Source: an uncultured Bacilli bacterium (lineage in GTDB: Bacteria; Bacillota_I; Bacilli_A; RF39; UBA660). Taken from it: DNA of 64,000 nt. The notes under the pieces were generated by a model. That model worked only from the letters and a program-made list of their open reading frames with translations. It was not told the origin of the DNA and searched no databases. A program made the position numbers and the translations under genes. Positions 1 through 64,000 of the stretch are shown piece after piece; position 1 is the stretch's first letter; each line of letters opens with the position of its first letter. Where the stretch lies: positions 121,110-185,109 of the forward strand of contig CATNCE010000001.1 of assembly GCA_950097225.1 (NCBI GenBank), written 5' to 3'.

Positions 1-1182
1 AAACAAAGATATGAGGGAATTAAGAATGAAAAAGGCGTTTATATAACTCCAGCATTTCCTAAACTTGTCTATGTTTTAGATGAACACAATTGTTTGAAGG
101 GTGGAGAGTATGACTATTTAACTAAACTTGCTGTTAAATGTAGTTCTAAACGTTTGTATCCTGATTATATATCTGCTAAGAAAATGCGTGAAAATTATGA
201 AGGAAATGTTTTTTCCCCAATGGGATGCCGTTCCTTCTTATCACCTTGGAAAGATGAGAATGGGGAGTATAAATTTGAGGGAAGATTTAATCAAGGTGTA
301 GTGTCTATCAATTTGCCACAAATGGGAATTATCGCCGATGGTGATGAAGAAAAATTCTGGAGTATTTTTGATGAGAGATTAGATTTGTGTCGTGAGGCAT
401 TAATGTGTAGACATCATGCTCTTAAAGGAATACCTTCTGATATTTCGCCAGTACATTGGCAGTATGGAGCTATTGCACGTTTAGGCAAGGGTGAAAAAAT
501 CGATAAATTATTAGAAAATGGTTATTCAACGCTTTCTTTAGGTTATATTGGTTTGTATGAACTTACGAAAGTAATGAAGGGGGTTTCACATACCGATCCA
601 AAGGGAACAGAGTTTGCTACTAAAGTTATGCAACATATGAAAGATAAATGTGCAGAATGGAAGAAGGAGACAGGATTAGGATTTGCTTTGTATGGCACAC
701 CAGCTGAAAGTCTATGTTATCGTTTTGCGCGTGTTGATTTAGAAAGATTTGGAAAAATAAAAGATGTTACAGATAAAGGATATTATACTAATTCTTATCA
801 TGTAGATGTTCGTGAGAAGATTGATGCTTTTACAAAATTAGGATTTGAGTCAGAGTTACAAAAATTATCAACAGGAGGAGCTATTTCTTATATCGAAATT
901 CCAAATATGCAACATAATTTGGATGCAATGGAGGAAGTTGTTCGTTTTATATATGACAACGTTCAATATGGGGAATTTAATACTAAGTCAGATTATTGTC
1001 ATGAGTGTGGTTTTGATGGTGAAATTAAACTCAATAAGGATAATCAATGGGAGTGCCCTAATTGTGGGAATAAAGATAAAGGAAAGATGAATGTTACACG
1101 TAGAACATGTGGTTATTTAGGAGAAAACTTCTGGAATGAAGGAAAAACTAAAGAAATCAAAGAAAGAGTAACACATTTATAG
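1..1182 (+). CDS. nrdD: Anaerobic ribonucleoside-triphosphate reductase (5'-truncated by window edge)
   Basis: Frame open from base 1; PMGCRSFL, YGTPAESL, YYTNSYH, Zn-finger CHEC/CPNC and glycyl-radical motif RRTCGYLG. Confidence 0.97.
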   Translation, partial: KQRYEGIKNEKGVYITPAFPKLVYVLDEHNCLKGGEYDYLTKLAVKCSSKRLYPDYISAKKMRENYEGNVFSPMGCRSFLSPWKDENGEYKFEGRFNQGVVSINLPQMGIIADGDEEKFWSIFDERLDLCREALMCRHHALKGIPSDISPVHWQYGAIARLGKGEKIDKLLENGYSTLSLGYIGLYELTKVMKGVSHTDPKGTEFATKVMQHMKDKCAEWKKETGLGFALYGTPAESLCYRFARVDLERFGKIKDVTDKGYYTNSYHVDVREKIDAFTKLGFESELQKLSTGGAISYIEIPNMQHNLDAMEEVVRFIYDNVQYGEFNTKSDYCHECGFDGEIKLNKDNQWECPNCGNKDKGKMNVTRRTCGYLGENFWNEGKTKEIKERVTHL

Positions 1183-1201
1183 AAGTTAAGAGGTGCTTGA
1201 T

Positions 1202-1759
1202 ATGAATTACATGGAGATAAAAAAGTACGATGTAGCCAATGGACCAGGAGTTCGAACTAGTTTGTTTGTTTCAGGATGTACGCATCACTGCAAAGGTTGC
1301 TTTAATCCTGAATCTTGGGATTTTAAAGCGGGGAAGTTATTTGATGATAAAGTAATTGAAGAAGTTATTGAATCGTTAAAGCCAGACTATATTAAGGGAT
1401 TAACGATTTTGGGTGGAGAACCTTTTGAACCAGCTAATCAGCAATCTCTTTTGCCTTTACTTAAAAGAGTTAAGGAAGAATTTCCAAATAAAAGTATATG
1501 GGCTTTTTCAGGCTATTTGTATGACAAACAGATAAAAGATATTATGATGAAAAAATATGATTTTACTAAGGAGTTTGTTAGCTATATCGACGTCTTAGTA
1601 GATGGGGAATTTCATGAAGAAGAAAAAGATCTTTCGATTATATTTCGTGGAAGCCGTAATCAGCGAATAATTGATATTAAAGCATCAGAACTATCAGGTT
1701 CAGTTGTCCTTCATGAAAAGGACAAAGTAAGATTAGGAGGAAATACATGGAACATATAA
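1202..1759 (+). CDS. nrdG: Anaerobic RNR activating radical-SAM protein
   Basis: NGPGVRTSLFVSGCTHHCKGCFN (CxxxCxxC), LGGEP, RGSRNQ; directly follows nrdD. Confidence 0.96.
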   Translation: MNYMEIKKYDVANGPGVRTSLFVSGCTHHCKGCFNPESWDFKAGKLFDDKVIEEVIESLKPDYIKGLTILGGEPFEPANQQSLLPLLKRVKEEFPNKSIWAFSGYLYDKQIKDIMMKKYDFTKEFVSYIDVLVDGEFHEEEKDLSIIFRGSRNQRIIDIKASELSGSVVLHEKDKVRLGGNTWNI

Positions 1760-2208
1760 GAGGATTTGAAATTGCAAAAGGATGGGAAGATAAAGGAATA
1801 AATATCCCAATTAGAAAGACTAAGAAAGCTTGTGCTTATGATATTGAAGCGGCCGAAGATACTATAGTTCCGGCTTTTAAGCCAGGAATAAAGCCAACAT
1901 TAATACCAACAGGGCTTAAAGCTTATTGTCAAGATGATGAGTGGTATATGCTTGCTAGTAGAAGCTCTAATCCTAAGAAGGGGTTGTTAATGCCACATGG
2001 CTTGGGAGTAATTGATGCAGATTATTACGAAAATGAAACTAATGATGGACATTTCTATTTTCAATATTATAATACGAGTGAGAATGACATTTTAATAAAA
2101 AAAGGAGATGCAATCGGGCAGGTTATCTTTATGAAGTTTTTAGTCGCTGATGGAGATAATGCCACGGGTATTCGCAAAGGCGGATTTGGCTCAACAGACG
2201 AGAAATAA
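1747..2208 (+). CDS. dut: Trimeric dUTP diphosphatase
   Basis: AYDI, RSS, GVIDADYY, IGQVIF, C-terminal RKGGFGST motifs. Confidence 0.93.
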   Translation: MEHIRGFEIAKGWEDKGINIPIRKTKKACAYDIEAAEDTIVPAFKPGIKPTLIPTGLKAYCQDDEWYMLASRSSNPKKGLLMPHGLGVIDADYYENETNDGHFYFQYYNTSENDILIKKGDAIGQVIFMKFLVADGDNATGIRKGGFGSTDEK

Positions 2209-2279
2209 AGCTCGTCTTTTATTTGACTATTAGCTCTATTTTTAGTATTATATTGTCGTGTGATAAACGAGGTGTTCTA

Positions 2280-3170
2280 ATGAAAAAGAAAATGACTTTT
2301 GATAAAAAATATCCGCTATTTGCTAAATATATAACTGACTCAGAAGTTCAGTATAATATGATGGAGAATGCGGATTTGTTTCGCAAGTATGAGGCTTATT
2401 CAGAGTCTATCGCGCTTTTTTTATTTGAACTTGATAAACGTTTTGATGTAGAAACTATTAAGGGAATTATAGTTGAGGCAATTATTAAGCTACCCGATGA
2501 AATAATGATATCTTTGATTACTTCATATTTAAATAGCGATGAGGCAGCAAAGGGCAATCCAGAATTTATTGCTTTTTATAATAAAACTAGTAATTTGGGA
2601 ATTGCATCAGTTAATTATATTGAAAAAAATGGTTTGGTGACAAATCGAAGCTATAAAGATATTCCTAATATCGCGCTAGATGCTCTATATAATGATAAGA
2701 GAACAGGGTATGAAATGTTTAAGGATGTTCCTTTAGATGACGTTTATGATACTCTTTCTTATACGGAAAGAAAATTGGTAGTCGATTTAATTTGTAACAA
2801 TAGTTTTAGTTTATTAGATGAAATATTTGCTAAGTTAAATATTAATTTGCCGGTACTTATAAAGATCCTTGTTAATAAAAATTTTGATATAGAGATTTTG
2901 AATGAGAAGACAGTCAGGGAAATTAATCCTTATTTTGTTATGATTCTTTTTTGCTTAATTATGGATAATGAGGAGACTTTTGCTAGTATTGAGAATATAA
3001 AGAATCTTTGTAGGGATAAGCGTTTTGAGTTAATTAGAAAGGTAATTACGGAAAATAAATTGGTAGTATTGGGGCAAATTGAGTATGAGAGTATTAGCAA
3101 TTTGACTGATGATGAAGTAATAGATCTATTAGAGAAGAAAGAACTAGTTTTGGCTAAAACTGAAATCTAG
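2280..3170 (+). CDS. Hypothetical protein
   Basis: ~296-aa ORF with GAGGTG RBS before ATG 2280; no recognisable motif. Confidence 0.7.
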   Translation: MKKKMTFDKKYPLFAKYITDSEVQYNMMENADLFRKYEAYSESIALFLFELDKRFDVETIKGIIVEAIIKLPDEIMISLITSYLNSDEAAKGNPEFIAFYNKTSNLGIASVNYIEKNGLVTNRSYKDIPNIALDALYNDKRTGYEMFKDVPLDDVYDTLSYTERKLVVDLICNNSFSLLDEIFAKLNINLPVLIKILVNKNFDIEILNEKTVREINPYFVMILFCLIMDNEETFASIENIKNLCRDKRFELIRKVITENKLVVLGQIEYESISNLTDDEVIDLLEKKELVLAKTEI

Positions 3171-3241
3171 TTCTTTTTTTTACAATTTTTTTGCTATTTT
3201 TATTGTATTATCACTTAGTAATAATGAAAAGTGATGGTAGA

Positions 3242-4072
3242 ATGAAGAAAAGATTTAAGGCGCGAAAAAGAGCCAAGTTTAACTTGTTAATTGTGTTTAT
3301 TTTAATTTTAGTTGTCGTTTTTTTTAGTTTGAATGTTATTAGAAGTGTCAATCCATCTTTTTTACTTACGGGGAATTATAGATTATTTACTCTTGATTTT
3401 AATAAGCAAGAATTTTTGTTAAAGAGTGGGTTGAATTTTAGATATAAGAGTATTCAAGAAGAGACGACTAAGCCTGTTTTTTCAGAAGTTCCCTCTGTCC
3501 CTGAAGTGCGAAAGAAAGTGTATATATATAATACTCATCAAAAGGAAGAGTATGCTGATTATAATGTCTATGATGGGGCTCTTGCTTTAAAAGAATATTT
3601 GAACGAACACAATATTGATGCAATAGTAGAAGACACTGATATTACGGCTGAGGTTCATAAAAATAATTATACTTATTCGCAGAGTTATCGAGTTACTAAG
3701 GAACTTATTTTAAAACATATGAGTAATGATATATCTTTATATATTGATTTGCATCGCGATTCTTCTAATAAAAATATTACGACGGCAACAATTGGCGAGG
3801 CTAGTTATGCTAAGATGATGTTTGTTGTTGGCGGGAAGCATGAAACTTATATGGAAAATTATCGAGTAGCAGAGGAATTAAATAAAATGATTAAAAATCT
3901 CAATTCATCACTTAGTAGAGGTCTTCTTTTGCGCAAGTCTTCTAGCTATAATCAGGAAGTTTCAGGAAATATACTCCTAATTGAGTTGGGAGGGCCATAT
4001 AATACTAAAGAAGAGGTTAACAATTCGCTTAAGATGTTAGCTCAAGCGATAAGTAATTATTTGGAGGAATAG
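3242..4072 (+). CDS. spoIIP: Stage II sporulation protein P (cell-wall amidase)
   Basis: N-terminal TM; YIYNTHQKEEY, YSQSY, IDLHRDS, YNQ, LIELGG..NT..E motifs. Confidence 0.9.
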   Translation: MKKRFKARKRAKFNLLIVFILILVVVFFSLNVIRSVNPSFLLTGNYRLFTLDFNKQEFLLKSGLNFRYKSIQEETTKPVFSEVPSVPEVRKKVYIYNTHQKEEYADYNVYDGALALKEYLNEHNIDAIVEDTDITAEVHKNNYTYSQSYRVTKELILKHMSNDISLYIDLHRDSSNKNITTATIGEASYAKMMFVVGGKHETYMENYRVAEELNKMIKNLNSSLSRGLLLRKSSSYNQEVSGNILLIELGGPYNTKEEVNNSLKMLAQAISNYLEE

Positions 4073-4075
4073 AAA

Positions 4076-4405
4076 ATGGAAAAAAAGAAAAATGGCGAAT
4101 GGTTTTTTAAGATTTTGTTGGTGTTGTTTATCATGTTCTTGTGTCTTTATTCGATTAGTATGAATGGATATGTTGATCGAATAAATAAGAAAAAAACTCT
4201 GTATACAGAGGAACAGATAAAAAAGTTTGAAAGTGATGTTGAACAGGGGGCAGATTTGGATATGCAAGATTATACTTTGATAAAGGATGTTGATTATTCT
4301 AATAAAATGAGTGATTTAGGAGAGAATATAAGCGAATTGATTAGTTTTACGGCAGATAAATCGATTAAGTTTTTTAATACCTTTTTTTCCTATCTTTTTG
4401 AATAA
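4076..4405 (+). CDS. Small membrane-anchored hypothetical protein downstream of spoIIP
   Basis: 109-aa ORF with N-terminal TM, 3 nt after spoIIP. Confidence 0.65.
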   Translation: MEKKKNGEWFFKILLVLFIMFLCLYSISMNGYVDRINKKKTLYTEEQIKKFESDVEQGADLDMQDYTLIKDVDYSNKMSDLGENISELISFTADKSIKFFNTFFSYLFE

Positions 4406-4463
4406 TACTTGCTTTTTTATGGTTTTTGTATTATAATGAATGAGTCATTTGGATTGGCAGTAT

Positions 4464-4540
4464 GTCCGTGTAGCTCAGCTGGATAGAGCACTCGCCTTCT
4501 AAGCGAATGGTCACGTGTTCGAATCACGTCATGGACACCA
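4464..4540 (+). tRNA. tRNA-Arg(TCT)
   Basis: Cloverleaf: GTCCGTG/CATGGAC acceptor, anticodon loop CTTCTAA, TTCGAATC T-loop, encoded CCA. Confidence 0.95.
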
Positions 4541-4833
4541 GATTGATATTAAACTCGGGTGTTTTCGAGTAAAATGTAAAAACGACTTGTTTTATAGTCG
4601 TTTTTTTATATAGATGTTGGCCTTTAGGGTAAAAATAATAGAAATTATTTTATGGGTAGAGACACTTGTTCTAATGAGTGAGTGTCCTTTTTTGGTTAAT
4701 TTAGACTAATTTAATTTTTTTATGTCAGTTCATGTGTATTAATCTTTTGTGGATAGTTACCTTAAAACGTAAATTTTATATAGTTTTTTCTCGTGCTTTG
4801 TTATATAATAAGAACAGAATAGGGTGAATATAA

Positions 4834-5961
4834 ATGGAGACAATTATAATTGGAAAACCAGCAGTGAATATATATCTTCCTTTACAAGAATTTCCTCAAG
4901 AAGGAGATGTTTTCTTGATTAAGGGGAAAAATGAGTCAGTTGGAAATGTAGGTGCTACAAGTGCTTGCTTATTGGCTAAATGGGGAATGAGTGTGCATTT
5001 TACTGGTGTTACGGGAAATGATTCTTATGCAGAAAAAATTCGTGATACTTTTAAAACATATAAAGTCAATGCCCGTTTTATGGAAACTGATTATGAGGCA
5101 CAGACTGCTGTTAATTATCACATTTTAAATGCTAAAACGGGAGCAGTTACAAAGATCCTTTTTAATAATTCTGATAGTCAGTTAAAGAAGTTTAAATATG
5201 ATTTTGTTCCTAATTTTGCTATTATTGATGGAACTGATATGGCGGGAGCTTTAGCACTTCTTAATAATAACGGAAGTGTTAAGACGGTTTTTTACGGAAG
5301 AGTTGGCGATAAGGATAGTATTGCTATGTCTAAGCGATGTACTTGGGCAGTTGTTACCGAGAAGTTTGCAGAGATGATGACGAAAATTATTCCAGATGGT
5401 TCTGCAGAATTATATGTTAATTTATATCAAAAAATGGTTGATATCAGTGGGCTTAGCAATTATATTGTTATTTTAAATAGCCATAAGATTCTTTATTGTG
5501 TTGATGGGAAGGTAAAAATGCTTCCTGAGATGAAGATAAATGTTTCTGATAGCTCTAGTTTTGAGTCAGTATTTGTTGGGGCACTTTCTTTTGCATTAAT
5601 GAACGAAGTAGAACTTGATGACGCTATTAAGCTAGCTAATACGGCAGCAGCTATTTCTTTATCACGTATTGGGGAAGTTGATGCTATTCCAAGTGTTGAT
5701 GAGGTACTAGATAATTCGGGCTTAAGGGAGAAGATGGGTCTTGCTAAAAAGGATGAGGTTAACCATTCTATACCAACAGCAGTTGAACCTTTAAATCCAG
5801 GACATGTTAATGCTCCTGTTACTGATGTGGGGATGAGCACAAATAATATGAGTCCTAATATGCCAAATGGAGATGTAAGTAATGCGTTTTTTCCACAGAT
5901 GAATTCAAATAATCAAATGCCAAACACCAATGATCCAAATCAAAATGTACAAACCAATTGA
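4834..5961 (+). CDS. PfkB/ribokinase-family protein, degenerate active site, Asn/Pro/Met-rich tail
   Basis: GNVGATSACLLAKWG..TGVTGND N-terminal PfkB pattern and ANTAAAIS; GAGD motif replaced. Confidence 0.75.
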   Translation: METIIIGKPAVNIYLPLQEFPQEGDVFLIKGKNESVGNVGATSACLLAKWGMSVHFTGVTGNDSYAEKIRDTFKTYKVNARFMETDYEAQTAVNYHILNAKTGAVTKILFNNSDSQLKKFKYDFVPNFAIIDGTDMAGALALLNNNGSVKTVFYGRVGDKDSIAMSKRCTWAVVTEKFAEMMTKIIPDGSAELYVNLYQKMVDISGLSNYIVILNSHKILYCVDGKVKMLPEMKINVSDSSSFESVFVGALSFALMNEVELDDAIKLANTAAAISLSRIGEVDAIPSVDEVLDNSGLREKMGLAKKDEVNHSIPTAVEPLNPGHVNAPVTDVGMSTNNMSPNMPNGDVSNAFFPQMNSNNQMPNTNDPNQNVQTN

Positions 5962-6217
5962 TCCTTTTCTTATAAATTTACCACAGTTAGATGTTCATGG
6001 TTTTTATAGTGATGATGTAATGACTGTGGTAAATGAGTTTATATATGATAACTATCGTATGCGAAAGAGAAAAATCGTTGTTGTTCATGGCAAGGGGCAG
6101 GGAATTTTAAAGAGAAAAATTCATTATGAGCTGCGAAGAAATAAATATGTTAGTCGATATTACTTGTATAATTTTAATTTGGGTTGTACAATAATCGAAT
6201 TAAAGGAAAGGGAGTGA
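5945..6217 (+). CDS. Stand-alone Smr/MutS2 C-terminal domain protein
   Basis: LDVHG, VVHGKGQGILK, NLGCTII. Confidence 0.88.
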   Translation: MYKPIDPFLINLPQLDVHGFYSDDVMTVVNEFIYDNYRMRKRKIVVVHGKGQGILKRKIHYELRRNKYVSRYYLYNFNLGCTIIELKERE

Positions 6218-6222
6218 TTCTC

Positions 6223-7500
6223 ATGTTTGCTGATGAGGTTGTAGTAACTCTTAGTGCTGGTAAAGGTGGAGATGGATGTACGTCTTTTCGTAGGGAAAAA
6301 TACATTGAAATGGGTGGACCTAATGGCGGTAATGGCGGAAAGGGAGCATCTATTATCTTTGTTACTGATCCAGGATTAAAGACTTTAATTGATTTAAAGA
6401 TGATGAAACATGTTAAAGGTGATAAAGGGGTTAATGGTAAGGGTTCTGATCGTAATGGAGCTAATGCCGATGATGTTGTCATAAAGATCCCTATGGGAAC
6501 GACGATTGTGGATATGAAAACCAATGAAGTTATTGCCGATTTAACTAAAAGCGGAGAGGAAATCGTTGTTGCTAGAGGCGGTAGAGGCGGACGTGGTAAT
6601 CGTGCTTTTGCTACTCATGATAATCCAGCACCAAGAATGAGTGAACTTGGAGAGCCAGGAGAAGAAAGATTAATAAAGTGCGAATTAAAAGTTTTAGCTG
6701 ATGTTGGTCTTGTAGGAATGCCTAGTGTAGGAAAATCTACTTTGATAAATATGATCAGTAATTGTAATGCTAAGATTGGAGCCTATCATTTTACGACTTT
6801 AAATCCAAATTTAGGTGTTATAAAGTTGAAAAATGGCAGTTCGTTTGTAATGGCCGATTTACCAGGTTTAATAGAAGGAGCCTCAGATGGCGTTGGACTT
6901 GGACATAAATTTTTGCGCCATGCTATGCGTACGAAGGTAATTGCTCATGTTATTGATATGGCTGCTACCGAGGGAAGAGATCCGATTAGTGACTATGGAA
7001 TTATCTTAGAAGAACTAGCTAAATATGATGATAAATTGATAAAAAAACCACATATTGTAATCGCTAATAAGATGGATGTTGATGGAGCGGATGCTAATTT
7101 AAAGTTATTTCAAGAGAAATTTCCTGATGAAAAAGTATTTCCAATTAGTGCCATTATGCAAATAGGGCTAGAAGAACTTATTACTTATTTAGGTAGTGTA
7201 GTTGATAGTTTAGATGAAGTTACTCTTTATGGTGAAGAAGTAATGAAAGAGAGTCATGTTTTATATAAATACGATAATACTCGTCCATTTACTATAAAAA
7301 GAGAAAATAATATTTGGGTATTATCTGGTAAAGAAGTTGAGACGTTGTTTGCAATGACTCGTTTTGAAGAAGAAGAGTCTGTTTCGCGATTTGGACGTAA
7401 ACTTCGTGGTATGGGTGTTGATGATGAGCTTGAACGTTTGGGAGCTAAACGTGGGGATGAAGTTAAGATACTCGATTATATATTTATATTTAAAGATTAA
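6223..7500 (+). CDS. obgE: GTPase ObgE/CgtA
   Basis: Gly-rich Obg fold, GMPSVGKST, YHFTTL, DLPG, NKMD, C-terminal OCT domain. Confidence 0.97.
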   Translation: MFADEVVVTLSAGKGGDGCTSFRREKYIEMGGPNGGNGGKGASIIFVTDPGLKTLIDLKMMKHVKGDKGVNGKGSDRNGANADDVVIKIPMGTTIVDMKTNEVIADLTKSGEEIVVARGGRGGRGNRAFATHDNPAPRMSELGEPGEERLIKCELKVLADVGLVGMPSVGKSTLINMISNCNAKIGAYHFTTLNPNLGVIKLKNGSSFVMADLPGLIEGASDGVGLGHKFLRHAMRTKVIAHVIDMAATEGRDPISDYGIILEELAKYDDKLIKKPHIVIANKMDVDGADANLKLFQEKFPDEKVFPISAIMQIGLEELITYLGSVVDSLDEVTLYGEEVMKESHVLYKYDNTRPFTIKRENNIWVLSGKEVETLFAMTRFEEEESVSRFGRKLRGMGVDDELERLGAKRGDEVKILDYIFIFKD

Positions 7501-7652
7501 AGAGACTATGTCTCTTTTTTGTTGGAACACTTTGGCTATTTAGATTTTTCTTGGTAAATTTGAGTAAAGTATGCAAACATTTGTTGCAATTTTTTGGATG
7601 ATTTTATATAATTTATATAGTTTTTTTGTATTGTAGGTTAGGAGGCAGTATC

Positions 7653-9656
7653 ATGGAGTTAACAAAAGAAGATTTAAAGTTAGAGGAGACAACTTTAGCA
7701 ACAACCGTTGAAGAAATTAATAGGCAGATTGATGAGTATGGCATTAAAATTACGGATGAAGGACAGGATTTAAAAGAATTTCAGCGCTTGCGTTGGGAAA
7801 TTGAACAGGAGATGGATAAAGGAGAGCGTTCAGCGTTTATTGCTGATAATGATTTGAAAATAGCGCTTTTAAATGAGAAGACAAAGAAAGTTAGACGTCT
7901 TTATAAAGTTAAGAATAGTCCTTATTTTGGATCAATTATATTTAATGATGAGCCAATTTATATAGGTATTACGGCAGTAAAAAAGGATCTTGATTATTTA
8001 GTATGTGATTGGCGTGCGCCAATATGTAGTTTATTTTATGATTTTGAATTGGGGCATGCTAAATATTCTTCGCCAGGCGGATTTGAAGAGGGAGAAATTA
8101 CTCGTAAACGTCAATATAAGATTGAAGATGCTAAATTGAAGCATGTATTTGATACGAATCTCAATATTGATGATGAGTTATTACAGGATGTTTTAGCTCA
8201 AACTAGCAGTGATAAGATGAAGAATATCGTCAATACTATTCAGGCCGAGCAGAATGCTGTTATACGTAATAGTAGCAGTGATACCATTGTAGTCCAGGGA
8301 ATAGCAGGTTCAGGTAAGACAAGTGTGGCATTGCATCGTATTGCTTTTTTGTTATATAAATTAGAGTATTTGACGAGTGGAAATGTACTTATATTCTCGC
8401 CTAATAATGTATTTACAGAGTATATAAGTGAGGTATTGCCTGATTTGGGTGAAGATAATACTATGCAGTCGACTTATCACGCGTTTGCATCTTCTTTTAT
8501 ATCTGAATATACGCGAGTTGAATCGTATTCATCTTTTGTCGAAAGGTATTATAAGGGAGTACGTCAAGATAATGACTTAATTCGCTTTAAGTTAAGTGAT
8601 GATATCATTCCGGCAATTGAGGAATTCTGTGGTTATTATACTAAGGCAGCGCGTTTTGTTAAGAGTTTAGAATATAAAAATAAGCATGTGCCAATGGAAG
8701 AGTTGAATGAATTATTATTTATTCGTTATGATAATAAACCATTGTTTGAACGCCTTGATTTAATTGCAGAGAAAATTAATAATACATATTATACAGGTAA
8801 TGAAAAAGCACTTCCACCTTTAAGGAATGCTTTACTTAAGATTACGAATTTTAAAAGTGACTTTAAAGAGGTTTATAAGTTCTTTTATGAATCGGCAATA
8901 TTTAAAGATGCTTATCCATATATGTTTAGAAAAAATGAAAATATTCGCAACTTAAATGATCAGGTCATTCGTTATGAAGATGCAACACCATTTATCTATA
9001 TGAAGTGTTTGTTAGAAGGATATCCTTATCAAGTCGCTATGCGTGAAGTAGTTGTTGATGAGGCACAAGATTATACGTATTTACAATATAAAATTTTAAA
9101 GAAGATTTTTAAAAATGCTCATTTTACTATATTGGGAGATGTTAACCAGACAGTTAATCCCTTTTATAAATATGATAGTTTAGATATACTTTTGAATATA
9201 TTTGATACGAATAGTATGTATATTGAACTTACAAAGACTTATCGATCTAGTCCAGAAATTATTGAGTATGCTAATTCGATTTTAGGGCTTAATCATGTCA
9301 GTGCAATTAGAAAGAATGTCAATTTGCCGGTTATTAAGCGACCAATGACGGAGCTTAAGCATATTGGCAAAGATATTCATTATTTAAAGAAGAAATATAA
9401 AAGTGTAGCAGTTATTACTAAGAGTATTGATGAGGCAAAAATTATTGCCGCTGGTTTAAAAGAAATATATAAGGAAGTATCAGTTATCGATGTTACTACG
9501 GAGAAATTTGATAAACATTTAGTAGTTGCTCCAGCTTATGGGGTAAAGGGGCTAGAGTTTGATTCGGCAATAATAGTTAATAATTTTTCTAGTGATCAGT
9601 ATTTATATTATGTGGCTGTTACTAGGGCTCAACATGAATTAATAGTTTACGAATAG
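7653..9656 (+). CDS. helD: HelD-like SF1 ATPase (RNA polymerase recycling factor)
   Basis: PYFG, DWRAPI, IVNTIQAEQN, QGIAGSGKTSVALHRIAFL, VDEAQD, KGLEFD, YVAVTRA. Confidence 0.85.
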   Translation: MELTKEDLKLEETTLATTVEEINRQIDEYGIKITDEGQDLKEFQRLRWEIEQEMDKGERSAFIADNDLKIALLNEKTKKVRRLYKVKNSPYFGSIIFNDEPIYIGITAVKKDLDYLVCDWRAPICSLFYDFELGHAKYSSPGGFEEGEITRKRQYKIEDAKLKHVFDTNLNIDDELLQDVLAQTSSDKMKNIVNTIQAEQNAVIRNSSSDTIVVQGIAGSGKTSVALHRIAFLLYKLEYLTSGNVLIFSPNNVFTEYISEVLPDLGEDNTMQSTYHAFASSFISEYTRVESYSSFVERYYKGVRQDNDLIRFKLSDDIIPAIEEFCGYYTKAARFVKSLEYKNKHVPMEELNELLFIRYDNKPLFERLDLIAEKINNTYYTGNEKALPPLRNALLKITNFKSDFKEVYKFFYESAIFKDAYPYMFRKNENIRNLNDQVIRYEDATPFIYMKCLLEGYPYQVAMREVVVDEAQDYTYLQYKILKKIFKNAHFTILGDVNQTVNPFYKYDSLDILLNIFDTNSMYIELTKTYRSSPEIIEYANSILGLNHVSAIRKNVNLPVIKRPMTELKHIGKDIHYLKKKYKSVAVITKSIDEAKIIAAGLKEIYKEVSVIDVTTEKFDKHLVVAPAYGVKGLEFDSAIIVNNFSSDQYLYYVAVTRAQHELIVYE

Positions 9657-9690
9657 AGAGAATGTGTTATAATAAGCATTAAATTGAGGG

Positions 9691-10377
9691 ATGCTTATGC
9701 GTTTTAATATACTTGAAGATGATGAAATTGTAGGTTATGAGATGTGCATTGATGAAGCTAAGATGCTTTATATTCGCGAGGCTCTGTTGGCTTATGATAA
9801 AAAGGTTAGAACTACAATTATTTATGCTTCTGATGATAGACTAATGCGCAAGAGCTGTTTTAAGGAATTTGAGTGTGATGAAATTGTTGCTACGGGAAAT
9901 GTTGATAGGAGTAGTTCTAAGAGAGGCGAGAAAGTAGTCGTTAAAGAGGAAATTATCTTAATTAAGCATTGTTTCTTATGGCATTATCTATTTGGGAATC
10001 GTGTTAACGATAATAATATAATTAAAATATTGTATCTTTACTTGAATCCTAGTTCTTCTATTGATGATGAAGTTGGCATACAGGAAAAAGCATGTTTGGT
10101 TGAGATTCTTTTATCATCTTTAATAGTTAAAAAAGTTTTTTCTAAAGAGGCTAAAGCGTTAGATGAAGAGCTTGCTTTTTTGAATAATTTGAACGATTAT
10201 ACTGCTGGGATGCATTTTCTTAGATCGTCTTTAATTTTTGAACTTCAGAATTTTTATATAGATGCTAAAAATAATAATGAGTTGTTAGAACGCTTGGTAG
10301 TTTTGCTACAGGCTAGTTATGGGGATGAAGCAAACGTTTTATATAAATTAAATAGAAAAGAAGTTACTTGTATATAA
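9691..10377 (+). CDS. Hypothetical protein
   Basis: 228-aa ORF, no motif recognised. Confidence 0.6.
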   Translation: MLMRFNILEDDEIVGYEMCIDEAKMLYIREALLAYDKKVRTTIIYASDDRLMRKSCFKEFECDEIVATGNVDRSSSKRGEKVVVKEEIILIKHCFLWHYLFGNRVNDNNIIKILYLYLNPSSSIDDEVGIQEKACLVEILLSSLIVKKVFSKEAKALDEELAFLNNLNDYTAGMHFLRSSLIFELQNFYIDAKNNNELLERLVVLLQASYGDEANVLYKLNRKEVTCI

Positions 10378-10416
10378 AAATATAAATGGTATAATATTTA
10401 CAAGGAGATGAAATAG

Positions 10417-10629
10417 ATGTTACAAGATATTTTATTGGTAGTTGTAGGTTTAATAATTGGCGTTGTAATAGGTTTTTTCGGGGCGCGACATTTTATGAAA
10501 AGCTATTTCAAGAAAAATCCACCTATTAATGAACAGATGATTACAACACTTATGACTAGTATGGGAAGAAAGCCAAATAGTAAACAGGTTAAACAAGTGA
10601 TGGCACAGATGGGACGAATGAATAAATAA
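10417..10629 (+). CDS. yneF: YneF (UPF0154) family membrane protein
   Basis: TM followed by [15 protein letters not shown]. Confidence 0.9.
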
Positions 10630-11048
10630 TGTTAAATATTGATTTGTTTAAATTAAATAATTTTAATTTACTAGAAATTGATCAATCGTGTGAAATTCCC
10701 AAAAGTTATTATGAAAATAGTGAAATACGAGGGGTTAATGATGTGTTTCTTACAGGAGAGGTTAGGATAAATAGTCTAGATGAGGTTTGTCTTTCTTTAA
10801 AAGTTAAGGGACAATTTGTCTTACCTTGTGCCATATCATTAGAGGATGTTTTTTATGATTTTGAGACAATAATCGATGAAACTATTGGAAATTTTAATAA
10901 TTTTTATAATAATAAACAAAATACGCTTGATATTTTGCCCATTATATGGGAAAATATTGTTTCGGAAGTCCCTATAAGGGTTGTCAAAGAAGGAGTCCAA
11001 GTTGAAAATACTTCTGGCAATGGTTGGGAGTTAGTTAGTGAGGATTAA
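10629..11048 (+). CDS. YceD/DUF177 family protein
   Basis: [15 protein letters not shown]; immediately upstream of rpmF as usual. Confidence 0.8.
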
Positions 11049-11071
11049 ATCACGAAGGAAGGAGTGAGGCT

Positions 11072-11257
11072 ATGGCAGTTCCATTTAGAAGAACAAGTAA
11101 AACTAAAAAGAGAATGCGTCGTACACATTTAAAGAAAGAGTTACCAGGAGTAATTAGTTGCCCTAAATGCGGTGCTCCTATTAAAGCACATAGAGCATGT
11201 CCTGAATGTGGATGCTATAAAGGCAAAGAAGTAGTAGAGATTGCTAAAGAGGATTAA
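11072..11257 (+). CDS. rpmF: 50S ribosomal protein L32
   Basis: [32 protein letters not shown]. Confidence 0.98.
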
Positions 11258-11302
11258 TCCTTAAAGTGGTATAAACTTTAATATAAAAAGACGTAGGTTA
11301 GA

Positions 11303-11337
11303 AAGACACTTCAATTTAGAGTTGGGGTGTTTTTTTG
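11303..11337 (+). terminator. Rho-independent terminator after rpmF (member of GACACT..GTGT hairpin family)
   Basis: ACACTTCAAT/GTTGGGGTGT stem followed by T-run. Confidence 0.65.
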
Positions 11338-11371
11338 TTTTAATTTTCTGTTATTTATTGTATAATTAAGT

Positions 11372-11746
11372 ATGAAAGGTAGATTAGACATGCATAAGAA
11401 TAAGCAGGTACTTCGTCATTGTCCTAATTTCTATAAAATTGTTAATTTTGAATATTGTATGGATGATAAATTGTCTGAAAAATTATTAGATGTTTATCAA
11501 GAATTCGTTTTTAAGGCTGATCTTACTAAGAAAAGTGAAGTCGCGAAACTAGAACAGTTAGATTTAGTTTTGAGTAAATATATAGATGATTATATATTTC
11601 GCAAGGAACTGGCAACGGAGATGAAGAGAATTAGGATTCGTAAGGATGAAGATATCTTGATGGCGATAGTTAATTGGATTATTAAAGTGTTTGATAATTA
11701 TGAAGAGGGTTATACGCGAAATATTTACTTTTCACGTTGGATATAA
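11372..11746 (+). CDS. Hypothetical protein
   Basis: 124-aa ORF, no motif recognised. Confidence 0.65.
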   Translation: MKGRLDMHKNKQVLRHCPNFYKIVNFEYCMDDKLSEKLLDVYQEFVFKADLTKKSEVAKLEQLDLVLSKYIDDYIFRKELATEMKRIRIRKDEDILMAIVNWIIKVFDNYEEGYTRNIYFSRWI

Positions 11747-11762
11747 AGAAGGATGGTTGTAA

Positions 11763-12656
11763 ATGGATCAAGATTTTTATTTTGAGGAGTCAAATCCTAA
11801 GAAAGCTAAGTTAATAATTGTTGGGATAATTGTTATTATATCAGCTTTATGTGTTTTATTGTTGTTTGTTCGAAGTCGTTATACTTTGGGAGTGCGTAAA
11901 AATCTAGTATTTGAGGCGGGAGATAAACTAAGCGATAAAGTGCAAGATTATGTTACTAATAAGGTAGTTGATGAAGGAGATTATACTTTACTTTTAGAGG
12001 GAGTATCAACAGAAGATGGTGTTTTAAATAAGGTAGGCGAATTTCCATTTAAGGTAAGATATAAAAACATTACTAAAAAGGGTAAGTTAAAAGTAGTTGA
12101 TACGACACCACCAGAAGTTGAAGTTGCAGATTTAACTGTTGGTGTTGATGAAGAGTTTGAACTTGATTATTTTGTTACTAAGTGTAGTGATTATTCAATG
12201 CCTTGTAAAGTCTCTTATGAGCATGATAGTGATGATGAAAAAAACAAGAAGGAAGGCAGTTATACTTATAATATTATCATCGAAGATAATGCTCAAAATA
12301 AGGTGAAAAAGGAAGTTAAGCTAATAGTAAAGAAAAATTATAGCTATAAAGATACCTTAATAAAAGATTTAAAAGTTGATCACGTTTTTCCTGAGTTAAG
12401 TGATTGGAATGGTGAATTAGTGTTAAAATTCGATAAGGGGTATGATCCTAATGATATAGATGGTACTGATGCTTATGCAGCTTTAATGGAGGTAACGGGG
12501 GGGGATTTACATAACTATTTAGATCCGATGTATATGAATAATTTGATTACTGAATCCCAAATAATCGAAGCTTATAATCGTGGAGGTTATGTCATTGGTT
12601 ATGCTATTAGAGTAAAATTGGATAATGGATTGTATTTTTATTTAAGGAAATATTAA
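11763..12656 (+). CDS. Membrane-anchored protein with Ig-like domains
   Basis: N-terminal TM; VVDTTPPEV and GSYTYNIIIEDNAQN bacterial Ig-like patterns. Confidence 0.65.
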   Translation: MDQDFYFEESNPKKAKLIIVGIIVIISALCVLLLFVRSRYTLGVRKNLVFEAGDKLSDKVQDYVTNKVVDEGDYTLLLEGVSTEDGVLNKVGEFPFKVRYKNITKKGKLKVVDTTPPEVEVADLTVGVDEEFELDYFVTKCSDYSMPCKVSYEHDSDDEKNKKEGSYTYNIIIEDNAQNKVKKEVKLIVKKNYSYKDTLIKDLKVDHVFPELSDWNGELVLKFDKGYDPNDIDGTDAYAALMEVTGGDLHNYLDPMYMNNLITESQIIEAYNRGGYVIGYAIRVKLDNGLYFYLRKY

Positions 12657-12666
12657 CAAAATGTTG

Positions 12667-12695
12667 TTGACTACATTGGGCAATTATGATATTAT
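12667..12695 (+). promoter_or_regulatory. Sigma-A promoter of tRNA-Met
   Basis: TTGACT-17nt-TATTAT with TG extension, 19 nt upstream of the tRNA. Confidence 0.7.
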
Positions 12696-12714
12696 TAATT
12701 TGCCTTATGTAAAT

Positions 12715-12791
12715 GGCGCTGTAGCTCAGTTGGCTAGAGCATCCGGTTCATACCCGGCAGGTCGAGAGTTCGAATCTCCCCGGCGCTACCA
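12715..12791 (+). tRNA. tRNA-Met(CAT), elongator type
   Basis: GGCGCTG acceptor, anticodon loop TTCATAC, GTTCGAATC, CCA end; resembles Bacilli elongator Met. Confidence 0.93.
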
Positions 12792-13008
12792 AATTGATAA
12801 TAAACTCGAACTTTTGTGGTTCGAGTTTTAATATTTTAAAAAAATAAATTTAAGTGGAGATTAACGATGTTTTATCAATTTGATAAATATAGAAATAAAA
12901 ATCTTACTTATGTTTTAAGAAAAAATAAGAAATAATTTTTTACAAAATTTATTACAATTTAGAAAATACGCTTGTATATTTACATTTTATATGAGCAAGT
13001 GTAGATAA

Positions 13009-13737
13009 ATGATTGATATTTGTGAGAGTTTCGGTGGAGCAGAATGTTTAAAACACTATTATATAAGTAAAAAAATAAGTGATTATACAATTTATTCTCT
13101 TCGGATGAGATTATCTGTTGGAGATATTAAAGAAAATCATTTAAATTTTTTAAGAGGATGTTGTTATGATGGCAGTTATTGTTATATTGAAGCTTTAAAT
13201 GAACTATTGGATAATGTTAATAGTGATACTAAAATCAGAATATGGTCTTCTAAAAAGGATGATGATGACTATACGTTATTGCTATTTTTATGTAACTTTT
13301 TAAAAGATAGAATTAGCAAAATAAGTGTTATTTTCTCTAGTGATTATAATGATCTAGGGAGTATTAATGCTTTGGATTATAAGGAAATTGAATTTTTATT
13401 AAATTATGAAAAGTCACTATCTGAAGAAGAAATACAACTTCGATCAAATCGGTGGGAGAATTTAGTTGAAATAAATAGTGAACTTAGAGTGCTTGATGAA
13501 GGAGAGGTTAAAAATAAAAAATATGCGGACTATTATGATAATATTCTAAATCTTCTGAGAGAAGAAGAGGCATGTACAATAGCAAATTTAATTGCGGAGT
13601 GTATGATAAAAAGAGTTATTAATAATGCAGGAGATTGGCTTTATTTATTTTTAATAGATCAATTGATTGAATTAAATAAAATAAAAATAATTGAGAAAGA
13701 AACAAGCCATTTTGCGGATATGGTTGATTTGGCATAA
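13009..13737 (+). CDS. DUF1835/DUF3658-like protein
   Basis: LSVGDI, IRIW, W..L...NSELR, C-terminal GD..L..LI..L pattern. Confidence 0.6.
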   Translation: MIDICESFGGAECLKHYYISKKISDYTIYSLRMRLSVGDIKENHLNFLRGCCYDGSYCYIEALNELLDNVNSDTKIRIWSSKKDDDDYTLLLFLCNFLKDRISKISVIFSSDYNDLGSINALDYKEIEFLLNYEKSLSEEEIQLRSNRWENLVEINSELRVLDEGEVKNKKYADYYDNILNLLREEEACTIANLIAECMIKRVINNAGDWLYLFLIDQLIELNKIKIIEKETSHFADMVDLA

Positions 13738-13807
13738 TCAAGTCTTTTTCGGGGATTGTAGAATTAGTCGAATTTTTCGAGCTTTTTTAGCAGCAAAAGA
13801 AAACGAC

Positions 13808-13836
13808 TTGTCAAAAGTATTCTGGTATGATATTAT
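13808..13836 (+). promoter_or_regulatory. Sigma-A promoter driving an ORF-less ~105-nt transcript
   Basis: TTGTCA-17nt-TATTAT with TG extension. Confidence 0.7.
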
Positions 13837-13842
13837 GAATAC

Positions 13843-13947
13843 GTCAAGGAGACTTGTATAAAATAAAAAAGGGAACATTCAGTTTTTGAGTATCTACCCA
13901 ATTTAAAGTAGTTAGACACTTATTCTAAGAATGAGTGTTATTTTTTG
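13843..13947 (+). ncRNA. Candidate small RNA (putative type I antitoxin)
   Basis: Lies between the promoter and an ACACTTATTC/GAATGAGTGT-T6 terminator; 5' hairpin CAAG-GAGA-CTTG; convergent with a small hydrophobic ORF. Confidence 0.5.
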
Positions 13948-14066
13948 TAACTACTATTATAATGATAATGAGAAATGATGGCAATGAGCTTGAGAACTTT
14001 AATAATAATGTTGTAGGTTTCATTTTTATCAAACTTTTTCTTTATTAGAAATTTGGTAGTGTTCAA
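13925..14066 (-). pseudogene. Small hydrophobic peptide gene (type I toxin-like), probably frameshifted
   Basis: TTG14066 frame gives ..YNIIIKVLKLIAII; ATG14023 frame gives ..FLIIIIIVVTKNNTHS*; joined they make a single TM peptide. Confidence 0.4.
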
Positions 14067-14114
14067 TAACTGATATTCCCTAAGGTAATTATACATATTG
14101 GTTGGAGGGGTTAT

Positions 14115-14819
14115 ATGGGAAATAATATAATTGTATGTAATACTGATGAGGCAATAGTTGCTTCTTTAAAACAGATAATTTTAAGTAAGTATCCAATTGT
14201 CGATAATCGCATAGATATGCTTTCTTTAGATGGTGTTCCGGAGTTAAAAATACTATTGCGCTTTTATGAATGTGATGGATTAGATATCACAAGAGTGCTT
14301 TTTTTAGAGGGAAATAATGTCTTTAAGTTTAGTATGTCAGAAAGTTTAACGATAAGTGGACTTATATCAACATCAGCAATATTTTCTTTTTTTAATTATT
14401 TATTATCAGATCATAGTTTTGTAAGTAATTTTTCTAAAGATAGCTCTTCGTTTTTATTAGCTTTTGATATGACTGTTTCTGAGGAAGAAATGCGTGGTAT
14501 AGGCTGTGGAAAAATAGAGGTTGAATTTGATTTTTCGAAACATCCCAATTGTAGGGATTTGATTAACTATTATTTGAAAAGCGTTGTTAAGACATTTTAT
14601 GAGGCTTTGCGCGATACGACTCTTATGCAAAGAGAATTTGCTGATTACTGTGATGTTATTAAGACTAATTTTTTGATGGGGTTATCGGAAGATGAGGTGC
14701 GCGATTTTTTATCCTTATGTGATAAGGAAACGCTTTCTATATTGGGGAATGCCTTGCCTAATGATGTTTTTGCAGAGCTGTATGGCAGGTATGCATGTCA
14801 AAAAAGAGAGTTAAAATAA
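14115..14819 (+). CDS. Hypothetical protein
   Basis: 234-aa ORF with GGAGG RBS. Confidence 0.7.
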   Translation: MGNNIIVCNTDEAIVASLKQIILSKYPIVDNRIDMLSLDGVPELKILLRFYECDGLDITRVLFLEGNNVFKFSMSESLTISGLISTSAIFSFFNYLLSDHSFVSNFSKDSSSFLLAFDMTVSEEEMRGIGCGKIEVEFDFSKHPNCRDLINYYLKSVVKTFYEALRDTTLMQREFADYCDVIKTNFLMGLSEDEVRDFLSLCDKETLSILGNALPNDVFAELYGRYACQKRELK

Positions 14820-14892
14820 GTTAATTCAGTGATAAATTTTTGTGGATAAAATTTTAGTTGTTTGATATAATTGAAGTGTTAGTGGAATACAT

Positions 14893-14968
14893 TGTCTCAT
14901 AGCCAAGCGGTAAGGCATCAGGCTCTGACCCTGACATTTCGTAGGTTCGAATCCTACTGAGACAACCA
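14893..14968 (+). tRNA. tRNA-Gln(CTG)
   Basis: TGTCTCA/TGAGACA acceptor, AGCCAAGCGGTAAGGC D-arm, loop CTCTGAC, GGTTCGAATCC, CCA. Confidence 0.95.
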
Positions 14969-15082
14969 AATTTATTTTAAACAGCGCCTAAGCGTTGTTT
15001 TTATATTGAAGAGATGCGGCTACAATTGACATTTAAATGGGAGTAAGGTAGAATCTATTTTTGATGAAGCGAGGTGTTTATA

Positions 15083-15724
15083 ATGCTAAATATTTATCGA
15101 GATAAAATTCAGGAGAGACTAGATAAAGTTAATTTGAGGTTAGAAGATTTGCATATTTCTTGGGATGATTTGCAAGAAAATATAAAGTGGCTTGATGAAG
15201 CCAAAGAAATAGTTGATGAGTATAAAGCTAAGAAGAAAGACGCATTTTATGTCTGCTGTATTGCTGGGATTACATGTTTGGGCTTTAGCTGTATATCTAA
15301 TTTTTTCACTAGGTATCCTTTTTTTGTTTTTATTGAGTCTTGTGCTTTAGGGGGATTAATTAATTTGTATGAGGTTTTTTGTCTTTTAAGTAGCCGTGGT
15401 AAATATAATGAAGTTATAGATAAAGGTTATGAAGAAAAGCTACTTCATTATGATGAATTGTTAGCTCGAGAAAAGGAATTGACAGCTGAGCTTGGGCAAA
15501 ACATGAATATTTCTAAGAAATATAAGGATCAATTAGAGTTTATTGACAATGGGGATGCTATGATTGATGAAATAATGCTTGAGAATCAGGAACAATATCT
15601 TGAGTGTGTTTCTGATTATAAAAAAATGTTAGAAGAGTTTTTAAATGAATCTGTTGACTATTCACGAGTTCATTTTGATGGTTATGAGATACCTAGTGTT
15701 TCTTTAAGTAAAACATTAAAATAA
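15083..15724 (+). CDS. Hypothetical two-TM coiled-coil protein
   Basis: GAGGTG RBS; two hydrophobic segments flanked by charged helices. Confidence 0.65.
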   Translation: MLNIYRDKIQERLDKVNLRLEDLHISWDDLQENIKWLDEAKEIVDEYKAKKKDAFYVCCIAGITCLGFSCISNFFTRYPFFVFIESCALGGLINLYEVFCLLSSRGKYNEVIDKGYEEKLLHYDELLAREKELTAELGQNMNISKKYKDQLEFIDNGDAMIDEIMLENQEQYLECVSDYKKMLEEFLNESVDYSRVHFDGYEIPSVSLSKTLK

Positions 15725-15793
15725 TAGAGATTATACCTTGTTAGGGTATGGTCTTTTTTTCGTGATATTAAGAAAAATAATTGGGTGAGAAGA

Positions 15794-16669
15794 ATGGATG
15801 CAAATTGGTTAAAATATGGGGAGCTAAAAAAAGATAGTGATATGCTCATTTATCGTGTCAATATTCCTGTTGAGTGGGAACTTATTCTTGGTTCTTTGCA
15901 TATTAATAAAGAGGATTTTCCTTTAAATGCTCAAACGGATGATATCGTAGGCATTTATAAAAATAATGAGAGGATTTTATTAAAAACAAAAAATAAAATC
16001 TTTTTTAAAAGAAATGATGAAGAGATGTTTATCGATATGAAGTCTTTGGAATGGACTTATCGTGATGGAGATTTAACTATTACCAATTATGATAGTACAG
16101 AGGCAAAAAAAGGGTTATCTCGCAAAGTTTTGGATTTATTGCAGGCGTTTAGATGCTTTAATAAATATTTGCCTTATAAGATGCGTATGGGAGTCTTATA
16201 TGAGGATATAGGTTTTATTGATATGCATAATTATAATTCTGTGATACAAGGTGATGATATATGGTTAGTCTTGCGAGAATTCCGCAGTATAACGCCTGAA
16301 TGGATGCCTCTTAGCATTGTTAATGCTGAAACATTGGAATATTTAGGAAGTTTAGAATTCTATTTAAAAGCAAAGGGAGACACAAATTTTAGTTATAATG
16401 GGAATGTCTCATATGAGATAAAAGAACAGGAGAGAAGAAAAGGATATGCAACAAAGGCGCTTCGTTTGCTTAGGGATTATCTGCGCTTTGTTGGAGATGA
16501 ATATAATAAGGAGTTATATGTGTCGACTGAGGTTGATAATGTATTTTCACAAAAAGTTGCACTTAATAATGATGGTAAATTAATTTATGAAGGGGATGTA
16601 CCAGGTGTGGATATTGTCAATATTTTAGGTAAAGTAAAAAGAGTTAGAATTTATAGAATTGATAATTAG
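15794..16669 (+). CDS. Protein with C-terminal GNAT acetyltransferase domain
   Basis: GNVSYEIKEQERRKGYATKAL (acetyl-CoA motif A), NVFSQKVALNNDG. Confidence 0.75.
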   Translation: MDANWLKYGELKKDSDMLIYRVNIPVEWELILGSLHINKEDFPLNAQTDDIVGIYKNNERILLKTKNKIFFKRNDEEMFIDMKSLEWTYRDGDLTITNYDSTEAKKGLSRKVLDLLQAFRCFNKYLPYKMRMGVLYEDIGFIDMHNYNSVIQGDDIWLVLREFRSITPEWMPLSIVNAETLEYLGSLEFYLKAKGDTNFSYNGNVSYEIKEQERRKGYATKALRLLRDYLRFVGDEYNKELYVSTEVDNVFSQKVALNNDGKLIYEGDVPGVDIVNILGKVKRVRIYRIDN

Positions 16670-16686
16670 TAGTATAATATGATTAG

Positions 16687-17883
16687 GTGATGATTGTGGA
16701 AAAGATGATAAAGAAGTATGCTAAGTTATTACTTGAGGCCTTAAGAGTTCGAGATAAGAAGTATTTGTTTATTCAGCTTCCTTCATTTTTGGAAAGTTTT
16801 AAGACAATATTACTCGATGAGGCAAAGTCTTATGATTTAGATGACGTTTATGTTTATGAAGTAGATGTGTTTAAGAAACACGAGTTACTCAGTTATTTAG
16901 ATCAGGAGAATATCAATAAGCATCCGATGTTTGATGGAAGTATTTTTAATAAATATGCTAAGTTGGATGCCGCATTTTTATTTATTCAGAGTATGGTTCC
17001 AAATTTAATGGATGATATTGAGCCAGCAAAGATTCAAGCAACTACTAAGCATTTTCGAAGTACACAAAAGTATTTTAGAGATCTTTATGAAGCTGGTAAA
17101 TTAAATTGGTGTATTGCAGGAGTACCAAATGAGTATTGGGCTTCTAAGGGGCTTAATATTTCTTTAGAAGAGCTATGGAATATAATGTTTAAGGTTTGTT
17201 TAGTAGATGATGATAATGATCCTTATGCATGTTGGAATAAAAAACTTGAGCAAATGGAGAAGAGATGCCAAGTATTAAATGATTATCATTTTAAGTATTT
17301 AAATTATACTAATGATTTAGGGACTGACTTAACGATATATTTACCAGATAAGCATGTTTGGTGTAGCGGGTATGGGCTTAATGGGGAAATATGTAATTTA
17401 CCTACTGAGGAAATATTTACTTCTCCTGATTATGCTAAAACGAAGGGAATTGTCTATTCTACTAAACCACTTTTTTATAATAATATTTTGATTGAGAATT
17501 TTTATTTAAAGTTTGTAGATGGCAAAGTCGTAGATTATAAAGCCGAGAGTGGAGAAGATGTATTAAAAACGATAATAGAAAGTGATGATAATTCGGCTTT
17601 TTTAGGAGAATGTGCACTTGTTTCGTATGATTCGCCAATTAATGAGACGGGAGTTATTTTTAAAGAGACTTTATATGATGAAAATGCTTCTTGTCATTTA
17701 GCTTTAGGGCGTGGTTTTTGTGAGTGTCTTAGTGATGTTGATGATGATATCATGAAATTTGGTGTAAATGTATCAGATGTTCATGTTGATTTTATGATAG
17801 GTGATGCATCTTTAAAAATCACAGGAGTAACGGATAAGGATGAAGAAGTAATTATTATGGAAAATGGGAATTTAGTAATATAG
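16687..17883 (+). CDS. M29 family aminopeptidase (AmpS/PepS)
   Basis: NLPTEEIFTSP, LGECALV, TLYDENASCHLALG, HVDFMIG. Confidence 0.92.
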   Translation: MMIVEKMIKKYAKLLLEALRVRDKKYLFIQLPSFLESFKTILLDEAKSYDLDDVYVYEVDVFKKHELLSYLDQENINKHPMFDGSIFNKYAKLDAAFLFIQSMVPNLMDDIEPAKIQATTKHFRSTQKYFRDLYEAGKLNWCIAGVPNEYWASKGLNISLEELWNIMFKVCLVDDDNDPYACWNKKLEQMEKRCQVLNDYHFKYLNYTNDLGTDLTIYLPDKHVWCSGYGLNGEICNLPTEEIFTSPDYAKTKGIVYSTKPLFYNNILIENFYLKFVDGKVVDYKAESGEDVLKTIIESDDNSAFLGECALVSYDSPINETGVIFKETLYDENASCHLALGRGFCECLSDVDDDIMKFGVNVSDVHVDFMIGDASLKITGVTDKDEEVIIMENGNLVI

Positions 17884-17947
17884 TATCAAATATTTGCGTT
17901 ATTCTTTTTTTTGTATTATAATTGGTGCTGAAGAAAGGGAAATTATT

Positions 17948-18403
17948 ATGGATTCGGAGTTTAATCTTTATAAGCTTTCGGATGAAAGATTTGTTTTTTC
18001 GGTTAAGTGTATTCATACAGGAACGATTAGATATTATCAGGTTTTGCTTGATGATACATGCCATGTTTGGCGTATAAAAGATAGTTTTAGTTTCTTTTCT
18101 CAACTTAATTTATCAAATCTTGATGTAACGGATGATGATTATCAAAGGGTAATTTCTAAATTAATTTTCTATTGTGAAAATGGAATTCGTGAAAATCGTT
18201 CTCGTGTGGTTCGCAGAAGGGCTTATGATTATTCTAAATTTGTTAATGGTTCAAAAGAAGAGGACTTGAAAAGATTGTTGCAAGTTACAACAGCGGAAGC
18301 AAGTGAGGCAAGATATGATTGGTCTTGTGAAATTGATGGAAATGATAAGTTAGTTATTGCTTATAGTCTTGTAACACGAGGAGTTGGAAGATATTATAAA
18401 TAG
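17948..18403 (+). CDS. Hypothetical protein
   Basis: ORF with AAGGGA RBS before ATG 17948. Confidence 0.6.
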   Translation: MDSEFNLYKLSDERFVFSVKCIHTGTIRYYQVLLDDTCHVWRIKDSFSFFSQLNLSNLDVTDDDYQRVISKLIFYCENGIRENRSRVVRRRAYDYSKFVNGSKEEDLKRLLQVTTAEASEARYDWSCEIDGNDKLVIAYSLVTRGVGRYYK

Positions 18404-18464
18404 AAGCGTAGTTTGATGTGATAGTCTTATATCAAATCTTAGATAAAATTAAAACATTAGGTGA

Positions 18465-20189
18465 CTAATGTTTTAATTTGGCTGTTTTTTCTTCAGTTAA
18501 TAGTTCATCAAAAACAATTCCCTTTTGCAATTTTTCTCTTAGAGATGTACTTATAATTTCGTAGTTGTGATTTTTAAATATATCTTTTATGATGTCTATT
18601 TGCTGAAATGTGTTTTTCTGTAGGTCATAGTGGTAATAAAATTCGTCTTCAAAATCAAAGAAGCTAGGAATGTGGAATACGATTTCATAGTGATGTGTTA
18701 TTTCGTTGTAGAGAGTATAGTAGCGGATGCGATTAGCGGTTGGAGGAATGCTATTATTGTATGCTGGGGCTTGTCCGCAATTTAGACTGCTTAGTTCCTC
18801 AAATATAAGTGGGATAATTTTGTTAAAACAATGGATTTGCTCACTATATTCTAGAGAATTAAAGGCTGTTGGAGGAGTGTTGACATTAAAAACAATAGAA
18901 AACATTGCCTTGAATTTTTCGTTAATATAGTTTGATTTGATATATGGTTTATCGTTTACTAATTCGATATTTTTTTCAAATATGCTTACTTCTGGTAAGA
19001 AATGCATGGCGATACTGCCACGTAGTGCTCGAAATCTTTTTATTCTCTTTAATGTCTCTTGGGTAATATGATTTCTAGAGTAATCTTGATGTAGTTCGAA
19101 AATTATTTGAACATAAGAGTATACTTTATCTAATAATTGTAGATTATCATCATATAATTTGTATGGGCAAACAAGAGATTTCTGTTTACTACGCCATAAC
19201 CCAAAATTAAAGTTAGCAGGTACGGCAAATAACTCTTCATTTTGAATACCATATGTCTCAATCAAATCGGAGTTTAAAAGAGTGCATATTTCTTTTATCC
19301 AATTTTCGAATGTTGTGAATTTTAGGACAGGAGTAGAGATCCCTAGAGACTGTTTTAAGAATCTTTCTACTTCTATTGCTACATTTTTTATTAGTTGGCT
19401 AAAGTATTTTGTAAAAAGGGTTTTGGGTTCGATTGATATAGCACTAATTATGTTATCATCATCATCTAGTAAGGTAAAAAGGTTTTTATATAGAGGAGTG
19501 TCTTTGACTATATATTCGTTATAAATTTTATTATTTAATAAACCTTTTCTTAAAATACTTAAAGAATAATCGTCGTAGTCTAGTTCTTGTTTTTTAGAGA
19601 ATGTAAATCGTGTTTTTAAATAACCAATTTTGTCATCGATGGCTTTTAATTTCTCTTTGGGAATAACTTTAAAAGACAAATCTTCACCTTCGTAGTATTC
19701 ATTGCCATAACTATCATATTTTGGGAATTTTACACCAAAGTGTTCAGTTGCAAAGTTGTTTTTTATGTTGGATAAGTCGTGGGCAATTGTTAGTGCGTAG
19801 TGTGAGTTATCTATATCTAGTGAAAGAATCCAATGAAATACTTTTACTTTTTTCTCTTTATTTAGCCACATGTAGTCGATTGACTTTACTAGGTGTGAAG
19901 GAATATTAGCTCTATCGTAGAATATTTTTAATAAGCGAGCTCCTGAACGGCAAATTATTCGATACCAGTCGACTGTTGTAAAAAGATGTTCACCTGCTTC
20001 GTGAATGCGTTCCATTTCTTCTTTTGATAGTGCGTTTTTTTGAAGTTTTTGAGCTTGGGTTAAGAAAAATTCAGCGTTTTTTTCGACAATTTTTCCAACA
20101 GCAATGTAGATGGCGCGAGCTTGTTCTAGCTGATCCCATTCGTGGTTTAGTGTTGCCATTATTTTTGCTATTTCAGTTTCTAAATCCAT
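18465..20189 (-). CDS. Hypothetical protein, possible N-terminal transglutaminase/papain-like domain
   Basis: 574 aa; ARAIYI..GK, IICRS, FHW, HDL pattern. Confidence 0.6.
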   Translation of the reverse strand: MDLETEIAKIMATLNHEWDQLEQARAIYIAVGKIVEKNAEFFLTQAQKLQKNALSKEEMERIHEAGEHLFTTVDWYRIICRSGARLLKIFYDRANIPSHLVKSIDYMWLNKEKKVKVFHWILSLDIDNSHYALTIAHDLSNIKNNFATEHFGVKFPKYDSYGNEYYEGEDLSFKVIPKEKLKAIDDKIGYLKTRFTFSKKQELDYDDYSLSILRKGLLNNKIYNEYIVKDTPLYKNLFTLLDDDDNIISAISIEPKTLFTKYFSQLIKNVAIEVERFLKQSLGISTPVLKFTTFENWIKEICTLLNSDLIETYGIQNEELFAVPANFNFGLWRSKQKSLVCPYKLYDDNLQLLDKVYSYVQIIFELHQDYSRNHITQETLKRIKRFRALRGSIAMHFLPEVSIFEKNIELVNDKPYIKSNYINEKFKAMFSIVFNVNTPPTAFNSLEYSEQIHCFNKIIPLIFEELSSLNCGQAPAYNNSIPPTANRIRYYTLYNEITHHYEIVFHIPSFFDFEDEFYYHYDLQKNTFQQIDIIKDIFKNHNYEIISTSLREKLQKGIVFDELLTEEKTAKLKH

Positions 20190-20367
20190 AGGTAGTTAGC
20201 TCCATTCCCAGTAATTTTATCATAGTTAAAAGTTGCATACAAGGAAATGCTAGAAATGTTTGTGATAATTATTAAAAAGATTAGGGCATAAATTATAATA
20301 AATAATGGAAAATACATTGATTTTAGGTTGATTATTTGATATATTATTTTTGGCTTTATAAGCTAAT

Positions 20368-20440
20368 AAACACAAGTATTGTTCTTATTGCCTAGTGGCT
20401 AATTGTTGGTGATAAGTAAATGCTTGGAAGAAATAACAAA
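20368..20440 (+). promoter_or_regulatory. Putative rpsB (S2) autoregulatory leader
   Basis: Long 5' UTR with CAAGTATT/AATGCTTG-closed stem flanked by AAACAC and GGAAG..AAC, at the usual S2-leader position. Confidence 0.4.
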
Positions 20441-20454
20441 AGGAGAGTGAAATT

Positions 20455-21366
20455 ATGGCTGTAGTAAGTATGAGTTATTTACTAGAAGCTGGTGTTCATT
20501 TTGGACATCAAACTAAGAGATGGAATCCTAAGATGAAGGAATACATCTTTACTTCAAGAGATGATATTTATATTATTAATCTTGAAAAAACTGTATCATG
20601 TATTGAACGTGCATACGAAGAAATTAAGAAAATTGCTGAAAATGGAGGTTCTTTCTTATTTGTTGGAACTAAAAAACAAGCAGTTGAGGCTTCGATTGAG
20701 GAAGCAACAAGAAGTGAGTCATTCTATGTAACTGAAAGATGGTTAGGTGGAACACTTACTAATTTCCGTACTATTAGAAAGAGAATTAAGAGATTAGAAG
20801 AAATTGAAAATATGGAAACTAATGGTATGTTTGAAGCATTACCTAAAAAAGAGGTAATTGGTTTAAAGAAAGAATATGACAAGTTAAATCGTGTTTTATG
20901 TGGTGTTAGAGCTATGGAGAAACTTCCTAATGCTTTAATCATTGTCGATCCTAAGAAGGAAATTAACGCAATTAGAGAAGCTAGAAAGCTTAATATTCCA
21001 GTATTTGGGCTAGTTGATACTAACTGTGATCCTGATGATGTTGATTTTGTTATTCCAGGTAATGATGATGCTGTTAGATCAGTAAAAGTTGTTCTTGGAG
21101 TATTAACTAATGCCATTTGTGAAGCTAAAGGTTTAGAAATTGTTGATTATATTACTGAAGATGAGAAGACTAAAAAAGATTTTAAAGGTAAAAAAGAAGG
21201 CATGGAAGTAGTTAATGAAGAAGTTTCTAAGGAAATGAAGGATACTGCTGATGCTAATGACTTATCTGATATGACTGTTGCTGATTTACGTACAAAAGCA
21301 AAAGAGGCAGGAGTTAAAGGATATTCAACTATGAAAAAAGATGAATTAATTTCGTCATTAAGCTAA
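20455..21366 (+). CDS. rpsB: 30S ribosomal protein S2 with C-terminal Rho-N-like extension
   Basis: [35 protein letters not shown]. Confidence 0.98.
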
Positions 21367-21388
21367 AAAAATAGATTGGAGAATTAAT

Positions 21389-22261
21389 ATGATAAGTGCT
21401 AAAGATGTTAATGAATTAAGAAGTAAAACTGGAGCAGGAATGATGGACTGTAAGAAAGCTCTTGCAGAATCAAATGGAGATATCGAAAAAGCTATTGATT
21501 GGCTAAGAGAAAAAGGTATGGCCACAGCTGCTAAAAAGTCAGGAAGAATAGCTGCTGAGGGACTCGCTAATATATTTGTCGATGGCAATAAAGCTGTTAT
21601 TTTAGAAGTTAATTGTGAGACAGACTTCGTTACAAAGAACGCTGAATTTGTTGAGATGATTGAAAATATTGGAAAATCTATTTTAGCTGGCGATGCTAAG
21701 ACTCTAGAGGAAATAAATGCTTTAGAAGTAGAAGGCACAACTATTGGTGATTATATAGTTGCTAAAACTGCTAAAATTGGAGAAAAGCTTTCTTTGAGAA
21801 GAGCAGAGATAATTACTAAAGAAGATGGTGATAACTTTGGATCATATCTTCATATGGGTGGAAAAATTGCTGTTTTAGTTGTAACTGAGGGTGCTGATGA
21901 GGAAACTGCTAAAGATGTTGCTATGCAAGCAGCGGCGATGCGTCCTGCATATTTGAAAAAAGAAGACGTTCCAGCAGATGTTATTGCTCGTGAAAAAGAA
22001 ATTTTAAAAGAGCAAGCTGTTAATGAAGGAAAACCTGCTGATATTGCTGAAAAAATGGTTGAGGGACGTATTAATAAGTTCTATAAAGAGAATTGTTTAA
22101 TACATCAAGCATTTGTTAAGAATGGGGACATTGATGTTGAAACTTTTGTTAAAAACAACAATGGTTCAGTTAAATCAATGATTCGTTTCGAAGTTGGTGA
22201 AGGAATGGAAAAACGTTCTGAGAACTTTGCTGAAGAAGTTGCTAAACAAATAAATGGATAA
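21389..22261 (+). CDS. tsf: Elongation factor Ts
   Basis: TGAGMMDCKKAL, EVNCETDFV, follows rpsB. Confidence 0.98.
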   Translation: MISAKDVNELRSKTGAGMMDCKKALAESNGDIEKAIDWLREKGMATAAKKSGRIAAEGLANIFVDGNKAVILEVNCETDFVTKNAEFVEMIENIGKSILAGDAKTLEEINALEVEGTTIGDYIVAKTAKIGEKLSLRRAEIITKEDGDNFGSYLHMGGKIAVLVVTEGADEETAKDVAMQAAAMRPAYLKKEDVPADVIAREKEILKEQAVNEGKPADIAEKMVEGRINKFYKENCLIHQAFVKNGDIDVETFVKNNNGSVKSMIRFEVGEGMEKRSENFAEEVAKQING

Positions 22262-22268
22262 TAAATAT

Positions 22269-22291
22269 AAAAGTGCTTAGGCACTTTTTTT
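22269..22291 (+). terminator. Rho-independent terminator after tsf (likely bidirectional)
   Basis: AAAAGTGC-TTAG-GCACTTTTTTT. Confidence 0.8.
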
Positions 22292-22322
22292 GTTGTATAA
22301 ATAGCATAAAAAAGATGAAATA

Positions 22323-25118
22323 TTATTCTATTTCATCTTCTTGATTTATATTATTTAAAAAAGTGTTTAGAAGTACTTCATCAATGGCGCTTCCTATTTC
22401 ATCTTCGTTGTTATCAATAGTAAAATAATCATTTTCAATAGAGTACTCATTATTTTTCTCATCAACTTTTATTTTTAAGTCATTTTCTTCATCAATATTT
22501 ACATTTATACTATCTTTTTTGTTCTTTACATCATCTTGTATTATGATATTTAGATCATTTTCTTCATTTATATCTACAGGAATATCTTTCTTATTTTGCT
22601 TTTTTTCCAAGGTGACTAGAGTAGTAGATGTATCTATGTCATCAATACTTACTTTTACATCTTTTTTCTTTATTTTTTTGGTATCAGTACTTAACGTTAG
22701 GTTGTTATCTTCGTCAGTAATTGCAACTTTTATAGATTTTTTCTTTGGTTTATCTTTGATGTTGGTAGTACCAAGTATTTCGTCAAGCTCACTTTCGGAT
22801 AACTCAATTATTGGTGAATTGTTTTCGATACTTTCTAAGGTTTCAATTGTTGCATCAGTCTCTACATCGAATAATGATAAGTCATTTTTATAATTAAGTT
22901 TGTCATTAAATTGTTGTAATAAATTTTGCTTATCAGCAATAGTAAGCTTCTTTGAATTCTTTATTCTTTCGATAAAATTATCGATCAACACTTTTAGGTT
23001 ATCATTTATTGGGCTAGTTGCTAACTTATTAATAAGTTTAGTTGTGTTTATAATAAATTTCTTCTTGCCAATTGTGTTAAATGCGTTTAGTAATTCGCTT
23101 TCGTAAGTATTAATTGCTTCTTCTTGAATATCAAGGATTTCAATTTCTTCTTTTGGCTCTGCTAGGATTTCATGATCATCTAATATTTTTATTTCATCTA
23201 ATGTTTCTAGTTGCTCATTTTTAGAATCATCAGCTTGGCTTGCTTTAAGTTCTGGAACAACTCTTTCATCAGCTATAACTTCAATTTCCTCATCAGAATC
23301 ATTGTCTTCAGGGTTCTTTAGTTCATCAGTATCAATTTCAATAATACGTTTTTTCTTCTTTTTCTTTTTTACTGGTTTGATAATGACTTCTTCATCATCC
23401 TCATCAGAATCATCTGCAAGATTAGCAAGATTTTTTAGTCCAGTTAATCCGGATAATAACTCAGGAGTAATATTGATATTTATTGGTCCATTAAGGTTTT
23501 GCGGAGTAGACATACCACTTGAAGAATCGGTTATTTGATTTTCCAATCCTAGTTGAGTACCAGATCCTAAATCATCTTCTAGATCAATAAGTTTAATGAT
23601 TTCCTCAAATGATGTTTTGCCATCCACAACTTTTTCTAAACCATCTTGAAGCATTGTCTCTGTTCCATTTTCACTGTAAACTAAATTTCTTAAGATATTT
23701 TTAGGAACACCTTTAGTAATTGCATCTTGAATAGTTTGATTAAGAAGTAGAACTTCTTGAATGGCGATACGGCCACGATATCCTCTAGAACAGCTTGGAC
23801 AGCCAACAGGTTCATAAATATTATCAATCGTTTTCTTCAATACTTTTTGAAATATTTCTTTTTCATAGTCGTTAGTTGGACGAAGGTGACGACACTTTGG
23901 ACAAAGACGTCGTGCAAGTTTTTGTGAAACTATTCCAGCTAGGGCAGTACCTAGTAAGTATCTTTCAACCGACATATCTGTTAAACGTTCAATTGTATTT
24001 AAAGAGTTATTAGTATGAATAGTTGATAATACTAAATGTCCAGTAATACTAGCTCTAACGGCTATACGAGCAGTTTCATCGTCACGAATCTCTCCGATCA
24101 TTATTACATCTGGGTCTTGACGAAGAATAGAACGGAGAACACTAGCAAATGTTAAACCAATTTCTGAAACGGCTTGAACTTGATTTATTCCGCCAATATT
24201 CATTTCTATTGGGTCTTCAACGGTAACTAGGTTTGTTCCTTCGACATTAAGTTTTTGAAGCATAGAATATACAGTTGTTGATTTACCTGATCCAGTGGCT
24301 CCAGTAACTAAGATGATTCCATTGGGAAGACTAAGCATTTTATTGACTTTTTCAAGGTTTTTTTTGTTAAAATCTAGTGCTTCGACACCGGATGCACTCA
24401 TAGAGTAGTCCATAATACGAATAACGATTTTCTCACCCATATTAGTCGGCAAACAAGATACACGTAAGTCGATGGTCTTATTAGCAAGTTCTGTACGAAT
24501 TGCTCCATCTTGAGGAGTACGAGACTCTGTTATATTCATTCCTGAAATGATTTTAACACGCGTTATCATATTCTTTTTTACGAATAAAGGAACGATAGAG
24601 TAGTCATTTAATTGTCCGTCAATACGGATACGAATTTTTATACCATCGTCGAATGGATCGAAATGGATGTCTGATGCCCCTTTATTTATGGCATCAAGAA
24701 TAATCGAATTAACAATATCAGTAATAGGGACATTATTGTAGTCAAATGTTACCATACCTTCCATTAATTCTTTATCGTCCATTTGATGTTGTGATGTTGA
24801 AATAACAGGGGGTACTTCACCTTGAGCAGTATTTAAAGCATTTGCGACAGCAGATTGTTCAATGTTTGTTTCTGTAATAGGGTTTTGATTGTTGGCAATT
24901 GGACCAATATAGTTACCATTCTCATCAATTAGTGATGGATCGATAGGATTTCCTTGTTCATCGACATATTGAGTTTCACCAATATAGTTGCCATTCTCAT
25001 CAATTAAGGATGGATCAATAGGATTTCCAAATTCATCAACGTACTGTGTTTGGATAGCATTACCGAATTCATCTGTAATTTGAGTATTGTTATCAACTAT
25101 GTTTTGTCCATTATTCAT
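22323..25118 (-). CDS. pilB: PilB/GspE-family pilus assembly ATPase with repeat N-terminus and long acidic tail
   Basis: ASDIHFDP, PQDG, TGATGSGKST, TVEDPIE, LRQDPDVIMIGEIRD, TGHLVLSTIH, CPKC..CPSC. Confidence 0.9.
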   Translation of the reverse strand: MNNGQNIVDNNTQITDEFGNAIQTQYVDEFGNPIDPSLIDENGNYIGETQYVDEQGNPIDPSLIDENGNYIGPIANNQNPITETNIEQSAVANALNTAQGEVPPVISTSQHQMDDKELMEGMVTFDYNNVPITDIVNSIILDAINKGASDIHFDPFDDGIKIRIRIDGQLNDYSIVPLFVKKNMITRVKIISGMNITESRTPQDGAIRTELANKTIDLRVSCLPTNMGEKIVIRIMDYSMSASGVEALDFNKKNLEKVNKMLSLPNGIILVTGATGSGKSTTVYSMLQKLNVEGTNLVTVEDPIEMNIGGINQVQAVSEIGLTFASVLRSILRQDPDVIMIGEIRDDETARIAVRASITGHLVLSTIHTNNSLNTIERLTDMSVERYLLGTALAGIVSQKLARRLCPKCRHLRPTNDYEKEIFQKVLKKTIDNIYEPVGCPSCSRGYRGRIAIQEVLLLNQTIQDAITKGVPKNILRNLVYSENGTETMLQDGLEKVVDGKTSFEEIIKLIDLEDDLGSGTQLGLENQITDSSSGMSTPQNLNGPININITPELLSGLTGLKNLANLADDSDEDDEEVIIKPVKKKKKKKRIIEIDTDELKNPEDNDSDEEIEVIADERVVPELKASQADDSKNEQLETLDEIKILDDHEILAEPKEEIEILDIQEEAINTYESELLNAFNTIGKKKFIINTTKLINKLATSPINDNLKVLIDNFIERIKNSKKLTIADKQNLLQQFNDKLNYKNDLSLFDVETDATIETLESIENNSPIIELSESELDEILGTTNIKDKPKKKSIKVAITDEDNNLTLSTDTKKIKKKDVKVSIDDIDTSTTLVTLEKKQNKKDIPVDINEENDLNIIIQDDVKNKKDSINVNIDEENDLKIKVDEKNNEYSIENDYFTIDNNEDEIGSAIDEVLLNTFLNNINQEDEIE
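24901..25080 (-). repeat. Tandem coding repeat in PilB N-terminus (YVDExGNPIDPSLIDENGNYIG x2 plus partial)
   Basis: Two near-identical ~75-bp units. Confidence 0.85.
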
Positions 25119-25224
25119 ACATGATCAACCCTGTCTATTTTATTCCATAATAATTATACAATAGAAAGTCAAATTAAGTCAACCGATTAATAGCTTTTTA
25201 GTTGGGTGCAAATAAAAAAGGAAA

Positions 25225-25524
25225 TTATTCTCCCTTTAACCATTGATATTTAGTAAATTCTAGTAGTGTTTTTATTAGCACTGATGGGTTTTCGATTTCG
25301 TTTTTGTTATCTTTATTAATGGCTTTAATCTCGATTTCGTTATTCTTTATTGAATGACTTGATTCATCGTAGGTGTTAGTAGGTTCTAAAAATTTAGAGT
25401 AAAGCGATTCGTCTGTTAAATCAAACTCACAAGGACATGTATATTCAATTACTTTTCTTGTATATTTGTTATCTCGTTCTTCCCATTTTGTCTTTACTTC
25501 AATGATAAAATTGTTATTTTTCAT
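25225..25524 (-). CDS. Hypothetical protein
   Basis: AAAGGGGA RBS before ATG at 25524; ~99 aa. Confidence 0.55.
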   Translation of the reverse strand: MKNNNFIIEVKTKWEERDNKYTRKVIEYTCPCEFDLTDESLYSKFLEPTNTYDESSHSIKNNEIEIKAINKDNKNEIENPSVLIKTLLEFTKYQWLKGE

Positions 25525-25601
25525 AGACATTCCCCTTTGATTGCTGTGTATTCTAGCACATTTTATGCAATTCGTCAAAAAAAGACTAGAATTTCTAGCC
25601 T

Positions 25602-28600
25602 TTAGCATGATTTGCTGATATCAATCGTTTTATTTCGAGTACTTCCTCCATATGTTACGGAGAATATAACCTTATATTGTTCACCATTTTTCATCTCATT
25701 GCAATTGACCGCATTGCCATCGCTTAGATAGCAGCCAGTTACTTTGATATTAGCTTTATTAGTGACATTTTGACCATTTGATATGATTCTTAGTTTATCA
25801 GATGGAGCAGGGCCAAGATTATTATACGAGTCAACAGTTGAGCATGATAGAGGATACTCTATTGAGTATGTTGTGCTAGGGGTTGTTCCTGTTGATGTAT
25901 TAGGCACGACATTAACTGTTACTCCTGATGATTGATTAGCTTTAAATTTTTGATAGCTTGCTTTAACTATGAATTTTGTTTCAGCTGTTATACTTAAGTT
26001 AACTGTGAAGTTGTTCGATTGAGTGAATCCTAAATCGGTTGTACCATCTTGGGTTACCATATATACTTGGTAGCCAAATGTTCCAAAATAACTATTGTTA
26101 AAAGCAATTCGTTCTTGAAGATATTTTTCTGCCCATGGTTTATAAGCTTTACTTTCGTTAAAGTAATTAGTTAAGTATTCTGTATTAAGTTGGTTTGGAG
26201 TAGGAGCTTGTGTCCATGATAGATTGACTGAGTTAGCACTCCAAGTGTATTTTATATCCGATGGATTAGCAAGTTTATCAAAGCGATCAGAAACTTCATG
26301 TGGTTCAGTACCTTTTTTAAAGTATTCAACACTTCTTAAATCAGCTGGGGTATCAGCGCTTGCAAGTTTGATTGGATCAGTTCCAAGTTCAATCTCGACT
26401 GAAACAACGGAAGCAGGTTTAGTGAAACGTGAATTTTTAGCAATTAACTTCGATGTTAACTTTTTAGTTATTTCTTTTCTGGCATTACCACCTTCTGTAC
26501 TAGTTAAGTGGAATTTTTGATTTAATGGATCTGGATATCCATACCATAGTGCAATAACAGTATCAGGAGAGTAGGCAACTTCCCAAGAGTCACCAATGAC
26601 ATTTCCTTTTATTCCAGCAGCTTTCTTGGCAGCGGCATCAACGGTAGATGTACCAGTTTTAGCACAAAGATCAGTTCCAGAAACGGAACCAGCTCCAACA
26701 GAACCAGAAGTAACCGCGTATTTTAACATCATATTGATAATATAAGCAGTCGATTCACTCATAGCTTGTTTTTTCTTTGGCGTAGTAGTTATAACTTCCC
26801 CAGTTTCACTTAATTCGATTTTATAAAATGAATATGGTTCGATATAAGTACCTCCACGAGCAAACGTAGCATAAGCAGCTGCTGCTTGAACAGGGCTAAC
26901 TCCGTCGAATCCACCGATCGAGGCTGATTCAACTATATAACCATTTTTATCTTCGGGATGCCAATTAAGATTATTGACAAATTCTAATTTTTGTTCGTTA
27001 GTAGTCTGCTGGAAGGTGAATAATGCAGGAATGTTACGAGATCCAGCTAGAGCTTTTTTGGCAGTCATTGGGCCTTTGAAATCGTTGTCGAAGTTCTTTA
27101 TCTGGCCTCCACCGGTGTAAGTATATTTATCATCTATAACAGTTGTTCCTGTCCCCCAGCCAGCATATTCAATGGCAGGACCATAATCGAGAACAGGTTT
27201 AGCAATAGAACCAGGATGACGTGATATAGAAGTTGCATAGTTTAATTTTAATTGTCCAGGATCACGGCTGGCACCAACGGCTTTTATGGATCCATCTTCG
27301 ACATTGATAACAGCGATACCAGCTTGCGCAACATCGTTTTTCCATTTAAAGTTTTTTCCTGTAATAATGTCATTTACATGTGATTGTGCTTCTAAGTCAA
27401 AGCTTGTGTAAACGGTCATAGAGTTATAGTTTGGATCATAACCAGTACGTCTTATAACTTCAGGAATTACAGTGTCAAGGGTATCTTGATGTTCAAATGC
27501 CGATGATGATGTACCAACTAATAAACTAGATAGGGGAATAGCTTTGGCAGTATCCCTTTCTTCTTCGGTTATGTAGCCATGGCGACACATTAAGTTTAAG
27601 ATAGTATTACGACGATTCTCTGCTGCTTTAGGATGTGCATATGGATCGTATGAGTCAGGAGCCTGATATAATCCAGCGATAGTAGCGGCTTCAACTAAAG
27701 TAAGCTCTGAAACAGATTTACCAAAGTATGTTTTACTCGCTTGTTCAACTCCGTAAGTTCCCGATCCAAGATAAGGAATATTGGCGTAGAACTCTAATAT
27801 TTGTTCTTTAGTATAATTTTTTTCGAAGACAAATACTGCTAGATATATGTCTTGAAATTTTCTTTTTATTCCCGCAAAACCAGTACTTTTGTCGTTGGTT
27901 GCGGCTAATTTTGACACTTGCATGGTTAGTGTTGAACCTCCACCAGCGTCACTTCTACCTAGTAATTGGCCAATAACAGCTTTTGTGAAACGCGCGATGT
28001 CAATTCCGTTATGTTGGAAGAATCGTGAATCTTCTGCTGATACGATAGCGTCTATTAAAACCTCAGGTAAGTAGTCATAAGTTATTTTTTCACGATTTTC
28101 ACTACCACGACGAGCATAGACGTTGCCATTTTTATCTAAGAAAACTGATGAACTCGATTTATATAACCGCTCATTAGATATTTCTGGTGCAGAGGTTACG
28201 ATATAAACACAGAAGACGATGATACATGAGAAACCTGCAATTAACATAAGCATCAGTAGTATTAAGACTTTATCTTTTAATGTTCCATATTTGAATTTCT
28301 TTTTAAATTTTTTCATATCTGATTTAATCACCCTTATTCGATTAATAAAGAAAACCGTTATTTTAGCGAAACCTTCGTAATCACGGTATCTTAGAAGTAT
28401 GGCATCATCGTCAATGTTACGATATTTTTCTAATTTTATTTCTCTGATTTTCTTTTTATAATTTTTTCTTTCTTTACTACTATTATATTTGTTTATGATG
28501 TAATTTTTAACCTTTTTTGAAAATATTAACAGAACTTTACATATTGATAGCAGAAAAATGGTTAATTTTCGTTTAATTTTGGTTTTTTGATTTCTTGTAT

Positions 28601-28769
28601 TGTTTTGATATTTTATGGGTGTAGTATTTTGTTTGTTATTGCTTTGCTTGTTGGTGTTTGGTTTGGTATTAGTATTTTTTTTGCTAACTTTCTTCGTAGT
28701 TTTTCTCTTCTTAGGAATATTTTTAACGTTTCTTTTTGTTGATTTTCTCTTTTTTTTCTTTGTTGCCAT
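25602..28769 (-). CDS. ponA: Class A penicillin-binding protein (PBP1A) with long basic N-terminal extension
   Basis: EDSRFFQHNGID, GGSTLTMQ, SIAK (SxxK), SRN, KTGT; downstream of recU. Confidence 0.93.
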   Translation of the reverse strand: MATKKKKRKSTKRNVKNIPKKRKTTKKVSKKNTNTKPNTNKQSNNKQNTTPIKYQNNTRNQKTKIKRKLTIFLLSICKVLLIFSKKVKNYIINKYNSSKERKNYKKKIREIKLEKYRNIDDDAILLRYRDYEGFAKITVFFINRIRVIKSDMKKFKKKFKYGTLKDKVLILLMLMLIAGFSCIIVFCVYIVTSAPEISNERLYKSSSSVFLDKNGNVYARRGSENREKITYDYLPEVLIDAIVSAEDSRFFQHNGIDIARFTKAVIGQLLGRSDAGGGSTLTMQVSKLAATNDKSTGFAGIKRKFQDIYLAVFVFEKNYTKEQILEFYANIPYLGSGTYGVEQASKTYFGKSVSELTLVEAATIAGLYQAPDSYDPYAHPKAAENRRNTILNLMCRHGYITEEERDTAKAIPLSSLLVGTSSSAFEHQDTLDTVIPEVIRRTGYDPNYNSMTVYTSFDLEAQSHVNDIITGKNFKWKNDVAQAGIAVINVEDGSIKAVGASRDPGQLKLNYATSISRHPGSIAKPVLDYGPAIEYAGWGTGTTVIDDKYTYTGGGQIKNFDNDFKGPMTAKKALAGSRNIPALFTFQQTTNEQKLEFVNNLNWHPEDKNGYIVESASIGGFDGVSPVQAAAAYATFARGGTYIEPYSFYKIELSETGEVITTTPKKKQAMSESTAYIINMMLKYAVTSGSVGAGSVSGTDLCAKTGTSTVDAAAKKAAGIKGNVIGDSWEVAYSPDTVIALWYGYPDPLNQKFHLTSTEGGNARKEITKKLTSKLIAKNSRFTKPASVVSVEIELGTDPIKLASADTPADLRSVEYFKKGTEPHEVSDRFDKLANPSDIKYTWSANSVNLSWTQAPTPNQLNTEYLTNYFNESKAYKPWAEKYLQERIAFNNSYFGTFGYQVYMVTQDGTTDLGFTQSNNFTVNLSITAETKFIVKASYQKFKANQSSGVTVNVVPNTSTGTTPSTTYSIEYPLSCSTVDSYNNLGPAPSDKLRIISNGQNVTNKANIKVTGCYLSDGNAVNCNEMKNGEQYKVIFSVTYGGSTRNKTIDISKSC

Positions 28770-28770
28770 T

Positions 28771-29331
28771 TTATTTCTCCTTAAAGTATAATTTGTCCAA
28801 TGCTTTTAAGTAGTCTAAGCGAGGATTGATTTTTTGTTCAATTATTATACCATTGTCTAATAAAAATTGATAGGGAATACTCTTACGAGTGTTGTTTTTA
28901 CAAAAATCGAGTAATGTCTTCCCGTCTAGGTAGAAAAATGTATTATTCATATATATTATTAGGAAAGATATTCCCCCGTGATTTATAACGCGTTTCATAT
29001 GCTCTAATTGATGAGGATGAATATTTTGAAGAGGAAATGCGGTTGTGTTTTTGGTTTCCTTAGCGTCATAATCGATGTAGAGACCTTTATATATACCATT
29101 GTAATCAAGAGTTGAAGGAGTTCTAAAGAAGGCTTTCGTTATAATGCGCTCTTTAGCTCCATACTTGACCTCGCTGATAGTAATGGGCGTTGGTTTTTTA
29201 TAAATGACAGCTAAATCGTTTTCTAAATAGTAAGTATTGCTTTGGTTTAGTAAAACTTCAAGATCCATTCCACGATTAGCATAGTTGGTATATTTTTTGT
29301 ATTCTTTTTTGGCATTACCTGGATAATTCAT
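28771..29331 (-). CDS. recU: Holliday junction resolvase RecU
   Basis: MNYP, NRGMDLE, KKPTPI, STLDYNGIYKG, DAKET, IHPHQ. Confidence 0.96.
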   Translation of the reverse strand: MNYPGNAKKEYKKYTNYANRGMDLEVLLNQSNTYYLENDLAVIYKKPTPITISEVKYGAKERIITKAFFRTPSTLDYNGIYKGLYIDYDAKETKNTTAFPLQNIHPHQLEHMKRVINHGGISFLIIYMNNTFFYLDGKTLLDFCKNNTRKSIPYQFLLDNGIIIEQKINPRLDYLKALDKLYFKEK

Positions 29332-29441
29332 CTAATTTCACCTTGATTAATATTATATAATAAATGAATGTTATTTTCTAGATTTTTAGTTTGTAAAAAG
29401 CTTAAAAAACGAGTATAATTGACTCATAAGGGTGTGTGATT

Positions 29442-30038
29442 ATGAAAATTGAGAGCTCTAATTTAGAAACAATTGCCGTTAGAACTAGCCAATATCCAAC
29501 AGATGAAAAGTATGAGTTTTTATTATGTGGACGTAGTAACGTTGGCAAAAGTAGTTTTATAAATACTATATTGGGAAGAAAAAATTATGCTCATACTTCA
29601 GGAAAACCAGGTAAAACGCAGACACTGAATTTTTATTTGGTTAATGATGATTTTTATTTAGTTGATGTTCCTGGGTATGGATATGCCAATGTCGAGAAGG
29701 AAAAACAGCGTAAATTTGGTTTGATGATTGAGGAATATATCAAGACACGTGAGAATCTGAAGTGTGTATTTTTGTTAGTGGATTTTCGTCATAAGGCTCA
29801 AGAAAATGATATACTGATGTATAATTATTTAAAGTATTATGAAATACCAACAGTTATTGTTGCAACTAAGTTTGATAAGGTTAAGGCAACTTTAAAAGAG
29901 AAAATGGAGAAGAGCCTTATTTCATCTTTAAATATTTTGCCAAGTGATAAATTTGTCTTGTTTTCGTCGGTTACTAAAAAGGGTCGTGAGGAAATATACA
30001 ATATATTGTCAAGTTATTTAGGAGAAGAAGATAATTAA
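29442..30038 (+). CDS. engB: Ribosome biogenesis GTPase YsxC/EngB
   Basis: GRSNVGKSS, PGKTQTLNFY, DVPGYGYA, TKFDK. Confidence 0.96.
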   Translation: MKIESSNLETIAVRTSQYPTDEKYEFLLCGRSNVGKSSFINTILGRKNYAHTSGKPGKTQTLNFYLVNDDFYLVDVPGYGYANVEKEKQRKFGLMIEEYIKTRENLKCVFLLVDFRHKAQENDILMYNYLKYYEIPTVIVATKFDKVKATLKEKMEKSLISSLNILPSDKFVLFSSVTKKGREEIYNILSSYLGEEDN

Positions 30039-30086
30039 TTTATTTTCTTTTTTTATGCGGTATAATAATATAAAAGGGTGATGATT

Positions 30087-30704
30087 ATGAGAAAAAATGG
30101 TTTTACGTTAGTAGAGTTGCTTTGTATATTGGTCATAATGGGATTGTTATTAGCTATTGCCGTACCTAATGCTTTAAAAATGAGTGGCAAGGTAAAGAAT
30201 AAGGCTTATACAACTAAGGTTGAGCTAATTGAAAAAGCGGCCGTTAGTTTCGGTCAGTCAAATATGACTATGGTTAGAAAAGGGATAGACTTTAAAGATA
30301 GCACAAAGAATCATACGTGTACGTTTAGCTATAGTGGGGATAAAGTAAGCAGTGTTGTTTTTAATACTAGGACTTATTCAGAAGGAGCATCTCTAATCAA
30401 TACGGGAACGAAAAAAGAGTTTTGGTGTACTAGGGTTAATGTTGAGGATTTAGTTAAAACGAACGATATTGATTATGATTATAAGGATCAATGTGGTGAT
30501 AAGTGTAGTAATGCTACTGATAAGGCTAATTATAATAATATAATTATTAATCCTAAGAGTGAGTTTATTATTAATAAGTGTTTTATCTATGTTTATTATC
30601 GCAATAATCGTGTATATGCATATTTTGATCAAGAGAGATGTAATAATCGTTCAGATGTGCCTAATAATGATGGGCGTGAGTATCGTCCAATTACCGGAAA
30701 ATAG
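30087..30704 (+). CDS. Type IV pilin-like protein
   Basis: Class III signal peptide KNG|FTLVELL..AIAVP. Confidence 0.85.
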   Translation: MRKNGFTLVELLCILVIMGLLLAIAVPNALKMSGKVKNKAYTTKVELIEKAAVSFGQSNMTMVRKGIDFKDSTKNHTCTFSYSGDKVSSVVFNTRTYSEGASLINTGTKKEFWCTRVNVEDLVKTNDIDYDYKDQCGDKCSNATDKANYNNIIINPKSEFIINKCFIYVYYRNNRVYAYFDQERCNNRSDVPNNDGREYRPITGK

Positions 30705-30793
30705 TAGAAATTCACTACTATTTTTGTTTGGGTAATGTTTGATATTTTGTTACATTTATGGTACTATAGACATTGTCAAAGGAGGGGATATTT

Positions 30794-32104
30794 ATGCGTA
30801 AATGTGTTTGTCTAATTGGGCGACCAAATACGGGGAAATCATCGTTATTTAATCGTTTGATTAATGAAAAGAAAGCTATTATTGCTGATACTCCAGGAGT
30901 TACTAGAGATCGTATATATGGGATAGTTAATTATCAGAATAAATCGTTTTCACTTATTGATACGGGCGGAATTGACCTTGAGAATGCAACGTTTAACGAT
31001 AATATTCGCATGCAAGCAGAACTTGCCGCAGATGAGGCAGATGTTATCGTATTTGTCGTAGATGGTAAAGAAGATTTAACGTTAAATGACATGGCGGTTA
31101 GAGATATGCTTATGCGTACTAATAAAAAAGTCATAGTTGCAGTTAATAAGATTGATGATAAGGTTCATGAGGATAAAATATATGCTTATTATGAATTGGG
31201 ATTTGAAAGTGTTATAACTGTTAGTGCCGAACATAAAAGACATATAACGGAATTATTAGATTTGATCTGTGCCGATTTTCCAGATTATACGACTGAACAA
31301 GATGATGAACTAATAAGGTTTTCGGTTATTGGGAGACCTAATGTTGGGAAGAGCAGCTTAGTAAATGCCATTATTGGTGAGGAGAAGCAAATTGTTTCGG
31401 ATGTAGCTGGGACTACACGTGATGCTGTCGATACGCGTTTTACTTATGAAAAAAATGATTATTTGGTTATCGATACAGCAGGTATGCGCAAAAAGGGCAA
31501 AGTCTATGAAAACATTGAAAAATATTCTCTGCTACGTAGTTTAAAATCTATTGAAAGATCAGATGTGTGTTGTGTTGTTATTGATGCTGAGGCGGGAATT
31601 ATGGAACACGATAAACACATAGTTTCTTATGCTATTGATGCTGGTAAAGCGATTGTAGTTGTCGTTAATAAATGGGATATGATTACTAATAAGGATCAAG
31701 AAATTAAAGCTTGGAAGAAGAAAATTCGCGACGAGTTTCAGTTTATTCCCTATGCGGATGTTGTATTTTTGTCAGCTAAGACAAGAAGTCGTATTCATAC
31801 GCTTATGCCAGCCATAATTAAGGCACATGAGTCTTATACAAAAGTTGTTAAAACTAGTATGTTAAATGATATAATACGTGATGCTGTTGCCCTTCATGAG
31901 GCTCCTTCTTATAAGGGAAAACGTTTAAAAATCTATTTTGTTAGTCAGGTTGATGTCTGTCCTCCAAAGTTTGCTTTTAATGTCAATAGTAAGAGTTTGG
32001 TACATTTTTCGTACTCGCGATATTTAGAGAATAAAATTCGTGAGAGTATTGATTTGGAAGGGACACCGATTATCATTCAGTTTAAAAATCGTGGCGAGGA
32101 ATAA
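30794..32104 (+). CDS. der: Ribosome biogenesis GTPase Der
   Basis: Two G-domains (GRPNTGKSS / GRPNVGKSS), GVTRDR, KH-like C-terminus. Confidence 0.97.
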   Translation: MRKCVCLIGRPNTGKSSLFNRLINEKKAIIADTPGVTRDRIYGIVNYQNKSFSLIDTGGIDLENATFNDNIRMQAELAADEADVIVFVVDGKEDLTLNDMAVRDMLMRTNKKVIVAVNKIDDKVHEDKIYAYYELGFESVITVSAEHKRHITELLDLICADFPDYTTEQDDELIRFSVIGRPNVGKSSLVNAIIGEEKQIVSDVAGTTRDAVDTRFTYEKNDYLVIDTAGMRKKGKVYENIEKYSLLRSLKSIERSDVCCVVIDAEAGIMEHDKHIVSYAIDAGKAIVVVVNKWDMITNKDQEIKAWKKKIRDEFQFIPYADVVFLSAKTRSRIHTLMPAIIKAHESYTKVVKTSMLNDIIRDAVALHEAPSYKGKRLKIYFVSQVDVCPPKFAFNVNSKSLVHFSYSRYLENKIRESIDLEGTPIIIQFKNRGEE

Positions 32105-32132
32105 GGCTTTTAAAAGAAGAATTTAGTGGTAA

Positions 32133-32753
32133 ATGATGATAATAAATGGTGAAGAAGTAGAAATTGTTATTGAAAAGAAAAGGATAAAGAATATTTATTT
32201 TCGTGTGAAGGATGATTTAAAGATCCATGTTACTTGTCCAAGACTTGTAAGTAAGTCAGAGATTATGCGCTTAGTGAATTTTAATGCGAAGAGCATTGAG
32301 AAGATGTATTATGAAAAAAAGGGCAAACAGACCCGGGAAAAAAGAGTATTACTTTTAGGGCGTGAACTGGCATTTGTTCTAAATAAGCGAATAAAATTTG
32401 CAGAAGGTATTGCCTATGGACCTAGTATTGATGCGGTTAACGAGTATTTAGAGAAGAAGTCTTTGAAAGTTTTTCAGGATCGTTTAGATAAGTATAGGGA
32501 TGAATTTCCAAATTTGCCAGAGTTTCGTTTGCGCACGCGAAAAATGAAGACGCGTTGGGGTGTTTGTAATAAGGGAAGCATGACGGTGACGATTAATACA
32601 TTACTTATACATAAGGAAGTTCATTTAATTGATTATGTTATAGTTCATGAACTTTCGCATTTTGAGCATATGGATCATTCGTCTGCATTTTGGGCAGAAG
32701 TTGCTAGGCATTATCCTAATTATAAAAAAGCACGTAGAGAATTAAGGGATTAG
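32133..32753 (+). CDS. YgjP/DUF45 (M48/SprT-like) zinc metallohydrolase
   Basis: MKTRWGVC, YVIVHELSH, HSSAFW. Confidence 0.88.
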   Translation: MMIINGEEVEIVIEKKRIKNIYFRVKDDLKIHVTCPRLVSKSEIMRLVNFNAKSIEKMYYEKKGKQTREKRVLLLGRELAFVLNKRIKFAEGIAYGPSIDAVNEYLEKKSLKVFQDRLDKYRDEFPNLPEFRLRTRKMKTRWGVCNKGSMTVTINTLLIHKEVHLIDYVIVHELSHFEHMDHSSAFWAEVARHYPNYKKARRELRD

Positions 32754-32754
32754 T

Positions 32755-33459
32755 ATGATTGAGTCAGTAAATAATGAATTAATAAAAAAATATGCGAAAT
32801 TGCAGCAAAAGAAGTACCGAATGCAAGAAGGACTATTTATCGTTGAGGGAGAACATTTAGTTGATGAAGCTTGTAAAAGGGAAATTGTTGTCGATATTTT
32901 TGCTACGTATGAATATCCTGAAGCAAAGCTGGTAAGTGATAATGTCATGAAGAAACTTTCTGGTCTTGATTCGCCAGCGCACGTGCTTGCGGTTTGTAAA
33001 ATGCTTAGTGAGCGTGAGATAAAAGGAAATATTTTGGCTTTGGATGGGATACAAGATCCGGGTAATCTAGGGACGATTATTAGAAGTGCTGTTGCCTTTG
33101 GGGTGGATACGATAGTTGCATCAAGTGATACTGTTGATCTATATAATCAAAAAACGATTCGAGCTAGTGAGGGAATGCTTTTTCAAATAAATTATTTGAA
33201 AAGAGACTTATACGCGTTTTTAAGTGATGTTCATGATACATATAAGATTTATACAACGGATGTTGTTGATGGGTGTAATATCAAGGAGATAATGTGTCAA
33301 AATCCTTATGTTATTGTTATGGGAAATGAAGGAAATGGAGTTAGTGAAATGGTTGCAAGTCTTGCCGATGAGAGATTTCATATTCCTATGAGTGATAAGT
33401 GCGAAAGCTTGAATGTAGCTATTGCCACAGCGATTATTTTATATCAATTTTTTAATTAA
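32755..33459 (+). CDS. TrmH/SpoU family RNA methyltransferase
   Basis: QDPGNLGTIIRSA, GNEGNG, ESLNVAIA. Confidence 0.93.
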   Translation: MIESVNNELIKKYAKLQQKKYRMQEGLFIVEGEHLVDEACKREIVVDIFATYEYPEAKLVSDNVMKKLSGLDSPAHVLAVCKMLSEREIKGNILALDGIQDPGNLGTIIRSAVAFGVDTIVASSDTVDLYNQKTIRASEGMLFQINYLKRDLYAFLSDVHDTYKIYTTDVVDGCNIKEIMCQNPYVIVMGNEGNGVSEMVASLADERFHIPMSDKCESLNVAIATAIILYQFFN

Positions 33460-33673
33460 GCTGGAAAATGGAAAAATGTTTTCCAGTTTTTTTATAAATA
33501 AGAAGTAAAGATAAAATGAGTCGTGTATAAAAATAGTAGAAAGGCTAACTATTAAAATATTAATACCTGCAGTATATGATTTTATCTTAAAAGCTATCAT
33601 GTTTTTTCTTAAAATATTCTTAACTATATTTATTATGTAGAGGCAGTCTGATATAATAGACTAGGTGAAGATA

Positions 33674-34354
33674 ATGAAAGATTTAGCTTTCCTTAAACAT
33701 AGTTTAATTACTAATAAAGGAATTTATGATAATGAGCGTTTATTTGAAAATACGCTTCAAGCTTATGCAAGGGCGATGAAACATGGCTATGGAATATATT
33801 TAAGCGTTTATATGCTGGAAGATGGTACTATCGTGTGTTTTGAAGACGATAATTTGAGTCGTATGCTTCATGTTGAACAAAAAATTGAAAAAGTTACATA
33901 TGATGATTTGAGTTATATGGCTAAATATCAAATACCGACTTTAGAAGAGGTGTTAGAGGTAGTCAGGGGAGTAGTTCCTGTTTATATTAAAATAAATACC
34001 AAGACTCGAAAGTTTTTGTTAGAGAAAAAGATAAGTGAGATTTTAGATAGCTATAATGGTAAATTTACTGTTGAAAGTGATTCTTTGCGCGTTATTAAAT
34101 GGTTTTTAAAAAATAAAAATAGCTATATTGTTGGCTATAATGTTAATAAGGAGAATTATCGAACTAGTTTCTTATTTAAAAAATATGATTATATTAATTT
34201 AGATTATCGCCTGTTTAAAGATAAGGCTATTAGAAAGATTAGAGAGAGTAGAATTGTTATTGGGCATTTAATAGAGAACAAGAATGATTATTTAATTGAG
34301 AATGATGTTTGTGATAATTTAATCGTTGACAATATACTTGAAATTATAAAGTGA
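33674..34354 (+). CDS. Glycerophosphodiester phosphodiesterase-like protein, degenerate
   Basis: ENTLQAY..A, DG.IV, IPTLEEVL pattern but catalytic residues replaced. Confidence 0.7.
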   Translation: MKDLAFLKHSLITNKGIYDNERLFENTLQAYARAMKHGYGIYLSVYMLEDGTIVCFEDDNLSRMLHVEQKIEKVTYDDLSYMAKYQIPTLEEVLEVVRGVVPVYIKINTKTRKFLLEKKISEILDSYNGKFTVESDSLRVIKWFLKNKNSYIVGYNVNKENYRTSFLFKKYDYINLDYRLFKDKAIRKIRESRIVIGHLIENKNDYLIENDVCDNLIVDNILEIIK

Positions 34355-34389
34355 TAAGTTTATAATAGTCATTTAAGAGGAAAAGGGAT

Positions 34390-34881
34390 ATGAAGAAAGT
34401 TTTTGTAGGTAAAATTGTTAATACGCATGGCATTAAAGGTGAATTTAGGATAAAGTCAGACTTTGATCGCAAGGATTTGTTATTCATAGTTGGGCAGGAA
34501 ATCTATATTGGTTCATCATTATATAAGATCGCTAGTTATCGAAGACACAAAGAGTACGATATGATAACTTTAGAAGGCTATAATAATATCAATGACGTAT
34601 TAGAGTTTAAGGGAATGAATGTATTTGTTGATCGCGATAGCTTGCAACTTAAGAGTGATGAGGTAATTTATAACGATTTAGTTGGGATGGAGGTTATTTG
34701 TTCTTCTGATGTTCTTGGGATAGCCGATGATTATATTAATGATAAGAATCCACTACTTGAAGTTAGAGGAGTTGATAATAAAGTATTTTATATTCCATTA
34801 CTGGGCAACTTTATTCTTGATGTTAATTCTACTGATAAAAGAATTAGTGTTAGTGAAGAAACTAAGGGATTGATGTTATGA
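34390..34881 (+). CDS. rimM: 16S rRNA processing protein RimM
   Basis: VGKIVNTHGIKGE, DLVGMEV; upstream of trmD. Confidence 0.93.
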   Translation: MKKVFVGKIVNTHGIKGEFRIKSDFDRKDLLFIVGQEIYIGSSLYKIASYRRHKEYDMITLEGYNNINDVLEFKGMNVFVDRDSLQLKSDEVIYNDLVGMEVICSSDVLGIADDYINDKNPLLEVRGVDNKVFYIPLLGNFILDVNSTDKRISVSEETKGLML

Positions 34882-35540
34882 AAATAAGTATTTTGACACT
34901 TTTTCCAAAGATGTTTGAAAATTTCTTGAGTGAGTCTATTATTAAAAGAGCGATAGAAAAAGGATTAGTGCAGTTTGAGATAATTGATATAAGAACTTTT
35001 TCTAAGCTTAATAATAATCAGGTTGATGATACTCCTTATGGAGGCGGAGCTGGGATGGTCATGATGGTTGAGCCAGTGGTTGATGCCATTAATTCAGTTA
35101 AGACAAGCGAATCAAAAGTCTTTTTGATGAGTCCTAGCGGTAAGACATTTAAGCAAAGTATGGCTTTTTCTTTTAGCAAGGAAAAGCATCTCATTTTGAT
35201 ATGTGGACATTATGAAGGAATAGATGAGAGAATTAAATATTATATTGATGGGGAAGTATCAATCGGAGATTATGTTTTAACGGGAGGAGAACTAGCAGCC
35301 ATGGTCGTAAGCGATGCTGTTACTCGTTTAGTTGAAGGGGTTATAAAAAAAGCGAGTTATGAAGAAGAGTCATTTACCAATAATTTGTTAGACTATCCAA
35401 CGTATACTAAGCCACCGATTTATGATAACCATGCAGTTCCAGAAGTATTGTTATCGGGACATCATGAAAATATTCGCATTTGGCGGGTAGAAGAACAGAT
35501 AAAAAAGACAAGGGAGCAAAGACCTGATTTATTAGAGTAG
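34878..35540 (+). CDS. trmD: tRNA (guanine-N1)-methyltransferase
   Basis: VDDTPYGGGAGM, CGHYEGIDER, SIGDYVLTGGE, LLSGHH. Confidence 0.97.
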   Translation: MKISILTLFPKMFENFLSESIIKRAIEKGLVQFEIIDIRTFSKLNNNQVDDTPYGGGAGMVMMVEPVVDAINSVKTSESKVFLMSPSGKTFKQSMAFSFSKEKHLILICGHYEGIDERIKYYIDGEVSIGDYVLTGGELAAMVVSDAVTRLVEGVIKKASYEEESFTNNLLDYPTYTKPPIYDNHAVPEVLLSGHHENIRIWRVEEQIKKTREQRPDLLE

Positions 35541-35551
35541 GAGGTATAAAA

Positions 35552-36019
35552 ATGTGTAGTTATTTGATTGATAAAGGCCAATATTCGGGAGTTATTATTT
35601 ATATGGAATATGATCTTGATGGATATAATTTTAAACCAAGATATGAACAAGGTCGACCATATATTCAAGTTAATTCAGTAACGATTTATGAGCCTAAAAT
35701 GATTGATTCATTATTGGCTAAAAAGTTTCAGAAGAAGTTTGAACGTTTGTCACAAATAATTATGCGTTTTTTATATGATGAAGAAAATGGTGATGATGAA
35801 GAAAATGGTGATGAGGGAGATTATATGATTGTTCTTGATGAAGTAGCTAGATTAAAAGCCCTTGTTGAACTGCGATATCAGCGATTTTTAAGTGTTCAAG
35901 AGTATAAAGATTATATTCATAAGCTAGCATTTTTAGATAACCAATTGCGACAAAAACTAGCGATGATTAGTTACCAAAATAGTTTAGAGGCAGAAGTCAC
36001 TCATGGAAGAGGAAGGTAA
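35552..36019 (+). CDS. Hypothetical protein
   Basis: GGAGG RBS, 155 aa. Confidence 0.7.
   Translation: MCSYLIDKGQYSGVIIYMEYDLDGYNFKPRYEQGRPYIQVNSVTIYEPKMIDSLLAKKFQKKFERLSQIIMRFLYDEENGDDEENGDEGDYMIVLDEVARLKALVELRYQRFLSVQEYKDYIHKLAFLDNQLRQKLAMISYQNSLEAEVTHGRGR
35777..35812 (+). repeat. In-frame 18-bp tandem duplication (DEENGD x2)
   Basis: GATGAAGAAAATGGTGAT repeated twice. Confidence 0.85.
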
Positions 36020-36102
36020 TTCCTTTTTTATTTCTAATGTTATTGATTTAAGGAGGCATTTAATATATAATACACTTAGTACTAATGAAAGAGGCATGAA
36101 TT

Positions 36103-37347
36103 ATGAAAAATGTAAAAGAAATAACTGTTGAAGTTAAAGGTGAAGCTTGGGAAAAAGCCCTTGATAAAGCTTTTAATAAAAAGAAAAAAGATATAAAAAT
36201 TGATGGATTTAGAAAAGGCTCTGTACCTAAAGATATGTTTATTAAAAAAGTAGGTATTGAAGCTTTATTTATGGATGCATCTGATATTGTTGTTGATGAA
36301 GAGTATCGCAAGATAATCAACGAAAATAAGATGGAAATCGTTTGTGAACCAACTGTTTCGATTGAAAAAATTGATAAAGATGGAATTATTATTAAGTTTA
36401 CTTTGATATCTCATCCTGAAGTTAAATTAGGAAAATATAAAGGTTTAGGTGTTAAACGCGATAAGGTAACTGTAACAAAAGAGGAGATTGCTCATGAGTT
36501 ACAACATTTGACTTCACACATGGCAGAAATTGTTGTTAAAGAAAAAGGAAAAGTTGAAAACGGAAATACTGCTGTTATTGATTTTGAAGGTGTTGTTGAT
36601 GGCAAGAAACTTGATGGAGGTAGTGGAAAAGATTATCCATTAGAAATTGGAAGTCATTCATTTATTCCTGGTTTTGAAGAAGGCGTAGTTGGAATGAGCG
36701 TTGGAGAAACTAAAGTTTTAAATTTAAAATTCCCTCACGAATATACTGAGGACTTAAAAGATAAAGATGTGGAGTTTATTGTAACTGTTAAAGAGATTAA
36801 AGAGCGTATTGAACCAGAAATGAATAAAGAATTCTTTGAGGATTTAGGTATTGAAGGCGTTGATTCAAAAGAAAAGTTAGAAAAACACATCGAAGAAGAG
36901 CTTAAACATCAAAAAGAACATCAAGCTGATGATAAGTATGTTGATGAATTATTAAGAAAAGCTACTGATAACATGGAAGTCGATATAAATAACGAGATAA
37001 TTGAATCAGAAATTGATCGTATGGCTCAACAATTCTCACAAGAACTTAGCATGCAAGGAGCTTCTTTAGAGCAATATTTGAGCATGGTTGGTACTAAGAT
37101 GGAAGATTTTAGAACTTCAATTAAACCACAAGCTATTGCAAGAATAAAGACAAGATACTTGCTTGAAGAAGTTGTAAAAGCAGAAGGTATTACTTCAACA
37201 GATGAGGAAATTGATAATAAGATCAAGGAAGAATCAGAGAAGTATGGCATGAGTGCTGATGAATTTGTTAAGGCAATCGGTGGCAAGGAATTAATGAAAT
37301 ATGATGTTGAGATGAATAAAGCTATCGATATTATTAAAGAGGGATAA
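36103..37347 (+). CDS. tig: Trigger factor
   Basis: GFRKGSVP ribosome-binding motif, FKBP domain FIPGFEEG. Confidence 0.96.
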   Translation: MKNVKEITVEVKGEAWEKALDKAFNKKKKDIKIDGFRKGSVPKDMFIKKVGIEALFMDASDIVVDEEYRKIINENKMEIVCEPTVSIEKIDKDGIIIKFTLISHPEVKLGKYKGLGVKRDKVTVTKEEIAHELQHLTSHMAEIVVKEKGKVENGNTAVIDFEGVVDGKKLDGGSGKDYPLEIGSHSFIPGFEEGVVGMSVGETKVLNLKFPHEYTEDLKDKDVEFIVTVKEIKERIEPEMNKEFFEDLGIEGVDSKEKLEKHIEEELKHQKEHQADDKYVDELLRKATDNMEVDINNEIIESEIDRMAQQFSQELSMQGASLEQYLSMVGTKMEDFRTSIKPQAIARIKTRYLLEEVVKAEGITSTDEEIDNKIKEESEKYGMSADEFVKAIGGKELMKYDVEMNKAIDIIKEG

Positions 37348-37373
37348 AGTTCTTAAGTTAAGAACTTTTTTCA

Positions 37374-38657
37374 TTATATGTAATGAAGTTGATAAAGTTT
37401 TTTTAAATTTAGATAGTTAACGATAAAGATGTTGATTATTTCGGCAATAATTAAGCCATATATACCAATGCTTAAAAATGAAAATATCGTTAGACATAGG
37501 AGTTTGACAATACATCCTTTTACGGTTGTGTTCATCGTATATTTGGACATATTTAGGCCTTGAAGAGCGCTAACTAGTGGACCTTCTATGTAAAATAAGG
37601 GGAAGAATATGGCTAGAACTTTAATGTAATTGATTCCCTTATCTGTATTATATAAAATATTTAAAAGGGTACCTGATTTGAAGAAGAGAAAAATACAGTA
37701 AATTGTGGCAATTGTTAAAGAGACAATAATGCATTTGCGAATTAAAGACTTTATGTATTGAGGGTTTTTGTAGTTTTTAGATACTTCGGGTACTAACGTG
37801 GTATTAAGAGCCATTGTGAAAAAAGATGGCATGGTTAAAACAGGAATGACATAGGCATTGTAAACGGCGTATTCTGATGAGATAAAGCTTGTTGAGTATC
37901 CGACGAAAAGAAGAATGTTAGTAAGAATAATGGGTTCAAAGAAATAACAAATATTACCGAATAAACGTCCAGATAAACTAGGAATAGAAAGAGATAGAAT
38001 TTCATTCATTAGAGGGACACGAATTTTTAAATCGGACAAAGTTATTTTTAGATTTTTGGGAGCAAAGAATAAATATATGACGATTTGGACTAGTTCTGCT
38101 GCAGCTGCTATGATGATATAACCAGAAACGGCGATAATAACAGAAAATTTCATTAAAATAGGGATGACGCAAACTAACAATATTAGACGAGTTACTTGTT
38201 CAAATATATTGCTAATGGCATTGGGAAGCATGTTTTGTTTGCCAAAGTAGTAGCCTTTGATAATTCCTGATATGCTAGTGAAGGGAAGAACAAAACATAT
38301 AGATATTATGGGATAATAAGTGTCGGGATTTTTTAAAAGACTGTTTGATAAAATGGGCGCAAAAAAGAAGATAATCACGATAATTATAATGTTGAAAAGT
38401 AAGGCGATTGGAATGATGCTAGCTAGAATGTGGATGCCGCGATTGTTGTTTTTGGCCATGATACACGATACAGCATAGGGAAGACCTAGTTGAGTTACGG
38501 CAATTAAAAGAGAATAGGTAGGCATAATTAGCGAGTAAATATTTATTCCTTCACCAATTATTCGTGTAAATAAAATTTTTATGACGAAGCCTAGTACTTT
38601 GGCAAGAGATGTGCCTAATATTAAAATTAAGGTTGACTTGATAAAGATATTTTTCAT
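37374..38657 (-). CDS. spoVB: SpoVB/MurJ-like polysaccharide/lipid II flippase
   Basis: Multi-TM MOP-family pattern (FIKSTLIL, GLPYAVS, KGYYFG, EQVTR); divergent from comN as in Bacillus. Confidence 0.75.
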   Translation of the reverse strand: MKNIFIKSTLILILGTSLAKVLGFVIKILFTRIIGEGINIYSLIMPTYSLLIAVTQLGLPYAVSCIMAKNNNRGIHILASIIPIALLFNIIIIVIIFFFAPILSNSLLKNPDTYYPIISICFVLPFTSISGIIKGYYFGKQNMLPNAISNIFEQVTRLILLVCVIPILMKFSVIIAVSGYIIIAAAAELVQIVIYLFFAPKNLKITLSDLKIRVPLMNEILSLSIPSLSGRLFGNICYFFEPIILTNILLFVGYSTSFISSEYAVYNAYVIPVLTMPSFFTMALNTTLVPEVSKNYKNPQYIKSLIRKCIIVSLTIATIYCIFLFFKSGTLLNILYNTDKGINYIKVLAIFFPLFYIEGPLVSALQGLNMSKYTMNTTVKGCIVKLLCLTIFSFLSIGIYGLIIAEIINIFIVNYLNLKKLYQLHYI

Positions 38658-38734
38658 GTTCTCTCCTTTAAAGTTCATTCTATTTGTTATATAATTATAT
38701 ATGAGATAACTATAAAAAATATTAAGGTGATAGC

Positions 38735-38998
38735 ATGGAAAATAAATTTAATTCACAAAATGAACTTTTTAATAAAGTAAAACCAGCTTTAGTTACTAAG
38801 AGAAATGAAATGATTCGCAAGGGAATAAAAATTGTTAAAGTTACGGATATATGGGAGTATAATAAAGAGATAAATTGGCGCAAGGCTAAAGGACTTACTT
38901 TAGCAGGATTAGTTAATGACATATTAAATACGGATGATAAAGATTATTTGGAGTATGTTGTTAGCAAGATAGAGGAAAGTGATGAAAATGGAAGATAA
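38735..38998 (+). CDS. comN: ComN-like post-transcriptional regulator
   Basis: VKPALVTK..E..G...DIWEY...W...L..LVNDIL pattern; next to spoVB. Confidence 0.7.
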   Translation: MENKFNSQNELFNKVKPALVTKRNEMIRKGIKIVKVTDIWEYNKEINWRKAKGLTLAGLVNDILNTDDKDYLEYVVSKIEESDENGR

Positions 38999-41141
38999 AT
39001 TTAATGAATTAATTGAGTTGTGTACAGATAATGGTTATACAGAATCAGAGATTAAATTGATAAGGGATGCTTATCAGTATGCGTTAGTTCAACATGAGGG
39101 AATGAAGCGCAAAAATGGGGAAGAATATATAGTTCACCCATTAACAGTTGCCCAAATTGTAGCTAGTTTAAATACAGATGCAGTAACTGTTGCATCAGCT
39201 TTGGTTCATGAAACTATTGATCATGGGTCTTCTTCTTTTGAAAAATTGCAGGAACTATTTGGAGAAGACGTCAAGAATATTGTTGTATCTTTGACTAAAG
39301 TTAATCGCTTGCATCTTTTAGATAGTTCAGAGTCATCATCACTTTATTTGCGTAAAGTCTTGGTGGCCCTCTCAGAAGATGTACGAGTTATTATTTTAAA
39401 GTTAGCTGGTCGTCTTCATAATTTGCGTACTAATGAGGGACTAAGTAAGGAGAAACAGAAACAAAAAGCTTTAGAAACTTGGAATGTCTTAATTCCTATT
39501 GCACATCGTTTAGGTATAAATCAGTTGAAAAGCGAACTTGAAGATCTCAGTTTTCGTTATTTAAAGCCTGAGGTATATCAAGATATCGAAAATGAACTGC
39601 CAGCACCAAGAGAAGAACTTCAAGACATTCTTACGGAGATGTTGGACAAAATCGCAGAAGTTTTAAGGGATAATAATATAACGTATGAGATGAAGGGACG
39701 TGTTAAATCTACTTCTTCTTTGCATAATAAGTTATCTAATGGGAAAAAATGGAGTGAGATATACGATATTTTAGGAATAAGAGTTATATGTGAAGAGGTA
39801 AGTGATTGTTACTTGATAATTGGACTAATACATTCACTATTTCGCCCGATTCCTAAGAGATTTAAAGATTATATTGCAATGCCAAAGGGGAATTCATATC
39901 AGTCTCTTCATACAGGAGTATTTGGAATAAATGGCTACCCAATTGAGGTCCAGGTTCGAACAAAGGATATGAATGAAATTGCTGAACACGGAGTTGCTTC
40001 TCATTGGTCTTATAAAGAAAAAAATTCTAAAAATATTCAAAATGTAATGGAACAAAAATTGCAAATGTTTAGAAATATTATTGAAGCTAACTCTGATGAT
40101 GTTGCTGATGATGATACGTTTATGGGAAATATCGAAGATGAACTATTGTCTAGTACGATTTATGTTTTTACTCCTAAAGGAGATGTCGTTGAGTTGCCAG
40201 CTGGTTCAACACCAATTGATTTCGCTTACCGAATTCATTCCCGTGTTGGGGAAACTACGATTGGGGCGATTGTCAATGATCAAATGGTGAGTCTTGATTA
40301 TAAATTAAATGATAATGATATTGTTAAGATAATGACAGATAAGAATTCAACACCTAATAAAGATTGGTTGAATATCGTTAAAACAGCTTCTGCTCGTGCT
40401 AAGATTAAGGCGTATTTTTCTAAGCAAGATAAAGAAGAATATATTAATAGAGGAAGAGGATTGTTAGAGCGAGAATTGCGTCGTCAGAAAATTGCTATAG
40501 CAGATGCCTTGTCTTTAGAGCATCAAGAAAAACTTATTAAGGATTTAAAGTGTGGTTCATTTGAAGAGGTCCTTCTTAGTATTGGGTCTCTTCGTTATAC
40601 TCCAATATATATTGTTAATTTATTATATGAAGATAAGAAAAATGTTCAGGATTTACTCTTAGATAAAGTAATGACATCTGTTCCTCCGACTAAGATAAAT
40701 TATAAAAATGATATAATTGTTTCAGGGTGTGATGACATATTAGTTAATTTGGCGAGTTGTTGTAAACCGGTTTTGGGTGATGATATTATTGGATATATAA
40801 CTAAGGGCCAAGGAATAACTGTTCATAAGAGAGATTGTATCAATGTTCGTGATATGCAAACGCGTTTAATTGATGTTAGTTGGAACATGAATTTAGTTAG
40901 TGATGATAAACAATATGTAGCGAAGTTAACTATTGAAACAAATGCGCTTAAGAGCAATATTTTAGATATAGTTACTAAGGCAACTGTTCGAGGAATTGTA
41001 GTAAGTAATATTAGTGAGATAAGCCGTAATTATGTAATATATTATGATGTATTAGTTAAAGTTAAATGTAAAGATGATTTAGAGTTGTTTATTGATGATT
41101 TGAGTAATTTAACTTTTATTACGAAAGTTAAGAGGTATTAG
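38982..41141 (+). CDS. rel: Long RelA/SpoT (Rel) (p)ppGpp synthetase with degenerate HD domain
   Basis: AHRLGI, GRVKS, YDILGIR, RFKDYI, YQSLHT, EVQVRT, TGS, CCKP, HKRDC. Confidence 0.93.
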   Translation: MKMEDKFNELIELCTDNGYTESEIKLIRDAYQYALVQHEGMKRKNGEEYIVHPLTVAQIVASLNTDAVTVASALVHETIDHGSSSFEKLQELFGEDVKNIVVSLTKVNRLHLLDSSESSSLYLRKVLVALSEDVRVIILKLAGRLHNLRTNEGLSKEKQKQKALETWNVLIPIAHRLGINQLKSELEDLSFRYLKPEVYQDIENELPAPREELQDILTEMLDKIAEVLRDNNITYEMKGRVKSTSSLHNKLSNGKKWSEIYDILGIRVICEEVSDCYLIIGLIHSLFRPIPKRFKDYIAMPKGNSYQSLHTGVFGINGYPIEVQVRTKDMNEIAEHGVASHWSYKEKNSKNIQNVMEQKLQMFRNIIEANSDDVADDDTFMGNIEDELLSSTIYVFTPKGDVVELPAGSTPIDFAYRIHSRVGETTIGAIVNDQMVSLDYKLNDNDIVKIMTDKNSTPNKDWLNIVKTASARAKIKAYFSKQDKEEYINRGRGLLERELRRQKIAIADALSLEHQEKLIKDLKCGSFEEVLLSIGSLRYTPIYIVNLLYEDKKNVQDLLLDKVMTSVPPTKINYKNDIIVSGCDDILVNLASCCKPVLGDDIIGYITKGQGITVHKRDCINVRDMQTRLIDVSWNMNLVSDDKQYVAKLTIETNALKSNILDIVTKATVRGIVVSNISEISRNYVIYYDVLVKVKCKDDLELFIDDLSNLTFITKVKRY

Positions 41142-41585
41142 ATGAAAGTAGTTGTTCAAAGAGTTAAATCTTCTAAAGTAGCAGTGAGGGGAACTTTAAT
41201 CAATAAGATTGCTAAGGGATTGAATATTTTAGTTGGATTTAGTGTAGATGATACGATGGATGATATAGACTATATCGTTAGAAAAGTTGTTAACTTGCGC
41301 ATATTTGATGATGAAGAGGGCATTATGAATAGATCTATTGTCGATATTCAAGGCGAGATTCTTTCTATTTCCCAATTTACTTTACAGGCTGAGACTAAAA
41401 AGGGAAATAGGCCAAGTTATGCAAAGGCGATGAAGGGCTTTGATTCAATTAAATTATATGAAGAATTTAATTCACAATTAAATGGATATGTAAAAACATA
41501 TCCAGGTGTATTTGGAGAAGAGATGGAAGTTGATATCGTAAATGATGGACCAGTGACGATCATTATTGATTCGAAGGATAAGTAA
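41142..41585 (+). CDS. dtd: D-aminoacyl-tRNA deacylase
   Basis: VVQRV, NLRIF, SQFTL, KGNRPS, NDGPVT; follows rel. Confidence 0.96.
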   Translation: MKVVVQRVKSSKVAVRGTLINKIAKGLNILVGFSVDDTMDDIDYIVRKVVNLRIFDDEEGIMNRSIVDIQGEILSISQFTLQAETKKGNRPSYAKAMKGFDSIKLYEEFNSQLNGYVKTYPGVFGEEMEVDIVNDGPVTIIIDSKDK

Positions 41586-41597
41586 TATTATCCTTTT

Positions 41598-41951
41598 TTA
41601 TTTGCTACTTTTATTTACACCAAACATCGTCCCTAGAGTAGTACTAGCTATAATGATTAAGTAATAAATAACATTATATAGAGAATGAGAACTTTGAAGA
41701 ATAAAACTTAAAATAAACATTATGAAAGCAATAGCACTGCCATATGCAAGACCTTTTAAGTATCCTTTGTCTTTAATGTTAAGACCAAGAATAAAACCGG
41801 ATATAAGCATAAATATAATAATAAATATAGTATATATTATTTTAGAAATTTCCATACCTAAAAGATTTATAATACTAAATATTAAGGGAAGAATTAAAAT
41901 AGAAGCTAAGGGAAATGCACATATTTTTATATATTTTTTCAAAAAAATCAC
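41598..41951 (-). CDS. TIGR04086/YrzE-like 4-TM membrane protein
   Basis: Four TM helices, G..KGYLKG and GTMFGVN motifs. Confidence 0.7.
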   Translation of the reverse strand: MIFLKKYIKICAFPLASILILPLIFSIINLLGMEISKIIYTIFIIIFMLISGFILGLNIKDKGYLKGLAYGSAIAFIMFILSFILQSSHSLYNVIYYLIIIASTTLGTMFGVNKSSK

Positions 41952-41989
41952 CTAATAAAATATATTAGGTAATTTAATTAATATGCGTT

Positions 41990-42343
41990 TTATTTTTTTA
42001 GTGTGGCATTATTGGCGGCAGCAATGTAGGTTCTTAAAAGTGTTCCAGCACCTAATTTGGTACCTCCGAAATAGCGGACAACTGCAATGAGGCAATTATT
42101 GAGATTTTTATGTTCGATTATGTTGTAAATTGGAAGGCCAGCGGTGTTAGAGGGTTCTTTGTCATCACTTTTTTTAGCGGTGTTATTAACTTTGTAGGCG
42201 TAGGGAATATGACGTGCTTTTTTGTGTTCTTGGCGGAGTTGAGCTAATATTTTTTCGGCTTCTTCTTTGGTGTTTATTTCGTAGTATAAGCCAATAAATT
42301 TAGATTTTTTTATCTCGATTGTATGAGTGTTTAGAAGTTTCAT
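41990..42343 (-). CDS. YigZ/IMPACT family protein (N-domain only)
   Basis: IKKSKFIG, HKKARH, SDDKEPSNTAG, VRYFGGTKLGAG. Confidence 0.9.
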   Translation of the reverse strand: MKLLNTHTIEIKKSKFIGLYYEINTKEEAEKILAQLRQEHKKARHIPYAYKVNNTAKKSDDKEPSNTAGLPIYNIIEHKNLNNCLIAVVRYFGGTKLGAGTLLRTYIAAANNATLKK

Positions 42344-42407
42344 TTAATCACCAACTTTATTATACTATAATATGGTTAAAATATGGTATAATTATTAAGG
42401 TGAAGAG

Positions 42408-42866
42408 ATGAATATTATATTTGTTTGTTTGGGGAATGTATGCCGAAGTGTCATGGCAGAAATGATCATGAAGGATCTTTTAAATAGAGCAGGAATAAGG
42501 GACGTAAATGTTGCTTCTTGTGGAATTAGTAATGAAGAAGAAGGAGAGCCGATTTATTATTTAGCTAAACATAAATTAGAGGAAAAAGGAATTTTGGTAT
42601 TTCCACATGGGGCTAGACAAATGAGTTATAATGATTATTTAAATAATGATTTAATAATTTGTATGGATCAGTTTAATAAAAGAGCGGTTTTAAATTTAAT
42701 TGGACATGATCAGGATGCTAAAGTTTGCATGTTAAAGTCATTTGTTGGGAAGTGTGATGATGTATTAGATCCTTGGTATACACGTGATTTTGAAACTACT
42801 TTTGCTGAGATTAAAGAGGCATGTGAGGCACTTTTAGAAAAACTTAGAAGGGATATTTATGATTAA
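42408..42866 (+). CDS. Low-molecular-weight protein-tyrosine phosphatase
   Basis: VCLGNVCRS P-loop, MD, DPWY. Confidence 0.93.
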   Translation: MNIIFVCLGNVCRSVMAEMIMKDLLNRAGIRDVNVASCGISNEEEGEPIYYLAKHKLEEKGILVFPHGARQMSYNDYLNNDLIICMDQFNKRAVLNLIGHDQDAKVCMLKSFVGKCDDVLDPWYTRDFETTFAEIKEACEALLEKLRRDIYD

Positions 42867-44640
42867 AGAAAAATTGAACTTAGTTCCGCATTTACCAGGT
42901 AGTTATCAGATGAAGGACAAAAATGGCGTTATTATATATGTTGGTAAAGCCAAGGATTTAAAAAATCGTCTTTCATCTTATTTTACTGGAAGAGTTACTG
43001 GGAAAACTAAAAAATTGGTTTCAGAAATAGTTGATTTCGAATATATAGTTACATCATCAGAGTTAGAATCATTTATATTGGAGATAAATTTAATTAAAAA
43101 GTATGATCCTAAATATAATATTCTTTTAAGAGATGATAAAAGTTATCCATATATTCAATATCGTAGAGATCCACATCCTATGCTTAAAGTAGTCCGTTAT
43201 TTGCATGTGAAAAAAAGTAATGGAAAGCATTTGTTTGGTCCATATGTTAATGCCTATGCAGCAAGGCGTATGGTTAATTTGATAAATCGTCTTTATCCCT
43301 TGCGAAAGTGTGATAATCTAGGAAAAGATGTCTGTTTGTTTTATCATATACATGAGTGTTTAGGCTATTGTGTCAAAAATACATCAGCATATGAAATTAA
43401 TAAGATGGAGGAAGAAATATTAGCTATTTTAAATGGTAATGATGATATTTTAATCAATAAATTAATGGGATTAATTCAGAAACACTCAGAGAATATGAAT
43501 TATGAAGTGGCACTGGAATTAAAAAATGAGCTTGATTATATTAAGATTGTCATGGAAAAACAAAAAGTAGAACTACACGATTTCATCAATCGTGATGTAA
43601 TAAATTATTATTTTCAAAATGGTTTTATTTCGATTGAGATATTCTTTATTAGAAATGGTAAATTAGTTGGCCAGAAAAATAATATTATGCCAGTTAATGA
43701 TGATTATATAGATGATATTGAGTCATATGTTGCTCTATTTTATAGTAAACATGAAGTTCCTAAGGAAATTATTACTACTAGTGAACTTAATTTGGATGTT
43801 TTAAGTAGTGTATTAAATACTAAAGTTATCAATGTTACTAAGGGCGATAAGAAGAGAATTTTGGATTTGGCTTATACTAATGCCAAGATCAGTTTAGAAA
43901 ATAATTTTGAAACAATTACGCGAGAAATTGAGAGAACTAGTGGAGCTAATGAAGAGCTAGAGGAATTACTAGGAATTAAGATTAATCGAATTGATTCTTT
44001 TGATAATTCTAATTTATTTGGTTCTTATGCTGTTTCAGGGATGGTTGTTTATAAGGATGGTAAGCCTAGTAAAAATGATTATCGTAAGTACAAGGTGTCA
44101 GTTGATGTTAATGATGATTATCATACTATGAAAGAAGTCACTTATAGAAGGTATTATCGAGCTTTGATCGAGCATACTGAGTTACCAGATTTAATACTTG
44201 CTGATGGAGGAATTACGCAGGTTAATGCGATAAAAGAAACTTTAGAGTCATTGGGACTTGATAAGAAAATCAAGGTGTGTGGAATGATTAAGAATGATAA
44301 GCATCGCACTAATGAGCTTTTAGATGGGGATACTTTAGAGACTATTCCGATTGAAAGAACGAGCAATGTATTTCATTATTTAACGCGTATTCAAGATGAA
44401 GTGCACAGATATACGATTAATTATCATCGTACACTGAGAAGTAAAGGTTCTATTTCCTCTTTATTGGATAATATTGAAGGAATTGGGGCTGTACGTAAAA
44501 AAGAATTAATTAAACGCTTTGGTAGTGTTAAAAAGATGAGTGAGGCTAGTGTGGAGGAATTAAAGGAGATTGTTCCTGAGAATGTGGCGGTTAATATTGG
44601 CAAATATTTAACAGACTTTTTGAATAAAAATGTTGATTAG
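42859..44640 (+). CDS. uvrC: Excinuclease ABC subunit C
   Basis: GIY-YIG (IIYVGKAKDLKNR), FDNSN, LPDLILADGG, HhH. Confidence 0.97.
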   Translation: MIKEKLNLVPHLPGSYQMKDKNGVIIYVGKAKDLKNRLSSYFTGRVTGKTKKLVSEIVDFEYIVTSSELESFILEINLIKKYDPKYNILLRDDKSYPYIQYRRDPHPMLKVVRYLHVKKSNGKHLFGPYVNAYAARRMVNLINRLYPLRKCDNLGKDVCLFYHIHECLGYCVKNTSAYEINKMEEEILAILNGNDDILINKLMGLIQKHSENMNYEVALELKNELDYIKIVMEKQKVELHDFINRDVINYYFQNGFISIEIFFIRNGKLVGQKNNIMPVNDDYIDDIESYVALFYSKHEVPKEIITTSELNLDVLSSVLNTKVINVTKGDKKRILDLAYTNAKISLENNFETITREIERTSGANEELEELLGIKINRIDSFDNSNLFGSYAVSGMVVYKDGKPSKNDYRKYKVSVDVNDDYHTMKEVTYRRYYRALIEHTELPDLILADGGITQVNAIKETLESLGLDKKIKVCGMIKNDKHRTNELLDGDTLETIPIERTSNVFHYLTRIQDEVHRYTINYHRTLRSKGSISSLLDNIEGIGAVRKKELIKRFGSVKKMSEASVEELKEIVPENVAVNIGKYLTDFLNKNVD

Positions 44641-44681
44641 GTTATGGATTTATTATAAAATGTCTTTAGGATAGTGATAAT

Positions 44682-45143
44682 ATGGCAAAAGATATATATG
44701 GCGGAAGAAAAATGTATGTAGGGCCTTGGTTTTTTATTTTGATAATTCCAATTGGTTTGATTATAATATGTTTCTTATATGATTTTGGTAGAGGAAATGC
44801 TGAACGTGCTAAGTTAGATCTTGATACAAAAGAAATTTTAACTGAGGTATTAAATCGTGAGGGATTAGAAACTCTTGATGAGATGCGTGATTTTGCTGAA
44901 CGTCAATATAAATTAAAAGGCTATGATCCAGAAGATTTGACTTTTACAGAAGAAGATAATGGACAATATATTATAGCTACGTATAATCAGTACACTAGTG
45001 TCATAGGAGAGTTATCGTTTGGTTTAGTTCGTAGCAAGAGAATATCGGTTCATTCGGCTTATAAAGGATATTTTAATGAATTTAAAGAGATTGTAATAGA
45101 AAAATATGTTGAGGATGATACTGAAGATCTGCTAGTTGATTAA
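44682..45143 (+). CDS. Membrane-anchored hypothetical protein
   Basis: Single N-terminal TM. Confidence 0.6.
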   Translation: MAKDIYGGRKMYVGPWFFILIIPIGLIIICFLYDFGRGNAERAKLDLDTKEILTEVLNREGLETLDEMRDFAERQYKLKGYDPEDLTFTEEDNGQYIIATYNQYTSVIGELSFGLVRSKRISVHSAYKGYFNEFKEIVIEKYVEDDTEDLLVD

Positions 45144-45191
45144 GAGAATTTTGTATTCTCTTTTTTTCGACAATTATTTACAACATATACA

Positions 45192-45221
45192 TTGTAAGTG
45201 AAAGTGATTTTATGATACAAT
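45192..45221 (+). promoter_or_regulatory. Promoter of adhesin copy 1 (homologous to that of copy 3), Spo0A box at 45166-45172
   Basis: TTGTAA-18nt-TACAAT with TG; TTCGACA upstream. Confidence 0.55.
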
Positions 45222-45236
45222 ACTCATGAGAATAGG

Positions 45237-46931
45237 ATGTTGCTTATGAAAAAGAAAAGTATCATATATTTCTTTGTTATCGCACTTGTAATTGGATTTG
45301 CTAGTGTAACAGCAAACTTAATCATAAATAATACTTTAAATATTGGTTTTAATAATGCTTTCCTAGATAATGTTATATTTATAAATACTAAAACTGATGG
45401 AAAGGCATCAATTAGTTTAGATGGAAAAACAATCAGTTATGAAGCAAAAGAGTTAACTAGCATAAATGAAGGAAACACTTTAACATTTTGGATAAAAAAT
45501 GAAAATACTCAATATGATGTCGAAGCCATTATATCTTGTAGTATTGATAATGCATCAGAGAATATCAAAGATTTAGTAAGTATATCAGTTGAACCTAAAA
45601 GTTTTACTTTAGCAAGTAATGAAGTAAAAAGTGGAGAAGTCAGAATAGAAATGACTAGTGTTGTTACTGAAAGTATAGATGGAAACTTCACATGTGAACT
45701 AATAGCAACACCAGTAGAAAGAGAAGAAACAGGTGTAATAACTGATACATGTGTAAATGCATTAAATGGAGCTGATCCTGTAATAAATGGTGAGTTAATA
45801 CCTGTTGAATTAGACGATAATGGTATTGTTACATATTCAGATAAAGGTGAGTCTTGGTACAACTATTGTGAGCGAAAATGGGCCAATGCGGTGATATTAG
45901 TTGATAGTCCATCAAAGATTTATAATGTAGGTGATACAATCCAAGAGAGTGATATTGAATCATACTTCGTGTGGATACCAAGATATAGATACAAACTATT
46001 CCATACCAACCAAGCTGATGGGGTTACTGATAAATTATCTGAAAGTAATGCTCAAGAAATCGAGATTAAGTTTGAAGGTAAGGAAACACCTGTATCCGTT
46101 GGTACTCAAGACGGAGAATGGTTAACCCATCCCGCATTCACAAATTTCGATGTAAATGGCATATGGGTAGGAAAGTTCGAAACAGGGTATAAAGGAGCGA
46201 CAACTGCATCAGCTGCAGCCGTAAATTCAAGTGATCCAACGAAAATCCAGGTGAAGCCAAATGTATATTCATGGAGAGGTAGTACTGTGGGTAACTTCTT
46301 CAAAGCTATGTATAATTATAATCGTGGGTTGGATTCGCATATGATGAAAAATACTGAGTGGGGAGCAGTTGCATATCTATCACACTCAAAATACGGAATC
46401 AATACAGAAGTGCGAATCAATAATAATTCAAATTATTTAACTGGCTATGCGGCAAATGCAAAGGACGCTGGGTCGAGTACAACAACAAACCAATCATACA
46501 ACACTGAAACCGGATATTTAGCATCAACTACTGGTAATATAACTGGGATTTATGACATGTCTGGTGGGTCTTGGGAGTATGTAGCAGGCTACCGCGATGG
46601 AAAAGTAGGAAGTAGTGGACTAACATTAATTGAGATAAGAGATACATATAGTAGATATATAGATGTGTATGCAAATGATTCGTCGAAAACTACTTATAGT
46701 AAGCGAATACTAGGGGATGCGACGGGAGAGATGGGACCATTTCACGGAAGAGAACCGCAATATTATAATAACTGGTACAATGATTATTCGCACTTCGCAG
46801 AGGCTTCTTATCCTTGGTTTGCGCGTGGCGGCTCTCACGATCATACCTCTAATGCGGGCCAGTTCTACTTCAGCAGGGATACTGGTGGATCCTATAGTTA
46901 TGTTAGCGCGCGTCTCGTCTTATTGGGCTAA
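45237..46931 (+). CDS. Secreted adhesin: N-terminal pilin/TasA-like domain plus C-type-lectin (FGE-like) domain with variable C-terminus, copy 1
   Basis: Signal peptide ending IGFA; VWIPRY, HPAF, GIWVGKFE, YDMSGGSWEYV, PWFARGG..RLVL. Confidence 0.8.
   Translation: MLLMKKKSIIYFFVIALVIGFASVTANLIINNTLNIGFNNAFLDNVIFINTKTDGKASISLDGKTISYEAKELTSINEGNTLTFWIKNENTQYDVEAIISCSIDNASENIKDLVSISVEPKSFTLASNEVKSGEVRIEMTSVVTESIDGNFTCELIATPVEREETGVITDTCVNALNGADPVINGELIPVELDDNGIVTYSDKGESWYNYCERKWANAVILVDSPSKIYNVGDTIQESDIESYFVWIPRYRYKLFHTNQADGVTDKLSESNAQEIEIKFEGKETPVSVGTQDGEWLTHPAFTNFDVNGIWVGKFETGYKGATTASAAAVNSSDPTKIQVKPNVYSWRGSTVGNFFKAMYNYNRGLDSHMMKNTEWGAVAYLSHSKYGINTEVRINNNSNYLTGYAANAKDAGSSTTTNQSYNTETGYLASTTGNITGIYDMSGGSWEYVAGYRDGKVGSSGLTLIEIRDTYSRYIDVYANDSSKTTYSKRILGDATGEMGPFHGREPQYYNNWYNDYSHFAEASYPWFARGGSHDHTSNAGQFYFSRDTGGSYSYVSARLVLLG
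46221..46367 (+). repeat. 147-bp perfect direct repeat shared with 62638-62784
   Basis: Base-by-base identical from GTAAATTCAAGTGATCC to GAGTGGGGAGCA. Confidence 0.9.
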
Positions 46932-47020
46932 GATAATTCTGTGTAAAAATTGTGTAGATAATGATAAAAAGTGCAATGCAAACACTTGTACAAAAAAATG
47001 CTATATTACTAATAGGGTAG

Positions 47021-48280
47021 TCCGCTAAAGATATCTTATATAATTCAACTGATGAAGCCTGGGAGATCGATACAGTAGATGATGCATTAAATGATTTATA
47101 TAATGCATGTGTATTAGGAGAACTGCCCGGATATGGAGGGGCTATAGCAAGCGCACCATTAATAAATGGGGATTTAGTGCCAATAATAATAGCGAGTGAT
47201 GGAGTAGTAACAAAAGCAAATCCAAGTGAAAAATGGTATGATTATAATAATAAAGAATGGGCTAATGCAGTAATATTAGTAGATAATCCAAGTAAACAAT
47301 ATCGTATAGGAGATACAATTCAGGAAAGTGATATTGAATCATATTTTGTATGGATACCAAGATATAGATATAAGTTATTCCATGCTAATCAGGCAGATGG
47401 ATATGAAAATAAATTATCTGAGAGTATAGCACAGGAAATCGAGATTGAGTTTGAGAGTAAAGATACGCCAGTGTCAACAGGAAGTAAGAATGGAGAATGG
47501 TTAACGCATCCAGCTTTCACAAACTTTGATGTCAATGGCATCTGGGTAGGAAAATTTGAACTTGGTTATAAAGGAGCAACAAGTGCGTTTTCAGCTTGGG
47601 CAAACTCAAGTGATTCAACCAAAATCCAAATAAAGCCTAATGTATATCCGTGGAATGGTAATTCTATAGGCAATTATTTCAAGGCTATGTATAATTATAA
47701 ACGTGATTTAGACTCGCATATGATGAAAAATACCGAGTGGGGAGCAGTGGCTTATTTATCCCAGTCGAAATATGGGATAAATACAAAAATAGAAACTAAT
47801 AGTAATTCGGGATTTTTAACAGGGTATGCAACTGCAAATCATCCCTATAATACAGAAACTGGCTATTTGGCTTCAACTACTGACAATATAAGCGGGATTT
47901 ACGATATGTCTGGGGGAATTGATGAGTATGTAGCTGGATATATAGATGGAAATGTTGGAAATAGTGGTTTAACACTGGATGAAATAAGGAATACCTATAA
48001 TAAATATATAGATGTATATGCAAGTAGTAGTGCGGCAACGACATATAGCAATCGTATGCTAGGAGATGCAACCGGAGAGATGGGGCCATTCTATTATAAT
48101 GGATCTAATTATCGAAACAACTGGTATGATGATTATTCGTACTTTGTGGACTCTTCCTCCCCTTGGTTCCGTCGCGGCGGAGCTAGTTCAAGAGCACCTG
48201 GTTTATTTAATTTTCGGGGGAGGAGTACTATGGGAGGCGGTAGCGTAAGTGATTCTTCTCGTCTCGTTTTATTAGGATAG
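47021..48280 (+). pseudogene. C-type-lectin-fold adhesin copy 2, 5'-truncated (no signal peptide or ATG start)
   Basis: Frame open from 47021 (SAKDILYNSTDEAWEIDTVDDALNDLY...) after TAG 47018; the only in-frame start nearby is GTG 47177, inside the homologous domain. Confidence 0.65.
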
Positions 48281-48333
48281 TATGGTGATTTTGTGTGTAA
48301 GAATTATTTTATTTAAAATTTAATTTTGTATTG

Positions 48334-48365
48334 AGGATAGATGCTTGTTGGGTCTATCCTTTTTT
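48334..48365 (+). terminator. Rho-independent terminator
   Basis: AGGATAGAT/GTCTATCCT stem plus T-run. Confidence 0.75.
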
Positions 48366-48488
48366 GTGGAGTTGTTAACCACTATTTTGTTAGATTATGA
48401 TGAATTTTGGAAAAAATTGTAATGAAAAAAATAAAATAGTATGTTATAATTTCTATTATAGAGGATTCGCGATTAAGAGGTGTAATTC

Positions 48489-51400
48489 ATGGAGAAGAGA
48501 AGATTTGGAAAAATATGGCTTTGTGCAGCTATTTTAGTGAGTGTTTGTTTAGTTGCTAAATTAATTCCTAGTATGGCAAGGGTTAAAAATCGTGTTGCAA
48601 CAGAAATCTCTACAGTTTGGGATGGGAGTGTTGCTAATAGTTACCGAAGTGGGAAAGGGACTAAAAGTGATCCATATATTATAGCTACTGGTTCTGAACT
48701 TGCGTATTTTGGTAAAATGCTTGAAATAACTAATTATAGTGGGACTTATTTTGCTTTAAGTAATGATATTTTGCTAAATGAAGGAATATTTTCTTATGAT
48801 GATGGGCTTAAATATACTTTAAATAAGAGCTCTTTCTATCTTGATTCTAAGACTGGTAATTTTTATGATACTTCTGATTTATCAGGTGTAAAAATAGGAA
48901 CTGTTAATAGTTTTAAAACTTTGAAAAACTTCAAGGGACATTTTGATGGCAAGAGTTATACAATTTATGGAGCTTTTATAAATGGGGAAAATGATGAAAT
49001 TGGTTTATTTAGTAATCTTGAGGGAAATATTACTGATTTATATGTAACTAATGCATCTATTAATGAAGGTAATGTTACTGGTTTGGTAACAAGTGCTAAA
49101 AATGCGACTTTAACAAATGTGGTTTTTAATGGTGTTGTCATTGGAAAAAATGAGGATAGAGTACTTGATAAGAGTATTATGTTAGATGATTATATTGTTG
49201 ATGGGAGTGCCAATATTCTTGTTGATGATGCGGAATTAAGAGGTTTCTATGGGGTGCGAAATTTAACTTTATCAGGTAAATGTGATGCTGATTTTCTTAT
49301 TGATGGGGAAAATATTTCTTGTGTATCTGGTCAATTTGAAACAGGGTTAAATCCTTTGAAGTCTAATTTTGAAGTTGCTTCTAGTGTAATTAATAATCTT
49401 TTAGAATTGAAAGTTAATGTTAGTTCTGTAGGAAATATTGCCGCAGGGATTGTTGGTTATGGTGAAAATATAACGTTAAAAAATGTTGTTAATAAGGCAT
49501 TTGTAAAAGGCAATAGTGAAGGTGCTGGCTTAGTTGGTGTTGCTGTTAATAAGTTAGTGATATCTAATAGTTATAATAATGGGAATGTCGATACTTTAGG
49601 GAATCATGGAGCATTAGTTGGCCGTGTATATTCGTTAAGTGCGCTTTCTAGTATAAATAATAGTTATAATGATGGGGACGACATTGGACTTGTTGGGATG
49701 GTTGTTGGTTCTCAAGATTATCTTAGTATAACGAATTCTTTTGATATTGTTAGTAATGGTAATCTTATTCGTGATATTCAAGAGTCAGTAGTTAATTTAA
49801 ATGGTGTTTATGGTTTACAAACCAATAAGTATTTGGATGGAGTAACAACAGGGAATGTTGTTAAAATCTCTAAGGCTCAGTTGATGAGCAGAGACTATCT
49901 TATCAATAACTTGCATTTTTCTGAATTTGTCGATTTAGAAGACACAGCTACTAATTCTAATAATGTGTGGATTTATGAAGATGGATATTTGCCAATTTTA
50001 TATGTTGATGATATTAAGAATCCTTTTGTAACTCTTAATTTAGGGAATTATTCGTGGAATAACTTAGGATTTGATGATAAAAAGATTAATTTCTCATCTT
50101 CAGTTGCATTTGCAATAAATGATGCTAATGACACAAGACCAATAAAAGAAAGTTATTATTATATAAGTAAAAGTGCACAACCTTTAACAAAGACTCAAAT
50201 TGATGCAATTGATACGTGGACTAAGTATGATAATATTGTATCTATCAGTGAAGATGGTTTTTATGTTTTATATGTAAAAGCATATGACTATGACGGCAAC
50301 GAAGTAATTATAAATTCGGATGTCTTGGTTGTTGATACTTTTGGATCTGATGTTTTAATAACTTTGGGAGAGCGTAAGTGGAGCTTATTTAGTGAAGATT
50401 TGGACTCGGCTTTTATAGATGATAATGCTAAAGTGGAAGTAAGTGCTACTGATGATTTATCAGGGGTTAAATATGTCCAGTATTATGTGACTGATGCTAA
50501 GTTAAACAATGATGAGTTAGATAATTTAAATTGGAGTAATTATGAAGAAGCAATTAGCATTGATAAGCTTGGAACTTATGTGATTTATGTTCGCGTAACT
50601 GATAATGCTTTAAATGAAACTATAATTAATACAGATTATATTATATATGGAGGGTATACCTTGAATAAGGTAGTAGTAGCTTCAGAGGAAATTGCTGATG
50701 CTAGTTTCCAAATTAGTTCTGGGTCTAAACTTGAATATAATTTTAGTTATCAAGATCATCACTATTTCGATGATGGGGATCATCATAATGTTGTATTTAA
50801 TAGAAATGTACCTAATGGGACTAAGCTTATTTTGATGGATAATATAAGTAAGAAAGTTTATTCATATATCGTTAGTAGTGATAGTTTAGTTATTCCTTTT
50901 ACTAGCTTTAGTGTATTAGGTAAAGGCAATATGTATAAGAACTTCCAAGAGAAAACAGGAGACATTGATAAAGAAGATTATACAGTTGTAGTTGATTTTT
51001 CTGATACTATAAAGCCTAGTATAAGTGATTTAACAGTATCTATTGATGTTCGTGATAAGAATGCTTATGTGTCGCGTTCAACGATAAAGAATACATTAAA
51101 AACGCTTAGCGTTATAGAAAATGCTGATGCTAATGTTACATTAAGAAGCACTTATGTGGGAGATGGAATAAAGTATAATGTTGATTCTTTAGAGTTGATT
51201 GACTTATCTTTAGGTCTTCAAAATGTTACCAATGAATTTGGAATCATTAGAGATTCGAGTATTCTGTCAAAGCAGATGGGCATTGCTATTAAACTCGTTA
51301 ATAAAGATGGAGTGACTATCGATAAAAGTAATATGCGCAATATCGAGTTTAAAATTGATGGAGAGTATTATTCTCCTGATTCAGATGGGGTTACGCGAAT

Positions 51401-51980
51401 TAAGATTGGTGATGCATCTGCGTCCGTTTCAAAAACTTTGATGGTCTTAACTTCGGCTAGTAATGCGACACTTTCTGCTGGTGAATATTATTTGTCAGTA
51501 ACGCCAATACTTGCTTATGATGGTATGTATGGTGGAATAAGTACTAGTGAAAATATAGTTATTCCAGTGATTTTTGATAATGCTTTAGATAATAATGAAA
51601 CGTATTCATTTAAAATTGAAAGTGAATCTGATTATAGAGTTTTATATAAAAAAGATGGTGTTGTCTCTTTAAATTATGAAGTTATAAGTGATAACTCTAT
51701 TAAGAATTCGAACGTACGCGTGATGCTATATAAAAAAGATAAATTGACAGCTTATGATCAAAAATATTCTTTAATAGATTTAAATGATTATTTAGTTAAT
51801 CCACTTAATGCTGTAACAGCAAATGTCTATTATGCTTTGACCGATTTTAGCTCAGGTAATAAATTTAGTTTAAATATTGATTTAGCGCGTTTAGAAGCAA
51901 ATGGTTATGAGATTGTCTTTGCTCTTTATGATGATAGTAAAAAAGTGGGAATGATTAAAGAGAAGTTCATTGTTAGATAG
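48489..51980 (+). CDS. Large secreted protein: GLUG-type beta-helix plus tandem Ig-like repeats
   Basis: Signal peptide; WDG..GKGTKSDPYII, FKGHFDG..YTI, IGLF, GLVG repeats; two Y.LYVKA.D..GN..IINSD-type repeats. Confidence 0.75.
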   Translation: MEKRRFGKIWLCAAILVSVCLVAKLIPSMARVKNRVATEISTVWDGSVANSYRSGKGTKSDPYIIATGSELAYFGKMLEITNYSGTYFALSNDILLNEGIFSYDDGLKYTLNKSSFYLDSKTGNFYDTSDLSGVKIGTVNSFKTLKNFKGHFDGKSYTIYGAFINGENDEIGLFSNLEGNITDLYVTNASINEGNVTGLVTSAKNATLTNVVFNGVVIGKNEDRVLDKSIMLDDYIVDGSANILVDDAELRGFYGVRNLTLSGKCDADFLIDGENISCVSGQFETGLNPLKSNFEVASSVINNLLELKVNVSSVGNIAAGIVGYGENITLKNVVNKAFVKGNSEGAGLVGVAVNKLVISNSYNNGNVDTLGNHGALVGRVYSLSALSSINNSYNDGDDIGLVGMVVGSQDYLSITNSFDIVSNGNLIRDIQESVVNLNGVYGLQTNKYLDGVTTGNVVKISKAQLMSRDYLINNLHFSEFVDLEDTATNSNNVWIYEDGYLPILYVDDIKNPFVTLNLGNYSWNNLGFDDKKINFSSSVAFAINDANDTRPIKESYYYISKSAQPLTKTQIDAIDTWTKYDNIVSISEDGFYVLYVKAYDYDGNEVIINSDVLVVDTFGSDVLITLGERKWSLFSEDLDSAFIDDNAKVEVSATDDLSGVKYVQYYVTDAKLNNDELDNLNWSNYEEAISIDKLGTYVIYVRVTDNALNETIINTDYIIYGGYTLNKVVVASEEIADASFQISSGSKLEYNFSYQDHHYFDDGDHHNVVFNRNVPNGTKLILMDNISKKVYSYIVSSDSLVIPFTSFSVLGKGNMYKNFQEKTGDIDKEDYTVVVDFSDTIKPSISDLTVSIDVRDKNAYVSRSTIKNTLKTLSVIENADANVTLRSTYVGDGIKYNVDSLELIDLSLGLQNVTNEFGIIRDSSILSKQMGIAIKLVNKDGVTIDKSNMRNIEFKIDGEYYSPDSDGVTRIKIGDASASVSKTLMVLTSASNATLSAGEYYLSVTPILAYDGMYGGISTSENIVIPVIFDNALDNNETYSFKIESESDYRVLYKKDGVVSLNYEVISDNSIKNSNVRVMLYKKDKLTAYDQKYSLIDLNDYLVNPLNAVTANVYYALTDFSSGNKFSLNIDLARLEANGYEIVFALYDDSKKVGMIKEKFIVR

Positions 51981-51993
51981 GAGTAGTGGTATT

Positions 51994-52533
51994 ATGAAAA
52001 GTAAAATATTAGTAGGTTTGTTTATTGCTGCTGCTATTCTATTTAGCACGGGACTTACATATTCGATTTTTACATCATCGGCAACAATGAGTACTAATAA
52101 TCAAAAGATTGCCAAATTTATTTTTAATGCAGAACAGACGGATGAATTTTTAGTTCCTATAAATGACTTAGTTCCTAATACGTTTAAAGAGTTTGAATTT
52201 CAAGTAAGTAATAATTCTAATGGCCAAAATACCAATGTTAATTTAAATTATCAGATTACTATTAAGACGTTTCATTTTATGCCGTTAGTTATTGAACTTT
52301 ATAAGGTAGGAGTGGAAGATGCTATAATGGTTTGTGATGAATCGTATACACGTAATACTGATAATGAATTAGTGTGTAATTCTTCTTATCAAGAGATGCG
52401 TTATGATAAAGAAGTAATAGATGATTATAAGTTAAAGGTGACATTTCCTTCCGAATATAATGGGGATGAATATGCGTCTTTAGTAGATTATATTGATCTT
52501 AGTATTGCTAGCTTCCAGAAAGTAGATAAGTAG
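51994..52533 (+). CDS. Secreted TasA/camelysin-like filament subunit (SipW-type signal peptide)
   Basis: Hydrophobic leader ending GLTYS|IF; DLVPN..FEFQVSN. Confidence 0.6.
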   Translation: MKSKILVGLFIAAAILFSTGLTYSIFTSSATMSTNNQKIAKFIFNAEQTDEFLVPINDLVPNTFKEFEFQVSNNSNGQNTNVNLNYQITIKTFHFMPLVIELYKVGVEDAIMVCDESYTRNTDNELVCNSSYQEMRYDKEVIDDYKLKVTFPSEYNGDEYASLVDYIDLSIASFQKVDK

Positions 52534-52536
52534 GCG

Positions 52537-53433
52537 ATGATTATGAAAAAAAGTTTAAAGATATCGATAATAATTATTGTTGGGATAGTAGCATTAATTG
52601 CGACTCAATATGGTTTATCCTATGCTAAATATGCATATAATTCTGTTTGGAATTATTATTTAAAGTCAAAGAAATTTTATTTTGATAGTGATTCACTTGG
52701 CGTTGATATTAAAACCCATGTTGATAAGTTGTGGAATGGGGATAAAGTATATTTTAATATTAGGAATAGCTTAAATGATTTAGAGATAAGTGAAAGCGAT
52801 ATTGAGTATAAAGTTACTTGTGAAGTTAAGAATAGTTCTAATAATGCTGTTTGTGATCTTATGGATACAGGTACTAATACTTATACAGGCGTTTTATCAG
52901 CTTATAAGAAATGTGTGAACAAGACAGGAGATAATGTCGATGTTTCTTCATTTGATAGGAGTACATGTGAGATAAGTGGTTATGAGTGGGATATAAGTGT
53001 TGCTAATCGGGAGTTGTATTTTACCCTTTTGAGTGATAGTGGAGAAGTTGAGACTGCTGATGTGGTAATTACAGTTGTCAGTACAAGTCCTTATAAAAAA
53101 ACTTTAAAGGGAGAATATATTTTGAATCGCGATAAAAATATGCTTGGACGTATTATGCATGATTATAATGATTTTGGGCTAGAGGGACAGTTAGTGTTAA
53201 CTAATACTTTTTCTGAGGCTAAGTGTTTGATGATTAATTTTGATTCTACGAAGTTAGTTGTTGATCACAACGATAAGAAGATTAAAAAGTATGCCACTGA
53301 TAGTGATGGATATATTAACGAAATTGTTGTTATGGTAGATGGTGTATCTAGTGAGATTATTCCTTTTTATGATCGAGTATTAAATGATTATAGTAAAGAT
53401 CATTTTACGATTGTGGAAAGTAATGAGTGTTAG
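52537..53433 (+). CDS. Secreted protein with SipW-type signal peptide
   Basis: Leader ending GLSYA|KY; FYFDSD. Confidence 0.6.
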   Translation: MIMKKSLKISIIIIVGIVALIATQYGLSYAKYAYNSVWNYYLKSKKFYFDSDSLGVDIKTHVDKLWNGDKVYFNIRNSLNDLEISESDIEYKVTCEVKNSSNNAVCDLMDTGTNTYTGVLSAYKKCVNKTGDNVDVSSFDRSTCEISGYEWDISVANRELYFTLLSDSGEVETADVVITVVSTSPYKKTLKGEYILNRDKNMLGRIMHDYNDFGLEGQLVLTNTFSEAKCLMINFDSTKLVVDHNDKKIKKYATDSDGYINEIVVMVDGVSSEIIPFYDRVLNDYSKDHFTIVESNEC

Positions 53434-53494
53434 TTGCTATTTGATAGCTTCTATGCTATGATTGGTATGATAGTAGAAGTAGGAGGTAAAGAAA

Positions 53495-54016
53495 ATGTGG
53501 GAGAAAGTTAAGAGTATATTAGTTACAATATTCTGTTTTATATATTTTTCGTTTGCATTAAGTATGACAGTGCTATTATTAAATTTCAATGACTATGGAG
53601 TTACTCAATTTGGGGAGACTTCAATTGTTGTTTTAAAAGAAAAGGTTAATTTTGAGGGATTTAAAAAAGGACAGGTTGTAATAGTTGAATCAGAGTCTGT
53701 TAGCAATTATCAGGTTGGCGATATCGTGTTTACTTATCGCGTTATCAATAAAATACCGCATATTGAAGTTGGCAAAGTTGGGGAAGTATATTTAAATGAG
53801 CGAGCTATTGCTTATGAAAATGGTGATACTTATTCAGAAGAATATATTATTGGAAAACCGACAAAGACTTATAATAAAATGGGAACATTTTTAGCAGTAA
53901 TTCAGTCTAAATGGGGATTTTTGTTTATTATTTTAGTTCCATGTTTCTTATTATTTATTTATCAAATATTTGCTTTGGTAGTAGAAATAAAATATGGTTC
54001 AGAAAGTACAGTTTAA
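53495..54016 (+). CDS. Degenerate SipW-like (S26B) membrane protein
   Basis: TM / beta domain (..VGDIVFTY..IIGK) / TM architecture of SipW, but no GSM or THR motif. Confidence 0.6.
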   Translation: MWEKVKSILVTIFCFIYFSFALSMTVLLLNFNDYGVTQFGETSIVVLKEKVNFEGFKKGQVVIVESESVSNYQVGDIVFTYRVINKIPHIEVGKVGEVYLNERAIAYENGDTYSEEYIIGKPTKTYNKMGTFLAVIQSKWGFLFIILVPCFLLFIYQIFALVVEIKYGSESTV

Positions 54017-54121
54017 GAGCTACTATGCTCTTTTTTATTTGGCATCAATGCATAAATTGGGATTGTTGGAAGGAAGTTTTTTATTGTTCTGATTTTTTGT
54101 TAGAAAGTTTGGCTAAAAATA

Positions 54122-54150
54122 TTGTTTAATTTTGTCGAATATGATAGAAT
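54122..54150 (+). promoter_or_regulatory. Internal sigma-A promoter with Spo0A box in the spacer
   Basis: TTGTTT-17nt-TAGAAT with TG; TGTCGAA at 54133-54139. Confidence 0.55.
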
Positions 54151-54193
54151 CAGTTATAGTAGAAGAGTAGTATGAAAATAGGAGTGTGTTATT

Positions 54194-56260
54194 ATGCTGT
54201 CTAAAAGTAGTTTGTTGAAAAGGATTGTTAATGTCATATTAAATATTTTCATTACTATATTTATAATCGTATTGTTGATTACTCTTTATAATAATTTGCA
54301 GGTAACTGTTTTGAAGAATACTTATGCTAGTTTTTTTGGATACTCTATATTTGAGGTGCAAACAGGCAGTATGGAACCTAGTATATCTCCTGGAGATTGT
54401 GTAATAACGCATTATGTTAACGAAGTCGAGTTAGATGATGTTATAACTTTTCAAAGGAATGGAGAGTTTATAACGCATAGAGTAATAGAAGCATATAAGG
54501 GGACTTACGTTACCAAGGGGGATGCTAATAATGCTAAAGATGAGCCAATTAGTCGTGAACAAATAGTCGGAAAAGTTGTGAAGATAATTCCTAATGTTGG
54601 AGCGATGCGCAGTACTATATTGAATCCGGTTGTCTTAATTGGCTTAATTATTACTTTCTATCTTTTAACATTTGCTTTTAAAGATAGAAAAAAAGTGGTT
54701 GAGGTTGATGTAAATATACGTGAAGAAAAAGAAGTGAAATCTATGAAGTTAAAGGAAATGTTAAAGTCTTTGTTAAAAAAGAATGAAAAAGTAGTAACAC
54801 CAAAGAAAGTAGTCATTATTCCTCCAAAAGAAGAGATAAAAGAGGAAGTTATTAGTGCTGTAGATAATGAAATCGAGGATGATGTTCGTTTAGAAGAAGA
54901 TATAATAAAGTCTGATTCAACTGATGAGTACTTGGATGATGAGCTTGATAAAACGATCGTGTTTCGAATGGTAGCAGTTGATGGTGATGAACTAGATAAA
55001 TCGTATAAGAAGATTTTGAAGTTAAATGAGGAAGAAGAACTAAAAGAGAAAAAAGAACAAATAAAAAGAGAAAAACGCGAAGAGAAAAATAAAAGTAGTG
55101 TTAAAGAGAAAGTTAAAAAGCCAGGTATTACCGATGAGTTAGATCGCATACAAAAGAAGAAAAAGAAATTTAAAAACATAATTGAAAAGGCAATGTTTAT
55201 CAAGGAAGATGAAGTTAGTTTGATGGTGGATATTTTGTTAAGGGATGAGGCTAGTAAACCAGGAATTCCTTCGATAAAAAATACTTTTGTCAAGACATAT
55301 ATAGATGGTAAATACTACAACTATTGTGGCAATGTTAATTTAGAGTACACTAAAAAGAATATGGTTTCTAAGGTTAATGCTGCTATGCAAGATAAAGCAA
55401 GTGAGCTTATTAAAGTTTATAAGGGAAATGATAAAAAGTATAACGATAAAGTTATGAAAATGGTTGATGTTTTTGCTTTAATTATTACTCTTGAAACTGC
55501 CTTTTTAGTACAAGAAGGTATTAGGGTAAAAAGAGATAATTACAAGACTAAAATTCTTAAGGTTTTAAAAGAACTTACTGATGGACCAATAGTAAAAGAT
55601 ATGGTAAATCAAATTATTGAAGTTCAAAAGAGTCATGCTGAGATGGTTAAAACGTCTCTTGAGAAAATTGAAACAAATATGTTTAAATTGACGACTAATA
55701 GTGTTGCTAAAAATTTGAGTGCTGTTTATTTAGAACATAATATTGCATTTAGCAAGGTTTATAGTGATTATATTGTAGATAAGACTTATAGTGAGGGCGT
55801 TGTAGCGGAGGATAAAATAGCAGTTTTATTGACGCTTTTATCAGGACAAATACTAAATGATATGTATGCTTGTGAATTTAATCAAAAGTATATGTTCTAT
55901 ATTCCAGAGAGTTTATATACTAAGTCTAATAAGCTTAGTGCCATTTTTGATAAATTTGAGGATGAGTATGCGAAGACGATGATAGTTGTTCTTATTCAAT
56001 ATAGTGAGTTAAGCCGCAATAGTAAAGTTGTTCGTGAACTTATCAAGGAAGGATATCACTTCGCTGTTGACTTAAGTAAGACTGATCGCATTAAGAGCAA
56101 AGATATGGGGCTTATGGAACTTATGAGTATATTATTTATGGATCGTAAGACTAAAGATAAAAAGGAAATTATAGCTAGTTTATCAGACTATGCACAAAAA
56201 CGCGTTATATATGATGATATTGAAGCTAAGGTTGGAAGTTTTTGGGGGGATAACGAATGA
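54194..56260 (+). CDS. Signal peptidase I (SipW type) fused to a large cytoplasmic region ending in a degenerate EAL-like domain
   Basis: VQTGSMEP, ITHRV, TKGDANN, second TM; C-terminal IVVLIQYSE..VRELIKEGYHFAVD. Confidence 0.75.
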   Translation: MLSKSSLLKRIVNVILNIFITIFIIVLLITLYNNLQVTVLKNTYASFFGYSIFEVQTGSMEPSISPGDCVITHYVNEVELDDVITFQRNGEFITHRVIEAYKGTYVTKGDANNAKDEPISREQIVGKVVKIIPNVGAMRSTILNPVVLIGLIITFYLLTFAFKDRKKVVEVDVNIREEKEVKSMKLKEMLKSLLKKNEKVVTPKKVVIIPPKEEIKEEVISAVDNEIEDDVRLEEDIIKSDSTDEYLDDELDKTIVFRMVAVDGDELDKSYKKILKLNEEEELKEKKEQIKREKREEKNKSSVKEKVKKPGITDELDRIQKKKKKFKNIIEKAMFIKEDEVSLMVDILLRDEASKPGIPSIKNTFVKTYIDGKYYNYCGNVNLEYTKKNMVSKVNAAMQDKASELIKVYKGNDKKYNDKVMKMVDVFALIITLETAFLVQEGIRVKRDNYKTKILKVLKELTDGPIVKDMVNQIIEVQKSHAEMVKTSLEKIETNMFKLTTNSVAKNLSAVYLEHNIAFSKVYSDYIVDKTYSEGVVAEDKIAVLLTLLSGQILNDMYACEFNQKYMFYIPESLYTKSNKLSAIFDKFEDEYAKTMIVVLIQYSELSRNSKVVRELIKEGYHFAVDLSKTDRIKSKDMGLMELMSILFMDRKTKDKKEIIASLSDYAQKRVIYDDIEAKVGSFWGDNE

Positions 56261-57783
56261 ATACATTTATAAGATTCTTTTATGAATTTATATCAGTTTT
56301 TTTAAACGGACTTGGGATGATTTTTAAAGGGCTTGTTGGCGGAATAAAGAAAATGTTTAGCATAAGTGATTATGCTAAGGTAATCGATAGCTATAATGGT
56401 AGTTTTAATGGTTTAGAGAAGTTCTTTGTCTTTCTATCTGTCGCTTTTTTAGTCTTAATTGTTCTTTTAATAATTTTCTTAATTGTTTTATTTGTTCGCA
56501 AATTAATAAGAAGAAGTATGAATAACATGAGCAAAGAGGAATTATTAGAGGAAATTGCTAATTTGAATGATAAAGTTCGCAAACTCATGAAGGAAAAAGA
56601 AGAAATTATGGCGATGAAGGTTTCTCAGTTAGGATTAAATCCTGATGCAGATGAAGAAGAAAATCCTGAAGGGGTAGTAGAAGAGGAAGATCCAGCTCAA
56701 GCGGGAATAAGATTTCCTAAGTTGGTGCAGTTAGATGAGGACTTTAAGAATTTTCATCCGCGCAATTACGAAAATGCTTTTACTCTTGAAGAGTTGATTG
56801 ATGATTTTCGCTGTTATTCAGCATCGCAATTGAAACTATATTATGATTTTAATATATTACGACCTTTCTTTGCTGGATTGGCTTGTAGCAAATTGATAAT
56901 TTTACAAGGTATATCAGGAACAGGTAAAACCTCACTTGCTTATGCATGGGGAAAGTTTGTTGGAAATGATTCTTATGTTGCATCTGTTGAACCATCATGG
57001 CGTGATAAATCAGACTTTTTAGGATATTTTAATGAATTTACCAAGAAGTTTAATGAGACTTCAGCTCTTGGCGAGATTTATGCTGCTAGTTTTGATGATG
57101 ATGTGCATACTATTATTCTTGATGAGATGAATTTAGCGCGTGTAGAATACTATTTTGCTGATTTATTATCAATATTAGAGATGCCATCGAGAGATGAATG
57201 GGTTGTTGATTTAGTGCCAAATGCTTGGCCAAAAGATCCTAAAAAATTAGAACGTGGTAAGTTAAGGTTGCCAGGGAATTTATGGTATATTGGTACAATT
57301 AACAATGATGACTCGACATTTATGGTTACTGATAAAGTGTATGACCGTGCTATGCCAATCGATATTAATACGAAGATTAGTGCGTTTGAATGTCGTGAAC
57401 AAGAATGTGTTAATGTTAATTCGACTTATTTAGAAAATTTATTTATTGATGCGATTGAAAAGCATCCATTATCTGATAAGGGCGAAAAACAAGTTAATGA
57501 TATTGATGATTATGTAATTAAGCATTTTAGAATATCTTTTGGTAATCGTATCATGAAACAATTAGGAGTATTTGCTCCTGTATATGTTGCTTGTGGTGGA
57601 AAAGAGATAGAGGCAATTGATTATTTCGTTGCTAAGAAAATTTTACGTAAATTTGATCAATTAAGTGTTGCTTTAATTCGCGATGAAATTGATCCATTTA
57701 TAACATTCTTGAATAAGAATTTTGGTAAAAACACTATGAAGGAATGTATTGAGTATTTAGAAAGATTGAAGAAGAGTATTTAA
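56257..57783 (+). CDS. Membrane-anchored McrB-family AAA+ GTPase (NxD type)
   Basis: TM plus coiled coil; GISGTGKT, V.PSW.D..DFLGY.N, LDEMNLARVEYYFAD.LS.LE, GTINNDDST, KVYDRA. Confidence 0.85.
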   Translation: MNTFIRFFYEFISVFLNGLGMIFKGLVGGIKKMFSISDYAKVIDSYNGSFNGLEKFFVFLSVAFLVLIVLLIIFLIVLFVRKLIRRSMNNMSKEELLEEIANLNDKVRKLMKEKEEIMAMKVSQLGLNPDADEEENPEGVVEEEDPAQAGIRFPKLVQLDEDFKNFHPRNYENAFTLEELIDDFRCYSASQLKLYYDFNILRPFFAGLACSKLIILQGISGTGKTSLAYAWGKFVGNDSYVASVEPSWRDKSDFLGYFNEFTKKFNETSALGEIYAASFDDDVHTIILDEMNLARVEYYFADLLSILEMPSRDEWVVDLVPNAWPKDPKKLERGKLRLPGNLWYIGTINNDDSTFMVTDKVYDRAMPIDINTKISAFECREQECVNVNSTYLENLFIDAIEKHPLSDKGEKQVNDIDDYVIKHFRISFGNRIMKQLGVFAPVYVACGGKEIEAIDYFVAKKILRKFDQLSVALIRDEIDPFITFLNKNFGKNTMKECIEYLERLKKSI

Positions 57784-57796
57784 TTGGGGTGATAAT

Positions 57797-58924
57797 GTGG
57801 CAAGCAAAGATATTATAGAGGTTAGTAATGATGTCCTTGAAACATCTACTAAATTTTTACACGATGTAGAGTCAAATGTTTATTTTGACTCGCGTCTTGC
57901 TAGCGATTTATTTGATACAGAATGGCTTGAAAGATTAGAATATGCTTGCCCCTATATCGATATTATCGTTAGAAATCCTAAACTAGCTTTAATAAAAGAG
58001 GAAAATGTTGTCTTAGTTGAAAAAGCCAAGAAAATTGATGTTACAAGTGTAAAGGATTTAGCTAAGCATACTGAGCGGATAAGCCGTTATGATCGTGGTA
58101 CTGATAGTGTTGAACCTAAGAAGATATTAGATATTCGCAATGAGGAGACGTTTAATATTTATGAGAATAGATTCTTGTATACTGTTGTTAAGATGACTAT
58201 CGCGTTTGTTTCTAATAAGGAGAGGATGCTTAAAAAACTTGATCTTAAAGATTATAAGCTTTTAGAGTATTCGTCAAAGACAACTACGTTATCGGAAAAA
58301 GTTAATATTCAAGTTAAGGTTAATTCTGAATCTATTCCTAAAGGAAAGATGGATAAAGACGTTCTTGATAAAGTTAAGGAAATAAAGAAGCGTATAAAGA
58401 GAATAAAGGATTTTCTTTTAAGTTGGGAAAGAAGCCCAATGATGAAGGAAATTGAGGCCGCACATATATCTTTAATGAAACCGCCTATTCGTAAGACTAA
58501 CGTTATTTTGAAAAACCCAAATTTCCAGGTTGCTGTTAAACTTTGGGAGTATTTATATAAGTTTAGTGAAAATAAAGAGGAATCTGGAGATAATACTTCG
58601 GCACGAGCAGGTAATGTCTTGTTAGGATTTTTAGATCATTCTTTTTTAGTAGATTACTTTGTAATGAACTCAATGGCAGTATCTAAAAGAGAACAGAAGA
58701 AAAAAATGGCTACATATGCTGTCTTATTATTAAGCGAAGAGATTAGGAGAATTATGGCTCTTTTAAAGAATATGGGCTTAGATATTACGGATGAGGAATT
58801 GATGCGTTTAGTGGCAAAAGAACTTCACGGCAATAATGAACGTCTTGTTGGAGTGTCTGATGTAAAAAAGAAATTTAAGAGTGCTATGAGTGAATATTTG
58901 GAAAGGACACAAGATGTCTTGTAA
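57797..58924 (+). CDS. DUF2357 (McrC N-terminal-like) protein without evident nuclease domain
   Basis: EETFNIYENRF and PPIRKTNVILKNPNF...LW; directly after the McrB-like gene. Confidence 0.7.
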   Translation: MASKDIIEVSNDVLETSTKFLHDVESNVYFDSRLASDLFDTEWLERLEYACPYIDIIVRNPKLALIKEENVVLVEKAKKIDVTSVKDLAKHTERISRYDRGTDSVEPKKILDIRNEETFNIYENRFLYTVVKMTIAFVSNKERMLKKLDLKDYKLLEYSSKTTTLSEKVNIQVKVNSESIPKGKMDKDVLDKVKEIKKRIKRIKDFLLSWERSPMMKEIEAAHISLMKPPIRKTNVILKNPNFQVAVKLWEYLYKFSENKEESGDNTSARAGNVLLGFLDHSFLVDYFVMNSMAVSKREQKKKMATYAVLLLSEEIRRIMALLKNMGLDITDEELMRLVAKELHGNNERLVGVSDVKKKFKSAMSEYLERTQDVL

Positions 58925-58932
58925 AATAATAT

Positions 58933-59499
58933 ATGAAGAAACTTAGAGAGAATAAAATTTTTAAAGTTATTAAAACTTTAGTTAATGTGAGTATTGCTGT
59001 TGTTTTGATTTCCTTCTTTGTAGTTGTGTGTTTGCAGCGTTTTAGTGGAAATAAATTAGCTATATTTAATTTCCGAATGTTTACTGTTGCATCAGGTAGT
59101 ATGCAACCTAAATATGTAGTTGGAGATGTTTTGTTGTCAAAACAAATTGATACTAAAAAGATTAAAGTGGGCGATACGATTAGCTATTTGGGAACTTCTG
59201 GGGATTTTCGTGATAAGGTCATAACGCATGAAGTTATTGCAATAGATAACTTAGATAACGGAAAAAGAGTGTTTCATACTAAAGGTATTGCCAATATAAT
59301 TGAGGATCCAGTTGTCAATGAAGAACAGGTATATGGAGTAGTAATTGGTAAAGCTAAGTTGCTGTCATGGATATATAAAATGATGTCGACAAAATATGGT
59401 ATATTTATAATTGTTATACCACTTCTATATATATTTGGGTCAGAGTTTCTATCTTTTTTATTAGAAAAAGAAGAGAAAAAGAGAAATATAGTTAAATGA
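58933..59499 (+). CDS. sipW: Signal peptidase I, SipW type
   Basis: VASGSMQP, VGD, ITHEV, TKGIAN..D; two TMs. Confidence 0.85.
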   Translation: MKKLRENKIFKVIKTLVNVSIAVVLISFFVVVCLQRFSGNKLAIFNFRMFTVASGSMQPKYVVGDVLLSKQIDTKKIKVGDTISYLGTSGDFRDKVITHEVIAIDNLDNGKRVFHTKGIANIIEDPVVNEEQVYGVVIGKAKLLSWIYKMMSTKYGIFIIVIPLLYIFGSEFLSFLLEKEEKKRNIVK

Positions 59500-59518
59500 G
59501 TGAGCTAGGAGGTAAATA

Positions 59519-60739
59519 ATGAATCGAAAGAAGAGAATATTGCTGAAGATGAATATTGTTTCGCTGTTCTTTATAGCTTTATCATTCGTTTCTATTACAC
59601 TAGCTTGGTTTGCCTATAGTGGTCTTGCAAAAGTTGAAACTGACGTTAATGTTAAAGCTTGGTATATTGAATTTCAAAAGGATAATAGTGCTACATCTAA
59701 TGATATAATTATTTCTTTAGATGATATTTATCCAGGAATGGAGCCGTCAAGTGAGAAGATTGATATAAAGAATTTTGGAGATTCTGATGCTATGGTTACG
59801 TACCAAATTACTTCGGCTCGAATATTGGATGAAGAGATCTCCGTTAGTGATGAGGACATGGTTAGTTTAATAGATAGATTATCGCATGATTATCCTTTTC
59901 ATATAAATGTTGGACTTTCTTCTTCTTTAGCAGTTAGAGAAGTTGGAAGTAGTGAACTTAATGTTTCGGTTTCTTGGCCAATGGATTCAGATAACGATGA
60001 GGCAGATAGCCAGTGGGGTGTTGCAGCTTTCAAGTTTAAAAAACAAGAAGAGGAAAAGAAGGCAGCAGATCCTTCATATCAAATTAGAAGTCCATTACGT
60101 ATAACAATTAATATGCGAGCAGAGCAATTTACTGATGATGTTAATTCTTTAGATCCTAAATATAATTTAGGAAACACTTTATTGTTTGATCCAGTTAACA
60201 ATGTTCGTTGTTCTAAGATAAGTACCACTTGTCTTAAGATGTATGTTATTGACACTGCTAATAAGGTAGGAGACAAGACAGTTACTTTAATGCCAGATTT
60301 GTATAAGGCCTATGGGCCAAGTAGATATGATAATCGTTTAACTACTTTAAATAATGCTGTAGCAAATTGGCAAGTTCCTACTGATGAATTAAGTGTTGAG
60401 CATTTGCTGCGAATAATCTCCTCAGATGTTGTTAAATCAACTCTTTCTAGAGAGAAGCTTTCTGATTCAATAATTGGTAGCATGCATTTAGATGAGCGAG
60501 TTTATGAAGAAATAGATAAGGCTAAAGATGGAAAAGGATATTTTACTTTTGATAATACTCGAAATAAAATGCTAGTTAGAAATGGTTGTTATTGGTTAAA
60601 GAATGAATATAGCTCTACTTCAGGATTTGCTGTTCAGAAGTACAATCAGATAAAAACGGAAATTTTAGGTCTTGATAAAATGAGCAGTTGTAATGTCGTT
60701 CCTATTATAAGTGTTGATAAAAAGGTGCTAGAACAATAA
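59519..60739 (+). CDS. SipW-dependent TasA/camelysin-like protein with additional C-terminal domain
   Basis: Leader ending SITLA|WF; IYPG..IKNFGD; C-terminal YWL..VVPII. Confidence 0.65.
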   Translation: MNRKKRILLKMNIVSLFFIALSFVSITLAWFAYSGLAKVETDVNVKAWYIEFQKDNSATSNDIIISLDDIYPGMEPSSEKIDIKNFGDSDAMVTYQITSARILDEEISVSDEDMVSLIDRLSHDYPFHINVGLSSSLAVREVGSSELNVSVSWPMDSDNDEADSQWGVAAFKFKKQEEEKKAADPSYQIRSPLRITINMRAEQFTDDVNSLDPKYNLGNTLLFDPVNNVRCSKISTTCLKMYVIDTANKVGDKTVTLMPDLYKAYGPSRYDNRLTTLNNAVANWQVPTDELSVEHLLRIISSDVVKSTLSREKLSDSIIGSMHLDERVYEEIDKAKDGKGYFTFDNTRNKMLVRNGCYWLKNEYSSTSGFAVQKYNQIKTEILGLDKMSSCNVVPIISVDKKVLEQ

Positions 60740-60740
60740 G

Positions 60741-60769
60741 AAAACTCTTGTGTATTCCAAGAGTTTTTT
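60741..60769 (+). terminator. Terminator closing the SipW/McrB operon
   Basis: AAAACTCTTG/CAAGAGTTTTTT. Confidence 0.8.
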
Positions 60770-60809
60770 GTTGACTAAATTAGGATAAATAAAAAAAGGA
60801 TTTAATCCT

Positions 60810-61424
60810 TTAATTAGTTTTTTGTGTAAATTCTAGAGAAGCCTTTATTTGCAATGTAGTATCTTCGCTAGCAGCTTTTATTCCGATTTCTGTATCTTTT
60901 TCATCATTCATTGTTTCGTTTTCGTTTTCAAACCATTCAAAGTAGATTCTAATAGTAAATGGTTCATAAGCATTTTCATTTATATTTAATGATCCTGTTA
61001 TTTGATTATCAGTAATATTTAATGTTTGAATGTTGTCTCCTTCTTGATGAGTAGTATTTAATAGTGCATATTTTGTTATCATTAAATCAGGTATTGCTTC
61101 GTTTAGTATTTCTAGTGATATTTTATAATTAAAAGATAGTTCTGTGTTTGATGGATCAATATCGATATCAAAATAGCCTTTTGATGATGGAGCAATCGTG
61201 TTTTTAGCAACATTAGTATTTTCTTCGATCACAGGTGTCAGTTCGATTGACGTCGTGTTTTCATTGGTTATATCATTTGAGTTTACTAGTATTTGCCATT
61301 TGGTAAATTTTACTTCAATGTTTCCACTAGTTCCTGCTACATAACGTGAATAGGTGTTACTCATTAGTCCTAACGTAAGTGAAAGGGACATGAGTGCTAG
61401 CAATATTTTAAATTTCTTTTTCAT
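60810..61424 (-). CDS. TasA-like filament subunit (SipW-type signal peptide)
   Basis: Leader ending SNTYS|RY, N-terminal strand ..KWQILVN, IAPSSKGYFDIDID, C-terminal LEFTQ. Confidence 0.65.
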   Translation of the reverse strand: MKKKFKILLALMSLSLTLGLMSNTYSRYVAGTSGNIEVKFTKWQILVNSNDITNENTTSIELTPVIEENTNVAKNTIAPSSKGYFDIDIDPSNTELSFNYKISLEILNEAIPDLMITKYALLNTTHQEGDNIQTLNITDNQITGSLNINENAYEPFTIRIYFEWFENENETMNDEKDTEIGIKAASEDTTLQIKASLEFTQKTN

Positions 61425-61656
61425 TATTATTTTACCTCTCTTAATTCTAAAATAATTATATCGTTTGGCATATTTTGTGTCAATCTATGTCGTAAAAAAG
61501 ATGTAATTGTCGTGTAAATAATTGTAAACAAGGAATAATATGGAGGAGTAGTTTATTGTTGATGCTTTTGGTAATATCTTTTTTTGACAAAATACTACAC
61601 TATAATCGTTGTAAACAAAATGGATTTTGTGATAAAATGTTACCAGAATAGGATGC

Positions 61657-63342
61657 ATGCTTATGAAGAAGAAAAGTTTACTAATTTTAAGTATATTGTT
61701 ACTTGTAATCGGATTTGCTACTGTAACAACTAACTTAATAATCAATAATACTTTAAACATCGGTTTTAATAATGCCTTCTTAGATAATGTTATATTCATA
61801 AATACTAAAACTGATGGTAAGGCATCAATTAGTTTAAATGGAAAAACAATCAGTTATGAAGCAAAAGAATTAACTAGTATAAATGAAGAAAATATATTAA
61901 CATTTTGGATAAAGAATGAAAATACTCAGTATGATGTTGAAGCTACTATATCTTGTAGCATAGACAATGTATCAGAAAATATCAAAGATTTAGTAAGTAT
62001 ATCAGTTGAGCCTAAAAACTTCACTTTAGCAAGTAATGAAGTAAAAAGTGGAGAGGTACGAATAGAAATGACTAGTGTTGTTACTGAAAGTATAGATGGG
62101 AATTTCACCTGTGAATTAATAGCAACACCAGTAGAAAGAGAAGAAACAGGTGTAATAACTGATACATGTGTCAATGCATTAAATGGAGCTGAGCCTGTAA
62201 TAAATGGTGAATTAATACCAGTTGAATTAGACAACAATGGAGTTGTCACATACTCTGATAAAAGTGAATCTTGGTATAACTATTGTGAACAAAAATGGGC
62301 TAATGCCATAATACTAGTTGATAATCCAAGTAAGCAATACAATGTAGGCGATGTTATAATTGAAGATGATATTGAATCATACTTTGTGTGGATCCCAAGA
62401 TATAGATATAAGTTATTTCATACTAACCAAGCTGATGGAACAGAAGCTAAGTTATCAGAAAGTATAGCCCAAGAAATCGAGATTGAGTTTGAGAGTAAAG
62501 ACACACAAGCATCAACTGGAAGTAAGGATGGCGAATGGTTAACACATCCTGCCTTCACAAACTTTGATGTAAATGGAATATGGGTAGGCAAATTTGAAGA
62601 AGGTTATAAAGGAGCAACAAATGCATCTTCAGCAGCTGTAAATTCAAGTGATCCAACGAAAATCCAGGTGAAGCCAAATGTATATTCATGGAGAGGTAGT
62701 ACTGTGGGTAACTTCTTCAAAGCTATGTATAATTATAATCGTGGGTTGGATTCGCATATGATGAAAAATACTGAGTGGGGAGCATTAGCATATTTAAGTC
62801 ATTCAAAATATGGAATAAATGATGAAGTAAGAATAAATAATAATTCAAACTATTTAACAGGATATGCAGCAACTACCAGAGATTCAAGTGCAAGTACATC
62901 AAATAATCAACCATATAATACAGAAACAGGATACTTAGCAAGTACAACTGGTAACATTACGGGAATTTATGATATGTCTGGTGGTTCGTGGGAGTACGTT
63001 GCTGGATATCGTAGTAATACAGTTGGCGAATCAGGTTTAACGGTATCGGAAATAAATAGTACATACCAAAAATATATTGATATTTATCCATCGAATTCTT
63101 CGGCCATTTCATATAGTAAAAGAATACTAGGAGATGCGACGGGAGAAACGGGCCCTTTTTATCAGAGTGGTAGTTGGTTTTATAATAATTGGTATATGAA
63201 TTTTTCACGTTTTGTAGAGTCGAGTAAACCATGGTTTCATCGTGGGGACTCTTTAGGAGAGAAGGCAGGGATTTTTGCTTTTGAGAGACATACTGGTAAT
63301 GCATATAGCGGTAACGCGGCTCGCCTCGTACTTCTAGGATAA
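61657..63342 (+). CDS. Secreted C-type-lectin-fold adhesin with variable C-terminus, copy 3
   Basis: Close paralogue of 45237-46931 over its full length; differs mainly in the last ~60 aa. Confidence 0.8.
   Translation: MLMKKKSLLILSILLLVIGFATVTTNLIINNTLNIGFNNAFLDNVIFINTKTDGKASISLNGKTISYEAKELTSINEENILTFWIKNENTQYDVEATISCSIDNVSENIKDLVSISVEPKNFTLASNEVKSGEVRIEMTSVVTESIDGNFTCELIATPVEREETGVITDTCVNALNGAEPVINGELIPVELDNNGVVTYSDKSESWYNYCEQKWANAIILVDNPSKQYNVGDVIIEDDIESYFVWIPRYRYKLFHTNQADGTEAKLSESIAQEIEIEFESKDTQASTGSKDGEWLTHPAFTNFDVNGIWVGKFEEGYKGATNASSAAVNSSDPTKIQVKPNVYSWRGSTVGNFFKAMYNYNRGLDSHMMKNTEWGALAYLSHSKYGINDEVRINNNSNYLTGYAATTRDSSASTSNNQPYNTETGYLASTTGNITGIYDMSGGSWEYVAGYRSNTVGESGLTVSEINSTYQKYIDIYPSNSSAISYSKRILGDATGETGPFYQSGSWFYNNWYMNFSRFVESSKPWFHRGDSLGEKAGIFAFERHTGNAYSGNAARLVLLG
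62638..62784 (+). repeat. Second copy of the 147-bp perfect repeat
   Basis: Identical to 46221-46367. Confidence 0.9.
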
Positions 63343-63495
63343 ATCTGAGCTACTAAAGTAGGTAAAATTTTTCCTATTTTTTTATAGCTAATCGTTTTAT
63401 TATTATTTTTAATTATTAGAAATATCGTTAAAAAATAATTTATTTTTGTTGCTTTTTTTGGCAAAATATGGCCTGCGTTTTTTGCTTGCGAATTT

Positions 63496-63535
63496 TGTCG
63501 AATATTGTTGACAAGGAAAAGTTCTATGATATAAT
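63496..63535 (+). promoter_or_regulatory. Consensus sigma-A promoter with adjacent Spo0A box
   Basis: TGTCGAA 63496-63502; TTGACA 63508-63513, 16 nt, TG-TATAAT 63530-63535. Confidence 0.65.
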
Positions 63536-63617
63536 TGTATTATATTGTAGAGAGTATCAGATATGTGTACATGGTAATGTATTAATGTATACTAAACAAT
63601 ACAAAGTGGGTGAAGAG

Positions 63618-64000
63618 ATGGAGAATAGAAGCGTGTACTTGAGTTCAGAAAAATTCAAGCGAGAGAGATGGATAAAAAAAGTTATCATCTTGGCTCTATT
63701 CTTCATTTTTTTAATGCTCATATTAATGTATTTTGTTTTTGGTATTGTTTATAATAATGGGAATTTTAGCGTAACGCTAGATCAAAATTTGTACTTCGAT
63801 AAGGGCCTCATTATTTATGATGATCCTGTTTATAAAGTGTATAGAACGGAACTTTATGCAGAAGCTCCAAGCCAATTTGACAATGTCTCACATACATGGC
63901 TTCCAAAAGACATTGATGAATTAGGCGGTGGTTCTCATAATGGCAAAAATTATCTGGCTTATACATTTTATGTAGAGAATCAGGGTACTGATGTGTCTGA
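63618..64000 (+). CDS. Membrane-anchored protein, 3'-truncated by window edge (probably continues the filament locus)
   Basis: Open frame MENRSV..TM..GGSHNGKNYLAYTFYVENQG to the window end; not in the ORF track. Confidence 0.75.
   Translation, partial: MENRSVYLSSEKFKRERWIKKVIILALFFIFLMLILMYFVFGIVYNNGNFSVTLDQNLYFDKGLIIYDDPVYKVYRTELYAEAPSQFDNVSHTWLPKDIDELGGGSHNGKNYLAYTFYVENQGTDVS

Follow-up and report, generated by a model that had tools for sequence, protein, structure and literature searches.

In a locus of an uncultured Bacilli bacterium and in its relatives, a gene pair for an McrB-type GTPase and a McrC-like protein is hard-wired to SipW/Sec11-type signal peptidases, often through overlapping reading frames. 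The pair is also linked to exported proteins with a small-x-small↓aromatic motif at the end of the leader (TYS↓RY, TLA↓WF, STYA↓WF; the arrow marks the predicted cleavage site). The locus lies in a stretch of 64,000 nucleotides (the window), where its content spans 48489–61424. Of three peptidases of SipW/Sec11 type, two are catalytically intact and one is dead; alongside them are encoded an McrB-type GTPase with a transmembrane (TM) segment and a coiled coil, its DUF2357 (McrC-N) partner, which has no nuclease, and four proteins that bear SipW-type leaders. It very probably belongs to the CoCoPALM class, to which Bell et al. (eLife 2024, PMC11090510) gave its name in a single paragraph. Since that class is already in print, the claim of the initial annotation that this is a candidate new system is rejected, while its guess at CoCoPALM membership holds.

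Gene content of the locus

The plus strand cluster (48489–60739) is as tightly packed as had been described, with intergenic gaps of −11 to +177 nt, and all four SipW-type leaders listed for the region (TYS↓IF, SYA↓KY, TLA↓WF and, on the opposite strand, TYS↓RY) are present in the sequence. The predicted run-off at the window edge was correct as well: genes continue beyond position 64,000 of the window in the genome contig, and the cluster extends for about 4 kb with an uncleaved-looking anchor paralogue and three "STYAWF"-leader subunits. At least eight leader-bearing proteins and two to three peptidase paralogues occur here. Its neighbours are the housekeeping genes uvrC, relA and tig, with no defence island. 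Pfam/NCBIfam-type profile searches matched no sortase, methylase or nuclease family in the locus, as the initial annotation had it.

Three genes had been taken for SipW paralogues, and two of them qualify. The 688-aa fusion protein sip688 (54194–56260, plus strand) and the 188-aa sip188 (58933–59499, plus strand) match TIGR02228 with 73.1 bits (E 2.2e-20) and 69.7 bits (E 2.5e-19), respectively, the curated cut-off being 51.85 bits, and both retain the catalytic Ser (SGSM) and His (THR/THE). The predicted active sip188 also matches human SEC11C (E 2.1e-5), in an alignment that pairs SGSM..P, H and D of the two proteins. The third, the 173-aa sip173 (53495–54016, plus strand), is found by the Sip-family HMM (E 3.6e-40) but is a degenerate pseudo-peptidase: it scores 18.7 bits (E 1.3e-3) against TIGR02228, under the cut-off, and lacks the catalytic Ser and His, both columns being unconserved in its subgroup. 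This dead paralogue is conserved in f1-type loci; almost all Sip copies across related loci retain both catalytic residues. Since two more SipW loci of the same genome are free of McrBC, SipW-type export does not as a rule require the GTPase.

In sip688 the peptidase part (residues ~15–160, two TM segments) is followed by a K/E-rich linker, a helical domain and, at residues ~493–675, a predicted cytoplasmic, degenerate EAL-fold domain. The AF2 model (pLDDT 86.8) matches the EAL domain 5m1t over model residues 163–345 (Z 14.3, rmsd 2.9 Å, 174 residues), and all of the best 50 structural matches of the tail are EAL domains, which confirms the proposed EAL-fused peptidase at the level of fold. 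No Pfam EAL (PF00563) match was found in sip688. Among 18 homologues of the domain the only invariant columns are L, Y and Y; no acidic residue is invariant, and the positions read by eye as equivalents of EAL and DDFG vary. The non-catalytic EAL domains of FimX and LapD (PDB 4ag0, 3pjt), which are attached to pilus or adhesin control, match the tail in fold (Z 13.6–13.8) but share only 11–13% identity with it (FimX 13%, LapD 11%). They are c-di-GMP receptors, whereas c-di-GMP binding by the sip688 tail is putative. Conserved ligand-binding residues were not recognised in it. The genome encodes one GGDEF gene and no canonical EAL. The EAL-fold domain accompanies seven of the 35 window-type McrB homologues examined, and in loci L040–L044 the counterpart of the sip688 C-terminal domain has a gene of its own, immediately 5' of mcrB.

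The reading frames of sip688 and mcrB share 4 nt, at the stop of the former. The encoded 508-aa GTPase (56257–57783, plus strand) has one or more N-terminal hydrophobic segments, a TM helix at ~65–90, a short heptad-like coiled coil and a GTPase domain at ~190–508, an arrangement in which a cytoplasmic enzyme is tethered to the membrane through its TM and coiled-coil segment. The TM helix, followed by a basic stretch and the heptad-like segment, is kept in 28 of 29 aligned McrB sequences. While the single sequence has no match in Pfam or PDB, the profile of its 29-member family matches E. coli McrB 6hz4 (E 4.3e-5), and 26 of the members match AAA_5. Walker A (GISGTGKTS), Walker B (D289-E290) and N349-x-D351-D352 are invariant in all 29, in agreement with the TM-anchored McrB GTPase first proposed. 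No DNA- or RNA-binding domain was found on McrB.

The partner is a 375-aa McrC-like protein (57797–58924, plus strand) with the DUF2357 N-domain that had been claimed for it (E 1.1e-10) and no nuclease domain. DUF2357 is matched by 16 of 27 McrC homologues, the longer of which bear K/E-rich helical tails; none of the 27 matches a nuclease family in a sequence-family search at E ≤ 0.01. By that result and by the TM and coiled-coil N-terminus of McrB, the pair does not fit canonical McrBC type IV restriction. The E. coli McrBC system (PDB 6hz4, 6ut6, 7vsr) shares the homologous GTPase core and the McrC N-domain partner, but the pair described here is without the DNA-binding N-domain and the PD-(D/E)xK nuclease, is membrane-anchored, and lies within an export operon.

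Exported proteins and flanking genes

The first gene of the cluster (48489–51980, plus strand) encodes a surface protein of 1163 aa that begins with a TM/signal segment; such a gene heads the cluster in the closest relatives only, its homologues being confined to L039, L077 and L044. It had been described as a GLUG/Ig protein. The Ig-like part stands, by an NCBIfam OmpL47-type Ig-like/barrel domain at 645–711 (E 4.5e-11) and a weak Big_7 match (E 0.011); for GLUG there was no Pfam match even at E ≤ 5.

The four exported proteins are of 187 aa (51970–52533, plus strand, leader GLTYS↓IF), 298 aa (52537–53433, plus strand, LSYA↓KY), 406 aa (59519–60739, plus strand, ITLA↓WF) and 204 aa (sub204; 60810–61424, minus strand, NTYS↓RY). 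By hhalign, the 187-aa protein is a probable paralogue of sub204 (81.6% probability against the sub204 family, E 1.1e-5, 167 columns), and the N-terminal ~200 aa of the 406-aa protein are homologous to it (91.7%, E 7.9e-7, 182 columns), followed by a C-terminal extension. The alignment of the 298-aa protein with sub204 is limited to the leader; this protein is conserved in eight f1-type loci. A promoter with 12/12 sigma-70 consensus positions precedes sub204 at 61483–61455.

The initial annotation expected TasA-like subunits. The AF2 model of sub204, the sole subunit modelled (pLDDT 83.3), is a pilin-like beta-sandwich in which the first ~20 mature residues are unstructured. Its best Foldseek match is the TasA fibre 8aur (E 4.3e-4, TMq 0.34), other leading matches being cannulae, archaeal bundling pili and chaperone-usher pilins, and its nearest named cluster in the ESM Atlas is Peptidase_M73 (0.94; 59% of the cluster members are Peptidase_M73). 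By VIA, however, TasA reaches Z 5.8 over 146 residues, level with many pilin and Ig domains. The best VIA Z is 7.1; the wide search, with a best Z of 6.8, gave no Z ≥ 8 among 48,161 chains. No subunit matches Peptidase_M73 (PF12389) at E ≤ 5, and no protein of the whole genome does so at E ≤ 0.1. Taken together, the model weakly supports a TasA-like fold for sub204.

At the window edge lies x282 (63468–64000, plus strand, 5' part only in the window), a TM-anchored, 232–282-aa paralogue of the AWF subunits. A 12/12 promoter at 63508–63535 falls inside its reading frame, and the true start is probably at 63618, downstream of this promoter. The x282 family aligns with the AWF family by hhalign (98.1% probability, E 8e-14, 204 columns), but x282 is without the A↓WF cleavage motif and is a candidate membrane anchor or base. 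Downstream of it, outside the window, are three subunit genes with STYA↓WF leaders; x282 and these genes lie in C1:184577–189312. AWF is the best conserved of the cargo families, and sequence searches against Pfam, NCBIfam and PDB found nothing that matches it.

Three genes (lec) had been read as flanking lectin-fold paralogues that supply variable tips. They do flank the cluster; for the lectin fold there are sub-threshold FGE-sulfatase matches (E 0.012–0.017). The lec genes do not belong to the system. They are members of a dispersed family with 73 ORF hits, about 4% of the genome, and none of the 40 related loci examined has them; variable lectin tips are not supported.

Conservation of the linkage and relation to CoCoPALM

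For synteny we used 31 hand-picked related loci with a McrB homologue of 447–572 aa, counting neighbours within 8 kb. In 27 of the 31, from many genera and families, a McrC-like gene is accompanied by one or more Sip genes and by one or more genes of the AWF, x282 or sub204 families. One refuting condition of the initial annotation, a lack of synteny of mcrB and DUF2357 with sipW in other genomes, is thus contradicted. Among the 35 window-type McrB homologues, 30 have one or more Sip genes no further than 8 kb away, and in 21 of 34 cases a Sip gene is directly 3' of the McrC-like gene, with a gap of −65 to +32 nt in 20 of these 21. Loci L055, L056 and L059 have McrB and McrC without a nearby Sip or subunit gene.

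In a sample of 399–400 genomes, 61 have both a McrB-like GTPase and an AWF gene, four have AWF only and 27 have the McrB-like gene only, so that the AWF family is almost confined to GTPase-bearing genomes (61 of 65). Judged by E-values and ORF lengths, the McrB-like genes in most of these 27 genomes seem to be of other membrane variants. Among 41 genomes of relatives, five have both, one has the McrB-like gene only, one has AWF only and the remaining 34 lack the two. In some families nearly every genome carries the locus (7/7 genomes in f19, 11/11 in f25, 24/30 in f13), often in two to three copies per genome, and the GTPase is 70–82% identical across many metagenome clusters. Its distribution in the genus of the window is patchy: five of 21 genomes have it, and it was not found in nine genomes of this genus that are at least 91% complete. 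The window GTPase is nearer to those of other genera (65% identity) than to those of its own (54–57%).

The architecture is exactly that given for CoCoPALM in section 7 of Bell, Sahakyan, Makarova, Wolf and Koonin (eLife 2024, PMC11090510): a McrB-type GTPase of Bacillota fused to an N-terminal TM and coiled-coil domain, a nuclease-free DUF2357 McrC homologue, usually with a coiled coil, and an association with a signal peptidase family. The likeness of the TM and coiled-coil domain to FtsB has an HHpred E-value of 1.2 in that paper. The class signature is an NxD variant of NxxD, usually followed by E or a second D; N349-[K/N]-D351-D352 of the window family fits "NxD + D", while in the gapless HMMER alignment N349 and D352 face the N and the D of E. 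coli N-T-A-D, which gives NxxD. The peptidases of the published description are SipA-like pilus assembly factors (HHpred to 4N31), whereas two of the three found here retain Ser and His and score as SipW/Sec11-type. The paper names no cargo; the present analysis defines two exported groups, the AWF/x282 and the sub204-type families, and this lineage adds a dead peptidase and an EAL-fold tail. New here are the conserved linkage of McrB, McrC, Sip and subunit genes and the co-occurrence of AWF with the GTPase.

Possible roles of the GTPase

We know of no experimental study of the CoCoPALM class to date. That this locus couples an NTP-dependent module to surface-fibre biogenesis is our functional reading, for which we see even chances; a role of the GTPase as motor or regulator is inferred. 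The SipW-type peptidases would cut the small-x-small↓aromatic leaders at the outer membrane face, and the mature beta-sandwich subunits would build a fibre on the cell surface, perhaps through donor-strand exchange in which their unstructured N-termini serve as donors, with uncleaved x282 as membrane anchor or base. At the cytoplasmic face a McrB hexamer with McrC could use GTP hydrolysis to drive or gate subunit processing and hand-over, and would reach the peptidases via their TM segments and cytoplasmic tails. The degenerate EAL-fold tail that one peptidase has in this lineage could be a c-di-GMP input. The generic fold match of sub204 (VIA Z ≤ 7.1) counts against this reading, as do the absence of Peptidase_M73 matches and of any database match for AWF, the McrBC-free SipW loci of this genome, the relation of the GTPase to a candidate anti-phage family and to the CoCoNuTs, the patchiness within the genus, and the loci L055, L056 and L059.

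The tapA-sipW-tasA operon of B. subtilis and sipW-tasA-calY of B. cereus are reportedly fibre operons, in which likewise a dedicated SipW-type peptidase adjoins exported beta-sandwich subunits, leaders are cut after a small residue and an accessory paralogue may be nucleator or anchor. These operons are said to have no NTPase, and to our knowledge known TasA-type fibres require none, whereas a McrBC-like GTPase is present here; the locus also differs in subunits that are not Peptidase_M73 and in its larger number of peptidase paralogues and leader-bearing proteins. In the account given in PMC11580942, the SipW-processed BsaA polymer of C. perfringens (sipW-bsaA) is proposed to need an NTPase-driven machine for passage through the wall, but the machine in question is of the type IV pilus kind and does not resemble McrBC, and the matrix pilin polymerises via isopeptide bonds.

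The synteny and gene overlaps on which the fibre reading rests would also suit a regulator or quality control of the peptidases, in which an AAA+ ring gates SipW or extracts jammed precursors or cleaved leaders. Its signal would be cytoplasmic GTP or, where the EAL-fold tail is present as in this lineage, c-di-GMP. We consider this unlikely, but it gains from the sensor-like domain on the peptidase directly upstream of, and overlapping, mcrB, from the dead peptidase kept in f1-type loci, and from the McrBC-free SipW loci of the same genome, which suggest an add-on control layer. The EAL-fold domain, found with only 7/35 homologues, cannot explain the class, and it is without conserved acidic or ligand-binding residues; moreover, we know of no signal peptidase under the control of an AAA+ ring.

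A conflict or defence system, with a CoCoNuT-like McrBC sensor-effector coupled to envelope proteins, e.g. for phage sensing at a surface receptor or surface remodelling on infection, seems more doubtful. Near-universality in several families with multiple copies per genome, and a highly conserved sequence, both unusual for defence genes, speak against it, as do the housekeeping neighbours and a McrB without a nucleic acid-binding domain. Nuclease, HEPN, methyltransferase and other effector families are absent from the locus and from the 27 McrC homologues. On the other side stand the patchiness within the genus, the closer kinship of the GTPase to other genera, and a match of the 508-aa protein to the PADLOC candidate anti-phage family PDC-M26A (E 1.3e-38). 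The closest named relatives of the GTPase, the CoCoNuTs, are predicted conflict systems, and the CoCoPALM GTPases are grouped with CoCoNuT-like systems, in the NxD branch, in the CoCoPALM section of PMC11090510. Chance insertion of an ordinary McrBC restriction cassette into a sipW operon has nothing in its favour except the family names, and its probability is negligible: it is refuted by the recurrence of the arrangement, by the TM/coiled-coil segment in place of a DNA reader at the McrB N-terminus and by the nuclease-less McrC.

Within the fibre reading, we tentatively put forward an unrecognised Gram-positive pilus machine encoded by CoCoPALM loci, possible though on balance improbable. 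In it a GTPase ring derived from McrBC and tethered to the membrane would polymerise SipW-processed, donor-strand-type AWF/x282 subunits, push them out through the wall or retract them, tuned in this lineage through a degenerate c-di-GMP receptor of EAL fold on the peptidase tail. If real, such a machine would correspond in function to PilD and PilB in type IV pili, but with parts of unrelated origin.

Gene content of the cluster and its host

According to the listing of open reading frames and family scans, the locus opens on the + strand with a gene for a 1163-aa surface protein (48489-51980). It is followed by genes for two exported proteins of 187 and 298 aa, sub187 (51970-52533) and sub298 (52537-53433), and for a weakly matching SipW-like protein of 173 aa, sip173 (53495-54016). 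Next on the same strand are sip688 (54194-56260), encoding a 688-aa SipW fusion; mcrB (56257-57783), encoding a 508-aa AAA+ protein; a gene for a 375-aa DUF2357 protein (57797-58924); sip188 (58933-59499), encoding a 188-aa SipW-like peptidase; and a gene for a 406-aa exported protein, sub406 (59519-60739). The gene for another exported protein of 204 aa, sub204 (60810-61424, - strand), is convergent with these. Intergenic gaps in the + strand cluster range from -11 to +177 nt, and the start of mcrB overlaps the stop of sip688 by 4 nt. All four leader strings listed in the initial annotation were found in the sequence. The locus indeed runs out of the window: past base 64000 the contig carries the rest of x282, a TM-anchored protein, and then three paralogues with STYA|WF leaders, members of what is here termed the AWF family. 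GLUG repeats, which had been ascribed to the 1163-aa protein, gave no Pfam match at E ≤ 5.

Two 12/12 matches to the sigma-70 promoter consensus were found. One precedes sub204 (61483-61455, -) and the other (63508-63535, +) lies within the long x282 open reading frame called from 63468, so that the true start of x282 is probably 63618. Terminator-like hairpins, likewise consensus matches, are located after sip173 (54015-54032, +) and between the convergent sub406 and sub204 genes (60767-60741, -).

The genes upstream of the cluster are housekeeping genes (uvrC, relA/spoT, trigger factor, class A PBP and SpoIIP). The host, whose genome comprises 1.61 Mb in 58 contigs at about 31% GC, is therefore a walled, small-genome bacterium.

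The McrB-type GTPase, its partner and their distribution

As a single sequence the 508-aa protein gave nothing useful in Pfam, NCBIfam or the PDB, and a family profile from an alignment of 29 homologues was needed to place it. The best PDB match of this profile is E. coli McrB (6hz4, E 4.3e-5), and AAA_5 was matched in 26 of the 29 homologues. Walker A (GISGTGKTS), Walker B (D289-E290) and N349-x-D351-D352 are invariant in the alignment. Within the N-terminal 130 residues there are hydrophobic segments, a TM helix with basic residues after it, and a heptad-like stretch. The McrB match and the TM helix bear out the earlier description of a TM-anchored McrB GTPase. Its 375-aa partner matches DUF2357 (E 1.1e-10), as had been proposed. 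Among 27 homologues of this McrC-like protein, 16 match DUF2357 and none matches any nuclease family; the longer ones have K/E-rich tails.

Of the four features by which Bell et al. 2024 (PMC11090510) define CoCoPALM, the class that they named, one places the GTPase on the NxD branch; others are a fused FtsB-like TM/coiled-coil domain, and coiled coils on McrB and McrC alike. Analysis of the class is deferred there to a later paper. Our literature search on CoCoPALM-type systems retrieved nothing beyond Bell et al. and the preprint of that paper, and the later paper was not found. The window locus shares all of the tested class features except for the NxD reading, as the N-K/N-D-D motif of its GTPase fits NxD+D and can also be read as NxxD. 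With this ambiguity, the guess that the locus belongs to CoCoPALM is upheld. What had been put forward as a new system is thus a member of a class already named in print and experimentally untouched.

When clustered at 90% identity, homologues of the GTPase make up at least 8000 protein clusters; the best 120 of these, the window's own cluster aside, are 69-84% identical to it and nearly all have the same length. The GTPase was found in 88 of 399 genomes of a phylum-level sample and in 5 of 21 genomes of its own genus. By family, it is present in all genomes of f19 (7/7) and f25 (11/11), and in 24/30 of f13, 22/42 of f8 and 7/16 of f1, often with two to three copies per genome. Small-genome gut Bacilli very commonly carry the system, whose surface structure could therefore matter in host or community interactions.

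Synteny was examined in 40 related loci, hand-picked to span families rather than drawn at random; L066, with no McrB-like open reading frame in the set, was left out of all tallies. Twenty-seven of the 31 loci with a 447-572-aa homologue hold, within 8 kb, a McrC-like gene, at least one Sip (SipW-like peptidase) gene and at least one gene of the AWF, x282 or sub204 families, which confirms the proposed synteny of mcrB and its partner with sipW. The McrC-like gene is directly followed by a Sip gene in 21 of 34 cases. Three of the exceptions (L055, L056 and L059) are McrB-McrC pairs alone, and their genomes also carry a full locus. The remaining one (L048) has Sip and AWF genes; a McrC-like gene was not found within 8 kb of either of its McrB copies, the fetched stretch stopping just downstream of the second.

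In the large sample, McrB-like and AWF genes occur together in 61 genomes, AWF genes only in 4 and McrB-like genes only in 27. The four AWF-only genomes consist of three weak matches and one match at a contig end. Judged by E-values and lengths of open reading frames, most of the 27 appear to carry membrane variants of about 610 or 905 aa with other partners. Among 41 relatives, both were found in 5, McrB-like only in 1, AWF only in 1 and neither in 34; the two discordant genomes are fragmented MAGs. Because related genomes are not independent, this co-occurrence is reported without a test statistic. New here are the definition of AWF/x282 as a cargo family linked to the GTPase and the finding that the two co-occur at genome level; as the class has already been named, the value of the window itself is confirmatory.

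The window GTPase shares 65% identity with those of two genomes from other genera, one in a different family (G030) and one in its own (G346), and only 54-57% with GTPases of its own genus. A colinear gene order is seen in the two distant loci (L039 and L077) only. Both observations hint at two subtypes, or at lateral transfer.

Peptidases and exported subunits

Of the three SipW paralogues proposed, sip188 and the N-terminal part of sip688 pass the TIGR02228 cut-off, but sip173 matches weakly. When sip188 is compared with human SEC11C and SEC11A, the serine of SGSM..P, the histidine and the downstream aspartate are in register. Serine and histidine are retained in nearly all of 58 aligned Sip sequences (the three window copies and 55 from related loci), and both are lost in the sip173 subgroup, which comprises the window copy and five relatives.

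The cytoplasmic C-terminal 358 residues of sip688 were modelled with a pLDDT of 86.8 as a helical domain and an EAL fold. Structure comparison of the model (Z 14.3, rmsd 2.9 Å over 174 residues) returned EAL domains in all 50 top rows, and the predicted fold thus agrees with the EAL fusion noted earlier. Pfam gave no EAL match for the tail, and none of the columns invariant among 18 homologues is acidic; the domain is therefore degenerate. In five f1-type relatives it is encoded by a gene of its own, immediately 5' of mcrB. At 92% completeness, a single GGDEF gene and no gene for a canonical EAL domain were found in the window genome. Complex prediction for the C-terminal domain of sip688 and McrB (residues 135-508) scored 0.00 in both runs, which allows no call either way.

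The model of sub204 (pLDDT 83.3) is a beta-sandwich whose first 20 or so mature residues are unstructured. Its first Foldseek match is the TasA fibre (E 4.3e-4); next in rank are cannulae, Hyper2 tubes, archaeal bundling pili and chaperone-usher pilins. VIA Z-scores were all 7.1 or lower, and a wide VIA fold search through 48,161 chains gave none at Z ≥ 8. ESM Atlas provided a weak lead toward Peptidase_M73. The subunits had been described as TasA-like; the Foldseek ranking of sub204 points that way, but TasA reaches a VIA Z of only 5.8 over 146 residues and no Peptidase_M73 match was found, so the claim is not established. From its model, sub204 can safely be called a pilin-like sandwich.

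Profile comparison related the N-domain of sub406 (91.7% probability, E 7.9e-7) and sub187 (81.6% probability, E 1.1e-5) to sub204. In hhalign, sub298 and the AWF family align with sub204 in the leader alone; a single superfamily of all subunits is therefore not demonstrated. Profiles of the AWF and sub204 families matched no PDB chain by sequence at E ≤ 10, and the AWF family gave only noise against NCBIfam. Homology was found between the x282 and AWF families (98.1% probability, E 8e-14, 204 columns). The A|WF motif is missing from x282, which makes x282 a candidate uncleaved anchor.

Both families share a conserved C-terminal acidic motif, W-[LI]-E-G-x-D-x-D-[CN] (L079, 26 + 18 homologues). 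This motif may be set beside the cannulae-type fibres among the fold matches of sub204, which are described as polymerising with calcium coordination (PMC12518558). That the AWF family might hold a metal site is our guess.

Functional reading and other surface loci of the genome

The initial annotation was largely right in what it observed. Given its anatomy, its conservation and the lack of any nuclease, the locus fits best with a GTP-driven or GTP-gated step in the making of a surface fibre. Against this reading, the GTPase matches a defence-candidate family (PADLOC PDC-M26A), its presence is patchy within its own genus, and the subunit fold is generic; moreover, we know of no precedent for an NTPase in TasA-type assembly. 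If the GTPase does power or control fibre formation, TasA-like or SipW-dependent fibres would have their first assembly route that depends on an NTP, and the locus would be a clear case of a restriction-enzyme motor recruited into envelope biogenesis.

Two more SipW-type loci of the window genome, both outside the window, are without McrBC. In the first (C1:2666-16933) there are two Sip genes; it also encodes proteins whose leaders read TYA|KY and TYS|KY, as well as proteins of 1099, 1619 and 691 aa. The second (C16:12438-15638) encodes one Sip protein, a protein of 187 aa whose leader reads ATFA|YF, and a paralogue of the lec family described below. The GTPase is therefore tied specifically to AWF-type cargo and is not a general part of SipW export. 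The window also carries type IV pilus genes (22323-30704), among them a T2SSE-family ATPase fusion of 931 aa (- strand) and a pilin with an N-methyl motif (30078-30704); surface-filament loci of at least three kinds are therefore present in this organism. Five sortases are encoded elsewhere in the genome.

Other membrane architectures of McrB-like proteins, longer than that of the window, were observed among related loci of the same phylum. Those of about 604-620 aa, with 3-5 TM segments (L065, L068, L069, L073, L074 and L078), have as neighbours Sip-like proteins of 330-355 aa (3 TM), proteins of about 530 aa (8-10 TM) and proteins of 786-823 aa. Those of about 905 aa (L075 and L076) have 10 TM segments and a 521-aa McrC-like partner, and are without a Sip gene.

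The flanking lec genes (45237-46931, 47177-48280 and 61657-63342), initially taken for lectin adhesins of the locus, are not considered part of the system: none of the 40 related loci has a homologue of them, and they belong to a large family across the window genome. Their only matches, to FGE-sulfatase, are sub-threshold. The family has 73 open reading frame matches, 28 of them of at least 500 aa, on 20 contigs (besides that of the window, C2, C3, C5-C8, C10, C12, C13, C16, C18, C20, C22, C23, C25, C26, C30, C32 and C35), which add up to about 67 kb, roughly 4% of the genome; several of the copies are found at contig ends. In its proteins, of about 560 aa, the N-terminal 200 or so residues are conserved and begin with a hydrophobic '...VIGFASVTANLIINNTL' segment, and it is the variable C-terminal part that is, below threshold, FGE-sulfatase-like. 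The family looks like a variable surface-protein repertoire. In relatives sub204 directly adjoins the x282 and AWF genes; in the window one of the lec genes, lec561, intervenes.

What the first reader, a model, noticed from the sequence alone, without database searches (positions are those of the whole stretch)
56257..58924. Membrane-tethered McrB GTPase with a nuclease-less McrC-like partner
Seen: McrB has Walker A/B, the NxD signature (GTINND) and DRA finger. Its N-terminus is an amphipathic helix, a TM and a coiled coil instead of a DNA-reading domain. The partner has DUF2357 motifs (YENRF; P..TNVILKNPNF..LW) followed by ~120 helical residues with no PD-(D/E)xK pattern. Known: McrC's N-domain stimulates GTP hydrolysis inside the McrB hexamer, and cleavage needs the nuclease domain. 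Inference: motor and activator are kept while both DNA-facing parts are lost, i.e. exaptation of a type IV restriction machine. An alternative is a defence sensor guarding the filament as a phage receptor.
Basis: partly seen in the sequence, partly recalled or inferred. Interest (0 to 1): 0.85.

Follow-up and report, generated by a model that had tools for sequence, protein, structure and literature searches.

The report
Membrane-anchored McrBC motor in fibre operon
Two genes descended from a DNA-cutting restriction enzyme have lost both DNA-handling parts, gained a membrane anchor and sit inside an operon for secreted protein fibres in a mouse-gut bacterium; this kind of system was named in 2024 but nobody has yet shown what it does.

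Summary
ORF 56257-57783 encodes a 508-aa McrB-family AAA+ NTPase. It has invariant Walker A/B, an N-x-D-D signature and an Arg motif behind one transmembrane helix, a coiled coil and an acidic linker. ORF 57797-58924 encodes a 375-aa McrC-like protein: DUF2357 (E 1.1e-10), then an all-helical, unconserved tail with no nuclease fold.

The interpretation (an exapted restriction motor) is reasonable but not new. Bell et al. [quoted passage not shown] I found no follow-up.

New here:
- The pair lies in a fixed four-gene core, X-McrB-McrC-SipW (X upstream in 75 of 75 loci, McrC in 76 of 76, SipW in 75 of 75).
- X is an unannotated ~330-aa domain. In this genome it is fused to a SipW-type signal peptidase.
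- McrB is the best-conserved gene of the cluster and was more conserved than UvrC in 5 of 5 genomes.
- The system is patchy: 66 of 201 genomes of the order.
- No nuclease or defence effector was recognised in the cluster.

Best reading (0.55): a cytoplasmic, membrane-tethered NTPase ring with an McrC-like plug that serves SipW-dependent fibre biogenesis. A defence role is not excluded. Verdict: new member of a known but uncharacterised kind.

The parts
54194..56260 (+). 688-aa fusion protein. It holds a SipW-type signal peptidase (res 1-165, nt 54194-54688; TM segments near res 6-41 and 139-164), a K/E-rich linker (res 166-328, nt 54689-55177) and the cytoplasmic 'domain X' (res 329-688, nt 55178-56257). 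Its stop codon overlaps the P0001 start (ATGA).
   Evidence: NCBIfam TIGR02228 scores 2.2e-20, 73.1 bits against a cut-off of 51.85. Hydropathy and the junction sequence come and coordinates. A domain X homologue lies directly upstream of the McrB-like gene in 75 of 75 loci that have an upstream ORF. The alignment is A3. No Pfam or PDB match was found.
56257..57783 (+). P0001, a 508-aa membrane-tethered McrB-family AAA+ NTPase of the NxD branch.
56257..56406 (+). P0001 res 1-50: a conserved, partly amphipathic and hydrophobic N-terminal segment. M1, G29, Y39 and Y46 are invariant.
   Evidence: Alignment A1. AlphaFold2 predicts helices 3-20, 26-33 and 36-44. There is a marginal hydrophobic window at 12-30.
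56422..56496 (+). P0001 res 56-80: a single strong transmembrane helix, followed by RKLIRR (+4).
   Evidence: The Kyte-Doolittle peak is 3.79. By the positive-inside rule (established knowledge) the C-terminal part is placed in the cytoplasm; this is an inference.
56530..56706 (+). P0001 res 92-126, a coiled-coil-like helix, and res 128-150, an acidic disordered linker.
   Evidence: AlphaFold2 draws a continuous helix 52-122 with pLDDT below 50 over 87-147. L97, E99, L103, V107, L110 and M120-G126 are conserved.
56809..57780 (+). P0001 res 185-508: the AAA+ core and lid. Walker A is at nt 56908-56934, Walker B at 57112-57132, the N-x-D-D signature at 57292-57318 and VYDRAM at 57337-57354.
57797..58582 (+). 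P0002 res 1-262: the McrC N-terminal (DUF2357, finger-like) domain. It has a long beta-hairpin at res 152-179 and the invariant residues Y122, E123, N124, N235 and K239.
   Evidence: Pfam DUF2357 scores 1.1e-10. The alignment is A2. The AlphaFold2 model has pLDDT 84.3. VIA-align matches TgMcrC 6ut5_G at Z 7.8 over 140 residues and EcMcrC 6hz4_M at Z 7.0 over 143 residues.
58583..58921 (+). P0002 res 263-375: an unconserved all-helical tail that stands in place of the PD-(D/E)xK nuclease.
   Evidence: Only helices are predicted after residue 187, namely 273-291, 297-325, 332-345 and 353-374 within the tail. No column is conserved after W250. No nuclease Pfam family reaches its cut-off.
58933..59499 (+). 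A 188-aa SipW-type signal peptidase I that keeps the SGSM and THE motifs.
   Evidence: TIGR02228 scores 2.5e-19. The alignment is A4. It lies directly downstream of the McrC-like gene in 75 of 75 loci with room.
59519..60739 (+). A 406-aa secreted protein with an N-terminal signal anchor (..SITLAWFAY..). It is the last gene of the putative operon.
   Evidence: Syntenic in 75 of 80 loci. The N-terminus is listed. A terminator-like hairpin lies at 60741-60767.
60810..61424 (-). A 204-aa secreted protein that is a candidate TasA/camelysin-like fibre subunit.
   Evidence: In the ESM Atlas the nearest named cluster carries Peptidase_M73 on 59% of its members (score 0.94, 196 shared features). This is a lead only. 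The gene is syntenic in 64 of 80 loci.
53495..54016 (+). A 173-aa SipW-like protein that lacks the Ser and His aligned in its two paralogues, so it is probably a pseudo-peptidase. A terminator-like hairpin follows at 54015-54032.
   Evidence: The TIGR02228 match is weak (0.0013, below the cut-off). The alignment is A4. The terminator scan is.
48489..53433 (+). Upstream part of the cluster: a 1163-aa secreted giant (48489-51980) and secreted proteins of 187 aa (51970-52533) and 298 aa (52537-53433).
   Evidence: Synteny comes (42, 36 and 51 of 80 loci). The OmpL47-type domain scores 4.5e-11. N-termini are listed.

Best explanation
[quoted passage not shown] 2024).

What the proteins are:
- P0001 is a McrB-family AAA+ NTPase of the NxD branch. 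Its DNA-reading N-domain has been replaced by one transmembrane helix, a coiled coil and a flexible acidic linker.
- P0002 is a McrC homologue reduced to the finger/DUF2357 domain plus a helical tail. It has no nuclease.

Shown by the calls: family membership, loss of both DNA-facing domains, invariant catalytic motifs, and a fixed gene order X-McrB-McrC-SipW inside a cluster of SipW-type signal peptidases and signal-anchored secreted proteins.

Inferred:
- The NTPase forms a hexameric ring on the cytoplasmic face of the membrane, hung from six TM/coiled-coil tethers.
- The McrC-like finger plugs the ring and stimulates hydrolysis through a basic residue. The candidate is the invariant K239.
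- The NTP-driven movement of plug against ring is passed to the membrane machinery instead of positioning a nuclease on DNA. The likely route is domain X, which in this genome is covalently fused to a SipW peptidase.
- That machinery processes and polymerises TasA/camelysin-like fibre subunits.

The pair would therefore be the energy-using or gating component of fibre (pilus) biogenesis, not a restriction enzyme.
For: Family membership:
- Profile of 36 orthologues against the PDB: only E. coli McrB, E 6.5e-6.
- hhalign against E. coli McrB: probability 96.9%, E 1.6e-10 over 186 columns.
- Fold: AAA+ helix-2-insert clade. McrB 6ut6_D gives the lowest rmsd among the 50 rows listed (Z 11.9, 2.8 A, 178 residues, 20% identity).
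- More distant relatives of the core carry AAA_5, MrcB_N or EVE domains and are named McrB by their sources.
- Every relative's row that covers the signature reads N-x-D. It is followed by E in nearly all, by D in P0001, P0273 and P0274, and by A in P0298.
- P0002 hits DUF2357 at 1.1e-10. The two solved McrC chains rank 4 and 17 among the entries listed from 48,161 chains and are the longest well-superposed alignments (rmsd about 4 A, 140 and 143 residues).

Loss of DNA-facing parts.

Active motor: Walker A/B, N349, D351, D352 and R364 are invariant in 36 sequences.

Context:
- The McrC-like gene is directly downstream in 76 of 76 loci with room, and SipW in 75 of 75.
- Domain X is directly upstream in 75 of 75 loci with an upstream ORF. 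That includes 39 of 39 loci not used to build the profile. In 21 of the 75 the X gene overlaps the McrB start.
- X is fused to SipW in 38 loci and is 290-400 aa without a SipW part in 36, of which 2 begin at a contig end.
- Three SipW paralogues lie in the cluster.
- There is a TasA/camelysin lead for the 204-aa protein.

Constraint: P0001 is the best-conserved gene of the cluster (median 62% identity, against 32-49% for the others). It is more conserved than UvrC in 5 of 5 genomes: 74/52, 71/64, 65/52, 58/54 and 55/46%.

No effector: no nuclease, HEPN or PADLOC family was found in the other cluster proteins scanned.

Published concept: section 7 of PMC11090510. The McrC plug and Arg/Lys stimulation mechanism: passages of PMC7680126.
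Against: - No experiment or expression data bear on function.
- The system is accessory, not core. It was found in 66 of 201 genomes of the order (44 of 98 genera), all at least 90% complete, and not in the one other genome of the same genus. This pattern is equally typical of defence islands.
- Identity ranks disagree with UvrC (G155: McrB 74%, UvrC 52%; G066: 71%, 64%), which hints at lateral transfer.
- P0001 matches the PADLOC defence-candidate model PDC-M26A at 1.3e-38, but only over the AAA+ core.
- SipW-type peptidases occur in 171 of 201 genomes, many without the McrB-like gene, so fibres of this general kind do not need the motor.
- The fibre nature of the secreted proteins rests on N-terminal signal patterns and one Atlas lead. 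Pfam and NCBIfam found nothing.
- Pfam AAA_5 does not hit P0001, and hhalign of the McrC-like profile against E. coli McrC fails.
- The role of K239 and the cytoplasmic topology are inferred.
- Nucleotide preference (GTP or ATP) is unknown for the whole NxD branch.
Confidence: 0.55

Rival explanations
1. It is a defence or abortive-infection system derived from McrBC. The membrane-tethered ring senses phage attack, for example at the fibre used as a receptor or at DNA entry through the membrane. It then acts through a membrane or secreted effector rather than a nuclease.
For: - The family's roots are in type IV restriction, and its sister CoCoNuT systems are predicted defence systems.
- P0001 hits the PADLOC model PDC-M26A at 1.3e-38.
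- Distribution is patchy, 66 of 201 genomes, and some genomes hold two diverged copies.
- Identity ranks are incongruent with UvrC.
Against: - No nuclease, HEPN or other recognised effector lies in the cluster. P0002 and nine other cluster proteins have no PADLOC match (Pfam).
- By Bell et al., nuclease-less CoCoNuT McrC homologues are always paired with another nuclease. None was found here.
- P0001 evolves more slowly than UvrC in 5 of 5 comparisons. That is unusual for defence genes (general knowledge).
- The invariant partners are signal peptidases and secreted proteins.
Confidence: 0.2
2. It belongs to the fibre cluster but is not an assembly motor. It would be a regulator or a quality-control AAA+ machine. 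Examples are gating SipW cleavage, extracting uncleaved or misassembled signal-anchored subunits or spent signal peptides from the membrane, or coupling fibre production to the cell cycle through its FtsB-like TM/coiled-coil part.
For: - It shares the same synteny evidence as the best explanation.
- SipW/TasA-type fibres elsewhere polymerise outside the cell without a cytoplasmic NTPase. This rests on passages of PMC11580942 and on the 171 of 201 genomes with SipW against 66 of 201 with the motor.
- A catalytically degenerate SipW paralogue lies in the cluster.
- Bell et al. see FtsB-like similarity in the anchor.
Against: - No protease or unfoldase pore loops were examined.
- In McrBC the ring pore is occupied by McrC, so it cannot thread a substrate.
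- No FtsB/DivIC family hit for P0001 at E <= 0.1.
- Nothing distinguishes this reading from the best explanation without experiments.
Confidence: 0.2
3. It is a decaying remnant of a restriction system that happens to lie beside a fibre operon.
For: The DNA-binding and nuclease domains are lost.
Against: - The frames are intact.
- Catalytic motifs are invariant across 36 orthologues.
- At least 8000 full-length relatives were found.
- Gene order is fixed in 75-76 of 75-76 loci.
- It is the best-conserved gene of the cluster.
Confidence: 0.02

Closest known systems
[quoted passage not shown]
   Same: It has an NxD-branch McrB-like GTPase fused to a TM helix plus coiled coil. [quoted passage not shown] The McrC homologue carries a helical extension and no nuclease.
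   Different: No defining feature differs, so this is a member. The paper gives one paragraph and defers the description. I could not see its Supplementary file 1 or Figure 3-figure supplement 1. The points added here (domain X and its fusion to SipW, the degenerate SipW paralogue, conservation and distribution figures) may or may not be in them.
McrBC type IV restriction enzymes of E. coli and Thermococcus gammatolerans (PDB 6hz4, 6ut6, 6ut5, 7vsr)
   Same: The AAA+ core has the Walker motifs, the signature Asn/Asp and an Arg motif. The partner has a DUF2357 finger domain. The genes are adjacent.
   Different: There is no N-terminal DNA-binding domain; a TM helix and coiled coil stand in its place. 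There is no PD-(D/E)xK domain. The signature is N-x-D-D, as in the NxD branch. The context is secretion, not restriction-modification.
CoCoNuT systems (coiled-coil nuclease tandems)
   Same: They share the NxD GTPase branch, coiled-coil fusions, and McrC homologues that often lack an active PD-(D/E)xK domain.
   Different: CoCoNuTs that lack the McrC nuclease are always linked to HEPN or other nucleases. No nuclease was recognised in this cluster. CoCoNuT GTPases are not described as membrane-anchored.
SipW-dependent TasA/BsaA fibres (B. subtilis tapA-sipW-tasA; C. perfringens sipW-bsaA-bsaB-bsaC)
   Same: A SipW-type signal peptidase is clustered with signal-anchored secreted proteins. One of them has a Peptidase_M73 (camelysin/TasA) lead.
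   Different: Those operons have no cytoplasmic NTPase. Here there are three SipW paralogues (one degenerate, one fused to domain X) plus the McrBC-like pair.
Type IV pilus assembly ATPase with its membrane platform (PilB/PilC). This is an analogy recalled from general knowledge and was not tested.
   Same: It works alike only in concept: a cytoplasmic hexameric NTPase at the membrane that drives extracellular filament assembly from membrane-anchored subunits.
   Different: The ATPase family is unrelated, there is no prepilin peptidase, and the subunits here look like SipW substrates. A separate type IV pilin-like gene exists elsewhere in the window (30078-30704).

Membership tests
McrB-family AAA+ GTPase | Walker A and Walker B motifs of an AAA+ P-loop | tested here: met
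   GISGTGKTS (218-226) and IILDEMN (286-292). Their core residues are invariant in 36 orthologues.
McrB-family AAA+ GTPase | McrB signature Asn/Asp motif (NxxD, or NxD in the variant branch) | tested here: met
   GTINNDDST: N349-x-D351-D352. All relatives that cover the motif read N-x-D, mostly followed by E. The profile alignments to E. coli GLMNTADRS need no gap, so N349 pairs with EcN333 and D352 with EcD336. Whether to call it NxD or NxxD therefore depends on the alignment.
McrB-family AAA+ GTPase | Specific sequence similarity to characterised McrB | tested here: met
   Profile against the PDB: only E. coli McrB, E 6.5e-6. hhalign gives 96.9% probability, E 1.6e-10. Single-sequence phmmer found nothing.
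McrB-family AAA+ GTPase | Pfam AAA_5 (PF07728) match | tested here: not met
   There is no AAA_5 hit at E <= 0.1. Some longer relatives of the core do carry PF07728. The model misses this diverged branch, which lowers nothing but the convenience of annotation.
McrB-family AAA+ GTPase | AAA+ fold of the helix-2-insert clade | tested here: met
   Foldseek gives 53 matches at E <= 0.001, including dynein, MCM, MoxR, McrB 6hz4_A (rank 5), BrxL and RavA. VIA-align gives 2r44 at Z 15.1 and McrB 6ut6_D at Z 11.9 with rmsd 2.8 A. The fold alone does not separate McrB from MoxR.
McrB-family AAA+ GTPase | N-terminal DNA-binding (modified-base reading) domain | tested here: not met
   Residues 1-150 are a conserved N-terminal segment, a TM helix, a coiled coil and an acidic linker. 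No DNA-binding family was found.
McrB-family AAA+ GTPase | GTP-specific hydrolysis stimulated by McrC | not testable with these tools
   This needs biochemistry. No NxD-branch enzyme has been characterised.
McrC | N-terminal DUF2357 / finger domain | tested here: met
   Pfam gives 41.6 bits against a cut-off of 23.3, E 1.1e-10. TgMcrC scores Z 7.8 over 140 residues and EcMcrC Z 7.0 over 143 residues, at ranks 4 and 17 among the entries listed from 48,161 chains. Unrelated helical bundles score Z 7-8.7, so the fold match alone is moderate. Foldseek and hhalign against EcMcrC found nothing.
McrC | Conserved Arg/Lys that stimulates McrB (TgMcrC R263, EcMcrC K157) | tested here: inconclusive
   K239 is invariant in 55 sequences. 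It lies in the part of the model aligned to EcMcrC 34-189. No residue-level structural alignment was available, so the equivalence is inferred.
McrC | C-terminal PD-(D/E)xK endonuclease domain | tested here: not met
   The model has only helices after residue 187 and no strand after 179. No conserved acidic or Lys column follows W250. No nuclease Pfam family reaches its cut-off. A sub-threshold SwaI-like match (E 0.013, 15.5 bits against 27) lies in residues 95-200, inside the finger domain.
CoCoPALM (Bell et al. 2024) | NxD McrB-like GTPase fused to a TM helix plus coiled coil (FtsB-like) | tested here: met
   The TM helix, coiled coil and NxD motif are shown. Homology of the anchor to FtsB itself was not reproduced: there was no FtsB/DivIC hit at E <= 0.1.
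CoCoPALM (Bell et al. 2024) | Association with signal-peptidase-family proteins | tested here: met
   Three SipW-type genes lie in the cluster. SipW is directly downstream in 75 of 75 loci. A SipW-X fusion or free X is directly upstream in 75 of 75.
CoCoPALM (Bell et al. 2024) | Coiled-coil or helical extension on the McrC homologue as well | tested here: met
   There is a helical tail at 263-375. I ran no coiled-coil predictor.
Type IV restriction system (function) | A nuclease subunit and recognition of modified DNA | tested here: not met
   Neither domain is present. The activities themselves cannot be tested here.
PADLOC candidate system PDC-M26 | Matches to the system's component models | tested here: inconclusive
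   The A component matches over the AAA+ core only (res 192-310 to profile 313-432 of 724; 1.3e-38). P0002 and nine other cluster proteins have no PADLOC match. A search for 'PDC-M26' found 0 papers that describe it.

The most novel reading that the evidence does not exclude
The X-McrB-McrC-SipW core is a new kind of filament-assembly machine. A membrane-hung McrB-like ring acts as a stator. Its NTP-driven, stepwise movement against the McrC-like plug is the F/V-ATPase-like rotation model that Niu et al. proposed for McrBC. That movement is transmitted through domain X and its tether to a SipW-type peptidase platform. The platform would then process signal-anchored TasA-like subunits and feed them into a growing fibre. 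This would be an energy-coupled pilus pathway distinct from type IV, sortase and chaperone-usher systems, built from a domesticated restriction motor.
Probability: 0.25. Interest if true: 0.85.

Novelty: new member of a known kind. Interest (0 to 1): 0.5.

Why it matters
If the motor really serves fibre biogenesis, it is a clear case of a defence enzyme's engine being reused for cell-surface construction. It would also supply the missing energy source for a class of SipW-dependent fibres in abundant, uncultured, small-genome gut Bacilli.

The class has a name but no description or experiment. The fixed four-gene core and the X-SipW fusion defined here give a concrete minimal set to express and image. 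If it is instead a defence system, it would be a nuclease-free, membrane-acting McrBC derivative, which is also unusual.

Tried and rejected
- Single-sequence searches found nothing useful. phmmer of P0001 and P0002 against the PDB gave no real match. Pfam did not find AAA_5 in P0001.
- The McrC-like profile against the PDB gave only a designed protein at E 0.028. hhalign of that profile against E. coli McrC failed, with probability 0.14%. Foldseek of the P0002 model gave 0 matches at E <= 0.001.
- Domain X has no annotation. The profile against the PDB gave nothing below E 0.27. Pfam on 37 members gave only scattered chance hits. The search for shorter relatives gave 34 hits, unnamed or 'hypothetical protein'.
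- An EAL-like appearance of X's C-terminal half, which I noticed by eye, has only one weak Atlas lead (rank 15, score 0.90, EAL on 13% of members). I do not claim it.
- Complex prediction of P0002 with domain X gave no verdict (scores 0.00, 0.59, 0.00 against a mark of 0.32). This is no evidence either way. I did not test P0001 with P0002, because a hexamer exceeds the size limit and the pair is a textbook one.
- The look-up of sequencing runs listed no RNA holder. The stretch is held by 19 runs of 12 studies, mostly labelled mouse gut metagenome. Read laying was not used, since contigs cannot show expression.
- The promoter scan was not above shuffles (94 found against 78.7 +/- 9.7), so I draw no promoter from it.
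- I looked for the polytopic-membrane McrB fusions (P0285 type) in the 201 genomes of the order. Only the AAA+ part matched, in the CoCoPALM genes themselves.
- Literature searches found no follow-up. 'CoCoPALM' gave only the eLife paper and its preprint among relevant hits. 'McrB'+'TasA' gave 20 papers; none of the 10 listed looked relevant by title and abstract start. I opened only the C. perfringens paper, which mentions McrB only in an E. coli strain genotype. 'McrB-like'/'pilus assembly'/'signal peptidase' gave nothing further. 'PDC-M26' gave 0 papers.
Supplementary file 1 and Figure 3-figure supplement 1 of Bell et al. may already hold details that I present as additions.
- Chance ORFs and a decaying remnant are rejected on the conservation data.

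Full report
**What is there.** The finding's coordinates match two adjacent + strand ORFs: 56257-57783 (508 aa, P0001) and 57797-58924 (375 aa, GTG start, P0002). The window has about 31% G+C. It lies in a 1.61-Mb, 58-contig genome that is 92% complete and holds one copy of P0001. Related records are labelled uncultured Bacilli, Tenericutes or Mollicutes, Candidatus Coprovivens, or Clostridium sp. CAG:567. The stretch itself occurs in 19 runs of 12 studies, mostly labelled mouse gut metagenome.

**P0001 is a McrB-family NTPase with a membrane anchor.** Pfam does not report AAA_5 at E <= 0.1, and phmmer finds nothing in the PDB. A profile of 36 orthologues (A1, 55-75% identical to P0001) does find something:
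- It hits only E. coli McrB in the PDB: three distinct sequences at E 6.5e-6 to 1.5e-5, with the next hit at E 1.5.
- hhalign against E. coli K-12 McrB gives 96.9% probability and E 1.6e-10 over 186 columns.

The AlphaFold2 model has mean pLDDT 74.5. It matches AAA+ proteins of the helix-2-insert clade, with 53 Foldseek matches at E <= 0.001 and McrB 6hz4_A at rank 5. By VIA-align the MoxR-like 2r44 scores highest (Z 15.1, 279 residues, 4.7 A). McrB 6ut6_D gives the lowest rmsd among the 50 rows listed (Z 11.9, 178 residues, 2.8 A, 20% identity).

Longer relatives of the core number 563 at E <= 0.001 among 2154 candidates. They include proteins that carry AAA_5, MrcB_N or EVE domains and are named McrB by their sources.

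The catalytic motifs are Walker A GISGTGKTS, Walker B IILDEMN, GTINNDDST and VYDRAM. Their core residues are invariant in A1.

Every relative's row that covers the signature reads N-x-D. E follows in nearly all, D in P0001, P0273 and P0274, and A in P0298. This is the 'NxD' variant that Bell et al. describe. The profile alignments to E. coli GLMNTADRS need no gap, so the label depends on the alignment.

The N-terminal 150 residues hold the following:
- a conserved N-terminal segment;
- one strong hydrophobic helix (res 56-80), followed by RKLIRR;
- a helix that AlphaFold2 continues to residue 122;
- an acidic disordered linker.

By the positive-inside rule the NTPase is cytoplasmic. That is an inference, but it fits the enzyme's need for nucleotide.

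**P0002 is an McrC finger domain without a nuclease.**
- Pfam DUF2357 scores 41.6 bits against a cut-off of 23.3 (E 1.1e-10, res 54-148).
- A library-wide HMMER search found 1304 relatives at E <= 0.001. The ~370-aa ones align end to end. The 450-1150-aa ones align only to residues about 25-260.
- Of 10 such long relatives scanned, 9 carry DUF2357 and none carries a nuclease family at E <= 0.01.
- In 55 relatives (A2) the invariant residues are E75, L88, P107, Y122, E123, N124, N235, K239 and W250. Nothing after W250 is conserved.

The model (pLDDT 84.3) is alpha/beta up to residue 179, with a long hairpin at 152-179. After residue 187 it has only helices. There is therefore no sheet on which a PD-(D/E)xK site could sit.

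Foldseek found nothing. An all-against-representatives structural search placed T. gammatolerans McrC (Z 7.8, 140 residues) and E. coli McrC (Z 7.0, 143 residues) at ranks 4 and 17 among the entries listed from 48,161 chains. These were the longest well-superposed alignments (rmsd about 4 A) in a background of three-helix bundles at Z 7-8.7. That is moderate support on its own.

In solved McrBC, the McrC finger plugs the McrB ring and inserts Arg263 (Tg) or Lys157 (Ec) to stimulate hydrolysis (passages of PMC7680126). The invariant K239 is my candidate for the equivalent residue here; this is an inference.

**Context.** I took the 80 best related loci from one genome per species; 489 of 600 candidate stretches encode a relative. 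Gene order is fixed among them:
- The McrC-like gene follows directly in 76 of 76 loci with room, and a SipW-type signal peptidase follows it in 75 of 75.
- Directly upstream, 75 of 75 loci with an upstream ORF encode a homologue of an unannotated ~330-aa domain that I call X. This includes 39 of 39 loci not used to build its profile.
- The gap between X and the McrB start is -14 to +17 nt in 72 of the 75 loci and is an overlap in 21.
- In 38 loci, including this window (ATGA overlap), X is the C-terminal part of a 560-800-aa protein. Its N-terminus is a SipW-type peptidase, joined to X by a K/E-rich linker.
- In 36 loci the X-bearing ORF is 290-400 aa and has no SipW part. Two of these start at a contig end and may be cut.

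Such a fusion argues that X works at the SipW peptidase.

The window's cluster also holds:
- a third SipW-like gene that lacks the Ser and His aligned in its paralogues (that these are the catalytic residues is recalled);
- four signal-anchored secreted proteins of 187, 298, 406 and 204 aa, and a 1163-aa giant;
- for the 204-aa protein, a Peptidase_M73 (camelysin/TasA) lead in the ESM Atlas.

Terminator-like hairpins at 54015-54032 and 60741-60767 bracket a putative operon of sipW-X, the McrB-like gene, the McrC-like gene, sipW and the 406-aa gene.

**Constraint and distribution.**
- P0001 has at least 8000 relatives in the 90%-clustered collection. The best 120 are 69-100% identical and near full length.
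- Across the 80 loci it is the best-conserved gene of the cluster: median 62% identity, against 41% for the McrC-like gene, 49% for SipW and 32-43% for the rest.
- In five genomes it is more conserved than UvrC: 74/52, 71/64, 65/52, 58/54 and 55/46%.
- Yet it is accessory. It was found in 66 of 201 genomes of the order (44 of 98 genera), all at least 90% complete, and not in the other genome of the same genus.
- Some genomes have a second copy about 50% identical, and the one I examined (L087, G072) has its own McrC-like gene directly downstream.
- SipW-type peptidases are far commoner, at 171 of 201 genomes.

**What it is and how it probably works.** The architecture is the one that Bell, Makarova, Wolf and Koonin named CoCoPALM. 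[quoted passage not shown] They defer the description to 'a separate, forthcoming publication' (section 7 read). I found no such publication.

My reading, at confidence 0.55, runs as follows:
- A hexameric ring hangs under the membrane and is plugged by the McrC-like finger.
- Its nucleotide cycle acts on the SipW machinery through X rather than on DNA.

Family membership, domain loss and the linkage are shown. The ring, the stimulation, the topology and the coupling are inferred.

A defence role (0.2) is kept alive by three observations: the patchy distribution, the PADLOC PDC-M26A match over the AAA+ core, and identity ranks that disagree with UvrC. Against it, no effector was found in the other cluster proteins scanned, and the gene evolves slowly.

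A regulatory or quality-control role within the fibre pathway (0.2) cannot be separated from an assembly motor without experiments.

**Novelty.** This is a new member of a named but uncharacterised kind. The additions made here are the invariant X-McrB-McrC-SipW core, the X-SipW fusion, the degenerate SipW paralogue and the conservation and distribution figures. They may overlap with supplements of the eLife paper that I could not open.

Noticed in passing
window 53495-54016 (+): The 173-aa SipW-like protein has KEKVN where its two paralogues have SGSM/TGSM, and FTYRV where they have ITHEV/ITHRV. It therefore probably lacks the catalytic Ser and His (the identity of those residues is recalled). 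It has tblastn matches in 61 of 80 related loci, so it looks like a retained pseudo-peptidase.
   Followed up: partly
window 55178-56257 (+); loci L045-L081 directly upstream of the McrB-like gene: Domain X (~330 aa) has no Pfam or PDB match. It carries the motifs YIxxKYYN and HNIxFxKxYSxYxIxKxY. It occurs either fused to SipW or as a shorter protein without a SipW part. Its C-terminal half looked EAL-like by eye, but only one weak Atlas lead supports that.
   Followed up: partly
proteins P0280-P0330: The closest longer relatives of the AAA+ core (33-39% identity, about 890-950 aa) carry roughly 10 or more hydrophobic segments in their first ~470 residues. Of the 120 longer relatives, 52 have at least one such segment. 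McrB-like NxD NTPases fused to a polytopic membrane domain therefore exist. None was found in the 201 genomes of this order.
   Followed up: partly
window 45149-46579 and 61566-62996: Two paralogous genes for ~560-aa signal-anchored proteins flank the cluster as direct repeats, 84% identical over 1441 nt. They have sub-threshold FGE-sulfatase-like matches. A third, N-terminally shorter copy lies at 47177-48280.
   Followed up: partly
window 30078-30704 (+): A 208-aa protein carries a prepilin-type N-terminal methylation motif (Pfam N_methyl, 2.7e-06). It lies among housekeeping genes, so a type IV pilin-like gene exists apart from the SipW cluster.
   Followed up: no
genomes G155 and G066: G155 is closer than G066 by the McrB-like protein (74% against 71%) but farther by UvrC (52% against 64%). 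Together with the patchy distribution, this hints at lateral transfer of the cluster within the family.
   Followed up: no
genomes G196, G103, G021, G095, G081, G088, G072, G126; L087: Several genomes hold a second McrB-like copy about 47-52% identical to the query. In the one I looked at (L087), an McrC-like gene again follows it. Paralogous systems therefore coexist in one genome.
   Followed up: partly
window 48489-51980 (+): The 1163-aa secreted protein at the head of the cluster has an OmpL47-type beta-barrel / bacterial Ig-like domain (NCBIfam 4.5e-11). It is syntenic in 42 of 80 loci and may be a tip or adhesin component.
   Followed up: no
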